Assembly: GCA_030653695.1 (NCBI GenBank) | Contig: JAURYY010000080.1 | Location: 1-47,571 of the forward strand | Length of the DNA: 47,571 nucleotides | DNA from: Paludibacter sp. | GTDB lineage: Bacteria > Bacteroidota > Bacteroidia > Bacteroidales > Paludibacteraceae | Direction of reading: 5' to 3' | Part shown: positions 1 to 47,571 of the stretch, one piece after another | Layout: the number at the start of each line of letters is the position of its first letter | How positions within the stretch are numbered: the first letter of the stretch is position 1 | Translations under genes and position numbers: made by a program | The notes under the pieces: generated by a model | The model's input: only the letters and a program-made list of their open reading frames with translations | Told to the model about the DNA's origin: nothing | The model's database searches: none

Positions 1-214
1 AACTAAAAGTTTGCAAAACATTGTCAGTTCGCCCGAAATTGAGAGAATGCTCAAAAAGTGGAGGGGAACCACCGAAGCGGTTATATCCAACCTCAAAAGA
101 GGATTCGACCTGCAAAGAGTATTATGGGAAGGGTTTGAGAAATTTTGTTCAAAGGTTTCTTGGAGTGTATTGGGATACAATCTCCGAGTCATGGTGAACA
201 GGATGTTGGAATAA
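1..214 (+). mobile_element. C-terminal fragment of a DDE transposase (IS5/ISNCY-like), cut by the window edge
   Basis: Translation KWRGTTEAVISNLKRGFDLQRVLWEG...WSVLGYNL matches the R-x3-E-x2-IS-x-LKR and terminal YNL motifs of DDE transposases. A possible right end lies near 423-439. Confidence 0.7.
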
Positions 215-724
215 GCAAAACCGCTTCCAAAGCCTTATAATAAAACAAATAATGGGATTGGTGTGTCAAGACGTCAAAGAACTTAGTGAAATTATATTAA
301 TAAATGTATATTATTGTAATTTACCATGCATAGGTATGTTCAAAGCTACAAAAAGTGAAATCTAAAAAGGAAAAATTTTCCAAAAAAATCTGTTTTTAAT
401 AATCGAGCAAAAAATATGGGACTTTATAAACAAACTCTAATTACTGTTTTATGGGGAAACAAGATATTTGATGATAACATGTTTCTTGTCAGATTAACAG
501 TTTTTATTCTTTTTATTATCTTGCTTATTATCAAACGGTTTTACAGAAAATTAATTAAATTACCAAAGACAGAAATACAACAAAGTAACACAACAAACAC
601 ATAGCCCCTAACACATAGTCCCTATGTTTGTAAAATAATAAGATAAATGCAATAAAAATTGCATAAGTCACAAGCGTATTATAATTTTGAGGAATCAAAC
701 TTAAAACATAAAAATCAATGACTT

Positions 725-1102
725 ATGCAAACGCAAAGCAAAGCATTAAATTTTGAAGGACAAAATATCTATATTGGAATAGATGTTCATTTGAAGGGTT
801 GGAATGTGTCGATTTTCACAGAGCATCTACATCACAAGACCTTTAATCAGGTGCCTAAAGCGGAATCGTTATCAACTTATTTAAAGTTAAATTTCCCGAA
901 TGCGATTTACCATTCGGTATTCGAAGCGGGTTTTAGCGGATTAAATGCACACTATGGGTTTACAAATCCGGGCATAAACAATATTGTGATCAACCCTGCA
1001 GATGTGCCAACATCAGACAAGGAGCGAAGACGAAAAACGGATAAATTTGACAGCAGATTCTGTCATTCAGAGCGAAGCGATACCGATAACTATCGGCACT
1101 AA
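725..1102 (+). pseudogene. Truncated IS110-family transposase (N-terminal DEDD/RuvC-like domain only)
   Basis: Motifs YIGIDVH, FEAGFSG, VINPADVP and RKTDKFDS are present. Similarity stops at about 1057, where repeat sequence begins, and the C-terminal domain is absent. Confidence 0.85.
1061..1097. repeat. REP-like fragment TGTCATTCAGAGCGAAGCGA followed by a palindrome variant CCGATAACTATCGG (1083-1096)
   Basis: Read directly. The palindrome is one mismatch from CCGATAGCTATCGG. Confidence 0.7.
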
Positions 1103-1133
1103 TATTTTTTACCGGACAGCAATAATTTTTTTG

Positions 1134-1141
1134 TAAGTTTG
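1134..1141 (+). promoter_or_regulatory. Bacteroidota -7 promoter element (TAAGTTTG)
   Basis: Matches TAnnTTTG, 22 nt upstream of the ATG at 1164. Confidence 0.55.
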
Positions 1142-1163
1142 CAACGCATTAACAAGAAGCAAT

Positions 1164-1637
1164 ATGGATATCATACTGATTATTATTTCTGGATTTTTTT
1201 TAATTGTAGGATTTATTGGATGCGTTTTACCCATCATACCGGGTTTGCCATTGAGTTATTTGGGTATTATTTTTTTACATTTAACTGATAGAATTCAGTT
1301 TTCAACCCATTTTCTACTATTATGGGGTTTTATAGTAGTGATGATACAATTATTGGATTTTGTAATTCCGATTTGGGGAACAAAAAAGTTTGGTGGTAGC
1401 CGGAAAGGAGTTTGGGGAAGCACGTTGGGGTTGATTGTCGGGTTGTTTTTCGGACCGTGGGGTATTATTCTTGGACCGTTTGCGGGTGCTTTTCTGGGTG
1501 AATTGATGGCTGATAAAACACATAAAAACGCCGTTAAAGCTGCTTTTGGTTCTTTTGTCGGAATACTTTTCGGCACAATTGCAAAATTGATTGTAGCCGG
1601 ATTTCTACTGTATTATTATGTTACAGCATTTATTTAA
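1164..1637 (+). CDS. DUF456 (YqgC-like) membrane protein
   Basis: Hydrophobic 157-aa protein with GCVLPIIPG, KKFGGS..G.WG and GPF.GA.LGE motifs. Confidence 0.85.
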   Translation: MDIILIIISGFFLIVGFIGCVLPIIPGLPLSYLGIIFLHLTDRIQFSTHFLLLWGFIVVMIQLLDFVIPIWGTKKFGGSRKGVWGSTLGLIVGLFFGPWGIILGPFAGAFLGELMADKTHKNAVKAAFGSFVGILFGTIAKLIVAGFLLYYYVTAFI

Positions 1638-1643
1638 AAACAG

Positions 1644-1685
1644 ATAAAGAGGCAGTTTCAAAAAAAAGTTGAAAAGCCTCTTTAT
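1644..1685. terminator. Hairpin between convergent genes, probable terminator
   Basis: Inverted repeat ATAAAGAGGC...GCCTCTTTAT. Confidence 0.6.
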
Positions 1686-1763
1686 AGTTTAATGAGTAAT
1701 GAAAAACAATTATTATCACGTTCATTAGATGAAAATTGCTTGTATGTCAAGGCTTTGCTAAAT

Positions 1764-1789
1764 ATGCTCCTGATAGCTATCGGGAGCAT
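1764..1789. repeat. Palindromic micro-repeat copy (TCCTGATAGCTATCGGGA, 1768-1785) with the stem extended by ATGC/GCAT
   Basis: Read directly; one mismatch from the 18-bp consensus. Confidence 0.9.
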
Positions 1790-1819
1790 TAATAATTATG
1801 AATTTCTTAACTCTATTCT

Positions 1820-3178
1820 TTACGCCAGACTTTCTAAAATATCTTCCATCGTAGCCAACTTTTGTTCTCCTGTTTTCATGTTTTTCAACATTACTTTCCC
1901 TGCATTCATTTCAGTTTCGCCTACAATTGCAGCAAACGGTATGCACTTGTTGTCGGCATAACTCATTTGTTTTTTCATTTTGGCGGGTTCGGGGTAAATT
2001 TCGGCGTTTATACCTTTACTTCGCAATGCGCTAAGCCATGGCAAGCAATACATTAGTTCCTTTTCGCCAAAGCTGACAAAAAGAATTTGTGTGTTCTCTA
2101 ATGTGTTTTCGGGATACAGATTCAGTTGGTTCAGCACATCGTAAATGCGGTCGGCTCCAAATGAGATACCAACACCCGAAACGCCCTCCATACCAAAAAC
2201 ACCCGTCAGGTTATCATACCTTCCGCCGCCGGTAATGCTTCCCATTTCAACGTCTATCGCTTTTACTTCGAAAATGGCTCCCGTGTAATAATTCAGTCCA
2301 CGTGCCAGCGTCAAATCCAGTTCTATTTTTGTTTCCACCTGCATAGTTTGGCACAAACCGAAAATAGTTTCGAGTTCCGATACGCCTTTCAAGCCAATTT
2401 CAGAATCGGCTAAAACCTTTTTCAGTTCAGTAAGTTTTTCGGCATTCGTTCCACTTAGTTGCAGTATGGGTTGCAGTTTGGCAATGGCTTCTTGCGATAT
2501 TCCCTTCGATGCGATTTCTTCGGTTACTTTTTCTAATCCGATTTTATCAATTTTATCAATAGCAACGGTTATATCGGTTATATTGTCTGATTCGCCGATG
2601 ATTTCAGCAATCCCCGATAGCATCTTTCGATTGTTGATTTTTATCACTACGTTAATTTTCAGCCGGCGAAATACTTCGTCAACAATCTGTATCAGTTCTA
2701 ATTCATTTAGCAACGAATCGCTTCCCACCACATCTACATCGCATTGGTAAAACTCACGGTAACGTCCGCGTTGTGGGCGGTCGGCACGCCATACGGGTTG
2801 AATCTGGTACCGTTTGAACGGGAATGAAATTTTATCGCGGTTTTGCACCACAAAACGGGCAAAAGGCACGGTTAAGTCGTAACGCAAGCCCTTTTCGGAG
2901 ATTTTGTTGATCAGTTTTGCGCTGTTGCGTTCAAGGAGTTCTTCGTCGGTCAGTCCGTTCATAAAATCGCCCGAATTGGTGATTTTGAAGAGTAGTTTAT
3001 CACCTTCTTCGCCGTATTTCCCCATCAGTGTCGATAGGTTTTCCATAGCCGGCGTTTCAATCTGCTGAAATCCGTACAGCCGAAAAACATCTTTAATCGT
3101 ACTGAAAATATAATTGCGATTGACCATTTCTTGTGGCGTAAAATCGCGTGTTCCTTTCGGAATGGAAGGTTTTTGCAT
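1820..3178 (-). CDS. hisS: Histidine--tRNA ligase
   Basis: Motifs [35 protein letters not shown] and GGGRYD. Confidence 0.98.
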
Positions 3179-3190
3179 AATAAGTTTTAT

Positions 3191-3235
3191 AATGTGCTAA
3201 CTTGCTAATGTGTCTCAATAGCTATCGGGAGTGCT
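3191..3235. repeat. Degenerate AATGTGCT octamer array containing a palindrome copy (TCTCAATAGCTATCGGGA, 3213-3230)
   Basis: Read directly in the waaA-hisS junction. Confidence 0.8.
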
Positions 3236-3249
3236 CATGGCTATTGATT

Positions 3250-4470
3250 TTATGAATGAATCAATTTTTCTAATATCAATTTCGTTGCTCCGGTATTTTT
3301 CTTTACATAATCGCCGGCTATTTTTCCGGCTTCAATGTTTTTAAGCAATTTATCTAATTCTTTTTCAAGATCTTCGCAGTTGCCGATTGAAAAGCCGCCA
3401 CCTTCGGCTATCAGTTCTCGGGCTTCGCGGAATTTACCGTAATTTGGACCGAAAACAACAGGGATATTCCACACGGCTGCTTCGAGTGTGTTGTGAATGC
3501 CTGCACCGAAACCGCCTCCAATGTAAGCTATATGGGCATATCGGTAAATCGATGAGAGTAATCCTATGGTGTCAACAATCATACAATCGGCTATTTGAGC
3601 GGTCAATATGTCGGCTTGTGTGTAGCGTACACAATTCATGTCCACCAACTTTGTAATTCCCAAAATATGCGCTTCGTGAATTTCGTGCGGAACAAGTATC
3701 AGCTTCACATCGGTATGCGCTTTCAGGTAACGAATCAGCAGCTCTTCGTCCTTGGGCCAGGTGCTGCCTGCAACGATCACTTTTTTTGCACCATGTACAA
3801 ATGCTTCAACCAACGGAATCGATTTTGCTTGCTTTGCCAGATCCGTTACGCGGTCGAAGCGGGTGTCGCCGGCAACCGAAGCATTTTTAAACCCATGTTT
3901 TTCAAGCAGTTTAACTGAATATTCATCCTGCAAAAAAATATGGCTGAACATTTTCAGTAAGTTTCGATACCAAGCTCCATACCATTTAAAAAACAGCTGT
4001 GACGGACGAAAAATGGACGAAATTGAATAAACCGGTACATTGGCGGTTTTCAACGCCAAAATATAATTCGGCCAGAATTCATATTTAATAAAAATAACTT
4101 TCGAAGGGTTAACTAATTTTACAAATTGCTTAGCTGCGTCTGGTGTGTCGATTGGTAAATATGAAATAATATCAGCTCCTGCATAATTTTTCCGAATTTC
4201 GTAACCCGATGGTGAGAAGAAAGTCAACAATATTTTAGTTTCCTGATTTGCCCTTTTCAATTGCTCCATAACCGGACGACCCTGTTCAAATTCGCCTAAC
4301 GAAGCCGCATGAAACCATATATAATGGGCGTTCGGATCAATTTTTTCTTTTAAAATAGCATAAGCTTCGGATTGTCCAACATGGAGTTTTCGGGCTTTGT
4401 CATTGAAAAAGGAAGCAATGAAAATGCCTAATTTGAAAAAATTTATGCCGATGTTATATAGTAAATTCAT
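3250..4470 (-). CDS. waaA: 3-deoxy-D-manno-octulosonic acid (Kdo) transferase
   Basis: Motifs WFHAASLGEFEQ, KYEFWPN, GDTRFD, VAGSTW and HNTLEAA. Confidence 0.95.
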   Translation of the reverse strand: MNLLYNIGINFFKLGIFIASFFNDKARKLHVGQSEAYAILKEKIDPNAHYIWFHAASLGEFEQGRPVMEQLKRANQETKILLTFFSPSGYEIRKNYAGADIISYLPIDTPDAAKQFVKLVNPSKVIFIKYEFWPNYILALKTANVPVYSISSIFRPSQLFFKWYGAWYRNLLKMFSHIFLQDEYSVKLLEKHGFKNASVAGDTRFDRVTDLAKQAKSIPLVEAFVHGAKKVIVAGSTWPKDEELLIRYLKAHTDVKLILVPHEIHEAHILGITKLVDMNCVRYTQADILTAQIADCMIVDTIGLLSSIYRYAHIAYIGGGFGAGIHNTLEAAVWNIPVVFGPNYGKFREARELIAEGGGFSIGNCEDLEKELDKLLKNIEAGKIAGDYVKKNTGATKLILEKLIHS

Positions 4471-4584
4471 AACCCCAAAAATGAAATTATATTACTCATT
4501 GTATGAAAAAACAGATGCCGATTCTTTGTTTTTTTGCCACTCAAAAAAACCATTTATTGTTGATGGTTGAAGTGGAATTTAATT

Positions 4585-4620
4585 AAAAAAGGCATTTCAA
4601 AATAGCTTTTGAAACGCCTT
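4585..4620 (-). terminator. Intrinsic terminator after rpsO
   Basis: Stem AAGGCATTTCAAAA/TTTTGAAACGCCTT with an A6 run that reads as a U-tract on the minus strand. Confidence 0.75.
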
Positions 4621-4643
4621 CTTTAAAGTTCTGAAAGCTAAAA

Positions 4644-4913
4644 TTACTTTCTCAGACCTAATTCTTTGATAATTGCACGGTAGCGCGAAATTTCGGTGTC
4701 TTTCAAATAATTGAGAAGACGACGACGTTTTCCTACCAAAATTACAAGAGCGCGTTCTGTACTATAATCTTTTTTGTTTGACTTGAGATGTTCAGTCAAA
4801 TGGTTGATACGGTATGAAAACAATGCAATCTGGGCTTCTGACGAGCCGGTATCAGTGTTAGACTTTCCGTATTTACCAAAGATTTCCTGCTTTTTTTCAG
4901 CTGTTAAATACAT
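4644..4913 (-). CDS. rpsO: 30S ribosomal protein S15
   Basis: 89 aa with [28 protein letters not shown] and ELGLRK. Confidence 0.99.
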
Positions 4914-5004
4914 GTTAAATAATTAAATAATTAATAATTCGTAATTCATAATTAAAGAGTTAGTGTTGATCTTTTATCAATTATAGTTCTTTAATTTGAG
5001 TTTG

Positions 5005-5012
5005 CAAAGATA
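5005..5012 (-). promoter_or_regulatory. -7 promoter element for rpsO (TATCTTTG on the minus strand)
   Basis: CAAAGATA on the plus strand; exact TAnnTTTG match. Confidence 0.6.
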
Positions 5013-5039
5013 GGTTTTTAATTTTGAATAATAAAACCT

Positions 5040-5684
5040 TCAACCTTTTTTTCTCAAAAAAACATCTCGTAACGAGCCCTCTGCCCATTTTATACGAATT
5101 TTATCAAAATAAAGTTTCCAAATAGATGTAATAGAAACGCCAATGAGTGAACCAACAAGCACATCGATGGCAAAATGTTGCGATAAATAAATGCGCGAAT
5201 ATCCGACCAATGCTGCCAAAACGAAATACAGAAAGTGGATTGAAGGTTTTTTTGTGTAAAATGTTAAAACCATAAAAAATGCAAAAGCGGTAATGGTATG
5301 CCCCGAAGGAAAGCTGTTAGCTGAATGCAAATGCTCGCCTGCAATACGGTGTAGCTCAATTGCAGGGAAATGTTCGCTGAAATACAAAAGCGGGCGGGGG
5401 GCGTTAAATATTTGTTTTAAAACCACTGAAAATATCCCGCTAATCAGCAAAGATGCGAGCATAAAAAGTGCCATTCGATATTTATAAAATAACAATCCTG
5501 CAATTACCACAAAAGGAATCCAATCGCCCACATAAGTATAATAACGAAAAAATCCATCCCCTAACAATGAATTGAATGATGTCATCCAAAGATGCAAATC
5601 TGCTTTCGAGTTGCACAATATCAGCACCGTAAAAATCAGTACAAATAGGAAATAAGGTAAAAAAAAAGTGCTGTATTGTTTCAT
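5040..5684 (-). CDS. PAP2-family membrane phosphatase
   Basis: Motifs K-x6-RP, SFPSGH and SRIYLSQH-x3-D. Confidence 0.92.
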   Translation of the reverse strand: MKQYSTFFLPYFLFVLIFTVLILCNSKADLHLWMTSFNSLLGDGFFRYYTYVGDWIPFVVIAGLLFYKYRMALFMLASLLISGIFSVVLKQIFNAPRPLLYFSEHFPAIELHRIAGEHLHSANSFPSGHTITAFAFFMVLTFYTKKPSIHFLYFVLAALVGYSRIYLSQHFAIDVLVGSLIGVSITSIWKLYFDKIRIKWAEGSLRDVFLRKKG

Positions 5685-6340
5685 TTTTTTATTGCTCTAA
5701 GTATTTCTCTTTTTCCGGGAGGTCCGGGCAAGCGTTCGACCACAAATCCGGCTTCCTGCATAGCTCGGCGTACGCTGCCTTTGGCACAGTAGGTTGTCAG
5801 AATTGCTTGGGGGTTACAATGTTTAAAAACTTTATAAAACTGTTTGTCTGTCCACATTTCAGCTTGTTTTTCGGGCGAAAAAGCATCAAAGAAAACAACA
5901 TCATATTTTTCTGTCAATGGATATTGTGTAAAATCAACATGCAGTTTGTCGAGACAAAAATACGGTAAAATCTGTGTTTTGCAATTCCATTCAGAAGAAT
6001 GTAACCGTATAAAAGCATTTTTCAACTCCGGTGAATACCCATCTTTAAAATTCAATTGCAACGCCTTCTCAATTTCCACGGGAAAGTATTCAAGTGTTGT
6101 GTAATGAACTGTTTTTTTGCTTTTATGAGCTTCAACCATTGTTAAAAAAGCATTTAACCCTGTTCCGAACCCAATTTCTAACACGCAGATTTCCTGTTTC
6201 AGACATTGTTTCAATCCTGCGTCGATAAATATATGTTGCGATTCCTGTTTGGCTCCGTTTGTCGAATGATAACATTCGTTCAACAAAGGAACAAACAGCG
6301 TATGTGAACCATCTGCGGTAATCAATAATTCGGTATTCAT
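5681..6340 (-). CDS. mnmD: tRNA (5-methylaminomethyl-2-thiouridine) methyltransferase, MnmC N-terminal-like
   Basis: Motifs TADGSHT, YHS.NGA, LEIGFGTGLN, FFDAFSP and PGPPGKRE. The ATG at 6340 is preferred over the TTG at 6349. Confidence 0.88.
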   Translation of the reverse strand: MNTELLITADGSHTLFVPLLNECYHSTNGAKQESQHIFIDAGLKQCLKQEICVLEIGFGTGLNAFLTMVEAHKSKKTVHYTTLEYFPVEIEKALQLNFKDGYSPELKNAFIRLHSSEWNCKTQILPYFCLDKLHVDFTQYPLTEKYDVVFFDAFSPEKQAEMWTDKQFYKVFKHCNPQAILTTYCAKGSVRRAMQEAGFVVERLPGPPGKREILRAIKK

Positions 6341-6396
6341 GTTTTGCAAAAAAAAAAAGTAGATTTTGCTCCGTTAAAACTGTATTCAGGGTATTT

Positions 6397-7335
6397 CTAA
6401 AGTTCCCAAATATTTTCATAAGTGTAAAATCCACCCTGCAAAACCACATAAAGTCCTTTTGAAATACGTTGTCCGCGGTCTAGTGTTTTAATTTTAATCA
6501 TGTCGTCAACATCTAATTTCACTTCGGTAGCTTTCAGATTTTCATGAATCCGGAGTTTGTTTACTGATTTGGGAATAACCGATGTCCCACGCTGAATACC
6601 CCAGGCGAGTATAACCTGAACTTCGGTACAATTATGCTTTTGAGCTATCTCAATAATAATTTTTTCGGACTGAATTCCCTGCTCTGTGTTGATTAAGTGC
6701 CGGCTGCCAAGCGGCGAATAGGCAGTAACTAATATTTTGTTTTTCAGGCAATACTCCACAAGTGCCGGCTGCTGAAAATACGGATGAAGTTCTATCTGGT
6801 TTACTTCTGGTTTAATTTGGGAATTGAGCATCAGATTTTCTAACTTGGGAATATTGAAATTCGAAACTCCAATATGTCTTGCAAGTCCGTTTTTCGCAAC
6901 TTGCTCCATGGCTTCCCATGTTTTTTCGAGCGGGATTTCGGTAAGAGAAGCCAGATCTGCGACTGTTTTTACCTGTTCGTGTTCGGTTTTGAATGCTACG
7001 GGCCAGTGCATTAGGTATAAATCGAGATAATCGAGTTGTAAATCGCACATTGATTTCCGAATGGCAATTTCAACGCGTGCAGCGGCGTGATCGCTGTTCC
7101 ACAGTTTCGAAGTGATAAACATATCTTCGCGCTTTACAAGTCCATTTGTAAATGCATCGGTGAGTGCATTACCGATTTCTTTTTCGTTTCCGTAAATATA
7201 AGCACAGTCAATATGGCGGTACCCGGCATTAATTGCATTAATCACAGCATGATACACTTCGCCTGGTTTCGATAGCCATGTGCCCAGACCGAACTTCGGA
7301 AAACTGTTACCGTTTTTGAAAAATAAATCATTCAT
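6397..7335 (-). CDS. Aldo/keto reductase
   Basis: Motifs GLGTW, GYRHIDCA..Y, FITSKLWN, LYLMHWP, IGVSNF and VIPKS. Confidence 0.95.
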   Translation of the reverse strand: MNDLFFKNGNSFPKFGLGTWLSKPGEVYHAVINAINAGYRHIDCAYIYGNEKEIGNALTDAFTNGLVKREDMFITSKLWNSDHAAARVEIAIRKSMCDLQLDYLDLYLMHWPVAFKTEHEQVKTVADLASLTEIPLEKTWEAMEQVAKNGLARHIGVSNFNIPKLENLMLNSQIKPEVNQIELHPYFQQPALVEYCLKNKILVTAYSPLGSRHLINTEQGIQSEKIIIEIAQKHNCTEVQVILAWGIQRGTSVIPKSVNKLRIHENLKATEVKLDVDDMIKIKTLDRGQRISKGLYVVLQGGFYTYENIWEL

Positions 7336-7408
7336 TATAATAATAGATTTGCGTAATTGTTATTTTCAAATCAGAATTTTGTAATTTTGTCAAAAATACA
7401 AAAAAAAC

Positions 7409-7717
7409 ATGGAATTCATTTATTCAAACAATTTAGCAGGACTAATGGTTGGAATGGCTACGTTTATTATTATAGGAATTTTTCATCCCATAGTGATTAA
7501 AGCAGAATATTATTTTGGTGTCAAATGCTGGTGGGTGTTTGCCTTAGTAGGTTGTGCAGGGCTTATTGCATCATTATTTTTTGCAAATGTTATAGTGTCG
7601 GTTATTTTTGCTGTTATTGGTTTTTCTTCGTTTTGGAGCATACTCGAGATTTTCGAACAAAAAAAAAGGGTAGAGAAGGGATGGTTTCCTTCAAACCCCA
7701 AGAGGAAGAAAATTTAG
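7409..7717 (+). CDS. DUF4491-family membrane protein
   Basis: Motifs IG.FHPIVIKAEY.FG and EQKKRVEKGWFP.NPKR. TAATTTTG lies upstream at 7382-7389. Confidence 0.85.
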   Translation: MEFIYSNNLAGLMVGMATFIIIGIFHPIVIKAEYYFGVKCWWVFALVGCAGLIASLFFANVIVSVIFAVIGFSSFWSILEIFEQKKRVEKGWFPSNPKRKKI

Positions 7718-7892
7718 TATCTTTTTTCAAAGAACGCACGAAAGTAAATTGGATATTTGTTTCTCGAAAATATGTTCTCGTATAGGTATTTATGAAAAAT
7801 AATTTTCATCGGAAAAATATTTCATTTGAAAAATAAGAACCCGATTAGAAACAGTTTTACTGTTTTATTCTATTAAAAAAAACAAAAAATAA

Positions 7893-9852
7893 TCTGAACG
7901 AATTTACCCTACATTTGATGCAAAATGGGACAACGGAAAAACTACGAACTGGGCTTTAGATAACGAACCCAAAACCTTTACGTCGAACGATTCGGTACTC
8001 TTCAACGATGATGCATTATGGAAATCGGTTCTGATAAATGAAAGTGTTTCCCCTTCTTCCATTTTAGTCGAAAATACAACACAATATACATTTAGTGGTA
8101 CCGGTTCGATCGATGGAACAGCCCGGATTACTAAAAATGGAACCGGAAAACTCATCATGTCAAATACAAATAAATATACAGGCAAAACAATCATCAACGA
8201 AGGAATCATTGAAGTTTCGACAATTACTAATGGCGGTGTAGCATCGCCCATTGGTGCATCGACCAATGCTTCTGAAAATCTTGAATTGAATGGTGGACAA
8301 TTAAATTACACAGGAGGATCGACGACAATTAACAGAGGAATTACCTTAGGTTCTAAAGGCGGCAGTATTTCTGTTGCAAATTCAGCAACAACGCTCACTA
8401 CTTCAGGAAGAGTTGCCGGAAATGGAAAATTGATCAAAGAAGGATTAGGACGTTTTTCGTTTTCAGGGGCTAACACTTATACAGGGGGAACTATTATCAG
8501 ATCGGGATCAATAGCATTGACAACCGATGTAGCTAACTCATCTGGATTAAGTGCTGATACCATAACATTACAAGGCGGTTCATTAGTTATGTTCGATAGT
8601 AGAACAACCACAAATACATCCACATGGAAACTGAATATTCCGGCGGGAAGTACAGGAACGCTTATAACTGATGGTAATTCAACTATTGCAGGTTTCATTC
8701 TTGGTGGAGGAACTTTAAATTATTTCACCAATTTCACAAGCAATGTTTTAAATTCGGATGTCTCTATGTTTGCAGGTACAATTAATGTAACTACCGATGC
8801 TGTTGGAGGCAGTTTCGGGCTTAATCATTCGAAAGGATGCGAAAATGTCAAAATTAATTTGAACAATTTGGTTACAATGCTGTATCGAACCACATCAAAT
8901 ATTACCATACCGGTGGGCGATCTCACAGGTTTCTCTAATTCGGGTTTAGGAGCTGGCGGAACAGGTCCGTGTACCATAACCTGGGAAATTGGTGCCCGCA
9001 ATGCCAATTCATCTTTTAACGGAAAAATAACAGATGCACAATTCAGCGGAACCGGTGCTGTGGCTGCTATCCGAAAAGTCGGGACAGGAATATGGACATT
9101 AAACAATAGCAATACTTACGGTGGCGGAACAACTATTATGAGTGGTACTTTGATGGTAAATAATGCAACAGGAAGTGGACTTGGAACCGGAGCAGTAAAC
9201 GTTTTAGCCGAAGGAACACTCTCAGGAACAGGTTCTGTTTCAGGAAGCGTAACAGTGAGTGAAGGTGGAGTTCTTTCGCCCGGAAACGGAATTGGAACTT
9301 TTACAATAAATAACAACGTTAATATTCAGCCGTCGGGAGTGTTTTTGGTCGAAATTGATAAAACCAATGTGAAAAATGACCAGTTAAACCTTACAGGAAC
9401 GCTTACCATAAACGGAAAACTCCAAATCACTTCGATCAACGACATTCCTTTTGCAGCAGGTGATTCATTTTAAAATAATTAATGGCACAGTAAATGGTAC
9501 TCCCTCCGAAATTGTTCCGAATATACCGGCTGTTGGACTCGAATGGGATTTGACCGAATTTGTTTCGGGAGGAGTTATGAGAGTGAAAACCGCTACGGGC
9601 TTCAATCCTTTGGAAGTTAATTCAAAGATTTTTCCGGTTCCTTGCCAAAACATATTGAATATTCAGCTCGGTAATGTTACCGGTGCAATGCAAATATCTG
9701 TTGTTAATTTATTGGGAGTTGTCGATATTTCGCAACAATTTGAAAATCAAAATCAAATTATTCTGAATGTAGAAATTCTGCCGAAAGGAATTTATATTTT
9801 GCAAATAAAAAACAATGACAAAACAGTAAGCTACAAATTTACTAAGGATTAA
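7893..9852 (+). pseudogene. 5'-truncated, frameshifted T9SS-secreted protein with autotransporter-associated beta-strand repeats
   Basis: Three K.G.G.(L/F/W).....N.Y.G.T.I repeats. The frame is open from 7893 with no ATG until 8157, which is mid-repeat. An extra T in TTTT (9468-9471) separates it from a T9SS type-A CTD (IFPVP...LPKGIYILQI...KFTKD, ending 9852). Confidence 0.8.
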
Positions 9853-9912
9853 GGATTTAAAATCTCAAATTAAACTTTCAATACAAATTTAGTGTTAAAT
9901 AAATTTCCTGCA

Positions 9913-10024
9913 TCTTGTCTTGATTCTTGACTCTTGTCCCGATAGACTTCGCCGATAGCTATCGGCGTGAGCTCAGTCGAACGCTCAGTCGAACGCTATC
10001 GGGATGGCTCTTGGCTCTAATATC
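9913..10024. repeat. Composite nested palindromic repeat in a TTGACTC-like heptamer array
   Basis: TCCCGATA-GACTTCG-CCGATAGCTATCGG-CGTGA-(GCTCAGTCGAAC)x2-GCTATCGGGA at 9937-10004. An inverted homologue lies at 45912-46003. Confidence 0.9.
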
Positions 10025-10040
10025 CAGTATTGTTACATTA

Positions 10041-10649
10041 TTATTCAACCAATAGTCCGGCACCTTCGCGTACAATTTCAGGTTCGTCGCCGGTACAGTC
10101 GATAATGGTCGAAGGTGTCAAACCGCCAAATCCGCCATCAATTACCAAATCGACTTCATTGCCGTATTTTTGTTCAATTAGTTCGGGGTCAGTGATATAT
10201 TCAGTTGTCTCTTCGTCCGTAAATATTGAACTGGTCATCATGGGGTTTCCTAATTCTCGTACAATTTCGAGCGCAATATTATTGGCAGGCATCCTGATTC
10301 CCACCGTTTTTCTGTTTTTAAATAGTTTGGGAAGTTTGCTGCTTCCGTTCAGAATAAATGTAAAAGGTCCGGGAAGATTCTTCTTCATCAACTTAAAATC
10401 AACATCATCCATTTTCGCAAATTCACTGATTTGACTCATCTCATGACAAACGAACGAAAGATTGTACCTTCGTAAATCCTTGTTTTTCATTTTCGAAATT
10501 TTCTCCACACCTGCTGGATTGAAAATATCGCAGCCAAATGCATACACCGAGTCGGTTGGGAAAATAATGATTCCACCGTTACGCAACACTTCTGCCACAT
10601 GACGGATTTGAGCCGGATTCGGATTATTATCGTAGAGTTTAATAAGCAT
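10041..10649 (-). CDS. Sua5/YrdC/YciO-family protein (threonylcarbamoyl-AMP synthase-like)
   Basis: Motifs IFPTDSVY, LPGPFTFIL, TVGIRMP, VIDGG and PSTIID...IVREGAG. Confidence 0.9.
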   Translation of the reverse strand: MLIKLYDNNPNPAQIRHVAEVLRNGGIIIFPTDSVYAFGCDIFNPAGVEKISKMKNKDLRRYNLSFVCHEMSQISEFAKMDDVDFKLMKKNLPGPFTFILNGSSKLPKLFKNRKTVGIRMPANNIALEIVRELGNPMMTSSIFTDEETTEYITDPELIEQKYGNEVDLVIDGGFGGLTPSTIIDCTGDEPEIVREGAGLLVE

Positions 10650-10727
10650 TAGTGTGCTAATTGATTAATTGTCAATTATAAATAATTAATTTGAAAAATA
10701 TGTTAGATAAATCAATTGCAAAAATAC

Positions 10728-10764
10728 AAAAAAATCCTGTAAAGCTATTTTACAGGATTTTTTT
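10728..10764. terminator. Intrinsic terminator downstream of purA
   Basis: AAAAAAATCCTGTAAA-GCTAT-TTTACAGGATTTTTTT. Confidence 0.8.
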
Positions 10765-10789
10765 GAAAACCAATCACCTATTCACCCAA

Positions 10790-10809
10790 CAATGGGGCAT
10801 GCCCCATTG
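10790..10809. repeat. Perfect 20-bp palindrome, REP-like
   Basis: CAATGGGGCATGCCCCATTG, 4 nt after the purA stop codon. Confidence 0.75.
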
Positions 10810-10813
10810 CTAA

Positions 10814-12082
10814 CTACTCCTCGTACCTTACAATGGTCTGTTCTCTGTCCGGTCCAACCGACACAATCTTCACAGGCACACCAAGTTCTTCTTCCAGAAA
10901 ACTGAGATAAGTGTTAAATTCCTCGGGAAATTCGTCTTCGGTATGCATTGTTGTCATGTTGGTTTTCCAGCCCGGAAGTTCAACGTAAACCGGTTCGACC
11001 CCATCGTTCAAATCGTAAGGAAATTTTTCTATTTCTATCCCATCAATTTTGTAAGCCACGCAGGCTTTTATGGTGTCGAAACCGTCAAGTACATCACTTT
11101 TCATCATGATTAGTTGCGATACCCCGTTTATCATGACAGCATATTTCAACGCAACCAGATCAATCCATCCACAGCGGCGGGGGCGACCGGTTACAGAACC
11201 GAATTCGACACCGGTTTTACGCATCTCATCGCCGGTCTCATCTGATAACTCAGTCGGAAAAGGTCCACTTCCAACACGGGTACAATACGCTTTGAAAATT
11301 CCGTAAACTTCACCAATATTGCGAGGGGCAACCCCTAAACCGGTACATGCTCCGGCGCAAATAGTGTTCGATGAAGTAACAAAAGGATAAGACCCGAAAT
11401 CAATATCGAGCATGGTTCCCTGAGCACCTTCGGCAAGTACTTTTTTTTCCGATTGAATGGCGTTGTTGATATAATGCTCACTATCAATTAGTTCAAAACG
11501 TTTGATACATTCAATTCCTTCGAACCAGGCTGGTTCAAGTTCAGTTAAATTATATTCGAACTGATATTGTTTGAGAATTTCTTTGTGTCGGTCGATGGCG
11601 GTTTTGTATTTTTCATCGAAGTTATGCAGTATATCGCCCACCCGGACCCCGTTTCGGCTTATTTTGTCGGTATAAGTGGGACCGATGCCTTTTCCTGTCG
11701 TTCCGATTTTTCCACTTCCTTTTGACGATTCGTAAGCGGCATCTAATAACCGGTGTGTGGGCAAAATCAAATGTGCTTTTTTGGATATCTTCAGTCGTTC
11801 GGTCAATGGGTGTCCCGATAATTCAAGTGCATCAACTTCAGCTTTGAACAATGCCGGATCAAGTACAACGCCGTTACCGATTACATTTATTTTATCGCCC
11901 TGAAATATTCCCGAAGGAATTGAGCGTAAAATAAACTTTTTCCCTTCAAATTCAAGTGTATGTCCGGCGTTCGGACCACCCTGAAAACGTGTAATCAAGT
12001 CGTAACCCGGGGTTAAAACATCAACTACTTTGCCTTTTCCTTCGTCGCCCCACTGGAGCCCTAACAATACATCTACTTTCAT
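10814..12082 (-). CDS. purA: Adenylosuccinate synthetase
   Basis: Motifs QWGDEGKGK, GGPNAGHT, GIGPTY.DK, EGAQG and TGRPRRCGW. The ATG at 12082 is preferred. Confidence 0.98.
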   Translation of the reverse strand: MKVDVLLGLQWGDEGKGKVVDVLTPGYDLITRFQGGPNAGHTLEFEGKKFILRSIPSGIFQGDKINVIGNGVVLDPALFKAEVDALELSGHPLTERLKISKKAHLILPTHRLLDAAYESSKGSGKIGTTGKGIGPTYTDKISRNGVRVGDILHNFDEKYKTAIDRHKEILKQYQFEYNLTELEPAWFEGIECIKRFELIDSEHYINNAIQSEKKVLAEGAQGTMLDIDFGSYPFVTSSNTICAGACTGLGVAPRNIGEVYGIFKAYCTRVGSGPFPTELSDETGDEMRKTGVEFGSVTGRPRRCGWIDLVALKYAVMINGVSQLIMMKSDVLDGFDTIKACVAYKIDGIEIEKFPYDLNDGVEPVYVELPGWKTNMTTMHTEDEFPEEFNTYLSFLEEELGVPVKIVSVGPDREQTIVRYEE

Positions 12083-12120
12083 GTGTTTATTTAATTTAAA
12101 AGAACAAAAAACCACGAACC

Positions 12121-12153
12121 GTCCCGATAGCTATCGGCGAAGTCTCACGGGAT
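12121..12153. repeat. Partial composite palindromic repeat
   Basis: GTCCCGATAGCTATCGGCGAAGTCTCACGGGAT shares CCGATAGCTATCGGCGAAGTC with the composite at 45959-45979. Confidence 0.85.
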
Positions 12154-12422
12154 AAAAATCAAGACATTTAACCAAGTTACAAAAATAAATAATCACCGTG
12201 TTATTGTGTGTTTTGAACATTCTTTAATCATTCATGATTCAACTATTTATAATATTTTTTTTGTTTCAACTGTTCAATTTTCAAACTTTATTTTTTTAAT
12301 ACTTTTTGAAATTGAGTATTCATCGTAAAATTTTTATTTTTATGTTTACAACTTTTGAATTAATTTATTATATTAATTTGTAATGCATTAATATATTGCA
12401 TATTAAATCTGGGTTCTTGAAT

Positions 12423-12869
12423 CTATATAAGATGTTTACATTTATTGCAATATCCATAGATGCACAGCGAAAAATGATGAGGAAGAAAGTTATTGAATTT
12501 TTTTGCCTCTATCGTTGTTTTCAGGTTTTTATCGGTAAATTCTTTGATTTTTCCGCAATTTGAACACACAAGATGATGATGAATAATTGTCCTGAAAGTT
12601 CTTTCATATTCAGCAGGGTTATTACCAAACTGATGTCTGATAATAAGCCCCATTTTTATCAGTAAATCCAAACTGTTGTACACCGATGCCAGACTAACAC
12701 GGAAATTGTTTTGCATAGTTTTGAAAAGCATTTCGGCAGTGAAATGTCCATCTATAGCATTAATATGTTCTAATATCGCATACCGTTCGGGTGTTCTGCG
12801 GTATTGATTTTTAACAAGATATTCTGTAAAGCCGGCTTTAACTGTTTCGAATGTGTTGGCGTCTTTCAT
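12423..12869 (-). CDS. Fur-family transcriptional regulator
   Basis: Motifs RRTPERYAIL, VSLASVYNSL, HHHLVCSNCG and C-x2-C. The fur-purA order is typical of Bacteroidales. Confidence 0.9.
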   Translation of the reverse strand: MKDANTFETVKAGFTEYLVKNQYRRTPERYAILEHINAIDGHFTAEMLFKTMQNNFRVSLASVYNSLDLLIKMGLIIRHQFGNNPAEYERTFRTIIHHHLVCSNCGKIKEFTDKNLKTTIEAKKFNNFLPHHFSLCIYGYCNKCKHLI

Positions 12870-12915
12870 TACATTAATCAGTTGAGGAACAAAAGTACAA
12901 AATTTTACGTGTTTT

Positions 12916-13602
12916 TTATAAGAGATTTAAAAATTTTATTTCATATTTTACAGTTTCGGAAATATATTGATGTCCGGTGTTATGTGGGTTTGCATTTTTT
13001 TCAATCAGAGCCGATATCTTCAGCGCTGTTATTTTATCTTTGCGGCAAAAACGGCTTAAACAGGTTGCAATGGATTTATAGAGTTGATAATCATTGGTTT
13101 CTGAAAGTTCAAACGCTTTGTCAGTTAGCTTCTGAATTTCTTTTTCATTCAAAATATTGCTTATCCGGCTTGCAATCATGAAACCGGTAATTTGATCCCA
13201 TAAGACATCCGAAAAAACACAATCGATGCTTAATGCGTTTGCATAAGGCAATTTGCTAAAAAGATACAACGACGTAAATTCTAATAAATCAAGTTGTTTA
13301 ATTTTTCCGATCCAATTCTTTGCTAAATCGGGTGGAAAATTATCAATCGGTTCGATCAATGCCGCCATCATCATGGTTTCACGTATTTCCATTGCCCAGA
13401 GACGCTGCGCCAAAACGTGATCGGGAATGTATGGTTTTGCAATTTCGATGATACGGGGAATGGAAACGCCATAATTTTTTTTGTAGATTATCCCGTTTTT
13501 TGTCATAAGTTCTGACACAATTCCATTCATCGAGAGCCGGATTTTCTGTCTTAGCTCTTTAATTTTCCAGTCAAGTTCATCGTTTGCAAGATATAGCTCC
13601 AT
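12916..13602 (-). CDS. DNA alkylation repair protein (AlkD-like)
   Basis: Motifs MNG.VS..M...G..YK.NYGV and LAQRLW...IRE. Confidence 0.8.
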   Translation of the reverse strand: MELYLANDELDWKIKELRQKIRLSMNGIVSELMTKNGIIYKKNYGVSIPRIIEIAKPYIPDHVLAQRLWAMEIRETMMMAALIEPIDNFPPDLAKNWIGKIKQLDLLEFTSLYLFSKLPYANALSIDCVFSDVLWDQITGFMIASRISNILNEKEIQKLTDKAFELSETNDYQLYKSIATCLSRFCRKDKITALKISALIEKNANPHNTGHQYISETVKYEIKFLNLL

Positions 13603-13693
13603 CTTTATTGAAAGTTTATATGTTGAAATTCAGAGAAGTATAAAAATATGTGTTTTTTATTTCAAAGATATTGCACAATATCAAATGCTGTAC

Positions 13694-13701
13694 TATCTTT
13701 G
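13694..13701 (+). promoter_or_regulatory. -7 promoter element for tRNA-His (TATCTTTG)
   Basis: Exact TAnnTTTG match 14 nt upstream of the tRNA. Confidence 0.7.
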
Positions 13702-13715
13702 CAGTCGCAAAACAC

Positions 13716-13790
13716 GGTGGTTATAGCTCAGTCGGTTAGAGCGTCGGATTGTGGTTCCGAAGGTCGCGGGTTCGAGCCCCGTTTTCCACC
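13716..13790 (+). tRNA. tRNA-His (GTG)
   Basis: D-arm GCTC/GAGC, anticodon stem TCGGA/TCCGA with GTG at 13751-13753, T-arm GCGGG-TTCGAGC-CCCGT, plus G-1 and discriminator C. Confidence 0.96.
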
Positions 13791-13794
13791 CACT

Positions 13795-13831
13795 AAAAAA
13801 AGGAAGTACCACAAGGTATTCTCCTTTTTTT
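13795..13831 (+). terminator. Terminator after tRNA-His
   Basis: AAAAAAAGGAAGTACC-ACAA-GGTATTCTCCTTTTTTT. Confidence 0.75.
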
Positions 13832-14041
13832 GTTTACTACTTGTTTTATATTTTCTTGTTTTGCAAAGGTATTGTAATTATTCGATATTTTGCATGCTGT
13901 AATATTGCAGAAAAATTATTATTTTTGCAGTCCAAAATATTATAATCAATTAATTTTCAAAGCTGAAAAGTTTTATAAAAGCAATATTCTGATCAAGATT
14001 TATCTATTTTGTTAATAAAATCAGAAATAAAATTTACAAAC

Positions 14042-15358
14042 ATGAAAGTATTAAAATTCGGAGGAACTTCAGTAGGTTCAGCAGTCCGCATAAAAGATGT
14101 AGCGGCTCTTGTTTGCGATGGAGAACAAAAAATTATTGTTTTGTCCGCCATGTCAGGAACAACCAACAGCTTGGTTGAAATTTCCGATTATTTCTACAAA
14201 GGCAACACTTCGGGTGCGTTAGAACGAATCAATGTGCTTGAGCAGCTTTATAATAAAGTAGTTGAGGAGCTCTATACAACCGATGTTTATAAATCGGAAG
14301 CGAAAGTATTGATAAAATCCATTTTCGAATACCTTCGTTCTTTTTCAAAATCTATTTTTACATTGTTCGAAGAAAAATCAATTTTAGCTCAGGGCGAATT
14401 GCTTTCAACCAAGATGTTTCATACGTATTTGCTCGAAATTGAAAAAAACAGCATCTTGCTTCCTGCTTTAGATTATATGCGCATTGACAAAAACGGGGAA
14501 CCCGATACTGCTTTTATTGCCGAAAAACTGACTGAACAACTTGCAAACCAACCCGACACGACGTATTATATTACTCAGGGTTATATATGTCGCAATTTCT
14601 ATGGCGAAATTGACAACCTGCAGCGTGGAGGTAGCGATTATACTGCATCACTCGTTGGTGCTGCCATAAAAGCTGAAGAAATACAGATATGGACTGATAT
14701 TGACGGAATGCACAACAACGATCCGCGCTTTGTTGCAGGTACACAACCTGTCCCTTTATTGAATTTTGACGAAGCTGCCGAATTAGCCTATTTTGGAGCG
14801 AAAATTCTTCATCCTACTTGTATATTACCTGCAAAACTGAATAATATACCGGTGCGGTTGCTCAATACACTTGACCCCGCTGCACAGGGTACGTTAATTT
14901 CGGTTCAAAGTCAAAAAGATAAAATTCAGGCAGTTGCAGCCAAAGATGGAATTACCGCTATCAAGATAAAATCGGGTCGCATGTTGCTTGCACATGGTTT
15001 CCTGCGCAAAGTATTTGAAATTTTTGAATCATATCAAACCTCTATCGATATGATTACTACTTCAGAAGTAGGTGTTTCGGTAACCATTGATAATAACAAA
15101 AAATTAGACGAAATTGTAAACAACCTGAAAAAATTAGGTACTGTAACAGTTGACACAAACATGGTAATTATATGTGTAGTTGGCGATTTACCATCAGATA
15201 ATGTAGGTTTCCAGACTAAAATTGTGAATGCTTTCAAAGATATACCATTGCGAATGATTTCTTACGGCGGTAGTGATTTTAACGTATCGTTGCTAATAAA
15301 AGCCGAGGATAAGAAACGGGCTTTGGTATCACTTAGCGAAACACTTTTTAATAACTAA
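14042..15358 (+). CDS. lysC: Aspartate kinase
   Basis: Motifs MKVLKFGGTSVG, VLSAM, QGELLS, RGGSDYTA and WTDIDG, plus ACT domains. ATG at 14042. Confidence 0.95.
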   Translation: MKVLKFGGTSVGSAVRIKDVAALVCDGEQKIIVLSAMSGTTNSLVEISDYFYKGNTSGALERINVLEQLYNKVVEELYTTDVYKSEAKVLIKSIFEYLRSFSKSIFTLFEEKSILAQGELLSTKMFHTYLLEIEKNSILLPALDYMRIDKNGEPDTAFIAEKLTEQLANQPDTTYYITQGYICRNFYGEIDNLQRGGSDYTASLVGAAIKAEEIQIWTDIDGMHNNDPRFVAGTQPVPLLNFDEAAELAYFGAKILHPTCILPAKLNNIPVRLLNTLDPAAQGTLISVQSQKDKIQAVAAKDGITAIKIKSGRMLLAHGFLRKVFEIFESYQTSIDMITTSEVGVSVTIDNNKKLDEIVNNLKKLGTVTVDTNMVIICVVGDLPSDNVGFQTKIVNAFKDIPLRMISYGGSDFNVSLLIKAEDKKRALVSLSETLFNN

Positions 15359-15405
15359 TTGTAAATGAATGTAATCGCCTAAATAATGAGCGATTGAAAA
15401 ATGAT

Positions 15406-16566
15406 ATGATAAAAGCTGATTATCCGCTCGAAAAATTAAAGGAATTGCAGACCCCTTTTTATTACTACGATTTAGATTTGCTTCGTTCCACTTTAGATGA
15501 ACTGATTTTGCAAAGTTCAAAATCAAACTTTGAAGTACATTATGCACTCAAAGCCAATGTAAATGCAAGCGTTATTGAAGTGATTAAAAATGCAGGTCTC
15601 GGAGCCGATTGTGTTAGTGGAGGCGAAGTTCAGGCTGCAATCGATGCTGGCATTGAATCTTCTAAAATTGTTTTTGCAGGTGTAGGTAAAGCCGATTGGG
15701 AAATAAACCTTGCACTCGATAGTGATATTTTTTGTTTCAATGTTGAATCAATTCCAGAATTAGAAGTGATTGACGAACTGGCTGGTAAAAAAGGTAAAAC
15801 AGCGCACGTTGCATTGCGAATCAATCCAAACGTTAGTGCTCATACGCACCATTATATTACTACCGGACTCAGCGAAAACAAATTCGGGATAAACATGTCG
15901 GAACTCGACAAGGTTACCGGTTTGATTTTGACTTTAACGAATGTAAAACTCATAGGCATTCACTTTCACATAGGTTCACAAATCACCGATATGACTTCAT
16001 TTCAGGGGCTTTGTATTCGAGTAAATGAAATTCAGGAATATTTTGAAGCGCGCGGAATTGTACTCGATCATATCAATGTAGGAGGTGGTTTGGGTATTAA
16101 TTACGAGCATCCCAATCATTGTTCGATTCCAGATTTCGAAGCATATTTCAAAGTATTTCGCCAACATTTAATCTTGAAGCCAAATCAGACATTACATTTT
16201 GAAATCGGGCGGGCAATAGTGGCGCAATGCGGAAGTCTGATTTCGAAAGTGCTTTATGTGAAACATGGAACTTCGAAAACTTTCGTTATCTTAGATGCAG
16301 GTTTTACCGAGTTGATTCGTCCGGCACTATATCAGGCTTACCACCGTATTGAGAATCTTTCGTCGGCTTTGCCCGAAGAAGAATATGATGTTGTGGGTCC
16401 AATTTGTGAATCGTCCGACACATTTGTAAAAAATTATAGAATGAATGCAACCCGGCGTGGCGATATAGTCGCGTTGCGCTCGGCAGGTGCTTATGGCGAA
16501 ATCATGGCTTCGCAATACAATCTTCGTAAATTGCCGAAAGCATTTACTTCGGATGAGTTAAAATAA
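15406..16566 (+). CDS. lysA: Diaminopimelate decarboxylase
   Basis: Motifs YALKAN, DCVSGGE, HFHIGSQ, GPICES and GAYG..M.S.YN. The start is uncertain (15394 or 15406). Confidence 0.96.
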   Translation: MIKADYPLEKLKELQTPFYYYDLDLLRSTLDELILQSSKSNFEVHYALKANVNASVIEVIKNAGLGADCVSGGEVQAAIDAGIESSKIVFAGVGKADWEINLALDSDIFCFNVESIPELEVIDELAGKKGKTAHVALRINPNVSAHTHHYITTGLSENKFGINMSELDKVTGLILTLTNVKLIGIHFHIGSQITDMTSFQGLCIRVNEIQEYFEARGIVLDHINVGGGLGINYEHPNHCSIPDFEAYFKVFRQHLILKPNQTLHFEIGRAIVAQCGSLISKVLYVKHGTSKTFVILDAGFTELIRPALYQAYHRIENLSSALPEEEYDVVGPICESSDTFVKNYRMNATRRGDIVALRSAGAYGEIMASQYNLRKLPKAFTSDELK

Positions 16567-16689
16567 TTTACCATTTTAAATTTTTAAATTTACGATTTCA
16601 TTGACCTATGGATAGCGTAAATCATTTTAAATGATCAGGTTCTAATGACTTATTTTAAAATCTGCAAGAGATTAATCAAATATTAAAAC

Positions 16690-16723
16690 AAAAAAAACCG
16701 GAATTATTCAATTCCGGTTTTTT
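16690..16723. terminator. Bidirectional terminator between lysA and fabH
   Basis: A8-CCGGAATT-ATTC-AATTCCGG-T6. Confidence 0.85.
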
Positions 16724-16744
16724 ATAATTTGTTCAAACACTGGT

Positions 16745-17734
16745 TCAATAATTCCATTTCAACCAAATAGCTCCCCAGGTAAACCCGGCGCCGAACGCGG
16801 TCAGTATGATGTTATCTCCTTTTTTGAATTTCTTTTCATATTCCCATATACAAAGCGGTATACTGGCTGCCGAAGTGTTACCAAAACGGTCGATATTGAT
16901 AATCACTTTGCTGTAATCAACTCCGGTTCTGCTTGCTGTGGCATCAATTATCCGAAGGTTTGCCTGATGGGGTATCAGCCATGCTATATCTTCAGCTTTC
17001 AAGTTGTTTTTATCCATTATATCGCCCGAAACACCAGCCATATTGGTTACAGCATGTTTGTAAACATATTGTCCCTCCTGATAAACAGAATGTTCGATAT
17101 TATCCACAGTTTCGTGTGATGCCGGATAAACCGTTCCTCCTGCTTTTTGCATTAAGTGAGAACCGCCTGAACCATCGGTGTGCAAAATAGAATCCATTAC
17201 ACCGGTTGCCTCCGTAGTGGGTTCTACCAATACAACTGCTGCTCCATCGCCAAATAGGGGTGCGGTGGTGCGGTCGTTATAGTTTGTTATTGCTGACATT
17301 TTTTCGGCGCCAAAAACCAGTACCTTTTTATATTTTCCCGATTCAATAAAGCTTGCAGCGTTTGTTAAAGCTACAATAAAGCCCGAACATGCTGCTTGTA
17401 AATCGAATGCTAATGCGTTTTTGATACCGAGTTTATCTGCTATTATCGATGCGCACGATGGAAAAACATAATCTGGTGTAGTTGTTGCAACTATAATTAA
17501 ATCAATTTCTTCAGGCTTTGTTCCCGTTTTTGAAAACAGCTCCTCAGCTGCTTTTACAGCCATAAAAGATGGTCCAGAATTAGGTTCCTTAAGAATCCGG
17601 CGCTCTTTGATGCCCACGCGTGTAGTTATCCACTCATCGCTTGTGTCCATCATTCGGCTAAGTTCGTGATTATCTAATATATACTCAGGTACATATCCAC
17701 CAACTCCTGTTATAACTGCATAAATTTTATTCAT
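16745..17734 (-). CDS. fabH: 3-oxoacyl-ACP synthase III
   Basis: Catalytic triad motifs AACSGF, PHQAN and GNTSAAS, plus FGAGFTWG. Confidence 0.97.
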
Positions 17735-17755
17735 TATAGATTTTTAAAAAAAATC

Positions 17756-17782
17756 AAGCCCAAAGTTTTGAACTTAGGGCTT
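17756..17782 (-). terminator. Hairpin/terminator after rpmF
   Basis: AAGCCCAAAGTT-TTG-AACTTAGGGCTT with a nearby U-tract on the minus strand. Confidence 0.55.
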
Positions 17783-17825
17783 TTAAGTATCTTTATTTTA
17801 AAATACAGAAAAACGATTACATGAT

Positions 17826-18011
17826 TTATACAGCCGCAAATTTCTCAATTGCTAACTTGCCTCTGTAGTATCCACATTCGCCACATACAGTGTGATAAAT
17901 ATGAGCAGCACCACAATTTGGACAAGTTGCCAAGGTTGGGGCTATAGCTTTGTAATGAGTTCTTCTTTTTGCTGATCTCTGTTTTGAGATTTTTCTCTTA
18001 GGATGTGCCAT
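17826..18011 (-). CDS. rpmF: 50S ribosomal protein L32
   Basis: MAHPKRK.S...KRRTH with a CPNCG...H.VC..CG.Y.G zinc ribbon. Confidence 0.98.
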   Translation of the reverse strand: MAHPKRKISKQRSAKRRTHYKAIAPTLATCPNCGAAHIYHTVCGECGYYRGKLAIEKFAAV

Positions 18012-18023
18012 ATTGATTGTTTT

Positions 18024-18602
18024 TTAATTGTTATCTATTATATTTTGTAACCCTTCCCATCGGGGGTCAACCAAATTGTCTTCTGATGCAAAATCAACTT
18101 CATCATTAATGTCGGTGTCATTTTCAAGCTCAGTATCATCTTTATGACGAGTAATATGACGTTTCATTTTAACGACCATTGTTTTATTACATTCGCCAGG
18201 TGCATGAACGTGCTTCAACGGTATATTAAGCACAATAAATTCGTACAAAAACCATGCTATATTAATTGATCCTTCTGATTCGGGTATAATGACTATTTCA
18301 TCTTCTTCCGAAAAAGTATTGCCAAATTTAACCTGCAGTTTTTCTTTGTAATGAATGGGTTGCTCCATTTCGTCGAGACAACGATCACATTGAATACTTA
18401 TAACCCCGTCAATTACAAATTGCAGTTCGAAAGTTCTCTGTTTTTTTTGTACAGTTACAGTAGCCTTAATTTTACCTTTCTGAACTTCTTGATCCGGACT
18501 GTCAATTTTTTTGAAATACTTATCGTCCAGATCGTATTCCAGAACACGGGATTCACTTGTTAAATCCTTTAATATGATATTGTATTCTCCGAATTTAGAC
18601 AT
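18024..18602 (-). CDS. yceD: DUF177/YceD-family protein
   Basis: CDRCL and DPRW motifs, directly upstream of rpmF. A -7 element lies at 18629-18636 on the minus strand. Confidence 0.9.
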   Translation of the reverse strand: MSKFGEYNIILKDLTSESRVLEYDLDDKYFKKIDSPDQEVQKGKIKATVTVQKKQRTFELQFVIDGVISIQCDRCLDEMEQPIHYKEKLQVKFGNTFSEEDEIVIIPESEGSINIAWFLYEFIVLNIPLKHVHAPGECNKTMVVKMKRHITRHKDDTELENDTDINDEVDFASEDNLVDPRWEGLQNIIDNN

Positions 18603-18738
18603 AAGTTTATCTTTATATTAAAGCGCTGCAAAGGTACAAAAAAAGTGCTTATTACAAAATAGTTTCTTTTAAATTAATTAAAAAATACATATTTCATTCT
18701 ATCTTTCAGTGTATCAAACTATAAGCTATCTAAAATAA

Positions 18739-19896
18739 TTACATTTTTAAGCATATTCGAAATATAGTGCCAACTTGCAATTCTGATTGTTTTACAAATA
18801 TTTTTCCTCCGTGATATTCTTCAATAATGCGTTTAGCCAACGAAAGACCCAAACCCCAACCTCTTTTTTTGGTTGTAAAGCCGGGTGTGAATATTGTTTT
18901 GAATTTATTTTTTTCAATTCCTTTTCCGGTATCTTTCACATCAATGATCACTTCTTTTTCCTTTTCAGTAACCGATATGTCAATTTTCCCGATTCCGTCC
19001 ATTGCATCAATGGCATTTTTACACAGGTTTTCGATAACCCACTCGAAAAGTGGAATATTTAATTTGACGAAAAGTGGGTTTTCGTCATGGAAATGGCATT
19101 GAATCGCAATTTTTTGGGATGAGCGGTTATTGATGTAGTTTACAGCATTCTCAAGTGCTTCGTTTAGGCTCACTATCTGAAGATCAGGGGATGAACCGAT
19201 TTTTGAAAACCGTTCGGCAATGATGCGTAACCGGTTTACATCTTTTGCCATTTCGCCGATCAATTTATCTTCATTGTGGCGGGTTTTTAAAATGTCAACC
19301 CACGCAAGTAAAGACGATATAGGTGTGCCCAACTGATGGGCGGTTTCTTTGGATAGACCAACCCATACCCGATTTTGCTCCGCTTTTTTGGTGCTCGAAA
19401 AAGCCAGAAAAGCAATGAGTAAAAAAACTGAAATTACCCCGAGTTGAATATACGGATAATAATATAATTTCTTGAGTAACAGAGAATCATCATAATAAAT
19501 ATATTGAATGTCATCGTCTAATTTAACTTCAATGGGTGGATTTTTACTTTTTAAACGAGCAATTTCTTTTTTCGAAAATTTATCTCCATTTGATATAGGC
19601 TTTTTGAAATTACGGGATTGGATTAACACATCGTTTTTATCAACTATTATTACCGGAATGGTAGTATTCCCCTCAATAATTTTTAAAATAAAATCAATAT
19701 CGGATGTTTCATCAGCTACTATAAACTGACGCGTGGCTTCAGCCCAAAGTTCAATTTTTTTTCTTTCTTCCAATGCAAGCGATTTTGCCAGATTGTTAGT
19801 GAAAAGTGTTGATACAATTACAATTGCAGCTCCAATTACAATAAATACCAATTTGAAATGGCGCGACAATTCCTGTATTTTATTGAATGATAACAT
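18739..19896 (-). CDS. Membrane sensor histidine kinase (no adjacent regulator)
   Basis: Two transmembrane segments, H-box ETAHQLGTP, N-box ENLCKNAIDAM, and G-boxes DTGKGI and GWGLGL. Confidence 0.93.
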   Translation of the reverse strand: MLSFNKIQELSRHFKLVFIVIGAAIVIVSTLFTNNLAKSLALEERKKIELWAEATRQFIVADETSDIDFILKIIEGNTTIPVIIVDKNDVLIQSRNFKKPISNGDKFSKKEIARLKSKNPPIEVKLDDDIQYIYYDDSLLLKKLYYYPYIQLGVISVFLLIAFLAFSSTKKAEQNRVWVGLSKETAHQLGTPISSLLAWVDILKTRHNEDKLIGEMAKDVNRLRIIAERFSKIGSSPDLQIVSLNEALENAVNYINNRSSQKIAIQCHFHDENPLFVKLNIPLFEWVIENLCKNAIDAMDGIGKIDISVTEKEKEVIIDVKDTGKGIEKNKFKTIFTPGFTTKKRGWGLGLSLAKRIIEEYHGGKIFVKQSELQVGTIFRICLKM

Positions 19897-19992
19897 GTAA
19901 ATACTTGATAATTTGTAGATTTAATTTCAAACGTCAAAAATAATAAAAAAGTATGGATTAATACTGAAATTTATGGTTTGCTTAATTTTTAG

Positions 19993-20000
19993 TACCTTTG
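19993..20000 (+). promoter_or_regulatory. -7 promoter element for era (TACCTTTG)
   Basis: Exact TAnnTTTG match. It would place the 20068-20139 palindrome in the era 5' UTR. Confidence 0.6.
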
Positions 20001-20067
20001 CCATCAGTTTGTAAAGTTTGAAAGTTAAAAGTATAAACAAGGGTAAACTCAAACCTTCAAACTTTCA

Positions 20068-20139
20068 TCCCGATTCCCGATTCCCGATTCCCGATAGCTA
20101 TCGGGAATCGGGAATCGGGAATCGGGAATCGGGACGGGA
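20068..20139. repeat. Concentric palindrome (TCCCGAT)4-AGCT-(ATCGGGA)5-CGGGA
   Basis: Read directly; 20068-20127 is a perfect 60-bp palindrome. Confidence 0.97.
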
Positions 20140-20166
20140 CAAACTTTCAAACAACAAACATTTAAC

Positions 20167-21048
20167 ATGCAAAAATCAGGTTTTGTAAATATAGTCGGTA
20201 ACCCGAATGTGGGCAAATCGACATTAATGAACGCTTTAGTGGGCGAGCGCATTTCAATTATTACTTCAAAAGCTCAGACAACCCGTCACCGAATACTCGG
20301 CATTGTTAACGGAGACGATTTTCAAATCGTATATTCCGATACACCCGGTGTGCTGAAGCCAAATTACGGACTGCAGGAATCCATGCTTAAATTTTCGCGC
20401 TCGGCGCTGACCGATGCTGACGTGCTGCTTTACGTAACCGATGTGTACGATACTTATGAAAAAAATGTCGAATTTGTCGAAAAAGTTAATTTCAACCCTG
20501 CTCCTTTAATTCTGATTATCAACAAAATAGATTTGATTGATCAGGAAAAATTAGAAGCGTTGGTCGAAAAATGGAAAAGCGTAATGCCGCGTGCCGAAAT
20601 ATTTCCGGTATCGGCCATCCTCAAGTTTAATATCGAACCTTTGTTTAAACGAATTAAGGAATTACTGCCTGAATCACCGCCTTTTTTTGATAAAGATCAG
20701 CTGACCGATAAACCCGCACGGTTTTTTGTGAACGAAATTATCCGTGAAAAAATTCTTATGAACTACGAAAAGGAAATACCTTATTCGGTCGAAGTGGAAG
20801 TAGAACAATTTCTGGAAGACGACAGGTTAATCAAAATAAGTGCCGTAATTTATGCCGAGCGCGATTCGCAAAAGGGAATCCTGATTGGACATGGAGGAAA
20901 ATCACTCAAAAAAGTGGGTACTGAAGCCCGCAAAGATTTGGAGGTCTTTTTCGATAAAAAGGTTTTTCTTGAGTTGTTTGTAAAAGTGGAAAAAGACTGG
21001 CGTAACAAAGATATTAAATTACGAGGATTTGGCTATAATCCTGATTGA
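20167..21048 (+). CDS. era: GTPase Era
   Basis: Motifs GNPNVGKSTL, QTTR, DTPG and NKID, plus KH-domain EIPYS and QKGILIG..G. Confidence 0.98.
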   Translation: MQKSGFVNIVGNPNVGKSTLMNALVGERISIITSKAQTTRHRILGIVNGDDFQIVYSDTPGVLKPNYGLQESMLKFSRSALTDADVLLYVTDVYDTYEKNVEFVEKVNFNPAPLILIINKIDLIDQEKLEALVEKWKSVMPRAEIFPVSAILKFNIEPLFKRIKELLPESPPFFDKDQLTDKPARFFVNEIIREKILMNYEKEIPYSVEVEVEQFLEDDRLIKISAVIYAERDSQKGILIGHGGKSLKKVGTEARKDLEVFFDKKVFLELFVKVEKDWRNKDIKLRGFGYNPD

Positions 21049-21142
21049 TATTGTGGTTTCGTTTAATTGGTTTAAGCTATCGGTCAGCAAATCGTTTTTG
21101 ACAAAAAAATTGTATTTTTGTAGCAATTAAATCATTTGCCTT

Positions 21143-22792
21143 ATGAAAACAAAATTTACCCCTTCAATCAACTTTAGGTTGCTATTTGTGCTTTTATTTG
21201 TTTTTTTGATCTCAGAATCAGTTTCGGCGGTCAGCTATTATTTTTATGTGCAATTAACGAACAAAAATAATTCACCTTATTCATTATCAAACCCTTCTGA
21301 ATTTTTATCTCCAAAAGCAATTGCCCGACGTGCTGATTTCAATATCGGTCGCGATTCAACTGACCTACCTGTAAACCCCGCTTACATTGCTCAAATTTCA
21401 AATCTTGGAATAATGGTTCATTCGCGTTCGAAATGGATGAACGGAGTAACAGTGTTGGTATCTGATTCAAATATCATGAGTCAGGTTCGCACTTTGCCGT
21501 TTGTAAAACGGGTTCAGTACACCGGTAAAATCGACACACCTTCGCCAGTGTCGAAAAAAATGAAGTTTCAGGCTGACAGTCTGAACTATGGTAGTGCAAC
21601 CACACAAATCAATCAGGTTAACGGGACTTTTTTGCACAATCAGGGTTATACCGGAAAAAACATTACGGTGGGCGTTCTCGATGCCGGATTTTATAATGTA
21701 AACATAAATCCCGGATTCGATAGTCTCCGATTGTCGGGGCGATTGTTAGGGACTAAAGACATTGCCGAGCCCAATTCAAATATTTATGCGCTTGACACAC
21801 ATGGTGCTAATGTGCTTTCTATTATGACCGGGAATTTGCCTGCTCAATATCTCGGAACAGCCCCTCATGCATCTTTCTGGCTTATTCGCACCGAAGTAGT
21901 ACCGACCGAATATTTGGTTGAAACTGATTTCTGGGTGTCGGGTATCGAATTTGCCGACAGTGTAGGTGTGGATGTTGTAAATTCATCGTTGGGTTATACG
22001 CAATATGATGATCCTACAATGAATTTTACTTATGCCGATATGAACGGACTTGTTTCGCGAGCAAGCCGTGCAGCTACTATAGCCGCCGAAAAAGGAATAA
22101 TAGTATGCACCAGCGCCGGGAATGAAGGCACCAGAGCTTGGCGATATATCAGTTCGCCTGCCGATGCCGATAAAATACTTTCGGTAGGGTCGGTAACTTC
22201 CACAGGGTCGGCCAGTTCGTTTTCATCGTACGGACCAACCTACGATGAACGCATTAAGCCCGAAGTTTGCGCTATGGGCTCTTCTACTGCTTATATTTTT
22301 CACTCGGGTGTTCCGACATGGGGCAGTGGAACATCGTATTCTTCGCCGGTAATAGCAGGTATGATGGCTTGTTTTTTGCAATATATAAAAGCAAATCGTT
22401 CGGTTTATTTCGTTGAAGATATTCTTCAGTCAGTCATCCGAAGCGGGAACCGATATGGTTATCCCGATCCGCAAATGGGTTATGGAATACCGAACTTTCA
22501 GGTGGCAGCAGCAAACTTACCTACTTATAATGGGGTTAACGGCATCAAATCTGATAATATGATTGCGTATGTTGATAATTCAAATAAGATGTTGAGAATA
22601 AAATTATTGGATGATATTTATTTGAATGGTCATATACATATTTATACTGTTACCGGGCAGTTGTTTATGACAAAAAAAGTCACAAACAGTCAAATGGAAT
22701 TTAATATTTCAAAATTGCATCAAGGTATTTATTTGGTGTCGATAACAAATAACGGATTTGTTGAGACTCATAAAATTATTATTGAAAAATAA
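21143..22792 (+). CDS. Secreted S8 (subtilisin-like) serine peptidase with T9SS C-terminal domain
   Basis: Signal peptide, VLDAG / HGANV / GTSYSSP triad, SAGNEG, and CTD L..GIYLVSI...KIII. Confidence 0.92.
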   Translation: MKTKFTPSINFRLLFVLLFVFLISESVSAVSYYFYVQLTNKNNSPYSLSNPSEFLSPKAIARRADFNIGRDSTDLPVNPAYIAQISNLGIMVHSRSKWMNGVTVLVSDSNIMSQVRTLPFVKRVQYTGKIDTPSPVSKKMKFQADSLNYGSATTQINQVNGTFLHNQGYTGKNITVGVLDAGFYNVNINPGFDSLRLSGRLLGTKDIAEPNSNIYALDTHGANVLSIMTGNLPAQYLGTAPHASFWLIRTEVVPTEYLVETDFWVSGIEFADSVGVDVVNSSLGYTQYDDPTMNFTYADMNGLVSRASRAATIAAEKGIIVCTSAGNEGTRAWRYISSPADADKILSVGSVTSTGSASSFSSYGPTYDERIKPEVCAMGSSTAYIFHSGVPTWGSGTSYSSPVIAGMMACFLQYIKANRSVYFVEDILQSVIRSGNRYGYPDPQMGYGIPNFQVAAANLPTYNGVNGIKSDNMIAYVDNSNKMLRIKLLDDIYLNGHIHIYTVTGQLFMTKKVTNSQMEFNISKLHQGIYLVSITNNGFVETHKIIIEK

Positions 22793-22841
22793 TAAAAACA
22801 ATAATTACATTGATTTTAAAAAAATAGCAAAACCCGAAACC

Positions 22842-24074
22842 ATGAATTCAATAACACTGTCCGAACTTACCAATCGTATTCAGGAATCCATAAAACTGAA
22901 TTTTGAAACTCCTGTTTGGATACGTGCAGAAATAAGTGAATTGCGCGAAAATTACAGTGGTCATTGTTATCTTGAATTAATTGAAAAAGAAGCCGATACT
23001 GGTTCATTAACAGCAAAAGTAAAAGCGACGATTTGGGCATCTACTTATCGCATGTTGAAACCCTATTTTGAAAGCAGCACGGGTCAAACGCTTCGGGCAG
23101 GACTGAATGTGCTGGTTGCTGTAACTGTTGAGTTTCACGGTGTATATGGTTTTAGTCTGAATGTGCGCGACATCGACCCTACCTTTACTATTGGCGAAAT
23201 GGCAGCCCTACGACTTAAAATTATCCGTCAGCTCGAAAAAGAAGGCGTTGCAGATATGAATAAGGAAATCCTGTTTCCGATACGTCCACAGCGTTTGGCA
23301 ATAATTTCATCTTCGACTGCTGCAGGTTACGATGATTTTCGTGATCAACTTAAAAGCAATTCATCCCATTTTGCTTTCTATACTCGACTTTTTCCGGCTG
23401 TCATGCAAGGCGAGCAAGCCGAAAGTTCAATTATAGCAGCTTTGGAAAAAATATATCAATTAATGGATTTTTTCGATGTGGTTGTCATAATTCGAGGTGG
23501 CGGAGCTACCACCGATCTGGCTTGTTTCGACTCATACGATCTGGCTTTGAATTGTGCACAGTTTCCGCTTCCGGTTATTACGGGTATTGGTCATCAGCGC
23601 GATGTTTCTATTCTCGATATGGTAGCGCATACTTCAGTAAAAACACCTACTGCTGCCGCCGAATTTCTGATTGAAACCATGCAGCAAGCCGAAAGTGCTA
23701 TGATAAGTTTGGTCACAGAAATTGAGCAGATTGTAAGTAACAAAATTGCAGAACAAAAAAGATTTTTAGACCAAATTAAGTGGAATATCACACAAAATCT
23801 GCAAAGCAAAGTTTCAAAGAAAAATCTTTTGCACGAAAGGCAAAAAAACAGGTTGAAATCAACGTTTAGATTCATTGTGAATAAACAACAAAATAAACTT
23901 ATGTTGCTTGAGAAAAGCATTGAGTCACATTCGCCCTCTTTTTTGCTTAAACATGGATACACCATTACCACGCTAAACGGAAAACGAATAACATCGGTGA
24001 AACAAGTGAAAGCTAAGGATATAATCCGTACTGTTGTGCACGATGGTGGTTTTGAAAGTGAAGTGAAATTGTAG
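22842..24074 (+). CDS. xseA: Exodeoxyribonuclease VII large subunit
   Basis: Motifs WIRAEIS, SGHCYL, IIRGGG, TGIGH..D and TPTAAAE. The ATG at 22842 is preferred. Confidence 0.95.
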   Translation: MNSITLSELTNRIQESIKLNFETPVWIRAEISELRENYSGHCYLELIEKEADTGSLTAKVKATIWASTYRMLKPYFESSTGQTLRAGLNVLVAVTVEFHGVYGFSLNVRDIDPTFTIGEMAALRLKIIRQLEKEGVADMNKEILFPIRPQRLAIISSSTAAGYDDFRDQLKSNSSHFAFYTRLFPAVMQGEQAESSIIAALEKIYQLMDFFDVVVIIRGGGATTDLACFDSYDLALNCAQFPLPVITGIGHQRDVSILDMVAHTSVKTPTAAAEFLIETMQQAESAMISLVTEIEQIVSNKIAEQKRFLDQIKWNITQNLQSKVSKKNLLHERQKNRLKSTFRFIVNKQQNKLMLLEKSIESHSPSFLLKHGYTITTLNGKRITSVKQVKAKDIIRTVVHDGGFESEVKL

Positions 24075-24110
24075 AACAATCCCGATAGCTATCGGAAAAA
24101 GAACAAAAAC
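24073..24110. repeat. Palindrome copy (TCCCGATAGCTATCGGA, 24080-24096) in an AGAACAA heptamer context
   Basis: Read directly in the xseA-folB junction. Confidence 0.9.
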
Positions 24111-24135
24111 ACTTAGAAAAGAAATATTTTACATC

Positions 24136-24492
24136 ATGTCGGTCATTACGCTAAAAAATATGGAGTTTCATGCATACCACGGTTGTATGCAGCACGAACA
24201 ACAATTGGGAAATACATATCTGGTTTCGGTAAGTATGGAAATTGATACTGAACTTGCCGGCGAAACCGATAATTTACACGATACACTTAATTATGTGTCG
24301 GTTTACAATGCGGTGAAAAAGCAAATGGAAATTCCAGCGAAGTTAATTGAACATCTTGGACAACGAATATCAGATGATATATTTGATCATTTTCAGCAAA
24401 TCCGAAAAATTTCGATTAAATTATCGAAACAAAATCCACCACTTGGAGGGAAAGTAGAGTCAGTATCCATCGAATTAGAAAAGACAAGATAG
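24136..24492 (+). CDS. folB: Dihydroneopterin aldolase
   Basis: Motifs FHAYHGC..HE, D.L.DTLNY, LIEHL and K.NPPLGG. Confidence 0.95.
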   Translation: MSVITLKNMEFHAYHGCMQHEQQLGNTYLVSVSMEIDTELAGETDNLHDTLNYVSVYNAVKKQMEIPAKLIEHLGQRISDDIFDHFQQIRKISIKLSKQNPPLGGKVESVSIELEKTR

Positions 24493-24595
24493 CTAACTAC
24501 AGAAAATATTATTTAGCTTGACAACAATTTTTATATTACTGAAAAACTGCTTGTGATTCTAAAAAAAGTACTTTTGTATCGTGTTTTCAAATACT

Positions 24596-24631
24596 AAAAA
24601 GAACGCCATGTAAATCAGCGTTCTTTTTTTT
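24596..24631 (+). terminator. Terminator-like hairpin upstream of the POT transporter
   Basis: AAAAAGAACGC-(11 nt)-GCGTTC followed by T8. Confidence 0.6.
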
Positions 24632-24669
24632 GTCAATTTTCAAATAAATAATCGCTAATTAAACAAATT

Positions 24670-26217
24670 ATGTCTTCAAAACAAGTAAAAAAAGGTCATC
24701 CCAAAGGACTTTATTTTGTATTTACCACCGCCATGTCCGAGCGAATCAGCTATTACGGTATGCGCGCCATTTTCACGCTTTATCTTATCAAAGCTTTGTT
24801 GATGGACAAAGAGTTAGCATCCACCATTTACGGTAATTACACGGGTTTGGTTTATCTAACGCCGCTAATTGGCGGTTACGTAGCTGATCGTTTTTGGGGA
24901 ATGAGACGATCCATTCTTCTGGGTGCTGTTTTGATGATGATGGGACAATTATTCATGTTTTTCAGTGCTTTATATTATCAGAGCGGCAACTTGGCGCATT
25001 GGCTGATGTATATTGGATTGGCATCACTAATTCTTGGAAACGGATTTTTCAAACCCAATATTACAACCATGGTCGGCAGTTTGTACGAACCCGGCGACAA
25101 AAGACTCGATTCGGCTTATACTATTTTTTATATGGGTGTGAATGTAGGTGCGTTTATTGCTCCGTTACTTGCCGGATTTCTTGGCGATACGGGCAATCCT
25201 GCCGATTTCAAATGGGGGTTTTTGGCTGCTGCCATTGGTATGTTATTGAGCCTGATATTGTTTGTTGGTTGGAAAAATAAATATCTTATCGGTCCCAATG
25301 GCGAGCAATTAGGCATTGTAGCTGCCGGCAAAGTAGAGCACAATATGTTAGAAAAAGAAAAGTCGCCCGACCGAAGCAAAAAACAAAATATGTTAGAGTT
25401 TTTTCTGTGGTCGCTTGGCGGATTTATTTTATTTATTATATTTCGTTACGCACTCGATTTTGATATCATAGGTTCATTTATTTTTTCACTTTGTATACTC
25501 ATTCCGGCGTATGTTATCTCCGATCGTTCGCTTACAAAAATTGAAAAACAGCGCATCGCGGTGATTTACATGATTGCATTTTTTGTTATATTTTTCTGGG
25601 CAGCTTTTGAGCAAGCCGGAGCATCGCTTACTTATTTTGCCGATGAACAAACCAATCGCGAAATGCTGGGCTGGACAATGCCTGCCAGTTATTTTCAGTC
25701 GTTTAATCCTGTGTTTATTGTTGTATTCGCTCCACTCATGTCGTGGCTTTGGTTGAAACTCGGAACCAAAAACATGGAACCTGCCTCGCCAACCAAACAA
25801 GCGATGGGTTTGTTTTTGCTTTCAATAGGTTATCTTGTGATTGCATTGGGAGTTCAGGGCGTTGAGCCTGGTGTTAAAGTCAGTATCTTATGGTTGACGG
25901 GTTTATATTTCATACACTCGATGGGAGAATTGATGTTATCGCCAATCGGATTGTCGATGGTCAATAAACTTGCACCGATACGTTTTGCATCTTTATTAAT
26001 GGGCATCTGGTATTTATCGATGGCAACAGCTAATAAGTTTGCCGGAATTTTGAGTGGTTTATATCCCGATGCAGGTAAACCCAAGATGTTTATGGGTTTC
26101 GAAATTGCAACGATGTACGACTTTTTTATGTTGTTTGTTGTTATTTCGGGCATAGCAGCTGTAATACTTTTCGTTTTATCAAAACGTTTGCAAAAGTTGA
26201 TGCATGGAGTGAGATAG
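24670..26217 (+). CDS. Proton-dependent oligopeptide (POT/PTR) MFS transporter
   Basis: Motifs HPKGL, ER.SYYGMR, GG.VADR, GNGFFKPN, FYMGVN.G and GELMLSP. Confidence 0.95.
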   Translation: MSSKQVKKGHPKGLYFVFTTAMSERISYYGMRAIFTLYLIKALLMDKELASTIYGNYTGLVYLTPLIGGYVADRFWGMRRSILLGAVLMMMGQLFMFFSALYYQSGNLAHWLMYIGLASLILGNGFFKPNITTMVGSLYEPGDKRLDSAYTIFYMGVNVGAFIAPLLAGFLGDTGNPADFKWGFLAAAIGMLLSLILFVGWKNKYLIGPNGEQLGIVAAGKVEHNMLEKEKSPDRSKKQNMLEFFLWSLGGFILFIIFRYALDFDIIGSFIFSLCILIPAYVISDRSLTKIEKQRIAVIYMIAFFVIFFWAAFEQAGASLTYFADEQTNREMLGWTMPASYFQSFNPVFIVVFAPLMSWLWLKLGTKNMEPASPTKQAMGLFLLSIGYLVIALGVQGVEPGVKVSILWLTGLYFIHSMGELMLSPIGLSMVNKLAPIRFASLLMGIWYLSMATANKFAGILSGLYPDAGKPKMFMGFEIATMYDFFMLFVVISGIAAVILFVLSKRLQKLMHGVR

Positions 26218-26350
26218 ATTTGATTAAAAAAAAATAAGAAACGGATTTTGATGAGCAGTAGTTTTTATATCCATGTTTTTAGTTTGTCGACCAAATGAAA
26301 AATACCTGATTGCCCAAGCACTACATTCATCAAAGTCAATAGTGCAAAAA

Positions 26351-26387
26351 GCAATTATAAAACAGACTAAAACTGCTTTATAATTGC
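26351..26387. terminator. Hairpin between the convergent POT and sbtA genes
   Basis: GCAATTATAAAACAG...CTGCTTTATAATTGC. Confidence 0.5.
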
Positions 26388-26509
26388 TCGTTGATACTAC
26401 CCGTTGGGCAGATACAGTACCAGAATATGTGGTAAGTTTTCGACTGGTTGGAACAAGCTGAACAAACGACAAAAACAACCAGTCGGACTATGTTATTGTC
26501 CAACCAGTA

Positions 26510-27472
26510 TCAATTGGCTAAAACAATCATATAATACAAAGGCATTCCAATAATAATGTTAAAAGGAAACGTAACAGCTAATGCCATAGGTAGATATATG
26601 CCGGGGTTTGCATTCGGAACTGCAATTTTCATAGCAGCCGGAACAGCAATGTACGATGCACTTGCCGCCAGAATTGCAAAAAGAAACCGGTTTCCAATAT
26701 CGGGTGTGATAAAACCACTCAGAAAAGCGACTAAACACCCATTGATAAGTGGAATCATTATCGCAAATAATCCGGTAAACAATCCGTTTTTTATGAAATC
26801 ATTTAATTTTCGACCACTGATAATTCCCATATCTAAAAGAAAAATGGCAAGAAAACCTTTAAAAATATCTGTTGTAAAAGGTTTAATACCTTGAGCTTGC
26901 TGCTCGCTTGCTAAAAAGCCGATGATTAAGCTGCCCATTATTAATAACACGCTTCCATTTGTGAACGAATGACCTACAATTTTCCCTATGTTGAAATTAT
27001 TGTTTTTCTTCTCGCCATACAATTTTATCAATATAACTCCAATGATAATGGCAGGAGCTTCCATTAATGCCATGACGGCGACCATGTGTCCACTAAAAGT
27101 TTGCCCATGAATTTCTAAAAATGATACAGCAACAACAAATGTAACCGCACTTACTGATCCATACGAAGCGGCAATTGCTCCAGAATCGTCTATACTTAAT
27201 TTCTTTTTTAAAATAAAAAAAGTGTAAAAGGGGATTGCACAAGCTATAGCAATTCCGAAAATCACCGACCAAATAATATCGAAGGATAATTGACTGATTG
27301 CCAACTCATGCCCACCTTTAAAGCCAATTGAAAACAATAAATATAATGAAATAAATTTGGATGAATTAGGAGGTATTTCTAAATCACTTTTTAATTTCAC
27401 GGCAATAATACCCAAAATAAAAAACAAAAAAGCCGGATTGGTCAGATTGTCAATCAGTAAGTTGTAATTCAT
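26510..27472 (-). CDS. sbtA: Sodium-dependent bicarbonate transporter family permease (SbtA/DUF897)
   Basis: Motifs SDL.IP, IG.KGG, YGSVSAVTF, ME.PAI, FLLDMG, ASASYIAVPAA and TFPFN. Confidence 0.9.
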   Translation of the reverse strand: MNYNLLIDNLTNPAFLFFILGIIAVKLKSDLEIPPNSSKFISLYLLFSIGFKGGHELAISQLSFDIIWSVIFGIAIACAIPFYTFFILKKKLSIDDSGAIAASYGSVSAVTFVVAVSFLEIHGQTFSGHMVAVMALMEAPAIIIGVILIKLYGEKKNNNFNIGKIVGHSFTNGSVLLIMGSLIIGFLASEQQAQGIKPFTTDIFKGFLAIFLLDMGIISGRKLNDFIKNGLFTGLFAIMIPLINGCLVAFLSGFITPDIGNRFLFAILAASASYIAVPAAMKIAVPNANPGIYLPMALAVTFPFNIIIGMPLYYMIVLAN

Positions 27473-27898
27473 TACTTTTTAGATTTAATTTACACATTAA
27501 AAAAGTCTTATATCTGCTGAGTATTTACAAAACTATATGATGTGTGAACTATGGATTATTAAATAATATTTATATAAAATGCTATTTTTTAAATAGATTA
27601 AAGTGTGTGTTGCAGGATTAAACTGTTGTACTTAAACACTTTGTTTATCTTTTTGTCATTCTTGCTCAGGTGAAGTTCAAAAAATAAAGCTGATTCTTTT
27701 TTGCCGGTATTTTTTGAAGTGGTACTTTGCAAATTGGAATAGTACCTATGCTTTGCACAATTTGAAGCTTTCTGATTTAATGCAATAGCTTGGTAATTTT
27801 ATCAAATAACATTACAATGGTTTGTTTAAGTTGAAATATGAAACCTATTTTTTGATATTTCTAATTCGCAGCTTATTTGATCCGATATTCATGTTTGC

Positions 27899-28402
27899 TC
27901 ATTTTACTTCTTTCAATTTAAGTTCTATTACTTCAAGATTCTGAATTTTTTCTCCATCAATTTCAAACCGCACAAGCGTTTGTATAAGATGAAAGCCGTA
28001 TTTCCCGGCAGCTCCGGGATTAATATGTAGTAAATCGAGCGATTTATCATATTTCACCTTCAAAATGTGCGAATGTCCGCAAACAAATAATTTAGGTGGT
28101 TGCCGGTAAATATCGGGACGAACAAGCGCATCGTAATTTCCCGGATAACCGCCGATATGGGTTAGCCATACCTTCACGTTTTCGCACATAAAACGGTTGT
28201 GTTGCGGAAACAGAGAACGAATTTCGTAACCATCAATATTACCCCATACACCACGGATCGGTTTAAATTCCTGTAGTTTATTCACAACATCGAGTGAGCC
28301 CCAGTCTCCGCAATGCCACACTTCATCGCAAGTGGCAAAATGTTCAAAAACGCGCTCGTGGAGCATGCCGTGTGTATCCGAGAGTACCCCGATTCGTTTC
28401 AT
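27899..28402 (-). CDS. Calcineurin-like metallophosphoesterase (YfcE/MJ0936 family)
   Basis: Motifs SDTH, HCGD, GNID, GHSH and NPG. ATG at 28402, with a -7 element at 28435-28442 on the minus strand. Confidence 0.9.
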   Translation of the reverse strand: MKRIGVLSDTHGMLHERVFEHFATCDEVWHCGDWGSLDVVNKLQEFKPIRGVWGNIDGYEIRSLFPQHNRFMCENVKVWLTHIGGYPGNYDALVRPDIYRQPPKLFVCGHSHILKVKYDKSLDLLHINPGAAGKYGFHLIQTLVRFEIDGEKIQNLEVIELKLKEVK

Positions 28403-28592
28403 AATAATATAATGACTACTGAAAAAAAGAGAAACAAAAGTACAAAAAAAATAAAGAGCTTGTTTGTTATTTAGAAAAAATATTTTCACATTTGTAATCA
28501 ATGTTTTAAAATATCAAAAAAAATAATAATAATCAGGGATTAAATGCTAAATTTGCGATTCAATATAAAAAAAGCAAATTATATATATTTTT

Positions 28593-29183
28593 ATGAATAC
28601 AAAACTTCAAGAACTTACCGATAAAATTTATTTCGAAGGAGTAGAAAAGGGCAACGAAGAAGCAAAAGCTATAGTGGAAAAGGCTGAAGCCGAAGCCGTA
28701 GAAATAAAGGCGGAGGCTCAGGTTCAGGCACAGAGAATAGTTGCGGAGGCTCAGGCAAAGTCGGTTGAACTAACTAAAAATACTCATTCTGAGTTGAAAC
28801 TTTTTGCACAGCAATCAGTCAATGCCCTGAAAACCGAAATAACAGATTTAATTTGCGGTTCCATTGTTTCAGCATCGGTTAAAGTAGCCACTACCGATAA
28901 GGCATTTATGCAAAAAACCATACTTGCATTAGTTCAGGATTGGGGGAAAAATCAGTCGATTACCATCGAAGCAAAAGATGCAAAAGCGTTAACCGATTAT
29001 TTTATGACTAACGCAAAAGAATTGTTGAATAAAGGAGTGAAAATTTCCGAGGCGAATGGAATAAAAGCCGATTTTGTAATTGTGCCGGAGAAAGAAGGTT
29101 ATAAAATTACTTTTGGCGATGATGAATTTATTGCTTATTTTAAAGAATTTCTGCGTCCCAAATTAGTGGAAATGCTGTTCTGA
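28593..29183 (+). CDS. ntpE: V/A-type ATPase subunit E
   Basis: KLQELTDKIY.EGVEKG.EEA coiled coil and FLRPKL..MLF. First gene of the operon, with TAAATTTG at 28548-28555. Confidence 0.88.
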   Translation: MNTKLQELTDKIYFEGVEKGNEEAKAIVEKAEAEAVEIKAEAQVQAQRIVAEAQAKSVELTKNTHSELKLFAQQSVNALKTEITDLICGSIVSASVKVATTDKAFMQKTILALVQDWGKNQSITIEAKDAKALTDYFMTNAKELLNKGVKISEANGIKADFVIVPEKEGYKITFGDDEFIAYFKEFLRPKLVEMLF

Positions 29184-29186
29184 GAA

Positions 29187-29224
29187 GAGGTAAGAATCCA
29201 GATAGCTATCGGGAGAGGTAAGAA
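29187..29224. repeat. Palindrome copy (TCCAGATAGCTATCGGGA, 29197-29214) flanked by 10-bp direct repeats GAGGTAAGAA
   Basis: Read directly. Confidence 0.9.
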
Positions 29225-29320
29225 AGTGAATAAACACGTCTCACAAATTGGAACCTTTCCCGAGATACTTTAAACGGCAAACCTCAAAACTTTCGAACAC
29301 GAAACCCTGATCAATGCTTG

Positions 29321-29357
29321 TCCCGGATTGTTCCGATAAATCGGAAATTTATAGGGA
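29321..29357. repeat. Variant palindrome TTCCGATAAATCGGAA (29331-29346) within degenerate outer arms TCCCG...ATAGGGA
   Basis: Read directly; near-identical arms with a 2-nt core. Confidence 0.6.
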
Positions 29358-29388
29358 GAATTCGAAATGCCAAAACACAAAACAATCG

Positions 29389-30228
29389 ATGAATTATTAT
29401 TGCCTGATTGCGGGACTTCCCGATATACATACCGAAGATACAAAGACTGCTTTTTCAATACCCGAACTTAAAAACGAATTATTGGAACAACTTTCAGCAT
29501 CTGATGCACGGTTGTTGAAATTAATTTTTGCTGCATACGACAACGCAAACTTTCTTGCGTTTATTGCAAACAAAGAGGCAGGGTTAAATCCTCTTGGAAA
29601 TTTAAGTTCAACCGATTGGTTAGAACTTATGTTATTAATGAACGAATCTGAAAATCCTCAGGATCTGCGGTTAATGCCCTATATTCAAAAATTCCACTCA
29701 ACTTATTCCGATGAAAAATTCCTCGCCGAAGGCATTTCACCCGAAGATTATCTGGCAACACTTTATTTTGAAGAAGCATTTAAATGTGAAAATAAATTTT
29801 TGCAGAAGTGGTTTGACTTTAACCTCAATTTAAACAATATCCTTTCAGCGGTGGCATGTCGTAATCATGGTTTTGACCCACATACATTAGTTATTGGTAC
29901 TAATGAAGTAGCAACTACACTACGTCAAAGTAATGCGCGCGATTTCGGATTGACAGGCTTGTTCGAACAACTCGATTTAGTTTTGCGCATTGCAGAAGAA
30001 AATGATTTGCTCGAGCGAGAAAAGAAAATTGATGCACTGAAATGGGCATGGCTCGAAGAAAATACTTTTTTCAATTATTTTACAGTTGAAAGAGTACTTG
30101 CTTTTGTCTTGAAAATTCAAATGATTGATCGCTGGAAGATGTTATCTATAGAAAAAGGAGAACAGATTTTCAAAGAATTACTTGGAAGTATGAAAGAGGG
30201 AGCGAGTTTTGATAGCTCTAACGCCTAA
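29389..30228 (+). CDS. DUF2764 protein (V-ATPase subunit C-like)
   Basis: Motifs MNYYCLIAGLPD and EREKKID..KW.WLE...FF.YF, between ntpE and ntpA. ATG at 29389. Confidence 0.85.
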   Translation: MNYYCLIAGLPDIHTEDTKTAFSIPELKNELLEQLSASDARLLKLIFAAYDNANFLAFIANKEAGLNPLGNLSSTDWLELMLLMNESENPQDLRLMPYIQKFHSTYSDEKFLAEGISPEDYLATLYFEEAFKCENKFLQKWFDFNLNLNNILSAVACRNHGFDPHTLVIGTNEVATTLRQSNARDFGLTGLFEQLDLVLRIAEENDLLEREKKIDALKWAWLEENTFFNYFTVERVLAFVLKIQMIDRWKMLSIEKGEQIFKELLGSMKEGASFDSSNA

Positions 30229-30254
30229 AGGGAAATTTATTTTTTGTGTAAGTT

Positions 30255-30755
30255 ATGGAAATCGCAGCAGATCAAAATAAGATTTACAATATTCGAGATA
30301 AGCAAGTTATGCTTGATTTTGACTTGGCTGAAATGTATCAAATTGAAACTAAGAATCTTAACTAAAGTGTAAAAAGGAATATAAAACGATTTCCTTTGGA
30401 TTTTATGTTTCAACTTAATAACGAAGAATGGGATAGTTTGAGGTTGCAATTTGAAACCTCAAAAAGAGGAGGACGTAGATATCTGCCTTTTGCTTTTACC
30501 GAACAAGGTGTTGCAATGTTATCCGGTCTGTTAAATACCGATACTGCCATTCAAGTTAATATAGCCATAATGAGGGCATTCGTAGCGATAAGACATTTTG
30601 CTTTAGGATATGCCGAACTGAATAACAAATTAGAAGAATATATGGTTGATAATGATATGAGAATAGCTGAAATATTGGATATTATCACAGAAATGAATAA
30701 ATTTAAGACGAAACCTCTAAATCCAATTGGATATACAGTAAAAATAGAAAAATAA
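30255..30755 (+). pseudogene. ORF6N (KilA-N-like) DNA-binding domain protein with an internal TAA
   Basis: Manual translation [53 protein letters not shown]...LPFAFTEQGVAMLS, with the stop at 30363-30365. Confidence 0.88.
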
Positions 30756-30833
30756 ACACTTATATAGTCTTTTGACAATAATATGCTTTATTAGCACATT
30801 AATTTATTGGCAAATTGGCACATTAAAGAACTT

Positions 30834-32588
30834 ATGTCAACAAAAGGTAAAGTAAAAGGAATTATTTCCAACTTAGTTACGGTAGAAGTGGATGGAACCG
30901 TAGCACAAAACGAAATTGCATACATCGAATTAGGAACTCAAAAACTAATGGCCGAAGTGCTAAAAGTAGTTGGTAAAAATGCTTTCGTTCAGGTTTTCGA
31001 AAGCACGCGCGGACTGAAAGTAGGCAACGATGTTGAGTTTTGCGGACACATGCTCGAAGTAACGCTCGGACCTGGTTTGCTTTCGCGCAATTATGATGGA
31101 CTCCAGAATGACCTCGACAAACTAACCGGTGTTTTTCTTCAACGCGGTGAATATAATTATCCGCTTGATACTGAAAAGTTATGGTACTTTGAACCCCTTG
31201 CCAAAGCTGGCGACAAAGTAGAAGCCGGTTCGTGGCTTGGACAAGTGGACGAAAATCATCAGGCGCATAAAATTATGGTGCCTTTCAAATTCGAAGGTTC
31301 ATACATTGTAAAGTCGGTTGTTGCCGAAGGAGATCACAAAATTTTAGATACTATTGCAATTTTGATTGATGCCGATGGGAAAGAAAATGAAGTAACCATG
31401 GTGCAAAAGTGGCCTGTTAAAAAAGCAATTACTGTTCATGTTGAAAAACCACGTCCTTTCAAATTACTCGAAACAGGTGTTCGTATTATCGACACTGCCA
31501 ATCCGATTGTTGAAGGTGGAACTGGATTTATTCCCGGACCTTTCGGAACCGGTAAAACGGTAATGCAGCATGCCATTTCGAAACAGGCAGAAGCTGATAT
31601 TGTAGTTATTGCTGCCTGTGGCGAACGTGCCAACGAGGTAGTTGAAATTTTTGTTGAGTTCCCCGAACTCGAAGACCCACATACCGGTCGTAAGTTGATG
31701 GAACGTACCATTATTATTGCCAATACATCGAATATGCCCGTTGCATCGCGCGAAGCATCGGTTTATACGGCCATGGCTATTTCGGAATATTACCGTGCCA
31801 TGGGATTGCGCGTGTTAATGATGGCAGATTCAACTTCGCGATGGGCGCAGGCATTGCGCGAAATGAGTAACCGTATGGAAGAACTTCCGGGTCAAGATGC
31901 CTTCCCAATGGACTTATCGGCAATTATTGCCACTTTCTACAGTCGTGCAGGATATGTTTATCTGAAAAATGGACAAACAGGTTCAATTACATTTATAGGA
32001 ACAGTTTCACCAGCTGGCGGTAACCTCAAAGAACCTGTAACCGAAGGCACTAAAAAAGTAGCCCGCTGTTTCTATGCATTGGAGCAAGCCCGTGCCGACC
32101 GCAAACGTTATCCGGCAATTAACCCCATCGACAGTTATTCAAAATATATCGAATATCCTGAATTTGAAGAATATATTTCAAAGCGCATTTCGCCCGACTG
32201 GACAAGTAAGGTGAACGAAATGAAAACCATACTTCAACGAGGTAAAGAAGTTCAGGAACAAATAAATATACTAGGTGACGATGGAGTGCCGGTTGATTAT
32301 CATATTACATTCTGGAAATCGGAAGTAATTGATTTTGTAATTTTGCAACAAGATGCTTTTGATGACGTAGATGCAGTTACGCCTATTGAACGACAGGAAT
32401 TTATGTTGAATTTAGTCATGGATATTTGTCATGCCGATTTTGATTTCAGTGGTTTTGTTGAAGTTATGGATTATTTTAAACGCATTATCAATGTTTGCAA
32501 ACAGATGAATTATTCGGTTTTTCATTCCCAAGAATTTGAAAAATATATCGGAGAATTGAATGTGATACTTGCAGAAAGAAAAAAATAA
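30834..32588 (+). CDS. ntpA: V/A-type ATPase subunit A
   Basis: Walker A GPFGTGKT, CGERANE, ANTSNMPVA.REAS, DSTSRWAQA and VSPAGG. ATG at 30834. Confidence 0.97.
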   Translation: MSTKGKVKGIISNLVTVEVDGTVAQNEIAYIELGTQKLMAEVLKVVGKNAFVQVFESTRGLKVGNDVEFCGHMLEVTLGPGLLSRNYDGLQNDLDKLTGVFLQRGEYNYPLDTEKLWYFEPLAKAGDKVEAGSWLGQVDENHQAHKIMVPFKFEGSYIVKSVVAEGDHKILDTIAILIDADGKENEVTMVQKWPVKKAITVHVEKPRPFKLLETGVRIIDTANPIVEGGTGFIPGPFGTGKTVMQHAISKQAEADIVVIAACGERANEVVEIFVEFPELEDPHTGRKLMERTIIIANTSNMPVASREASVYTAMAISEYYRAMGLRVLMMADSTSRWAQALREMSNRMEELPGQDAFPMDLSAIIATFYSRAGYVYLKNGQTGSITFIGTVSPAGGNLKEPVTEGTKKVARCFYALEQARADRKRYPAINPIDSYSKYIEYPEFEEYISKRISPDWTSKVNEMKTILQRGKEVQEQINILGDDGVPVDYHITFWKSEVIDFVILQQDAFDDVDAVTPIERQEFMLNLVMDICHADFDFSGFVEVMDYFKRIINVCKQMNYSVFHSQEFEKYIGELNVILAERKK

Positions 32589-32592
32589 AAAG

Positions 32593-32925
32593 ATGAAAGC
32601 AGAAAATCATAAGCATAAACTTTTCAATCTGTTAATTAAAAACGGGGCATTTTGGTCATTTAAAAACGTTGAGTTTAAGAACGTGAGCGATGTTGATTTG
32701 GTAGCAAATGCATTACTGTATCTTAATCAAAATGAAATTGAGTTGCTTATAAAATCATATTCCAAATCATTCCTGAAAAAAGTATGGTTGGAGAAAGTGA
32801 TAATTCAAGATCCATATTTCCATAAACGAAATGTTGAAAGCGCAAAAAAATTATTTGCAATAAAAAATCCTGAAAGATATATTACTTTAAGAATAAATAA
32901 ATATTACAGGCAATTAGCACAGTAA
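32593..32925 (+). CDS. Small partner protein upstream of the AbiEii-like toxin (putative antitoxin)
   Basis: Basic 110-aa protein with an FWS motif, 3 nt upstream of the nucleotidyltransferase. ATG at 32593. Confidence 0.6.
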   Translation: MKAENHKHKLFNLLIKNGAFWSFKNVEFKNVSDVDLVANALLYLNQNEIELLIKSYSKSFLKKVWLEKVIIQDPYFHKRNVESAKKLFAIKNPERYITLRINKYYRQLAQ

Positions 32926-32928
32926 ATC

Positions 32929-33585
32929 ATGGCATTAGCACCTCAAACATCTAAAATATTTGATGCTGTTTGTAAATTAAACTGTATAAAAGATTATGTA
33001 CTAATTGGTGGTACAGCTCTTTCTTTACAACTAAATACAAGACTTAGTGAGGATTTAGATTTTTGTAAGTGGAAAAAATTAAAATCAGAATCAAACGAAA
33101 TTGATTTCAGAACAATAAAAAGGGAACTTTCTGCAATTGGAAAGATTGAACATTTTGATATAATTCAGGAGAATCAATTACATATTCTTTTTGAGGGAGT
33201 TAAAATATCATTTTATGCTAATCAAAAGTTGAATCCAATTATAAAAATACTTGATTATAAAGATAATTTGAGGATAGCTGACGTTTTTTCAATTGGTGTA
33301 ATGAAACTTGAAGTTTTGGCAAGAAGATCAGCATTTCGTGATTATTATGATATTTATTGCATTCTTGAATCTGGTTGCGATTTAAAGGAAATGATAAATC
33401 AATCTTTAAAATATTCTAAGCATCAATTAAAAACCAAGAGTATTATCAATATGCTTACCGGAATCGAAAGGATAAAAAGTGAAAGTAATTTTAATTTATT
33501 ATCGCCGAAATATGATATTTCGCCAAATGAATTAACAAGTTACTTCATTGATAAACTTATTCATATTGAAGGAAATAGAAAATAA
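32929..33585 (+). CDS. AbiEii/AbiGii-family nucleotidyltransferase (type IV TA toxin-like)
   Basis: Motifs LIGGTALSL...R.SEDLDF and MKL.....R...RDYYDIY. Confidence 0.88.
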   Translation: MALAPQTSKIFDAVCKLNCIKDYVLIGGTALSLQLNTRLSEDLDFCKWKKLKSESNEIDFRTIKRELSAIGKIEHFDIIQENQLHILFEGVKISFYANQKLNPIIKILDYKDNLRIADVFSIGVMKLEVLARRSAFRDYYDIYCILESGCDLKEMINQSLKYSKHQLKTKSIINMLTGIERIKSESNFNLLSPKYDISPNELTSYFIDKLIHIEGNRK

Positions 33586-33594
33586 ACAAATAAA

Positions 33595-34911
33595 ATGGCA
33601 ACAAAAGCATTTCAAAAAATTTACACCAAGATAATTCAGATTAACAAAGCGACTTGTACGCTTCATGCAACTGGAGTAGGCAACGAGGAGTTAGCTACCG
33701 TAAATGGAAAATTAGCTCAGGTGGTGAAAATTATGGGCGAAGAAGTTACTTTGCAAGTTTTTAGCGGCACCGAAGGTATCCCTACCAATGCAGAAGTAAT
33801 TTTTTTGGGCAAAGCGCCATCGCTTAAAGTGAGCGAACAATTGGCGGGGCGGTTTTTCAATTCGTTTGGCGACCCCATTGATGGCGGACCTGAAGTGGAA
33901 GGAGAAGAACGCGAAATTGGCGGACCTTCGGTGAATCCCGTTCGCCGAAAACAGCCATCTGAACTTATTGCAACCGGTATTGCAGGTATCGATTTGAACA
34001 ACACATTGGTTTCCGGACAAAAAATTCCTTTTTTTGCTGACCCCGATCAACCATTTAATCAAGTTATGGCTAACGTGGCTTTGCGTGCCAAAACCGATAA
34101 AATTATACTTGGTGGTATGGGTTTAACCAACGATGATTACCTGTATTTCAAAAATGTATTTAACAATGCCGGTGTGCTCGACCGTATTGTGAGTTTTGTG
34201 AATACAACTGAAAATCCACCAGTCGAACGCTTATTAATTCCTGATATGGCGTTGACGGCTGCAGAGTATTTTGCAGTTGATAAAAACGAAAAAGTATTGG
34301 TTCTACTTACCGATATGACATCGTATGCAGATGCTTTGGCAATTGTATCGAATCGTATGGATCAGATTCCTTCGAAAGATTCCATGCCGGGCTCGCTTTA
34401 TTCCGATTTGGCAAAAATCTACGAAAAGGCGGTGCAATTTCCTGCCGGAGGTTCTATTACCATTATTGCGGTAACCACGCTTTCGGGCGGCGATATCACA
34501 CACGCCATTCCCGATAATACCGGTTATATTACCGAAGGACAGTTGTTCTTGCGTCGCGATACCGATGTTGGTAAAGTTATTGTCGATCCTTTCCGTTCGC
34601 TTTCACGCTTGAAACAGTTGGTAATCGGTAAAAAAACACGTGAAGATCATCCGCAGGTAATGAATGCTGCTGTCCGACTGTTTGCCGATGCCGCCAATGC
34701 CAAAACAAAACTTGAAAATGGTTTTGACCTGACTGATTATGATGATCGCACCTTAGCCTTTGCCAAAGATTATTCTTTAAAATTACTGGCAATTGATGTC
34801 AACATTGATACAACCAAAATGTTGGATGTAACTTGGGAAATGCTTGCTGACCATTTTAAACCTGCAGAGGTAAATATTAAGCAGGAACTGGTGGATAAAT
34901 ATTGGAAATAG
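33595..34911 (+). CDS. ntpB: V/A-type ATPase subunit B
   Basis: Motifs IATGIAGID..NTLV.GQKIPFF, LTDMTSYADAL, HAIPDNTGYITEGQ and SLSRL. Confidence 0.97.
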   Translation: MATKAFQKIYTKIIQINKATCTLHATGVGNEELATVNGKLAQVVKIMGEEVTLQVFSGTEGIPTNAEVIFLGKAPSLKVSEQLAGRFFNSFGDPIDGGPEVEGEEREIGGPSVNPVRRKQPSELIATGIAGIDLNNTLVSGQKIPFFADPDQPFNQVMANVALRAKTDKIILGGMGLTNDDYLYFKNVFNNAGVLDRIVSFVNTTENPPVERLLIPDMALTAAEYFAVDKNEKVLVLLTDMTSYADALAIVSNRMDQIPSKDSMPGSLYSDLAKIYEKAVQFPAGGSITIIAVTTLSGGDITHAIPDNTGYITEGQLFLRRDTDVGKVIVDPFRSLSRLKQLVIGKKTREDHPQVMNAAVRLFADAANAKTKLENGFDLTDYDDRTLAFAKDYSLKLLAIDVNIDTTKMLDVTWEMLADHFKPAEVNIKQELVDKYWK

Positions 34912-34945
34912 TTACCAAATATTTTGTTACAATAACCTTATATGT

Positions 34946-35536
34946 ATGTCTGATGTTGTGAAATTTAATGAAATAGAAAGCAAAATAATTACTTTTCGTA
35001 ATCAAAAAGTGCTTTTAGACTTTGATGTGGCAGAGCTTTACGGAGTTGAAACCAAGCGTGTGAACGAAGCAGTAAAGAACAATCCTGAGAAATTTCCTTA
35101 TGGATATGTAATTGAATGAAGTGAATCTGAGTTTTCAGATTTGCGGTCGAAAATTTCGACCGCAAAAATATCGAAAACGCGAACAGTGCCAAAAGCATTT
35201 ACAGAAAAAGGTCTTTATATGCTGGCAACAATTCTGAAAAGCAAAATAGCTACAGAAACCACTATCGGAATCATCGAAACGTTTACAAAACTAAGGGCAT
35301 TTACACAAACTGTTTCACAACTAATTGAAACTAAAGAAGAAAAAGTTCAAAAAACATTACTGAAGCAAAGCAGTGAATTAATTTCTGAAATACTTGGCAA
35401 CGATAAAGATATTGCTGAAACTGAAACAACTATTGAATTAAATTTGGCGGTACTTAAATTCAAACATACTATTAAAAGGAAAAACAATAATGATGAGGTT
35501 CACGAAGAGGTACCAATTTATATAAAAATCAAATAA
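34946..35536 (+). pseudogene. ORF6N (KilA-N-like) DNA-binding domain protein with an internal TGA
   Basis: Manual translation MSDVVKFNEIESKIITFRNQKVLLDFDVAELYGVETKRVNEAVKNNPEKFPYGYVIE*SESEFSDLRSK...PKAFTEKGLYMLATILKS, with the stop at 35117-35119. Confidence 0.88.
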
Positions 35537-35571
35537 TTAAGTCTTTATTTAATAGAAAAAGACAAATATTT

Positions 35572-36177
35572 ATGGCATTACAATTTCAATATAATAAAAC
35601 GGCATTACAATCTTTAGAAAAAAATCTGAAGATGCGTGTTCGTGCTTTGCCTACCATTAAAAATAAAGAAAGTGCATTGCGAATGGAAGTAAAACGCGCC
35701 AAAGATGACATTCTGAAATTAGAACAGGAGTTGGAACAGCGCATAGCAGCTTACGACAAAATGCTGGCTTTGTGGGGTGAGTTTGATACATCGCTTTTGC
35801 AAGTGGAAGATGTAAAGATGAGCATAAAAAAAATTGCCAGTGTTCGTATTCCCGTATTGGATGAAGTTGTTTATAAAACCAAACTTTTCAGTTTATTCAA
35901 TTCGCCTAAATGGTTTGCCGATGGAATTACACTAATCAAAGAGCTGGCACAGATAGGCATTGAACAGGAATTCTCAGTACAAAAAATGAATTTACTTGAG
36001 CATGCCCGTAAAAAGACAACTCAAAAAGTGAATCTGTTCGAGAAAGTGCAAATTCCGGGATACGAAGATGCTATACGTAAAATTAAACGATTTATGGAAG
36101 ATGAAGAAAATCTTTCAAAATCGTCTCAGAAAATTGTGAAATCGCGTCAGGAAAAATTGAAGGAGGCTGAATTATGA
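35572..36177 (+). CDS. ntpD: V/A-type ATPase subunit D
   Basis: Motifs RALPTIKNKE and RKTTQKVNLFEKVQIP. Confidence 0.95.
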   Translation: MALQFQYNKTALQSLEKNLKMRVRALPTIKNKESALRMEVKRAKDDILKLEQELEQRIAAYDKMLALWGEFDTSLLQVEDVKMSIKKIASVRIPVLDEVVYKTKLFSLFNSPKWFADGITLIKELAQIGIEQEFSVQKMNLLEHARKKTTQKVNLFEKVQIPGYEDAIRKIKRFMEDEENLSKSSQKIVKSRQEKLKEAEL

Positions 36178-38009
36178 TAGTGAAAATGAAACGCTATTCA
36201 TTTTTGGTGTATCACCGGCAATACACTGAATTTCTTGAAAAACTCAGGGAAACAGGAGTGTTACACGTGATTGAGAAACCTGAAGGAATTGCTGAAAACG
36301 ATGCTTTGCGTGACAAAATGCAGTTAGCAGCCAGGGTAAAAACAGCAATTAAACATATTGAAAAGTTGATTCCAAAAGGAGTGATTCCAAAAACGGAAAA
36401 TACTTCTGATAATGGTTTGGAATTGCTGATTAATATTGAAAATAAATTTGCAGCTAAAGAATTATTGGAACAAAAGCTGCAGCTTGCCGAACGTGACCGC
36501 GATCGCATGGAAGTTTGGGGCAGATTCAGTCTCGAAAGGTTACAAAATTTAAAAGATGCTGGTTTTGTGTTGACCTTTTTTAGTTGTAATCTTCGAAAGT
36601 TCGATCAGGAATGGGAAGTACTTTATAATGCGTTTGAGATTGATACTGTTGGAACTACCCGTTATTTTATTACTATAACTCAACTTGGCGAAGCTGTTGA
36701 CATAGATGCAGATCCTGTGAAACTTTCATCTAAAACAGCCGAACAACTTGACATTGAAATTATTTCATTGCGAGAAACTATAGAAAAAGAAAAATCAGAT
36801 TTGATCAATTTGGCTGTCGACAACAAATTTGGTTTGAAAGACTTTCAGGCTAAGGTGATGAGCGAAATTGATTTTTCGAATGTAATATTGAACACTCAAG
36901 CTGAAGCCGATGAAAAAGTGATGTTGCTCGAAGGCTGGTGTCCCGAAGAATCTGAAACTCTATTGAACGGATATCTCGAAGCATCGGGTATTTACTACGA
37001 AACTGCCCAGCCTACCGAAGGTGATAAGGTGCCTGTTAAGCTTAAAAATAATGCTTTTGCCAAATTATACGAAATGATCGGCGAATTGTATGATATGCCC
37101 AATTATCACGAAATTGATTTAACTCCTTTCTTTGCACCTTTTTATATGCTCTTTTTCGGGTTATGTCTGGGAGATGCAGGATATGGTTTTATTTTGGTGT
37201 TAATAGCAATTTTTGCACGCAGAAAAGTAAAACCCGCGTTGAAACCAATTTTATCTTTAGTGGCATGGTTGGGTGGTGCCACTGTAATTCTGGGAACGGT
37301 AAGTGGAACCTTTTTTGGTTATAACCTTTTAGAGTCTGAAATATCCTGGCTCGAAACAATAAAAGTTTTTATGCTTAATTCCGATCAATTATTTTACACG
37401 GCATTAATTATTGGTGTAGTACAAATAATGTTTGGCATGATACTCAAAGCTGTAGGTAAAGTTCGCCGTTTTGGTTTTGCGAACTCTCTTTCAACCTGGG
37501 GCTGGATAATAGTTTTATTAGGATGCGGAGGAGCTTATGCGCTTTCAAATTTTGCGGGACTTCAGCCCGAAATTGCGAAATGGACTTATATGGTTACAGG
37601 AGGAATTGGCGGACTTTTAATATTTGTTTTAAATAATATTAAACGTAATCCATTAATAAATATAGGAGCTGGTTTGTGGGATACTTACAATATGGCAACG
37701 GGATTATTGGGTGATGTTTTATCATATATCCGATTGTTTGCATTAGGAATTTCAGGAGCTGTTATGGGTTTTGTATTTAATGATCTGGCAATTCAACTAA
37801 GTGGTGATATACCGGTTTTAAGTCCGCTGATAATGATTTTAATTATGCTCTTAGGACACAGCATCAATATATTTATGTCAGGATTAAGTGCATTTGTGCA
37901 TCCCATGCGTTTAACATTTGTCGAATTTTATAAAAACTCAGGATTTGAAGGAGGTGGGAAAAAATACAAACCATTTTCGAAATATAAAGAAAAAGAGTCT
38001 CTGTTTTAA
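36174..38009 (+). CDS. ntpI: V/A-type ATPase subunit I (a)
   Basis: Motifs P.Y.E.D.TP, FFG.CLGDAGYG, DVLSYIRLFALG and HPMRLTFVEF. Confidence 0.96.
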   Translation: MIVKMKRYSFLVYHRQYTEFLEKLRETGVLHVIEKPEGIAENDALRDKMQLAARVKTAIKHIEKLIPKGVIPKTENTSDNGLELLINIENKFAAKELLEQKLQLAERDRDRMEVWGRFSLERLQNLKDAGFVLTFFSCNLRKFDQEWEVLYNAFEIDTVGTTRYFITITQLGEAVDIDADPVKLSSKTAEQLDIEIISLRETIEKEKSDLINLAVDNKFGLKDFQAKVMSEIDFSNVILNTQAEADEKVMLLEGWCPEESETLLNGYLEASGIYYETAQPTEGDKVPVKLKNNAFAKLYEMIGELYDMPNYHEIDLTPFFAPFYMLFFGLCLGDAGYGFILVLIAIFARRKVKPALKPILSLVAWLGGATVILGTVSGTFFGYNLLESEISWLETIKVFMLNSDQLFYTALIIGVVQIMFGMILKAVGKVRRFGFANSLSTWGWIIVLLGCGGAYALSNFAGLQPEIAKWTYMVTGGIGGLLIFVLNNIKRNPLINIGAGLWDTYNMATGLLGDVLSYIRLFALGISGAVMGFVFNDLAIQLSGDIPVLSPLIMILIMLLGHSINIFMSGLSAFVHPMRLTFVEFYKNSGFEGGGKKYKPFSKYKEKESLF

Positions 38010-38022
38010 AAAATTGAAATAA

Positions 38023-38511
<489 letters not shown>

Positions 38512-38530
38512 AACAAACAGTTAATTGTTA

Positions 38531-38562
38531 AGAAGCTCAAACGTTACTGCGTTTGAGCTTCT
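38531..38562 (+). terminator. Terminator of the V-ATPase operon
   Basis: AGAAGCTCAAACG-TTACTG-CGTTTGAGCTTCT. Confidence 0.75.
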
Positions 38563-38624
38563 CGTATTTTGGTTTTCATTCAAAAAAAGTTACTTTTGTG
38601 TAGTTATTACATGAAAAAAAAATA

Positions 38625-39491
38625 ATGAAGAAAAAAACCGCAAATTTAAAATCAATATTCCAAAAATTGCGTTTTCAATACCGCGTTTCGGTGTTGAACG
38701 AGAATACGCTCGAAGAATCGTGGTACATAAGGCTATCACGATTAAATGTCATTTTTTTTACTTCTGCGTTGGGTTTATTTACTTTTATTGTCATTACGGT
38801 TCTTATTTTTACAACTCCTATCCGCTATTATTTACCTGGCTACGGCGATTCAGGAAACAGGGGAAGTATTATTCACGAGTCGATGAAAACCGACTCGTTG
38901 TTTTCACAAATTGAATTACAATCGGGTTATCTTGATGTTATTAAAGGTGTGATATCCGGTAATTTAAAAGCCGATTCAATTCATAAACTCGATTCGGTAT
39001 CACTGAAGCAACAAGCAGAATTAATGCTCGAAAAATCGAAAGCCGAAAAAGAATTTATAAAAAAATACGAAAGCGAAGAAAAATATAACTTATCAACTAT
39101 TGCCGCTAAACCGAATGAAAACATGTATGTTTTTTTTCGACCCACAAAAGGTGTTATTTCTTCTATGTTTAATATGACCGAAAAGCAGTTTGGGATTTAT
39201 ATGATAACTTCGCCCAACGAAACTGTGGTGAGTGTTCTTTCAGGAACCGTAGTTTATACTGCTTTTACTTTTGATTATGGCTGGGTTATTCAGGTACAGC
39301 ACGAAAATAATTTTATTTCGATATACAGAAATAACACAAGGTTGCTCAAAAAAACCGGCGACAATGTAAAAGCCGGTGAAGGAATTGCTATTACCGGTGA
39401 GGGTGCCGATAATAAAACAGGCGTTCAGTTTTATTTTGAACTTTGGCAGCAAGGTAAACCGGTTAATCCGGAGGATGTAATAATTTTTTAG
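38625..39491 (+). CDS. M23/LytM-domain membrane-anchored protein, apparently lacking zinc ligands
   Basis: N-terminal TM and the M23 pattern (SV.SGTV, G.VI.VQH.N...S.Y, K.GD.VK.GE.I...G, FELW..G.PVNP), upstream of dxr. TACTTTTG at 38591-38598. Confidence 0.85.
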   Translation: MKKKTANLKSIFQKLRFQYRVSVLNENTLEESWYIRLSRLNVIFFTSALGLFTFIVITVLIFTTPIRYYLPGYGDSGNRGSIIHESMKTDSLFSQIELQSGYLDVIKGVISGNLKADSIHKLDSVSLKQQAELMLEKSKAEKEFIKKYESEEKYNLSTIAAKPNENMYVFFRPTKGVISSMFNMTEKQFGIYMITSPNETVVSVLSGTVVYTAFTFDYGWVIQVQHENNFISIYRNNTRLLKKTGDNVKAGEGIAITGEGADNKTGVQFYFELWQQGKPVNPEDVIIF

Positions 39492-39587
39492 AGAACAGCC
39501 TCCAGCCCCTAAAGGGGATAAAAAAGTTAATTTGTTGATTTTGAGTTCAAATTTCTAACTTTATATTTCTTATTTCTAACTTAGTTA

Positions 39588-40745
39588 ATGTCTGAAAATA
39601 AAAAACAAATAGCAATTCTGGGTTCTACCGGTTCTATCGGAACGCAGGCATTAGCAGTTATAGCCAACAATAATTCGTTGTTTGAAGTGTACGCATTGAC
39701 AGCTAATAATCAAGTGGATATGCTGATTGAACAAGCGCGTAAGTTTCAGCCCGAAATGGTTGCCATAGCCAATGAATCGCATTATCTCAAACTTAAAGAA
39801 GCATTGTCCGATTTACCAATTAAAGTTTTTGCCGGAAGCGATTCAATAGCCCAAATTGCTGAAATGCAACCCATTGACATTATCCTTGCTGCCATGGTAG
39901 GTTATTCGGGATTAAAGCCAACCATCAATGCTATTAAAGCCGGAAAGAAAATTGCATTAGCCAACAAAGAAACATTGGTTGTTGCCGGTGAATTGATTTG
40001 TGATTTGGTGCTGAAACACAATTCGGTAATTATACCCGTTGATTCCGAACATTCAGCTATTTTTCAATGTTTGACCGGCGAAGGAAATAATCCTGTTGAA
40101 AAGCTGATTCTTACCGCTTCGGGAGGTCCGTTTCGAACAAAATCGATGCACGAACTGGAACATGTAACCAGTGCTCAGGCACTAAGGCATCCTAATTGGG
40201 ATATGGGCGCAAAAATTACTGTCGATTCGGCGAGTATGATGAATAAAGGTTTCGAAATCATTGAAGCCAAATGGCTTTTTGGCGTTTCGCCCGAACAAAT
40301 TGATGTGGTAGTTCATCCCCAATCTATTATTCATTCGATGGTTCAGTTTACCGATGGATCGATAAAAGCCCAACTCGGACTGCCGGATATGAAATTACCA
40401 ATTCAATATGCTTTTACTTATCCCGACCGAATTAAAACTAATTTTCCCCGTCTCGATTTTAATATTTGCGCTCAGTTCACTTTCGAACAACCCGATATGG
40501 AACGATTCCGAAATCTGGCTTTTGCTTATTATGCCATGGAAAAGGGAGGGAACATGCCTTGTATTCTGAATGCAGCGAATGAAATTGTGGTTGCGGAATT
40601 TCTGAAAGATAAAATAGGGTTTCTTCAAATGAGCGATATCATCGAAAAAGTATTAGCCAAAGCAGAATATATTGCCCATCCTGCTTATGAAGATTATGTA
40701 AAAACAGACACACTCGTTCGCAAACTTACAAAGGAGTTTATTTAA
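39588..40745 (+). CDS. dxr: 1-deoxy-D-xylulose-5-phosphate reductoisomerase
   Basis: Motifs LGSTGSIG, LANKE, PVDSEH, LTASGGPF, HPNW.MG.KIT.DS and NAANE. Confidence 0.98.
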   Translation: MSENKKQIAILGSTGSIGTQALAVIANNNSLFEVYALTANNQVDMLIEQARKFQPEMVAIANESHYLKLKEALSDLPIKVFAGSDSIAQIAEMQPIDIILAAMVGYSGLKPTINAIKAGKKIALANKETLVVAGELICDLVLKHNSVIIPVDSEHSAIFQCLTGEGNNPVEKLILTASGGPFRTKSMHELEHVTSAQALRHPNWDMGAKITVDSASMMNKGFEIIEAKWLFGVSPEQIDVVVHPQSIIHSMVQFTDGSIKAQLGLPDMKLPIQYAFTYPDRIKTNFPRLDFNICAQFTFEQPDMERFRNLAFAYYAMEKGGNMPCILNAANEIVVAEFLKDKIGFLQMSDIIEKVLAKAEYIAHPAYEDYVKTDTLVRKLTKEFI

Positions 40746-41019
40746 CTCAGAAAGAATATTTTTTTTCAGATAAAAGGGAATATATGACTAATTGACAGTG
40801 TCAGCATACAACAATCAAAAAATAACTATATTAATTACGCTTTTAGCAACAGTTGCAATACAAATGATAGTGCTAAACATAAACGCACGATATTTGTAGT
40901 ATTCGTATCTCCCCCAAAAGCATTTCTTTAGTTGATATGCTATGTCGGGATTTAGGTTTTGAAACGACATTATTCACAATTACTCTGAAAAAGATATAAT
41001 TCAGAGCAAATAAAAATTT

Positions 41020-42507
41020 ATGGAAACTTTTTTAATCAGAGCATTACAGTTAATTCTCAGTTTATCGATTTTGGTGTTTTTACACGAATTCGGTCATTTT
41101 TTCTTTTCAAGGCTTTTCAAAGTACGTGTTGATAAGTTTTATATGTTTTTCAATCCGAATTTTTCGCTGATACGGGCAAAAAAAATCAACGGGAAATGGC
41201 AGATTAGATATTTTGCAAAGAACGTGCCGGCAAATGAACGCCCCAAACACGATGCCAACGGAGATATTTTGCACGACTCGAAAGGCAAAACAGTGTATGA
41301 ACCCATCCCCTTAAATGAATTATCGGATGACGATTGGCGCAAATATCCCGAAACTACAGAGTGGGGTATCGGTTGGTTACCATTGGGCGGATATTGCAAA
41401 ATTGCCGGAATGATTGATGAATCGATGGATAAAACACTTATGGCTCAGGTACCTCAAACCTGGGAATATCGATCACGACCTGTATGGCAACGACTCCCGA
41501 TTATTATCGGTGGTGTGTTGGTCAATTTCATTTTGGCACTGGTCATTTATTCGGCAGTTCTCTTTACTTGGGGAAAGGAATATCTACCTTTTGAAAATGC
41601 CAAATATGGACTTAATTTCTCTCAAACATTTTTAGAAAATGGATTTAAAAACGGGGATAATATTATTGCAATTGATGGACAAACTGTTGAACAACGCTCA
41701 GATGTTATTGAAAGCATTTTAATTGACGGGAAACAAAATGTTACCCTGTGGCGCGATGGACAGAAAGTGGAAATACAACTTCCGTCGGATATTGCTCAGA
41801 AAGTATTAGCGAGTGAAGAATTAAATTTAGTTTCAGTACGTTACCCTTTCGTTATCGAAGAGGTCTCAGCCGGAAGTCCGGCTGCGGATGCTAAACTTCA
41901 GCAAGGTGACAGCATTGTTGGCATTAATGGGAAACATTTGTTCATATTTCAGGATATAGCTGCGGAGTTAGATGCCTCGAAAAACGCTAAAATCGAAATT
42001 TCGTATTTTCGTAACGGTCAGTTAATGCAATCTGAATTGCAGGTAACTGAAAACGGGAAACTTGGTGTGGGATTAAAATCACCATACCAGTTTTTTCAGA
42101 CTAAAAAAATCGAATATGGATTTTTTGAATCAATTCCTGCGGGCATAAGTCTCGGATGGGAAACACTTTCGAGTTATGTGAAACAATTTAAACTTGTGTT
42201 TTCAAAAGAAGGCGCTAAACAGCTGGGTGGTTTTGGGGCTATTGGAAAAATGTTTCCAAAATTTTGGGATTGGCAAATTTTTTGGTCCATGACGGCATTA
42301 CTTTCTATTATTCTTGCATTTATGAACTTTTTACCCATACCGGCTTTGGATGGCGGTTATGTGTTATTCCTGCTTTACGAAATGTTTACCGGACGAAAAC
42401 CTACCGATAAGTTTTTAGAGTATGCTCAAACAACCGGAATGCTACTTTTAATGGCACTTCTGATTTTTGCCAACGGCAATGATATTTTTAGGGCAATTTT
42501 TAAATAG
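41020..42507 (+). CDS. rseP: RIP metalloprotease RseP (M50) with PDZ domains
   Basis: Motifs HEFGH, PLGGY and NFLPIPALDGG. Confidence 0.96.
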   Translation: METFLIRALQLILSLSILVFLHEFGHFFFSRLFKVRVDKFYMFFNPNFSLIRAKKINGKWQIRYFAKNVPANERPKHDANGDILHDSKGKTVYEPIPLNELSDDDWRKYPETTEWGIGWLPLGGYCKIAGMIDESMDKTLMAQVPQTWEYRSRPVWQRLPIIIGGVLVNFILALVIYSAVLFTWGKEYLPFENAKYGLNFSQTFLENGFKNGDNIIAIDGQTVEQRSDVIESILIDGKQNVTLWRDGQKVEIQLPSDIAQKVLASEELNLVSVRYPFVIEEVSAGSPAADAKLQQGDSIVGINGKHLFIFQDIAAELDASKNAKIEISYFRNGQLMQSELQVTENGKLGVGLKSPYQFFQTKKIEYGFFESIPAGISLGWETLSSYVKQFKLVFSKEGAKQLGGFGAIGKMFPKFWDWQIFWSMTALLSIILAFMNFLPIPALDGGYVLFLLYEMFTGRKPTDKFLEYAQTTGMLLLMALLIFANGNDIFRAIFK

Positions 42508-42605
42508 TTGATTGGTTGATTGGTTAATTGGTTAATTCGTTAATTCGTTGATTGGTTAAATCGTTGATTGGTTTCCCGATAGCTATCGGGAGGTTAATTG
42601 GTTAA
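42508..42605. repeat. Tandem octamer array (TTRATTSG) interrupted by a perfect TCCCGATAGCTATCGGGA (42574-42591)
   Basis: Eight units at 42508-42571, then TT-[18-mer]-GG, then TTAATTGG TTAA. Confidence 0.95.
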
Positions 42606-42661
42606 CAGAAATCAAATGAAAAACTTAACTGATTTACCCATTAAAAAAAGCAATTATTAAT

Positions 42662-43021
42662 ATGAAACCTACAATTCTTTGTTACACTAAATGCGGAACT
42701 TGCCAGAAAGCCGAAAAATGGTTAAAAGCGAACAAAATTGTATATACTTATCGTCCAATAAAAGAAGAAAATCCAACGAAAGAAGAACTGACAGTTTGGA
42801 TTAAGAAGAGTGGTTTGCTTGTTAGTAAGTTTTTCAATACCAGTGGATTGCTTTATAAAGAAAAAAATATGAAGGATAAAGTGAAAACTTTGTCCGAAAA
42901 TGAATTGATTAATATTTTGGCATCAAACGGATTGATGGTAAAACGTCCGATATTGTGGTTTGGCGACAAAGTGCTGGTGGGTTTTAAAGAAGAAGAGTGG
43001 GAAGACTTATTTTCAAAATAA
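42662..43021 (+). CDS. ArsC/Spx/YffB-family thioredoxin-fold protein
   Basis: Motifs CGTCQKA..WL, FFNTSG..Y, VKRPIL and VGFKEEEW. Confidence 0.9.
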   Translation: MKPTILCYTKCGTCQKAEKWLKANKIVYTYRPIKEENPTKEELTVWIKKSGLLVSKFFNTSGLLYKEKNMKDKVKTLSENELINILASNGLMVKRPILWFGDKVLVGFKEEEWEDLFSK

Positions 43022-43052
43022 AGTTCGTAACAATACTTTTCAAAATAAAATA

Positions 43053-43083
43053 TGAGGCTGCCTGAATAAATCTGACAGCCTCA
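43053..43083. terminator. Hairpin between convergent genes
   Basis: TGAGGCTG...CAGCCTCA. Confidence 0.6.
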
Positions 43084-43107
43084 GTTGTTTATTTTGGACA
43101 TAAAAAA

Positions 43108-43752
43108 TCAAAATATAAGTTCTCCGAAATACTCGGGACAATGAAAATCAGGATTTTTTGTGTTAATAGCATTCCACGAAAGATAATGAGGTTTTGAACT
43201 TCCGTCGGCACATTTGTAGAAGTTGGCTGCGAGTTTATCTGGAAAGTTATTTATGTCAATACCCAAAACAGTAAACGGAATTTTAACCGTGAGTTGCCAC
43301 TCTGATTTCCCTTCTTTTTCAGTAAAAGTTTTGCGTCCTAACGAAGCATAGCGGTCGATTTTATTCATTTCTTCTGCTGTGAAAGGTGTAATATTTTCAT
43401 TGCGACTTATGCGTGAAGTTGCTAAGCAGGTACCTATGCAGTTGAATTCGAAATTCATGTACGCCTTTCTTTCGGCTAATTTGCAGAAGAATTCAACACA
43501 ACTGTCCTGCCACACCGGGTCGTGATCGTTTGCAAATTGAGCCCGAATATTTTCTTCTGTAACTTCAAAATAAATGAAAATTGCGTCATTCGAACGGGCT
43601 ATTTGAAAACCGCAGTCAGGTTTAACACCATACTGCTCAAGCCAGTTCACGGCATCAACTTTTTCGGGGTTTAAAATATTTAATATTCCGACAGCCATTT
43701 CTGCCGTTGCATTATCAAGAGCAGATAAATAATTGATTTTTAATGATTTCAT
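43108..43752 (-). CDS. Carbohydrate-binding family 9-like (DOMON-like) protein
   Basis: Motifs VWQDSCVEFF, Y.NFEFNC.G, ANFYKC.D and PDFH.PE.FG. Confidence 0.85.
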   Translation of the reverse strand: MKSLKINYLSALDNATAEMAVGILNILNPEKVDAVNWLEQYGVKPDCGFQIARSNDAIFIYFEVTEENIRAQFANDHDPVWQDSCVEFFCKLAERKAYMNFEFNCIGTCLATSRISRNENITPFTAEEMNKIDRYASLGRKTFTEKEGKSEWQLTVKIPFTVLGIDINNFPDKLAANFYKCADGSSKPHYLSWNAINTKNPDFHCPEYFGELIF

Positions 43753-43868
43753 TTTTTAGACTAAAGACAAAAACAAGAATGTGCTAATGTGTCCGTTCGA
43801 TAATGAGATAATTGACAATTATAATTGAACGCAAAACATAACACTTGAAATGTTAAACCCCAAACAAA

Positions 43869-45857
43869 TTAATTCCCCGGTTTATACTCCACAAATGCTT
43901 CGATAGCTTCGTAAGATGCCAACCCAAGTTTATTATACAGGTCGGCGGTGGCTTTATTTCGTTCTTCGGCACGCTGCCAGAACAGTCGTTCGTCGCCACC
44001 CATAAACGGAGCACTTTCCATTTGTGATTGATGTTTCAGAATTGAATTGCGTTTGCTGCGCAGTTGTTCGGGACTCATTGGTACAGCCATTTCAATGTGG
44101 TCTATTTCCCATTCAGCCCATGCACCTCTGTACATCCAGATTCGGCAATCCTTCATCCATTGTTCGTTTTTTAGTTCAGCAATAGCGGCTAAGGCAGCAT
44201 TCAGACAAACTTTATGTGTTCCGTGCGGGTCGGCAAGGTCGCCCGCAACAAATATCTGATGCGGTTCAATTTTAGTAAGCAATTCGATGGTTTTATGTAC
44301 ATCAATTTCAGTAAGTTTACCTTTTTGCACTTTACCGGTTTCGTAAAATGGTAAATCGAGAAAATGAATATTTTCAGGTTTTGCACCTACAAACCGGCAA
44401 GCTCCCCGTGCCTCTTCCCTGCGTATTTGCCCTTTAATATAAAGTATTTCACTTGAATCAGTATCGCCTGTACTTTTCTTGTTTTTTAAAAAATCCAGAG
44501 ATGAATCGAATATTGAAATTAAATTTTTGGAATCAGAGTCGTAGTTATTAATTAAATTTTTAACCACTGATATCGACCGAATTACTTCATCGTCACCAAC
44601 AGCAATATTGCCAGATGTCTGATAAACTACATGTACTTCATGTTTCTGATCAACCAAACGCTGGAATGTTCCACCCATCGATATTACATCATCATCAGGG
44701 TGGGGGCTGAAAATCACCACACGTTTCGGAAATGGTTTGGCTCTTTCGGGACGATGCGTATCATCTGCATCGGGTTTGCCCCCCGGCCAACCGGTAATGG
44801 TGTGCTGAAGGTCGTTAAAAATACGGATATTTACATCGTAAGCCGAACCGTAGAGCGAAAGAAGTTCATCAAGTCCATGTTGATTGTAGTCTTTATTGGT
44901 TAGTTTCAGAATAGGTTTATTGGTTTGCGTACATAACCACACAATGGCACGGCGAATCATTTTATCAGTCCAGTCGCACGGACCAACTAACCAAGGGTAA
45001 CTTAGACGGGTAAGCATTTGAGCAGCATCAAGGTCGAGTACTGCTTTGGCATTTTTGTGTATTTGTAATATTGATGCAGGAACGTTGTCGTCCACTTTTC
45101 CTTCAATTACTTCTTTTAAAATAGTAGCTTTGTATTCGCCCCAAGCCGACAGAATTACTTTCTTTGCATTAATAATCGTTGAAAGACCAATAGTGATGGC
45201 ACTTGCAGGAACTTCAGACATTGAATTGTAAAATTGCTTCAAATCACGCCTTGAAACATGGTCGAGCAACATTAAACGGGTAATTGAACTGACTTGAGAG
45301 CCGGGTTCATTGTATGCAATATTGCCTATCAAACCTATACTTACCAACACTAAATCGAGATTTCCGAAATTTTCAATTTGCTGTTCATATTTCCGGCAGA
45401 ATTCATAAATATTCGATCGGTCAATATTAAAATCGGGGGTGTAAAAATTTGCCGGATTGAAATCTACTTTGTTCAGCAAATGCTCCCGAAGTAGTCTTGA
45501 GTTTGAATGCTGTAGGGGGTTCGAAAGCGGGAAAAATTCGGTAACATTAAATACGATTACATTTGAAAAACTCAAGCCTTCTTTTTTGTGTAATCTTACA
45601 AGTTCAGCATAAACATCGAGGGGTGAAGAGCCGCCCGAAAGCCCGAGTACACAATTTTCGCCGGCATTTTTTTTGCTTATAATCAGTTCTGCTATTTCGC
45701 AGGCTATAACCCGAGCACCTTCTTTTTCATTATTATAAATCTCGGTACGGAGTTTTTCGTAACGTGTTTGACGCAGGTTCTCGAACGCATCCGAAGGTCG
45801 GTAATAACGTTCAGGAATACGCTCGAAAGTTATTTTTGAACTTAAATTGAAATTCAT
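43869..45857 (-). CDS. Glucosamine-6-phosphate deaminase-like domain fused to a PIG-L/LmbE deacetylase domain
   Basis: NagB-fold N-terminus (LSFSNV..FN, NEPGS, P.SILQ.H) and C-terminal FSPHPDDD and DPHGTH. Confidence 0.88.
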   Translation of the reverse strand: MNFNLSSKITFERIPERYYRPSDAFENLRQTRYEKLRTEIYNNEKEGARVIACEIAELIISKKNAGENCVLGLSGGSSPLDVYAELVRLHKKEGLSFSNVIVFNVTEFFPLSNPLQHSNSRLLREHLLNKVDFNPANFYTPDFNIDRSNIYEFCRKYEQQIENFGNLDLVLVSIGLIGNIAYNEPGSQVSSITRLMLLDHVSRRDLKQFYNSMSEVPASAITIGLSTIINAKKVILSAWGEYKATILKEVIEGKVDDNVPASILQIHKNAKAVLDLDAAQMLTRLSYPWLVGPCDWTDKMIRRAIVWLCTQTNKPILKLTNKDYNQHGLDELLSLYGSAYDVNIRIFNDLQHTITGWPGGKPDADDTHRPERAKPFPKRVVIFSPHPDDDVISMGGTFQRLVDQKHEVHVVYQTSGNIAVGDDEVIRSISVVKNLINNYDSDSKNLISIFDSSLDFLKNKKSTGDTDSSEILYIKGQIRREEARGACRFVGAKPENIHFLDLPFYETGKVQKGKLTEIDVHKTIELLTKIEPHQIFVAGDLADPHGTHKVCLNAALAAIAELKNEQWMKDCRIWMYRGAWAEWEIDHIEMAVPMSPEQLRSKRNSILKHQSQMESAPFMGGDERLFWQRAEERNKATADLYNKLGLASYEAIEAFVEYKPGN

Positions 45858-45911
45858 TATTTATTTTTTAAATAAGGTTAATTTATTTTCAGGGCAAGTT
45901 GTATAATGAAA

Positions 45912-46003
45912 GATATTAGAACCAAAAACAATCCCGATAGCGTTCGACTGATCTCACTCCGATAGCTATCGGCGAAGTCCATCGGGACAAGAGCCAAGAA
46001 CAA
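45912..46003. repeat. Composite nested palindromic repeat, inverted homologue of 9913-10024
   Basis: TCCCGATAGC-GTTCGACTGATCTCACT-CCGATAGCTATCGG-CGAAGTC-CATCGGGA (45932-45987) with CAAGAGC-type heptamer flanks. Confidence 0.9.
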
Positions 46004-46086
46004 TCCCGATTCCCGTCCCGATTTATCGCGAAAACCCAAACCCGAAACCCGAAACCCGAAACCCAGCATATTCTGATTTATCGGGA
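46004..46086. repeat. Cluster of TT-core palindrome variants and an AAACCCG heptamer array
   Basis: TCCCGAT-TCCCG-TCCCGATTTATCGCGA (46004-46031), (AAACCCG)3 at 46038-46058, and TTCTGATTTATCGGGA (46071-46086). Confidence 0.85.
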
Positions 46087-46580
46087 AAACGCGAAACAAT
46101 GATTGTATTAAATCATTTGATGTTGAATTTCATGCAAAAATAAAGAATTATTTTCAAATTATTCAATCTGAAAGGTACAATTTTTTTTGTAGGAATAATT
46201 CAAGAATAAGAATTGGACGCTTTATTAACCCATTAGCACAACTTGCTGATTAATAATTCCTTTTATTTCACCCACATTGTAAACAATTAAAACAGTAGGA
46301 TCGAAGGTGAAATTGAGTAATGAGCAAAAGTTAAACACAAGATGGAGTATAAAGTTCGTCAGGATTTGCTTGTTTGGAAAGTAGATAATCCTAATGGTGT
46401 GATGAACGCTATCGGCGAAGTATAGTCAATCAATTACCGATAAGTAAGATGTTGTAAAAAGAAATCTCTGAAAAAAGCCGGTATCAACTAACTTAGAAAA
46501 ATTAATTTTCAGCCGTTTGTGCCCGACTCTGTTCAGGAATTCTTTTTTATTTCAAGAAAATATAAACTGCGAATAGGAAA

Positions 46581-47027
46581 CTAAACTTTTTTAACTGAAA
46601 CGGCATTTAGTCCTTTGCGCCCTTGTTCAAGTTCAAAAGTAACCATGTCGCCCTCTTTCACGTCCTGCAATAATCCTTTGAAGTGAACAAAATATTTTTC
46701 CTGCGTTCCGGTTTCTTTGATAAAACCAAAACCCTTCGAGTCATCGTAGAAGTCAACGCGTCCGTTTCTGATGGACGGAAGTACTTCATCTTCTCTTCTC
46801 GAAACGCCGATTTCAATAGTTGAAGCATCAACAATTCTTTTTTTGGAGGGATCGGGAGGGGTGTTGCTAATATTGCCGTTTTCGTCAACATAAGCTATCA
46901 TGTTGTCGAAGCCGCCATTTGAAGGGTTCAGTTTCCTGTCCTCCATTTTTTTCTGTTTATCTTTTCGTTTTTTTAAAAGTTTTTTTTCTTTTTCCTGCTT
47001 AATAAATGAGTTTTGGGATTTAGCCAT
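46581..47027 (-). CDS. Cold-shock domain protein with a basic N-terminal extension
   Basis: RNP motifs KGFGFI and YFVH, plus GD.V.FE...G.KG.NA, and the Bacteroidota-type N-terminus with MIAYVDENG. Confidence 0.9.
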   Translation of the reverse strand: MAKSQNSFIKQEKEKKLLKKRKDKQKKMEDRKLNPSNGGFDNMIAYVDENGNISNTPPDPSKKRIVDASTIEIGVSRREDEVLPSIRNGRVDFYDDSKGFGFIKETGTQEKYFVHFKGLLQDVKEGDMVTFELEQGRKGLNAVSVKKV

Positions 47028-47321
47028 TGAACTGAAAGTTTTTTTTAATGATGTAAAAATATTTTGAAGTAATTACTTGTGAAATTAGAACATTTTTTCT
47101 CTGAAAGTTATTGATTGGTACATTTCAACCCAAATAAATGGAGTCGTTTTAACTTTATAGCGATGGTAATGTCATAATTACGCTGTAAAGATACAATAAA
47201 AAATGATATATTTTTATTGCACATTCGTAGTCATTTAAAAAACGGATTATAGGCTGTTTTATTTAACATTTAATGTCTATCGGCTTTTGCAGCCAATGAA
47301 ATAAATTTAACTCAAATATTT

Positions 47322-47571
47322 TAGTACATGACAAAAATTATATAGCGATATAATTATTTGATATTCAATAAAATAGTTGTCTTTTTATTTGGTAAAGACC
47401 TTGAAATTTCGTATCTTTATAGCTAATTATCAATCAGTTATAATGAAAACGAAAGATTCCAAGGTCTCGCACAAAAGTAGTGATTTAACCTCAGTTTTGG
47501 TTGAGCACTTCGGTAAAAGTTTAAACTTAGCCCGTATAAGGTTCATTAGTTTGTTTATCTGTGCTCTTTGT
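47322..47571 (+). mobile_element. Left end of an IS (probably IS4 family) with the transposase N-terminus from 47443, cut by the window edge
   Basis: Manual translation from ATG 47443 gives MKTKDSKVSHKSSDLTSVLVEHFGKSLNLARIRFISLFICALC, recalled as a Bacteroidota IS4-type N-terminus (not searched). Candidate terminal repeat TAGTACATGACAAAAA from 47322. Confidence 0.65.

What the first reader, a model, noticed from the sequence alone, without database searches (positions are those of the whole stretch)
1083..46421. Dispersed 18-bp palindromic micro-element TCCCGAT-AGCT-ATCGGGA: candidate minimal mobile element system
Seen: full or near-full copies at 1083-1096, 1768-1785, 3213-3230, 9937-10004 (two nested), 12122-12137, 20068-20134, 24080-24096, 29197-29214, 42574-42591 and 45932-45987 (two nested). 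Variants with a 2-nt core lie at 29331-29346, 46016-46031 and 46071-46086, and half-sites at 21075-21083 and 46408-46415. I saw none in an intact CDS, although the window is mostly coding. The GC-richer motif stands out in AT-rich spacers, has no U-tract, occurs between both co-directional and convergent genes, and usually sits in degenerate 7-8-nt tandem arrays. Established: REP/REPIN repeats are spread in trans by HUH (RAYT) transposases and carry a GTAG-type tag, which this element lacks. Inference: it is an ultra-short non-autonomous element written into specific targets by an enzyme encoded elsewhere. I cannot confirm from here that it is undescribed.
Basis: partly seen in the sequence, partly recalled or inferred. 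Interest (0 to 1): 0.85.

Follow-up and report, generated by a model that had tools for sequence, protein, structure and literature searches.

The report
Eighteen-base jumping hairpin of Bacteroidota
An 18-base palindrome sits in about 200 places in this genome, where it overwrites 3-5 bases of the target instead of duplicating them, and it is likely moved by a tiny tRNA-linked nuclease, which would make it one of the smallest mobile DNA elements with a candidate enzyme.

Summary
The repeat is real and mobile. The window has 8 copies within 3 mismatches (0.01 expected); the genome has 155 exact cores. Empty paralogues exist for 19 of 104 simple copies: the 18-mer replaces 3-5 bp (mostly 5), with no target duplication. 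It nests in itself and in a second, 25-nt element, and fills 8 of 11 diverged integrase copies at one site. It is patchy in the genus (54 of 102 genomes) and across the class (20 of 54), and absent from orthologous spacers, so it is not an operator. It fails the REP, MITE and Ssn-motif tests. The best candidate mover is a ~90-aa Slx1-like GIY-YIG nuclease whose gene ends in a tRNA copy carrying this hairpin (18 of 54 element-positive versus 0 of 48 element-free genomes). That link is correlational: not significant on a tree, absent from one complete 10-copy genome, and this genome's copy lacks the conserved arginine. Closest known: Nostoc SDR elements (paper not readable here). The scan noted related hairpins and the nuclease cassettes before on other DNA.

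The parts
1081..1098 (.). Diverged 18-mer (TA..CA arms, AACT core) inside another repeat; replaces 5 bp relative to the empty paralogue on contig C115
725..1102 (+). Truncated IS110-like transposase ORF that ends at the 1081 copy (context, not part of the element)
   Evidence: NF033542, E 1.6e-6, below cut-off
1768..1785 (.). 18-mer, 1 mismatch, downstream of hisS; absent from orthologous spacers (0 of 17)
3213..3230 (.). 18-mer, 2 mismatches, between kdtA and hisS; absent from orthologous spacers (0 of 19)
9937..10004 (.). Composite: outer 18-mer split at AG|CT by the 25-nt element, which holds a CG-armed 18-mer and a duplicated right half; beside a 7-nt array
12122..12152 (.). Remnant composite of 18-mer and 25-nt element
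20068..20139 (.). Russian-doll nest: perfect 18-mer at 20089-20106 with stacked 7-nt and 5-nt arms of earlier copies; beside an 8-nt array
21075..21083 (.). Half-site remnant
24080..24097 (.). 18-mer, 1 mismatch
29197..29214 (.). 18-mer, 1 mismatch
29331..29346 (.). 16-nt variant with 2-nt core (27 exact cores of this variant in the genome)
42574..42591 (.). Perfect 18-mer at the end of an 8-nt array; folds as a 7-bp stem with 4-nt loop (-5.9 kcal/mol as DNA)
45932..45987 (.). Composite of 18-mer and 25-nt element (opposite orientation to 9937)
46004..46031 (.). Nested arms plus 16-nt variant, beside a 7-nt array
46071..46086 (.). 16-nt variant, 1 arm mismatch
46404..46421 (.). Half-site remnant of an 18-mer/25-nt composite

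Best explanation
The 18-mer is a non-coding mobile palindrome that lands in many kinds of site and replaces 3-5 bp of the target without duplicating it, and it is likely moved in trans by a small Slx1/UPF0213-type GIY-YIG nuclease of the tRNA-linked cassettes in which the same hairpin sits. Shown: mobility, the replacement rule, nesting, repeated use of one site in diverged paralogues, a junction bias on both strands, and the physical link between hairpin and nuclease gene. Inferred: the nuclease would cut at the base of the extruded hairpin to free an 18-nt piece and nick the target twice, 3-5 bp apart; host repair would trim the ends and seal the hairpin in. Once in one member of a repeat family, the element would then spread to the same site in other members by short-tract conversion. 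Also inferred: the element began as the substitute anticodon arm of the cassette's dead tRNA copy.
For: Empty paralogues for 19 of 104 simple copies: 5 bp lost in 10, 4 in 4, 3 in 2, and 3 sites in heptamer arrays that equal 5 modulo 7; the 16 non-array sites fall in about 11 target families. 8 of 11 integrase copies are filled at the same site while their 49-nt left flanks are 63-98% identical (mean 77%). Both junctions avoid T next to the element (9% here, n=64; 6% in other genomes, n=96; background 33%) and favour a pyrimidine at -3 (74-75% against 48-50%); the T avoidance repeats in viral contigs (9% against 30%, n=38). Copy number runs from 0 to 155 in the genus, and the high-copy state changes 15 times on an 80-genome hisS tree. 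The tRNA-Met-linked GIY-YIG of this genome has relatives in 18 of 54 element-positive and 0 of 48 element-free genomes, and in 12 of 21 with 5 or more copies against 6 of 81 below. Either tRNA-linked query hits 20 of 21 genomes with 5 or more copies and 10 of 48 with none. In these cassettes the ORF's last codons and stop lie in a tRNA copy whose anticodon loop carries the hairpin. Across the class, 29 of 30 best loci lie by a tRNA and 20 of 30 match one of five hairpin patterns. The model (pLDDT 91) resembles HIGLE, UPF0213 and Slx1 (probability 0.99-1.0, best E 0.006). A related small GIY-YIG gene sits between its own short inverted ends in an integrase gene with no target duplication.
Against: No activity was measured. 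On the tree the nuclease goes the same way as high copy number in about 3 of 6 independent pairs and the other way in 0.1-0.2, which is not significant (median p 0.25-0.5); for mere presence against either query there is no signal (3.5 versus 2.5). Part of the co-occurrence is circular, because the cassette itself holds a copy. This genome's only tRNA-linked copy has Ser in place of the Arg kept in 14 of 15 aligned proteins, and a truncated hairpin. One complete genome with 10 copies (G335) has only GIY-YIG genes without a tRNA nearby; G118 (15 copies) has only a broken one; G061 (48 copies, 87% complete) has no match. At class level the contrast is weaker: 16 of 20 against 15 of 34. Cassette loop variants are not the ones that are dispersed in G002, G068 and G081 (only the first matches are listed), so the cassette is not simply the template. 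Y1 transposase counts also correlate (rho 0.30; 53 of 54 against 35 of 48). Of 149 ORFs beside 80 sampled copies only 2 were GIY-YIG. The pyrimidine bias at -3 did not reach significance in viral contigs (64% against 56%). Self-nesting loses 6 bp, outside the 3-5 range, if the older copy was the AGCT type.
Confidence: 0.5

Rival explanations
1. The element is mobile but another enzyme moves it (a different small GIY-YIG, a Y1/HUH transposase, a DUF559- or Vsr-type nuclease); the dead tRNA copies beside the tRNA-linked nucleases are only tolerated landing pads, or gain immunity to that nuclease from any insert.
For: The element hits the tRNA copies at several positions (D-loop, anticodon loop, T-loop) and other hairpin families do the same. 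G335 and G061 have many copies without the clade. Y1 counts correlate weakly. Cassette variants differ from dispersed variants.
Against: No other enzyme family recurs among 149 neighbours (no Y1_Tnp, 1 Vsr). The hairpin stem is kept while the loop drifts in cassettes 59-76% identical in protein. No GTAG or CGTC tag.
Confidence: 0.27
2. No dedicated enzyme: copies arise by polymerase template switching and short-patch gene conversion between repeats, and the palindrome perfects itself by fold-back copying.
For: Many targets are themselves repeats. Both arms change together (138 of 154 exact cores have both outer bases paired), which fold-back copying would also give (established knowledge of quasi-palindrome correction, recalled). 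Arm stacks such as 20068-20139 can grow by slippage.
Against: The same 18-mer enters unrelated targets that share no flank sequence, with a narrow 3-5 bp loss and a two-sided junction bias. Flanks beside the integrase site stay diverged up to the junction. Copy number jumps between near relatives.
Confidence: 0.13
3. Spread through RNA: the hairpin is joined into transcripts and written back by a reverse transcriptase, as I recall was proposed for Nostoc SDRs.
For: tRNA loops and terminator loops are among the targets; the hairpin is stable.
Against: No RVT_1 match in this genome; RT in 7 of 15 high-copy against 19 of 48 element-free genomes. Empty sites are not consistently loops, and several are unstructured. 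Copies lie in all gene orientations, 22 of 181 non-ORF copies between divergent genes.
Confidence: 0.07
4. A transcription-factor operator, terminator or assembly artefact.
For: Perfect palindrome, mostly intergenic (181 of 218 outside crude ORFs).
Against: Absent from 0 of 19 and 0 of 17 orthologous spacers; empty alleles, nesting and in-gene copies; present in cultured isolates and a complete chromosome; copies carry point mutations.
Confidence: 0.03

Closest known systems
Small dispersed repeats (SDR) of Nostoc (Elhai et al. 2008, Genome Res 18:1484; not held; title and one passage seen in PMC4390886; the rest recalled)
   Same: Very small mobile repeats; as recalled, nested in themselves and set in heptamer arrays. 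SDR5 inserts at a fixed point of a palindrome (passage), as the 25-nt companion does at AG|CT here.
   Different: 18 bp and a perfect palindrome against 21-27 nt (recalled); another phylum; replaces 3-5 bp; a candidate enzyme is linked here. Sequence identity to SDRs could not be checked.
Ssn nucleases with NTS/SRM repeats (Chenal et al. 2025, PMC11893778; seen: abstract, passages, section 8)
   Same: A single-domain GIY-YIG gene beside a hairpin that occurs in hundreds of copies; SsnA cuts single-stranded DNA a few bases from its hairpin; the authors note an IS-like layout.
   Different: 0 of 216 copies lie in an SRM match; the paper's text has no mention of tRNA or Bacteroid-; movement of the repeat was not shown there. 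Clade membership of our nuclease was not tested.
GTAG- and CGTC-tagged REPs and REPINs with RAYT (PMC3733652, seen: passages and part 1 of Results; PMC3116915, seen: passages)
   Same: Short extragenic palindromes in high copy, thought to be spread in trans.
   Different: No tag, no doublets, no Y1 transposase among neighbours; REP-like repeats are among its targets.
Phage T4/T6 SegB, a free-standing GIY-YIG homing endonuclease in a tRNA cluster (PMC13096335, seen: listing and passages)
   Same: GIY-YIG gene beside tRNA genes, cutting tRNA-containing DNA and driving tandem amplification; our cassettes also form tandem arrays.
   Different: SegB moves or amplifies kilobase segments by homologous recombination; no dispersed micro-element is described in the passages seen. 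No match of our protein in the phage collection.
Prokaryotic MITEs (PMC11602168, seen: passages)
   Same: Non-autonomous, mostly intergenic, inverted ends.
   Different: MITEs are 50-800 bp with 2-10 bp target duplications; this is 18 bp with a target deletion.

Membership tests
GTAG/CGTC REP | GTAG or CGTC tag at one end of the stem | tested here: not met
   7 and 8 of 432 arms
GTAG/CGTC REP | Stem of 6-13 bp with short loop, extragenic, high copy | tested here: met
   7-bp stem, 4-nt loop; 181 of 218 outside crude ORFs
REP/REPIN-RAYT | Cognate repeat clustered beside a RAYT gene | tested here: not met
   No Y1_Tnp among 149 ORFs beside 80 sampled copies; RAYT flanks were not surveyed one by one
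MITE | 50-800 bp with 2-10 bp target site duplication | tested here: not met
   18 bp; 3-5 bp lost at 16 of 16 non-array empty sites
Ssn/SRM | Repeat matches the SRM degenerate motif | tested here: not met
   0 of 216 copies (motif)
Ssn/SRM | Single-domain GIY-YIG gene next to the cognate hairpin | tested here: met
Ssn/SRM | Nuclease belongs to the cd10448 clade and cuts ssDNA site-specifically | not testable with these tools
   No CDD library; activity needs an assay
SDR (Nostoc) | Mobile: empty and filled sites | tested here: met
SDR (Nostoc) | Nested in copies of itself (recalled) | tested here: met
   7+18+5 form 33 times, double nest 17 times
SDR (Nostoc) | Often within heptamer arrays (recalled) | tested here: inconclusive
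   14 of 64 and 13 of 96 by a strict test
SDR (Nostoc) | Length 21-27 nt (recalled) | tested here: not met
   18 nt; the companion element is 25 nt
SDR (Nostoc) | Sequence or structure matches a described SDR family | not testable with these tools
   Paper not held
Transcription-factor operator | Conserved position in orthologous spacers | tested here: not met
   0 of 19 and 0 of 17; relatives are distant (hisS 84-90% protein identity)
Described RNA families (Rfam) | Match at gathering score | tested here: not met
   Only one tRNA in the window

The most novel reading that the evidence does not exclude
A new kind of transposition: a ~90-residue GIY-YIG nuclease, with no transposase or reverse transcriptase, cuts an anticodon-arm mimic out of its own dead tRNA copy and has it patched into target DNA in place of 3-5 bp. 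The 18-mer would be the smallest mobile element with a known mover, and sister hairpins across Bacteroidota would be passengers of sister nucleases.
Probability: 0.35. Interest if true: 0.92.

Novelty: new variant of a known kind. Interest (0 to 1): 0.72.

Why it matters
How repeats far too short to encode anything multiply in bacterial genomes is an open question; for SDR-type elements I know of no identified enzyme (recalled). This case gives a precise insertion rule (replace 3-5 bp, no duplication, biased junctions) and a named, small, easily expressed candidate enzyme, so the question becomes testable in one experiment. The element also disrupts integrase and transposase-like genes near their active-site codons, breaks assemblies, and adds short peptides to annotated proteins. 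If the nuclease does write a short palindrome into DNA, that is unusual chemistry for the GIY-YIG family.

Tried and rejected
Literature: four motif strings found in 0 papers; searches for REP/GIY-YIG/Bacteroidetes, SDR terms, GIY-YIG with tRNA arrays and palindromic insertions with target deletion gave no description of this element. The library lacks most subscription papers and the SDR paper itself; supplements of the REP and Ssn papers were not read and could list the motif. Close relatives for empty orthologous alleles: none in the genus, best about 75% DNA identity over the stretch. Sequencing runs: one holder, probably the source sample, no RNA holder listed; its contigs show the same copies and no empty allele, which is not independent. 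Reverse transcriptase as mover: rejected. Target = hairpin loop: not general; flanks do not pair here and pair only weakly in other genomes. Outer two bases copied from the target: rejected, because different paired arms occur at one site. Cassette as direct template: not supported. An autonomous copy with a gene between the two arms: none recognised by eye among 22 ORFs flanked on both sides. Sequence search of solved structures gave only chance hits; NCBIfam had no family for the nuclease. DUF559, GxxExxY and four-helix-bundle counts were not run across genomes.
Full report
OBSERVATION. Eight places in the window match the 18-mer within 3 mismatches, against 0.01 by chance, and every listed variant and half-site is present. 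The 3.69-Mb genome holds 103 exact 18-mers and 155 exact, 218 near-exact 14-nt cores. Of those 218, 37 fall in crude ORFs of 60 aa or more, many of which look like spurious extensions; the other 181 lie between genes in all orientations. Rfam finds only a tRNA in the window. The host is a Bacteroidota by inference from type IX secretion tails in window proteins.

DISTRIBUTION. Exact cores occur in 54 of 102 genomes of the genus, from 1 to 155 copies, in 20 of 54 sampled genomes of the same class, and as single hits in 2 of 166 genomes of other classes. Viral contigs gave 76 stretches. Dominant variants differ between genomes: a 12-nt core prevails among the listed matches of G081 and G068. On a hisS tree of 80 of the 102 genomes the state '5 or more copies' changes 15 times. 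The two copies flanking hisS are missing from 0 of 19 and 0 of 17 orthologous spacers. This pattern fits bursts of a mobile element and not an operator.

INSERTION RULE. Relatives were too distant to align spacers, so I used paralogues within the genome. Of 104 simple copies, 19 have an empty paralogue. The 18-mer replaces 5 bp in 10, 4 bp in 4 and 3 bp in 2; the 3 sites in heptamer arrays equal 5 modulo 7. The 16 non-array sites belong to about 11 target families, so they are not all independent. There is no target duplication. tRNA-derived targets in other genomes lose 3 bp (D-loop), 4 bp (T-loop) or 5 bp (anticodon loop) by comparison with intact genes at the same loci or, for some D-loop cases, with recalled tRNA sequence. 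Targets share no long consensus, but both junctions avoid T next to the element (9% of 128 sides here, 6% of 192 elsewhere; background 33%) and favour a pyrimidine three bases out (74% and 75%; background 48% and 50%), with counts matching a two-sided model. The T avoidance repeats in viral contigs; the pyrimidine bias there is not significant. Empty sites are not consistently hairpin loops. Both outer bases pair in 138 of 154 exact cores, with several different paired arms, and different arms occur at the same site, so they do not come from the target.

NESTING AND REPEATED SITES. The element lands in itself: left arm of 7, new 18-mer, right arm of 5 occurs 33 times and the double nest 17 times. 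A second, 25-nt element enters cleanly at AG|CT, in the centre of the 18-mer or of itself (43 of 47 near-exact copies have AG on the left and CT on the right), and the 18-mer in turn replaces 5 bp within it. Eight of 11 copies of a tyrosine-integrase-like gene (named from its recalled motif) are filled at the same 5 bp just before the conserved Tyr codon, although their left flanks average 77% identity. Either the site is hit repeatedly or filled alleles convert empty ones over very short tracts. One nested copy is in frame in the linker of a DAHP-synthetase-I/HAD fusion ORF.

CANDIDATE MOVER. No family dominates the 149 ORFs beside 80 sampled copies (2 GIY-YIG, 1 Vsr, no Y1_Tnp), as expected for action in trans. 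Reverse transcriptase is not found here and does not track copy number. Looking at close pairs of copies led to small GIY-YIG genes beside tRNA genes. The layout is fixed: intact tRNA, a 75-95-codon ORF, then a partial copy of that tRNA carrying a hairpin of this family. In the tRNA-Met type the last codons and the stop lie inside the tRNA copy, and the 18-mer replaces 5 bp of the anticodon loop; the stem is kept and the loop drifts. In the tRNA-Val and tRNA-Pro types the whole 17-nt anticodon arm is swapped for the hairpin, which suggests where an element of this size came from (inference). This genome has one such gene, at C287:13949-14233. Its relatives occur in 18 of 54 element-positive and 0 of 48 element-free genomes; with the tRNA-Val query added, in 20 of 21 genomes with 5 or more copies and 10 of 48 with none. 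Across the class, 29 of the 30 best loci are beside a tRNA and 20 match one of five hairpin patterns, 4 of them the AGCT core. The predicted fold is Slx1/UPF0213-like, though no match reached E 0.001.

AGAINST THAT LINK. The tree test points the same way but is not significant, and shows nothing for mere presence against either query. The cassette holds a copy itself, which inflates low counts. The class-level contrast is 16 of 20 against 15 of 34. G335, closed and with 10 copies, has no tRNA-linked member; G118 has a broken one; G061 has no match. This genome's protein has Ser for the conserved Arg and a cut-off hairpin, so the burst must predate its decay or come from a copy missing in the assembly. 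Cassette loop variants are not the dispersed ones in three genomes examined. Y1 transposase counts correlate too, more weakly (rho 0.30 against 0.49 for all GIY-YIG).

MECHANISM. I commit, at about even odds, to this: the small nuclease recognises the hairpin as SsnA recognises its repeat, frees it by cutting at its base, and nicks targets twice 3-5 bp apart; repair trims the ends and seals in the palindrome. A perfect palindrome suits a two-sided reaction because both strands are the same sequence. Every enzymatic step here is inferred. That the element is mobile and replaces 3-5 bp I hold at about 0.93.

COMPARISON AND NOVELTY. It works like the Nostoc SDRs as I recall them, but I could not read that paper and cannot call it a member. 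It fails the defining tests for tagged REPs, MITEs and SRM repeats. Nine literature searches found no description; four motif strings appear in no held paper. The scan's own notes describe tiny hairpin modules in Bacteroidota with unknown mover and the GIY-YIG/tRNA cassettes. I reached the cassettes, before seeing the latter notes; they are not independent support. One note says such modules lodge after TT in hairpin loops; for this element T is avoided at the junction and loops are not required. What this report adds is the replacement rule, the junction bias and a quantified, still unproven, link between the dispersed element and the nuclease. Verdict: real, a new variant of the very-small-mobile-repeat kind, interest 0.72.

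Noticed in passing
window 9946-9995 and 45941-45977; about 47 near-exact copies in the genome: A second micro-element of 25 nt that inserts without loss or duplication at AG|CT, in the 18-mer and in itself; diverged copies also sit in CCCCTTTAGGGG-type repeats.
   Followed up: partly
L216 (G000:C245:11346-11635), contig ends C296 and C299; L182 (G101): An 87-aa GIY-YIG gene bounded by its own short inverted ends, about 290 bp in all, set between two codons of an integrase-like gene with no target duplication: looks like an autonomous mini-element.
   Followed up: partly
G000 C10, C13, C32, C34, C80, C83, C95, C278: Eight diverged integrase-like gene copies disrupted at the same site just before the conserved Tyr codon.
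   Followed up: partly
L219 (G000:C261:3195) with empty paralogue on C284: The 18-mer shifts the frame of a transposase-like gene just before an NHVH (HUH-type, recalled) motif.
   Followed up: partly
L355 (G000:C188:16899-18338, minus strand): A 479-aa DAHP-synthetase-I/HAD fusion ORF whose linker contains a 30-bp nested copy in frame; whether the insertion created the fusion was not checked.
   Followed up: no
window 725-1102: Truncated IS110-like ORF ending at a CGTC-type repeat that carries a copy of the element.
   Followed up: partly
L166, L184, L260, L270, L274, L275: Other hairpin families (CCGCC..GGCGG and CCTGCC..GGCAGG types) occupy tRNA copies beside related nucleases, suggesting several parallel element families.
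   Followed up: no
L217, L218, L165, L167-L170, L421-L438: Other small GIY-YIG genes are flanked by CGTC/SRM-looking repeats, probably Ssn-type loci in Bacteroidota.
   Followed up: no
window 9918-9936, 20049-20067, 42507-42573, 46032-46064: Degenerate 7-8-nt tandem arrays in spacers, of several unrelated units; their origin is unexplained.
   Followed up: no
L154 (G049:C475:14500-17200): Three 132-bp tandem units, each with the element, upstream of an ORF that begins like a Cas9 (recalled motif).
   Followed up: no

Follow-up and report, generated by a model that had tools for sequence, protein, structure and literature searches.

The locus at positions 9913 to 10024 of the window, by which we mean the whole 47,571-nt stretch of Paludibacter sp. 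DNA that was analysed (contig C128 of a 3.69-Mb assembly with 36% GC), raises the question of how several layers of short repeats came to be stacked inside one another, and which of these layers is the unit that moves. The locus probably represents two tiny non-coding elements, here called X and M, inserted successively by copying into precise targets with an enzyme from elsewhere. X is an 18-nt palindrome composed of the halves TCCCGATAG and CTATCGGGA, and M consists of a 13-nt left half and a 12-nt right half. Such stacks number well over a hundred in this genome and have likely spread by copying into precise sites.

The initial annotation described a nested composite of three layers, and the split outer palindrome, the inner palindrome within a second module and the doubled right half are all present (Table 1). 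The parts follow one another as left half of X, a 38-nt form of M, an additional right half of M and right half of X, with GCTCAGTCGAAC read directly twice at 9971-9994. We infer that the second right half is either left over from another nested M or arose by slippage. Two convergent genes face the locus with their 3' ends, an ORF encoding a T9SS sorting domain that ends at 9852 and a Sua5/YrdC gene (10041-10649, minus strand) whose stop is 16 nt from the end of the right flank. The former belongs to a region (8157-9852) where a PATR-repeat protein and the T9SS tail occupy two overlapping frames, which suggests a single frameshifted gene. Two Logan contigs, covering 9700-9961 and 9977-10300 without differences, support both ends and the doubled right half; they stem from the probable source run and so are not independent. 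As none of the contigs listed bridges 9961-9977, an extra 13-nt unit may possibly have collapsed in the middle of the locus.

Table 1. Features of the composite locus, related copies in the window and filled recombinase or transposase genes elsewhere in the genome
Position	Strand	Feature	Remarks
9913..9936	-	Heptamer array, host sequence left of the insertion	CAAGA-type units on the minus strand; host type elsewhere empty or filled
9937..9945	.	Outer 18-nt palindrome X, left half TCCCGATAG	Direct read and comparison of empty with X alleles
9946..9971	+	Left half of M, usual length 13 nt, plus 13 nt from the inner palindrome	Hallmark of the 38-nt M subfamily
9950..9967	.	Inner 18-nt perfect palindrome	X variant with CG/CG ends
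9972..9983	+	M right half, 12 nt, copy 1	
9984..9995	+	M right half, copy 2	
9996..10004	.	Outer palindrome X, right half CTATCGGGA	
10005..10024	-	Heptamer host flank	Terminates in the common GA(C/T)ATTAGA motif
12121..12153	-	X with only a 13-nt M piece, just upstream of purA	Chimeric or slippage-reduced form; same form on C295
45912..46003	-	Inverted partner: heptamer host, X and 38-nt M with one right half	55 nt upstream of a nagB-like gene
46004..46031	-	Second stack next to the partner: 5- and 7-nt palindrome layers round a GATAAATC core	Direct read
46409..46421	-	Isolated exact 13-nt piece of the 38-nt subfamily	Remnant; too short for BLAST scoring
C10, C13, C32, C34, C80, C83, C95, C278		Filled integrase remnants	Loci L065-L075
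C261:3197, C196:123		Filled Y1 pseudogenes, with a subclass 2.6-like motif by our own reading	
C284:3984-4532		Intact Y1 gene	

An Rfam scan of 9700-10200 returned no family, no terminator- or promoter-like site was found at 9800-10100, and a search of sequencing runs gave no RNA run among the matches listed, the sole matching run possibly being the source sample. An orthologous empty allele was not found, the DNA downstream of yrdC being unalignable in 14 congener loci. Downstream of yrdC one congener (L014) has a decayed X that lies within another array, of 8-mers, and is apparently of independent origin.

Counts across the genome give the composite its context. Exact matches number 155 for CCGATAGCTATCGG and 95 for GCTCAGTCGAAC, with none for the reversed-pattern controls, so the composite is not a product of chance. 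X is present in 103 exact copies, and tokens of X or M occupy 91 loci, 71 of which hold at least two. The uninterrupted inner module that the initial annotation had reconstructed exists on its own, as 26 exact 25-mers here and in 13 further genomes out of 300 from the order, each of a separate genus. M enters at AG^CT, which is both the centre of X and the centre of M itself; AG precedes it in 64 and CT follows it in 61 of 68 matches in this genome, self-nested copies included. Nested M occurs in both orientations, with inverted nests on contig C32 and, in another genome, at L010, and such nests as well as arrays with two left and two right halves follow from insertion of M into itself. The inner palindrome has 17 exact copies, every one within M, in varied flanks and once in a host other than X (C15); it therefore appears to mark a 38-nt subfamily of M, likely moving whole, and not a fresh event at each site.

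The two halves of M are equally numerous in 40 of 60 arrays (permutation mean 26.5, maximum 38 in 10,000, the copies not all being independent) and unequal in the other 20. Only 12 of the 32 multi-unit arrays are balanced, so slippage or half-events must be common and single units must also be gained and lost. The 5- and 7-nt layers round X are often one-sided, and some X arms run on into perfect fold-backs of the flank. When folded as DNA, X gives a strong hairpin and M a weak one that is no better than its shuffles (z +0.59).

Several further structures were observed alongside these. X-type cores within 5- and 7-nt layers (TCCCG, TCCCGAT), at 20068-20134 and 46004-46031 of the window, form a second self-nesting series with more than 100 junction matches genome-wide. 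A plain X splits an 8-mer tandem array at 42492-42600, and additional plain or degenerate copies lie near 1772, 3218, 24084 and 29201. An ORF at 47377-47571 that runs off the contig end presumably resembles the start of a transposase. One main host of X and M is a non-coding multi-copy element of 150-300 nt, often at contig ends (C202:1-298 and about 30 similar places). A variant of M with a double change, in which a G-T pair is replaced by A-C, recurs across genomes (G000:C144:3914, C153:2981, L010, G576, G573 and G602), in G-run hosts where the flanks are visible.

Mobility is recorded in allele series among near-identical paralogs. One family comprises five empty copies, one with X, one with X and M and four with X and two M; a second comprises eight empty copies, two with X and two with X and M; and a third is represented by C73, C13 and C34. 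The heptamer host ending in GA(C/T)ATTAGA is found both empty and filled (12 matches), and its filled forms hold plain X or M in either orientation. The target loses 4 nt to X in four families, 5 nt in another four and 3 nt in one; these allele comparisons show no target duplication at the ends of X, and the empty paralogs contain no seed of it. Insertion of M lengthens the target by 25 nt at AG^C or, in some cases, AG^G, and leaves no more than an imperfect 2-nt duplication. The first base of M varies with the target, the left base being G in 10 of 14 copies with right flank GG versus 3 of 91 otherwise, a count that includes related hosts and some overshot array ends; this covariation fits a 2-nt stagger or a heteroduplex. 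The flanks of X show a weak A/C-rich bias (3.0 bits, against a poor, self-repeating control). Variants of X are spread over more than one host family, so strict allele-to-allele copying cannot account for all sites.

That two micro-elements insert into each other, as first proposed, is borne out, and they are independent elements, since genome G576 has 12 copies of M and zero of X while G303 has 30 copies of X and zero of M. Of 250 genomes sampled at phylum level 23 contain the X core, and 22 of these belong to the same class; among 60 congeners 33 have it, with 1-51 copies each, and across the genus its copy number runs from 0 to 155. M is also present in four viral-collection contigs, and among its 41 matches in other genomes and viral contigs AG precedes 35, the hosts being unrelated hairpins and repeats. 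In another genome X forms one consensus helix of bacterial RNase P RNA (L047:1251-1667; P9 by our own reading), which is consistent with tolerance of hairpin-for-hairpin insertion. Variants of X lie at L045:1763 and L048:1502 in sequence that is tRNA-like by eye (a T-loop-like fragment and a long variable region), with no Rfam call there.

The surprising part, and the one newly seen here, is repeated precise insertion into diverged integrase genes. In 8 of 12 close paralogs of a gene of the tyrosine recombinase/integron-integrase type (NF040815; three distant XerC/D-like rows are not counted), the same CCCC/GGGG variant of X is found at the identical nucleotide, where it replaces the five bases that precede the Tyr codon in the TT-EI-YTH motif. 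We take this residue, from established family knowledge, to be the catalytic tyrosine. Contigs C122, C222 and C274 hold the right junction of the filled site only. The genes themselves have diverged: third positions account for 708 of the 1112 pairwise base differences among filled copies, on both sides of the insert, and of 50 codons compared between C10 and C80, 31 differ synonymously and 2 nonsynonymously. A tree of 15 rows and 151 columns rejects the filled integrases as a single clade (p-AU 0.00026). Third-position diversity at the junction codons (0.48-0.57, in a table without C13, a near-copy of C34) equals that further out and is not lowered at this site, and no co-conversion of the flanks was seen there. 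Six of the filled integrases also contain M in one orientation, and six of the seven copies of that M variant sit there. The filled junction has 11 matches in this genome and none in 250 family-level relatives. The simplest reading of these sequences would be precise repeated copying from a common donor, within the lineage and after the integrase genes had diverged, and the within-genome case for repeated targeting is strong. In the literature searched, largely outside subscription papers, we found no account of the X or M sequences or of recurrent targeting of a recombinase catalytic codon, and the papers matching a full-text motif search were, by title and abstract, on other subjects. We also considered that X might be bypassed by the ribosome or spliced out of the integrase mRNA; this was rejected, as five coding bases are lost and most of the filled copies are 3' remnants, one of them containing a stop.

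The same integrase site was examined in other collections. A pattern demanding extra bases there matched in 10 named genomes of which nine, from Bacteroidota and Nitrospirota, carry micro-elements of about five kinds (one a decayed X) and one a plain duplication. The metagenomes gave 37 matches, many of them near-copies: 29 hold 22-23-nt inserts of two kinds, 7 resemble duplications of local sequence and 1 has no relation to the others. In viral contigs both the test pattern and a control pattern with the gap at another codon gave zero. A cross-genome hot spot is suggested, the genome and metagenome counts covering the test pattern alone and the control pattern being confined to the viral contigs. 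At loci L051-L060 and L076-L112 the elements observed in these few bases are unrelated 20-25-nt hairpins or REP-like elements of other Bacteroidota, Nitrospirota and metagenomes. In the present genome X or X and M also fill two pseudogenes of a Y1 transposase just before the HUH motif; their identity to the intact copy is 88% and 71%.

By behaviour X and M resemble small dispersed repeats (SDRs) and may be regarded as a Bacteroidota form of such micro-elements, the likeness being one of description. SDRs have units of about 21-27 nt, lie embedded in heptamer arrays and nest in themselves. At 25 nt M falls within this range and at 18 nt X lies slightly below it. Like SDRs, X and M are scattered over many contexts that have nothing in common, with both filled and empty sites, and lie in tandem heptamer arrays, and M is nested in its own copies, a look expected for SDR-type elements. 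The repeats SDR1-8 of Nostocaceae, from the 2008 work of Elhai et al., are cited in PMC5861425, PMC4390886, PMC2884548 and PMC3116915; the third of these describes dispersed units of about 20 bp in variable tandem number, and the second places SDR5 between bases 3 and 4 of HIP1, to which the fixed position of M within a short palindrome (AG^CT) may be compared. Unlike SDRs, X and M reside in Bacteroidota and not in cyanobacteria, and X replaces 3-5 nt.

Other known systems share some of these properties. Bacterial MITEs are non-autonomous, have inverted ends and are detected through empty and filled sites, but measure about 80-400 nt, have direct target repeats and share their ends with insertion sequences (PMC3184786), whereas X and M are 18-25 nt long, X deletes target bases and neither element leaves more than the imperfect duplication noted above. 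The GC42 clusters of yeast mitochondria are ORF-less GC-rich hairpins in AT-rich DNA that use an AG target dinucleotide and merge or shuffle into composites by an unresolved mechanism; they differ in their organellar location, their length of 42 nt, a putative target duplication and co-conversion tracts, which X at the integrase site lacks (PMC4478555). With REPs, REPINs and RAYTs the elements have in common that they are short, extragenic, palindromic and non-autonomous and reach high copy numbers that vary among lineages (PMC3116915, PMC6006769 and PMC3733652).

This last likeness brings up the reading of X and M as ordinary REP sequences of a cognate RAYT, that is a REPtron, spreading as REP doublets, which we consider improbable. 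The genome has seven Y1_Tnp matches; upstream of one Y1 gene an X variant lies within the REP hairpin, and X is also present in the two Y1 pseudogenes. PMC6006769 describes REPs inserted into tnpA-REP genes of subclass 2.4 and, for subclass 2.6 of Bacteroidetes, atypical hairpins. However, none of the seven Y1_Tnp matches is flanked by X or M on both sides, direct reading of X and M reveals no GTAG, GTGG or CGTC tetranucleotide foot, copies are single or nested and the allele series move as single units with no spaced inverted REP pair, and the targets themselves include REPs. Nor does Y1 presence track X: all 8 X-rich congeners have Y1 genes, and so do 12 of the 15 that lack X (20 of 23 overall).

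The inverted partner near the other end of the window bears on a second reading, advanced in the initial annotation, that the composite of about 100 bp and its heptamer flanks form a MITE- or REPIN-like unit copied whole. The partner aligns from 46000 to 45912 with 9924-10024 (E=9e-24, flanks included), the single 12-nt gap corresponding to one right half instead of two, and the partial versions are also genuine, with E=1e-9 for 12121-12164 and an exact 13-nt match for the second piece. The partner ranks first of 234 sites in 20-nt flank similarity, tied with a plain-X site at 16 nt, shares orientation and 38-nt subfamily with the composite, and has outer ends that are inverted repeats, so that the claimed likeness of the flanks stands for this pair and one shared copying event may possibly explain the pair's sequences. 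As a general copy unit the composite fares poorly: these flanks recur in only 2 of 71 module loci, other composites having unrelated flanks, the heptamer host occurs empty and with M both ways, and X makes no target duplication. Flanks diverge more than the interior (5/33, counted by eye, versus 3/56 substitutions), a difference that is not significant (p=0.14). Copying of the whole composite thus has little probability, and what generally moves is X, M or the 38-mer.

Retro-copying of the elements from RNA, by a reverse transcriptase of group II intron or retron type, has a slighter probability again. An RNA template would fit the absence of co-conversion and the place of X in an RNase P RNA helix, and RNA-mediated movement is proposed for yeast GC clusters in PMC4478555. 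Against this, RVT_1 had no match in this 98%-complete assembly and none in four of the six congeners with at least 30 X copies, one more giving a sub-threshold match only (multi-copy reverse transcriptase genes can drop out of such assemblies), and the orientation of M is unrelated to gene direction (17 versus 14). That the structures are immobile and were made locally, palindromes by template switching and tandem 12/13-mers by replication slippage, draws on the unequal arrays, one-sided layers and fold-backs but is hardly credible and is refuted for the first insertion by the presence of identical 18- and 25-base sequences in hosts that are unrelated and in genomes from separate families and by empty paralogs without an X seed, being plausible only for later gain or loss of units.

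Under the preferred reading of successive insertion, X would first have entered the heptamer array; a 38-nt variant of M, having earlier taken up an X, would then have entered X; and one more right half would have been gained by nested insertion or slippage. At each step the target would be nicked or cut, a short single strand copied from a filled site or an element end would pair with it, and the paired copy would be written into the target without flanking bases. X and M are likely selfish and tolerated as hairpins, with no host function indicated.

The odds are about even that the activity comes from host repair or annealing proteins or from another enzyme of no named class. A stand-alone HUH/Y1 (RAYT-like) protein is the most likely single class, tentatively held, and a reverse transcriptase seems unlikely. 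The AG before M is C^T on the opposite strand, which may correspond to the cleavage preference of HUH nucleases. A four-helix-bundle protein (PF05635) is encoded in 57 of 61 genus genomes, and as both this gene and Y1 are too common, their presence cannot discriminate the enzyme. GIY-YIG domains have seven matches in the genome, with no X or M flanking the four loci examined, and the ORFs neighbouring X and M show no enriched family and no enriched transposase.

A wider proposal, which we regard as speculative, is that unrelated 18-25-nt elements of Bacteroidota and Nitrospirota share an ORF-less homing by means of a base-pairing guide, with the site before the Tyr codon of integron-type recombinases as a common hot spot. 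The filled site or the element ends would guide the hairpin into the same nucleotide of synonymously saturated paralogs without co-conversion, and the resulting knock-out of integrases and HUH transposases might act as a brake on mobile DNA. As far as we found, the movement of DNA pieces of fewer than 30 bases is unresolved for SDRs and organellar GC clusters alike, and this genome offers a clean series of empty and filled sites, a defined AG^CT target and a conserved coding target that is hit recurrently. If short base-pairing without co-conversion directs the targeting, X and M would represent a new route of guided insertion and possibly a natural control of integrases; otherwise they would constitute a well-documented SDR-like family of the Bacteroidota.

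Follow-up and report, generated by a model that had tools for sequence, protein, structure and literature searches.

The origin and spread of REP-like palindromes are a question of long standing. In the accessible parts of the reports that come closest to the element described here, some REPs are found inserted inside other palindromes (PMC3733652), stem-extending template switching is documented (PMC8794818), and the four-helix-bundle ORF of rRNA intervening sequences (IVS) is noted to carry heptamer repeats, like the arrays that host our element (PMC4990558). SsnA, a stand-alone GIY-YIG protein, cuts hairpin-forming single-stranded DNA in a strand-specific manner; the cut falls upstream of the hairpin rather than in its loop, and the available parts of that paper report no insertion activity (PMC11893778).

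Here we analysed a stretch of 47,571 nucleotides from Paludibacter sp., hereafter the window. At 20068–20139 it reads (TCCCGAT)×4 AGCT (ATCGGGA)×5 CGGGA, just as an earlier note on this DNA had described it, with a perfect 60-bp palindrome (30-bp arms) at 20068–20127 followed by one more ATCGGGA and CGGGA up to 20139. Also as described there, the array lies between a promoter box (19993–20000) and the start of era (20167). Its core is an 18-bp palindrome, E, enclosed by short units that we refer to as shells. E is likely a tiny mobile element; its occurrence is real and non-random, and it represents an apparently undescribed variant of small palindromic mobile DNA. The locus is made up as follows.

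19993–20000, plus strand: promoter box TAnnTTTG, here TACCTTTG; conserved ahead of era at 29 of 29 orthologous loci of the genus
20007–20026, plus strand: inverted partner array of the GTTTGAAA type, with predicted base-pairing to the 3′ array in the transcript
20045–20067, plus strand: TTTCAAAC-type heptamer array of the host, to the left of the insertion; the same array type, without E, is found in the orthologous leaders L002 and L006
20068–20088, unstranded: left shells, three 7-nt units (TCCCGAT)×3
20068–20127, unstranded: perfect 60-bp palindrome
20089–20106, unstranded: core element E, perfect 18-bp palindrome TCCCGATAGCTATCGGGA, with 103 exact copies genome-wide
20107–20139, unstranded: right shells (ATCGGGA)×4 + CGGGA; the outermost pair is a canonical 7/5, and the unit number is possibly variable
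20140–20159, plus strand: heptamer array of the host, to the right of the insertion and continuing into the AT-rich initiation region
20167–21048, plus strand: era (GTPase Era; NF000908, 364 bits, cut-off 237)

The sequence TACCTTTG, a match to TAnnTTTG, is what we take to be the Bacteroidota −7 promoter box. One N-gapped locus apart, leaders of the 29 orthologous era loci vary from 34 to 221 nt; two of them have the same inverted arrays as the era leader studied here, and the palindrome is absent from all 29. Folding z-scores of the array are −12.1 as RNA and −9.0 as DNA, with 0 of 200 shuffles folding equally well. No Rfam match was found for the array, one tRNA being the sole Rfam match in the window, and no intrinsic terminator is predicted at the era hairpin.

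The earlier note had considered that the structure might be an artefact of assembly. Logan contigs of run X1, the one run found to contain this DNA, which is possibly the source sample and offers read support as contigs only, tile the locus, and the era array structure is real; what these contigs do not secure is the number of units in the right arm. Among the contigs listed, depth is 19 in the left flank up to 20097, 38 in the core and 17 in the five-unit run, and at the exit into era (20105–20150) it is 5.5, against about 19 in the left flank. The contigs break at 20100, 20134 and 20121, all unit boundaries, and the assembly-only k=31 graph has no branch there. Given the low exit depth and these breaks, the units of the right arm may differ in number from molecule to molecule, or the pattern may be a library artefact. 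With the core as reference, three shells lie on the left (7,7,7) and five on the right (7,7,7,7,5), which is less symmetric than the four versus five units given previously. Nowhere else in the assembly do five 7-mers follow one another, so this array probably owes its shape to slippage or to correction between its arms; we regard it as atypical and likely homogenised by slippage. The identity of its units, taken before as a sign of recent events, does not require them.

Genome-wide, the E core is present in 103 exact copies, compared with 1.5e-5 expected from base composition, and in 185 copies within two mismatches. Shells occur at 71 of the 185 loci, on both sides at 60 and on a single side at 11 (Fisher p 2e-35); the lengths of the two arms are correlated (rho 0.55, n=60). 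The concentric, self-targeting structure deduced earlier from era alone is thus borne out. The proposed rule of growth, replacement of the central AGCT to give 7/7 shells, turned out to be a minor one: at equal-depth loci it covers 4 of the 70 shell pairs, and of the 60 innermost shells it covers 12. There are two sizes of shell unit, 7 (TCCCGAT/ATCGGGA) and 5 (TCCCG/CGGGA), and the same 70 pairs comprise 33 of 7/5, 33 of 5/7, the four of 7/7 and none of 5/5. The usual self-insertion is an off-centre replacement of 6 nt (AGCTAT or ATAGCT), not of AGCT, and yields 7/5 or 5/7. Adjacent shell units alternate in 131 of 138 cases (era excluded), and 9/3 and 3/9 forms are also present. In 41 of 46 asymmetric cases, the orientation of the outermost shell is set by the flank. 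One protein of this genome (C188:16899-18338), which in our view resembles a KdsA-KdsC fusion, has a nested E together with a heptamer array in frame in its linker.

Element E is not confined to this genome. Of 61 genomes from the genus and the order Bacteroidales, 22 contain it, this one included. A total of 14 stretches from 11 other Bacteroidota genomes, among them that of a cultured Aequorivita isolate, carry its exact 7/5 form. Of 13 metagenome matches with a left 7, the unit on the right was a 5 in 10 (about 6 of the roughly 9 distinct loci) and never a 7. A 400-genome sample of the class had nested forms in three genomes, 6/5 twice and 5/5 once; therefore, shell sizes are not universal. 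We also noticed E in 52 stretches of viral contigs (L084–L135), often in terminator-like loops, tRNA-like sequences and REP-like repeats.

These observations bear on the simplest alternative, namely that each arm grew by independent slippage or that the structure is an assembly artefact at a hairpin. The contig breaks and the low right-exit depth, which suggest unit-number variation at era, are in keeping with it, and so is the atypical character of the era array. Yet the two-sidedness, the 7/5 complementarity and the alternation hold genome-wide, and the same nested form recurs in 11 other genomes, so that we find this alternative scarcely credible. The earlier dismissal of slippage as a general account stands; at era slippage can explain the extra 7-mers, though only these.

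A second element, F (ACTTCGGCGTGAGCTCAGTCGAACG), is a 25-nt imperfect hairpin inserted at AG^CT of E and of itself, in either orientation. Among its 45 parsed loci genome-wide, nesting is 1/1 at 26, 2/2 at 7 and 6/5 at one. Insertion at AG^CT with one arm added per side, as suggested in the earlier note, is an exact fit for F. Variants of E replace 5 nt in the arm of F. The window contains these further copies of the two elements:

9937–10004, unstranded: composite in which E is split at AG^CT by F (two shells), with a CG-form of E inside F
12122–12152: F locus
42574–42591, unstranded: unshelled exact E copy in an octamer array
45932–45987, unstranded: second E/F/E composite, degenerate

Also in the window, positions 46004–46064 have left shells of 7 and 5 and a broken core, adjoining an AAACCCG heptamer array.

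Comparison with empty paralogues of non-periodic hosts revealed what E replaces. At 12 filled loci in 10 host families, 3–5 nt are replaced without duplication, the lost patches being AGAA, GTTT, AAATA, AGCCT, AAAA, GTAAT, ATT, AAGCT, GACT and a further patch of 4 nt. Self-matches, matches that contain E and long gaps were dropped from this comparison, and periodic arrays (C3:8100, C19:2403, C61, C144, C157:13026, C157:24650, C358 and C381) were set aside as ambiguous, since their matches give both −2/−3 and +4/+5. Flanks resembling 2–3-bp duplications occur at 74 of 115 oriented sites. A 2–3-bp target duplication by a staggered cut is nonetheless ruled out by the empty sites with their 3–5-nt loss; because a 7-nt period minus 4–5 nt equals 2–3, apparent duplications in 7-nt arrays, which make up most of the hosts, are indistinguishable from a 4–5-nt loss. 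When 11 empty sites were folded, most of the replaced bases came out unpaired; several patches are linkers or bulges and not apical loops, and unpaired bases are common as background in this AT-rich DNA.

Structured RNA genes give the same picture. In a tandem GIY-YIG array (L064), ATAAT in the anticodon loop is replaced by E in five tRNA-derived repeats beside an empty copy; elsewhere, E has replaced AGCC of a T-loop (L063) and AGC of a D-loop (L037). An RNase P RNA in an Aequorivita capsosiphonis record (L034; RF00010, 126 bits) has two E-type inserts in its variable regions, one of them nested 7/5. At the tRNA and RNase P loci inspected in other genomes, the 7/5 form lies on the RNA-sense strand. 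This, together with the many copies in leaders, would fit an origin in which E is installed from RNA or from a reverse-transcribed oligonucleotide into folded transcripts or their genes. We nevertheless consider such a route very improbable. There is no RVT_1 match in this assembly (98% complete, 383 contigs), nor in 3 of 5 well-assembled E-positive genomes, and the intergenic loci of this genome have no strand bias: their outer 7/5 orientation relative to the gene strand is 18 versus 12, which is not significant, and a transcription-strand bias of the outer shell was rejected on that count.

Among other repeats of this genome are 86 abundant MITE/IS-like ends, ATGACTATCGG(C/G)TTTTG(C/T)ACCC, often located at contig ends (one is near 47272 of the window). 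Some carry E or E/F inside and serve as empty-site controls. One neighbour of this end looks IS1595-like. With E the 86-copy end shares CTATCGG only, and among the matches listed most copies read CTATCGGC. No gene bounded by E halves was found among the matches listed.

How might such a pattern form? On balance, we consider it probable that E is a non-autonomous 18-nt hairpin element spread by single-strand cut-and-replace, with later shells arising via local template switching. A trans-acting nuclease, most likely a small GIY-YIG ssDNA nuclease, would remove an unpaired patch of 3–6 nt from one strand, and an exact copy of E would take its place without target duplication, the tip of E itself being such a patch. 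The first self-insertion would lose 6 nt off-centre and produce a 7/5 shell. Subsequently, the nascent left arm would mispair with the outer right shell and copy back through the core and the outer left shell. Such a switch would swap shell sizes and make the new core the reverse complement of the old one, so that 7/5 and 5/7 would alternate. The size rule L(d)=R(d+1) is met in 105 of 124 comparisons. At two loci (C270:22182 and C153:1532) the same substitution is mirrored one shell apart; three steps there fit a new core that is the reverse complement of the old one, the innermost step at both loci lacks the variant (these 2 steps fail), and every other variant observed occurs once. Although the numbers are small, the mirrored variants suggest that some of the later shells arose by inverted copying within the locus. 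Neither the first shell nor the arrival at distant sites is accounted for by template switching, because exact E ends are needed there without homology. At era, one canonical 7/5 round was probably followed by slippage or quasi-palindrome correction, generating pure 7-mer shells that propagated; slippage or arm correction and then 7/7 propagation would make the simplest history of this array.

The main competing idea, the growth model of the earlier note with its geometry corrected, dispenses with template switching: each shell would be a fresh enzymatic insertion of an independent E copy, 6 nt off-centre, with the strand chosen by a bulge left from the previous round. The primary insertion and the first shell do share a geometry (exact E in, 3–6 nt out), F reaches a nesting depth of 6/5 with all copies in one orientation, a pattern that mirror-copying would not produce, and the flank orients the outermost shell as described above. 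Independent donors, however, should not repeat a substitution mirrored one shell apart, as seen at C270:22182 and C153:1532, and an extra strand-choice rule is needed. For these reasons we view repeated fresh insertion as unlikely and prefer cut-and-replace followed by template switching.

Which enzyme could perform the cut-and-replace step? No enzyme gene is linked in cis to the E loci of this genome. Profile matches in the assembly include 7 GIY-YIG, 7 Y1, 13 four-helix-bundle, 17 GxxExxY and 5 DUF559 proteins, the last two families having been counted in this genome only. Across 61 genomes, E count correlates with GIY-YIG count (rho 0.59; 0.49 within the genus), and at least three GIY-YIG genes are present in 18 of 22 E-positive versus 9 of 39 E-negative genomes. 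This correlation is confounded by kinship, related genomes among the 61 not being independent, and by general mobile-repeat load. E lies in the loops of repeats flanking PF01541 genes (L060, L062–L064), as does an E variant (L066), and in this genome a single degenerate copy, at C287, is beside GIY-YIG genes. Pseudo-tRNA copies may carry E because insertions survive at neutral sites, and not through any activity of the neighbour. Small GIY-YIG proteins are the best lead to the enzyme and Y1 proteins the next. We also observed tandem arrays in which partial tRNA copies, many of them with a loop palindrome, stand between small GIY-YIG genes (L064:518-2796, L062, L063, L066, L067, L069, L070). 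Other palindromes appear in this tRNA/GIY-YIG setting in other genomes (L061, L067, L069), and those filling the role of E include CCTGCCTGCCGGCAGGCAGG, itself nested-looking.

An HUH Y1 (IS200/RAYT-like) transposase might instead move E as a single-strand hairpin swapped for a short target loop. E count and Y1 count are correlated over the 61 genomes (rho 0.45), Y1 is found in all 22 E-positive genomes, and one of the 7 Y1 genes of this genome (C135) has E inserted in a flanking REP-like hairpin. But Y1 is also present in 26 of 39 E-negative genomes, and the correlation within the genus is weak (rho 0.30, p 0.07). Insertion by Y1 enzymes is not known to cause target loss. GTAG/CGTC tetranucleotides lie within 8 nt of an end of E, at the foot of the hairpin, at only 4 of 185 loci, and 6 of the 7 Y1 loci inspected have REP-like flanks of their own or none, so that no RAYT gene flanked by E was found among them. 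Taken together, this makes Y1 an improbable mobiliser, and we retain a small GIY-YIG nuclease as the leading candidate.

The four-helix-bundle genes were considered too and set aside as mobilisers, their link to E count being weak (rho 0.32, 61 genomes); they mark host arrays instead. Both these and the GxxExxY genes lie between inverted arrays of 7–11-nt units, like the arrays that E invades. Gene-less remnants of such four-helix-bundle/GxxExxY-type arrays fill many leaders, including that of era.

E is found mostly in leaders and gaps of housekeeping genes. As judged with a crude ORF caller, only 1 of 165 intergenic arrays lies less than 17 nt from a start codon, versus 6% of random positions, and 21 of 165 lie at 17–30 nt, versus 4% expected. 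This spacing is consistent with selection keeping the initiation region free. At era, the gap from the array end to the ATG is 27 nt; the insert looks tolerated rather than functional, and the hairpin is probably tolerated because it is clear of the start codon.

We found no published description of E, searches with the literal motifs GATAGCTATC, CCGATAGCTATCGG and TGAGCTCAGTCGAA included; subscription papers and supplements, such as the repeat tables of PMC3733652 and PMC11893778, could list it. As a tentative generalisation, which we think rather less likely to be right than wrong, E may belong to a class of 15–25-nt "micro-hairpin" replicators across Bacteroidota, loop-exchanged enzymatically into the cut sites of further selfish nuclease cassettes (GIY-YIG/tRNA, DUF559, four-helix-bundle and GxxExxY heptamer arrays), as well as into loops of RNA genes and into one another. 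The exchange would involve neither duplication nor reverse transcriptase, and the replicators would lack a transposase of their own. They would be the smallest mobile elements described, and they may immunise cassettes against their own nuclease. The filled and empty sites, the strict 7/5–5/7 rule and the mirrored variants record the geometry of the reaction step by step, making mechanisms testable with oligonucleotides and 100-aa proteins. If true, a "short patch out, fixed hairpin in" exchange directed to particular sites on single-stranded DNA would amount to a new kind of chemistry. It would also offer a model for intervening sequences that replace RNA loops and for long perfect palindromes growing in the leaders of essential genes.

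Each of the known systems shares some of these traits. Judging from the available parts of the respective reports, Ssn NTS/SRM repeats resemble E in being short hairpins present in hundreds of copies, are associated with stand-alone GIY-YIG genes, as E may be, and make strand-specific ssDNA chemistry plausible; those parts describe no insertion or nesting (PMC11893778). In contrast to the SRM, E is a perfect palindrome without an oriented flank: 0 of 185 E loci overlap the degenerate SRM pattern, which has 3 matches elsewhere in the genome, and E sits inside such repeats without being one. Inverted local copying in quasi-palindrome or template-switch mutation extends and perfects stems (PMC8794818, accessible parts) and fits the later shells and the perfect 60-mer, but a switch within one locus has no means of carrying an exact 18-mer to unrelated sites far away. 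Rickettsia palindromic elements and MITEs are likewise non-autonomous palindromic inserts, sometimes in frame (PMC3733652, accessible parts), for which the nested E in the KdsA-KdsC-like linker is a single parallel; E is much shorter and shows 3–5-nt loss at its empty sites in place of a target-site duplication.

Two further likenesses are to REP/REPIN/BIME sequences with their RAYTs and to rRNA IVS, again as far as the accessible parts of those reports extend. The former are small extragenic palindromes with high copy number and a patchy distribution across relatives (PMC3733652), traits shared by E, which differs in having no REP doublets, no cis RAYT, a 3–6-nt replacement and alternating self-nesting. 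In the latter, a small loop of a structured RNA is replaced by a longer stem-loop (PMC4990558), and this is also what E does in tRNA loops and, with two inserts, in RNase P RNA. Unlike an IVS, E is 18 nt long, has no ORF, occupies tRNA, RNase P RNA, leaders and repeats (no rRNA case was seen) and nests in itself. In short, as far as the accessible accounts of both systems allow the comparison, E works like a miniature intervening sequence, loop out and stem-loop in, and is distributed like a REP.

Follow-up and report, generated by a model that had tools for sequence, protein, structure and literature searches.

A tandem array of octamers that begins directly after the stop codon of rseP in a Paludibacter genome is interrupted by an 18-bp perfect palindrome, which raises the question of what the insertion did to the host bases at this point and by what route so short an element could have arrived. 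The window, that is, the whole stretch of 47,571 nucleotides that was analysed, is contig C128 of assembly G000 (3.69 Mb, 36% GC, 383 contigs, 98% complete). On its forward strand, the left part of the array (42508–42573) consists of eight octamers at positions 42508–42571 and TT at 42572–42573; the palindrome TCCCGATAGCTATCGGGA, hereafter element A, occupies positions 42574–42591 by sequence match, with no strand assigned to this or any other copy; and the right part (42592–42605, forward strand) consists of GG, one further unit, TTAATTGG, and a final TTAA. This sequence had been quoted exactly in the first-pass annotation. The TRF scores for the array (42508–42605) are 78–92, and the computed fold of element A as single-stranded DNA is a 7-bp stem with a 4-nt loop. 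The neighbouring genes, both on the forward strand, are bystanders: rseP upstream (41020–42507; TIGR00054 above cut-off) and an Spx/MgsR (ArsC-related) gene downstream (42662–43021; TIGR01617 above cut-off). T9SS domains were also found by domain search and, like the distribution of the repeat, indicate Bacteroidota.

The first-pass annotation had proposed that four bases of one octamer were replaced here without target duplication. The array permits two readings that lie one period apart: TT[18]GG implies four bases lost and a net gain of 14, and GGTT[18]GGTT implies four bases duplicated and a gain of 22. Because +14 and +22 are equal modulo 8, no proof of the footprint can come from this array by itself, and a footprint taken from tandem register alone was rejected as ambiguous modulo the period. 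The same ambiguity affects the similar readings that had been offered for 3213, 9937 and 24080 and, at 20068, for the outer junction. The second reading corresponds to a MITE-like insertion with a 2–4-bp target duplication, replacement being an artefact of the tandem register. It can draw on the GGTT that flanks element A on both sides at 42574, the sole 4-nt junction repeat among 77 simple sites, and on an excess of 2-nt junction repeats (23 of the 77 sites vs. 7.4 in shuffled pairs). Junction repeats of 7–10 nt occur at three of the 77. Since these sites lie in repeat arrays, the 2-nt and the 7–10-nt repeats can all be read either way.

Orthologous loci do not fix the register at 42574. The rseP–arsC spacer of the relative G003 has the octamer array and lacks element A, and its number of units differs, so the register cannot be taken from it; relatives are about 70% identical at this locus, and only G003 retains the octamer array. 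In the orthologs examined (L002–L020), the spacer holds the octamer array (G003), heptamer arrays, hairpin pairs, or merely 2–10 bases, and its short tandem arrays appear to be lineage-specific and may possibly be mobile themselves. The 42574 junction was found in none of five element-rich relatives, and no empty allele of it was seen in the orthologs or in Logan contigs from one sequencing run, probably that of the source sample. A Logan contig from this groundwater run matches positions 39246–47319 with no differences and no gaps. Eight clustered bases within 37631–37670 differ between the public contig and the window, and in the public contig data the depth rises about 15-fold from 47320 onward, as if the contig ended in a multi-copy element.

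To establish the footprint, the G000 genome was searched for empty homologs, i.e., other places with both flanks of filled sites, and 19 non-tandem sites, picked from these searches and from tRNA loci of other genomes, were re-tested. All tandem-array sites were left out before counting, as were the C233/C257 pair (4 or −1) and site C339, where 6 nt found at first were not reproduced on re-test. A credible empty allele was available for 18 of the 19 curated sites, of which 12 lie in G000 and 6 belong to tRNA copies of other genomes; for the 19th, an empty match was sought, no credible one was found, and the site was dropped. The loss at these 18 sites amounts to three bases in four cases, four in seven and five in seven, and no site shows a duplication or a clean +18; for two of the sites, the match of the flanks includes 7 mismatches over 32 positions. 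The first lost base is A on one strand at 17 of the 18. Among the examples, an IS-like end lost AGAA, as judged from eight empty copies, and a RAYT-like gene and a tyrosine-integrase gene lost 5 nt each, with a frameshift. Footprints in other genomes and in viral contigs span 3–6 nt.

Element A thus replaces 3–6 target bases and duplicates none. The earlier claim that no target duplication accompanies insertion holds as a general rule, the predicted net gain of +13/+14 is seen at 14 of the 18 sites, and comparison with empty alleles, run at these other sites, did not refute the replacement reading. The replacement as such is real; its size varies between 3 and 6 nt and is not a fixed 4. For 42574 itself, we infer the loss of four bases from the genome-wide rule, the array being equally readable as a 4-bp duplication. 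Replacement of hairpin loops was considered as a general rule and rejected: stems of at least 6 bp are present at 0 of 47 own sites, 5 of 125 sites in other genomes and 3 of 39 viral sites.

Self-nested copies give the same answer. In the innermost layer (n = 49), 7+5 bases of the outer copy are kept in 37 cases, 7+7 in 11 and 5+5 in one, and AGCTAT or AGCT (6 or 4 nt) was lost in 48 of the 49. A duplication reading of self-nesting needs a stand-alone empty 12-mer, of which there are no copies; together with the absence of duplication at the 18 unambiguous sites, this refutes the MITE-like reading as a general rule, and we regard it as extremely improbable. Among two-layer self-nested copies in G000, 13 alternate 7/5 then 5/7, and 7,7/5,5 occurs in none; copying of whole composites could account for the alternation.

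Copies of element A are far more numerous than chance allows. The window contains eight matches with up to three mismatches, against 0.01 expected. A self-nested copy at 20068–20139 has left arms of 7, 7 and 7, a core, and right arms of 7, 7, 7, 7 and 5. Two composites involve a second element, B: at 9937–10004 element B opens element A at its centre and a CGCC variant of A lies within B, and at 45932–45987 an A[B[A']] composite sits inside a heptamer array, followed at 46004–46031 by a decayed nested copy. Copies with one mismatch lie at 1768–1785, inside a heptamer array at 24080–24097, and at 29197–29214, where a 10-nt direct repeat flanks the element in a repeat-like context and the footprint is ambiguous. 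A copy with two mismatches is found at 3213–3230, a decayed composite at 12112–12152 (approximate edges; core 12122–12139), and a degenerate copy with three mismatches at 1081–1098, close to where an IS110-like gene fragment ends (725–1102; below the family cut-off).

The G000 genome as a whole has 103 exact 18-mer copies and 155 copies of the 14-nt core. In the genus, 34 of 61 genomes contain this core; at the level of the order, 36 of 201 contain the 16-nt core. The exact 18-mer occurs in 52 viral stretches and at least 127 genome stretches; the 80 genome matches listed with titles are all Bacteroidota by name. Cultured isolates and one complete Flavobacterium chromosome are among them, and for this reason an assembly artefact was ruled out. 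In viral contigs L032/L066 and L031/L035, putative open reading frames (149 and 167 aa) enclose the 18-mer. G000 has further abundant families of short palindromes: GGGGCATGCCCC (42 copies), CCCCTTTAGGGG/CCCCTAAAGGGG (53/52) and TTCCGATAAATCGGAA (14). Seven G000 copies on contigs C135, C300, C357 and C49 start with AAAATCACTGATAG or AAAATCGCTGATAG and differ in their right flanks, which suggests that their junctions may have formed via micro-homology within the left arm.

Element B, the 25-nt CGTTCGACTGAGCTCACGCCGAAGT, is found at 9946–9995 and 45941–45978 in the window (approximate edges) and genome-wide. It goes into the 18-mer, and into other copies of B, at their AG/CT centre and with no net loss of bases; it was also found inserted in a CCCCTAACCCCTAAAGGGG-type repeat. 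This clean footprint, unlike that of the 18-mer, may reflect another enzyme.

The behaviour of element B resembles strand exchange and speaks for single-strand transposition of a REP-like hairpin by an HUH enzyme (RAYT/IS200-like), as do seven Y1_Tnp matches in G000. These matches are non-discriminating, since 32 of 36 genomes have them, whether element-rich or element-free. The hairpins beside the Y1 genes are of other kinds, and element A has inserted into Y1 genes themselves. An HUH enzyme should leave the target bases in place on strand transfer, which counts against this origin of element A, and we consider it very unlikely. Element A does share with REP/REPIN–RAYT systems a non-autonomous palindromic repeat served by a trans-acting enzyme, and nested mosaics (PMC3116915, PMC3733652); it differs from them in the absence of a terminal GTAG or CGTC tag and in its replace-type footprint, and it neither flanks nor co-occurs with Y1 transposases. 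From MITEs and DDE transposition it is set apart by the absence of target-site duplication at the 18 unambiguous sites.

If bases are replaced, the next question is what places the element where it is found. We compared 26,464 site pairs whose distal flanks are unrelated. At least 15 of the 18 junction-adjacent bases match in register in 227 pairs, compared with 0–6 pairs at shifts of 1–6 and 28 at a shift of one heptamer period. A neighbour at 14/18 exists for 141 of 234 sites vs. 1.1% of 1000 random intergenic positions. The 73 of 234 sites that have no such neighbour include 42574 (best match 12/18), and for these the donors were lost or are missing from the assembly, or little homology is enough for some new sites to arise.

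A match of flanks alone could be explained by target preference; the linkage of variants to flanks could not. Of 169 pairs with high similarity, 21 have the same non-plain variant at both sites, against 57 of 23,987 pairs with low similarity. A private variant with eight copies is flanked by GTAA/TAAA in seven of them, and another is confined to the integrase site (6/6). Within repeat families, element copies hold a constant register, and private variants track 9-nt flanks at unrelated loci. Among the integrase paralogs, 8 of 13 are filled, and the same 43-nt variant is present in sequences that are mostly 66–82% identical around the site. A clade of filled integrase paralogs was rejected (AU p = 0.00012; p = 0.0003 in a second tree without the two long rows C238 and C54). 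Paralog-specific bases persist next to the element, so conversion tracts must be very short. From these sequence patterns, we consider it likely that element A spreads by flank-guided copying, or homing, between look-alike sites, the direction (filling rather than emptying) being the one that we infer.

Two other routes have to be weighed against the same data. An enzyme could insert the element de novo, without pairing of flanks, by a staggered or double cut of loose preference, the hairpin being captured or synthesised and shared flanks reflecting target preference only. Orphan sites such as 42574 exist, target sites have only a weak purine-strand motif in common, A is the first lost base, and hairpin or tRNA loops make up a minority of sites, all of which suits such an insertion. 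Target preference, however, cannot tie private variants to particular flanks, and it leaves the same 43-nt variant in paralogs just 66–82% identical unexplained; we find this route improbable. A reverse transcriptase could also write the element by target-primed synthesis on both strands. Target-site deletions are known for some retroelements, and two annealed extensions could yield a perfect palindrome. Against this, G000 (98% complete) has no RVT_1 match and the flank-linked variants are unexplained, which makes such an origin hardly plausible.

No multi-copy small gene family is enriched beside element A in G000. A candidate enzyme lies in a tRNA-lodged cassette. On contig C287 of G000, a gene for a GIY-YIG protein of about 95 aa (PF01541 match) follows tRNA-Met and ends within a tRNA fragment that is cut off by a palindrome remnant, the truncated downstream palindrome. 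In relatives, the unit consists of a tRNA, the nuclease gene and a tRNA fragment whose D-, anticodon or T-loop bears the palindrome, and the cassette occurs at tRNA-Met, -Leu and -Phe. A four-contig genome (G229, locus L201, C1:1915500–1917800) contains a tandem array of six nuclease copies with a 404-bp period, the last one truncated; in this array, the tRNA fragment provides the stop codon of the complete copies. At another locus (L202, G199:C16), one tRNA-Leu fragment has palindromes in its D, anticodon and T loops.

The nuclease alignment has invariant Y5, Y16, G18, R27, H31 and E66, so that these single-domain proteins of about 95 aa have the catalytic residues Tyr/Arg/His/Glu of GIY-YIG nucleases; the single copy of G000 has Ser instead of the otherwise invariant Arg. 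The structure model of the nuclease has a pLDDT of 92.7. Its best Foldseek matches are the branched-DNA nucleases HIGLE and Slx1, at E values of 0.015–0.06, which are below significance; nothing was found at E ≤ 0.001, and a PDB sequence search returned nothing significant.

The nuclease and the element occur together. Order-wide, 12 of 13 genomes with a profile match at E < 1e-20 have the exact 16-mer. When G000 and two training genomes are left out, the 16-mer is present in 9 of 10 nuclease-positive genomes vs. 24 of 188 others (Fisher p = 3e-7), a value that is overstated because kin are not independent, and the co-occurrence is partly built in because the cassette itself carries copies of the element. 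Five of those nine genomes have a variant palindrome in the cassette itself, and the 16-mer copies counted there therefore lie outside the cassette. Within the genus, the nuclease is found in 8 of 60 genomes and the element in all 8, three of which belonged to the training alignment. In a set picked by element count, 13 of 18 element-rich genomes (two weakly) and none of 18 element-free genomes have a nuclease match; counts of all GIY-YIG proteins gave no discrimination before the subfamily was isolated. A profile scan of metagenomes gave three loci, which were left out of the counts.

Palindrome type also follows the nuclease tree. Among 30 loci examined, the nucleases that adjoin A-type palindromes (n = 12) make up one side of a 99/98 branch, and 13 relatives stand beside other palindromes, many of them TCCCGA..TCGGGA in place of the anticodon arm; this grouping is partly circular because the loci were ranked by a profile of A-type proteins. 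In a sister GIY-YIG subfamily (L227–L242; tRNA-Val, -Asn and others), TCCCGA..TCGGGA palindromes replace the entire anticodon arm, which suggests that the element may have begun as an anticodon-arm mimic. On the evidence of these genomic associations, the GIY-YIG protein of the cassette is probably the cognate enzyme of the palindrome.

Ordinary recombination, or oligo-like annealing at replication forks, could nevertheless spread the palindrome by host-only gene conversion, the cassette being merely an often-transferred carrier and target. The whole of the homing evidence is enzyme-neutral, and element-rich genomes without the nuclease exist. The element without a nuclease match is seen in 25 of 52 gene-negative genomes of the genus, and the element-rich among the gene-negative genomes are G241 (51 copies), G257 (48) and G260 (30), each in more than 500 contigs; G091 (39 copies, 100% complete) has weak partial nuclease matches only. 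G000 has the most element copies, yet its sole nuclease gene lacks the Arg. In element-rich genomes that lack an intact copy, the gene may have been lost, unassembled or dispensable. Host-only conversion does not explain the narrow 3–6-nt footprint with A as the first lost base, the tracking of the nuclease branch by palindrome type, or the near-constant presence of exact copies outside the cassette in nuclease-positive genomes, and we consider it unlikely.

The combined reading, which joins replacement without duplication and copying between similar flanks to a probable tRNA-lodged GIY-YIG partner that would cut the target, seems to us an even call. The suggestion of cut-and-templated repair in the first-pass annotation would fit flank-guided copying and the candidate nuclease. 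In the course of events that we propose, a filled donor would pair with an empty target via about 9 nt of flank on each side, and the donor hairpin would be extruded at a three-way junction, facing 3–6 unpaired target bases. The cognate enzyme, taken to be the ~95-aa GIY-YIG protein of the cassette of tRNA, nuclease and palindrome-bearing tRNA fragment, would bind the hairpin and cut the unpaired target loop, and repair synthesis would copy the hairpin, so that the palindrome, plus anything nested in it, would be copied in register. The 3–6-nt loop that can be cut would set the footprint and tilt conversion to the filled allele; entry to new target families would be rare, by chance micro-homology. 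The geometry of the three-way junction is speculative and is put forward tentatively.

A precedent for the proposed cut is SsnA, a 94-aa GIY-YIG nuclease described as binding a hairpin in single-stranded DNA only, cutting a few nucleotides upstream, and also cutting when the stem is formed in trans by two strands (PMC11893778). The Ssn family (SsnA with its NTS/SRM hairpins) resembles the present system in having a single-domain GIY-YIG protein of about 95 aa beside a short palindromic repeat that is dispersed in many copies (PMC11893778). It differs in that element A is a perfect, non-directional palindrome and in that the gene here lies in tRNA cassettes, Ssn genes lying between two SRMs. 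The SRM consensus had no match in the 18-mer or around the G000 nuclease gene, and the SRM pattern check did not support the C273 gene as SRM-flanked. Chenal et al. 2025 (PMC11893778) does not use the words 'tRNA' and 'Bacteroid', and its sections 8 and 10 give no route of repeat spread and no footprint.

The nuclease sets the system beside the GIY-YIG homing enzymes as well, and the repeat sets it beside the SDRs of cyanobacteria. T4 SegB is a free-standing GIY-YIG homing endonuclease; such genes are linked to tRNA genes and spread by cutting and templated repair. As in homing systems, the filled allele here would be copied non-reciprocally into empty homologous sites, given the inferred direction. 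Unlike SegB, the nuclease here is the catalytic domain only, and the homing unit would be an 18-bp non-coding palindrome with very short tracts and many unrelated target families; unlike homing endonuclease genes in general, element A encodes no nuclease for a long specific double-stranded site, and its targets share only a weak motif. SDRs are reportedly mobile repeats of 21–27 nt that stand in heptamer arrays and nest in themselves, with no enzyme identified. Element A resembles them as so described, being shorter than 30 nt, dispersed, present in short tandem arrays and nested in itself; its sequence and phylum differ. One SDR, SDR5, is stated to have inserted precisely into HIP1, in a passage citing Elhai et al. 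2008. By analogy, element A would act like an SDR-type very small mobile repeat and an Ssn-type pair of hairpin and nuclease. A full-text literature search with thin coverage of subscription journals, judged by listings and abstract openings, yielded no description of the element, its footprint or the cassette.

The way in which repeats of less than 30 bp move within bacterial genomes becomes directly testable through the measured footprint, the genomic indications that short flanks guide copying, and a candidate enzyme that has intact homologs in cultured relatives among the Bacteroidota. The footprint differs from those of DDE and HUH transposition, and the likely way in which element A moves would be undescribed for selfish DNA. 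Phylum-wide, element A disrupts integrase and RAYT-like paralogs and tRNA copies.

Taken together, these results would be compatible with a new class of mobile DNA, hairpin-guided micro-homing, which we offer as a possibility that is still open to considerable doubt: the palindrome would be the binding site of the nuclease, the flanks a programmable guide, and 3–6 unpaired target bases would be overwritten, the autonomous form being the tRNA-lodged cassette with its anticodon-arm-mimic palindrome. If the three-way-junction model is true, Ssn-type hairpin nucleases would be tied to selfish spread, and the model would offer a very small programmable editing tool. Many bacteria have very small nested palindromes, for which micro-homing, if true, would provide a mechanism; it would also yield a DNA-guided short-patch editor of about 95 aa.
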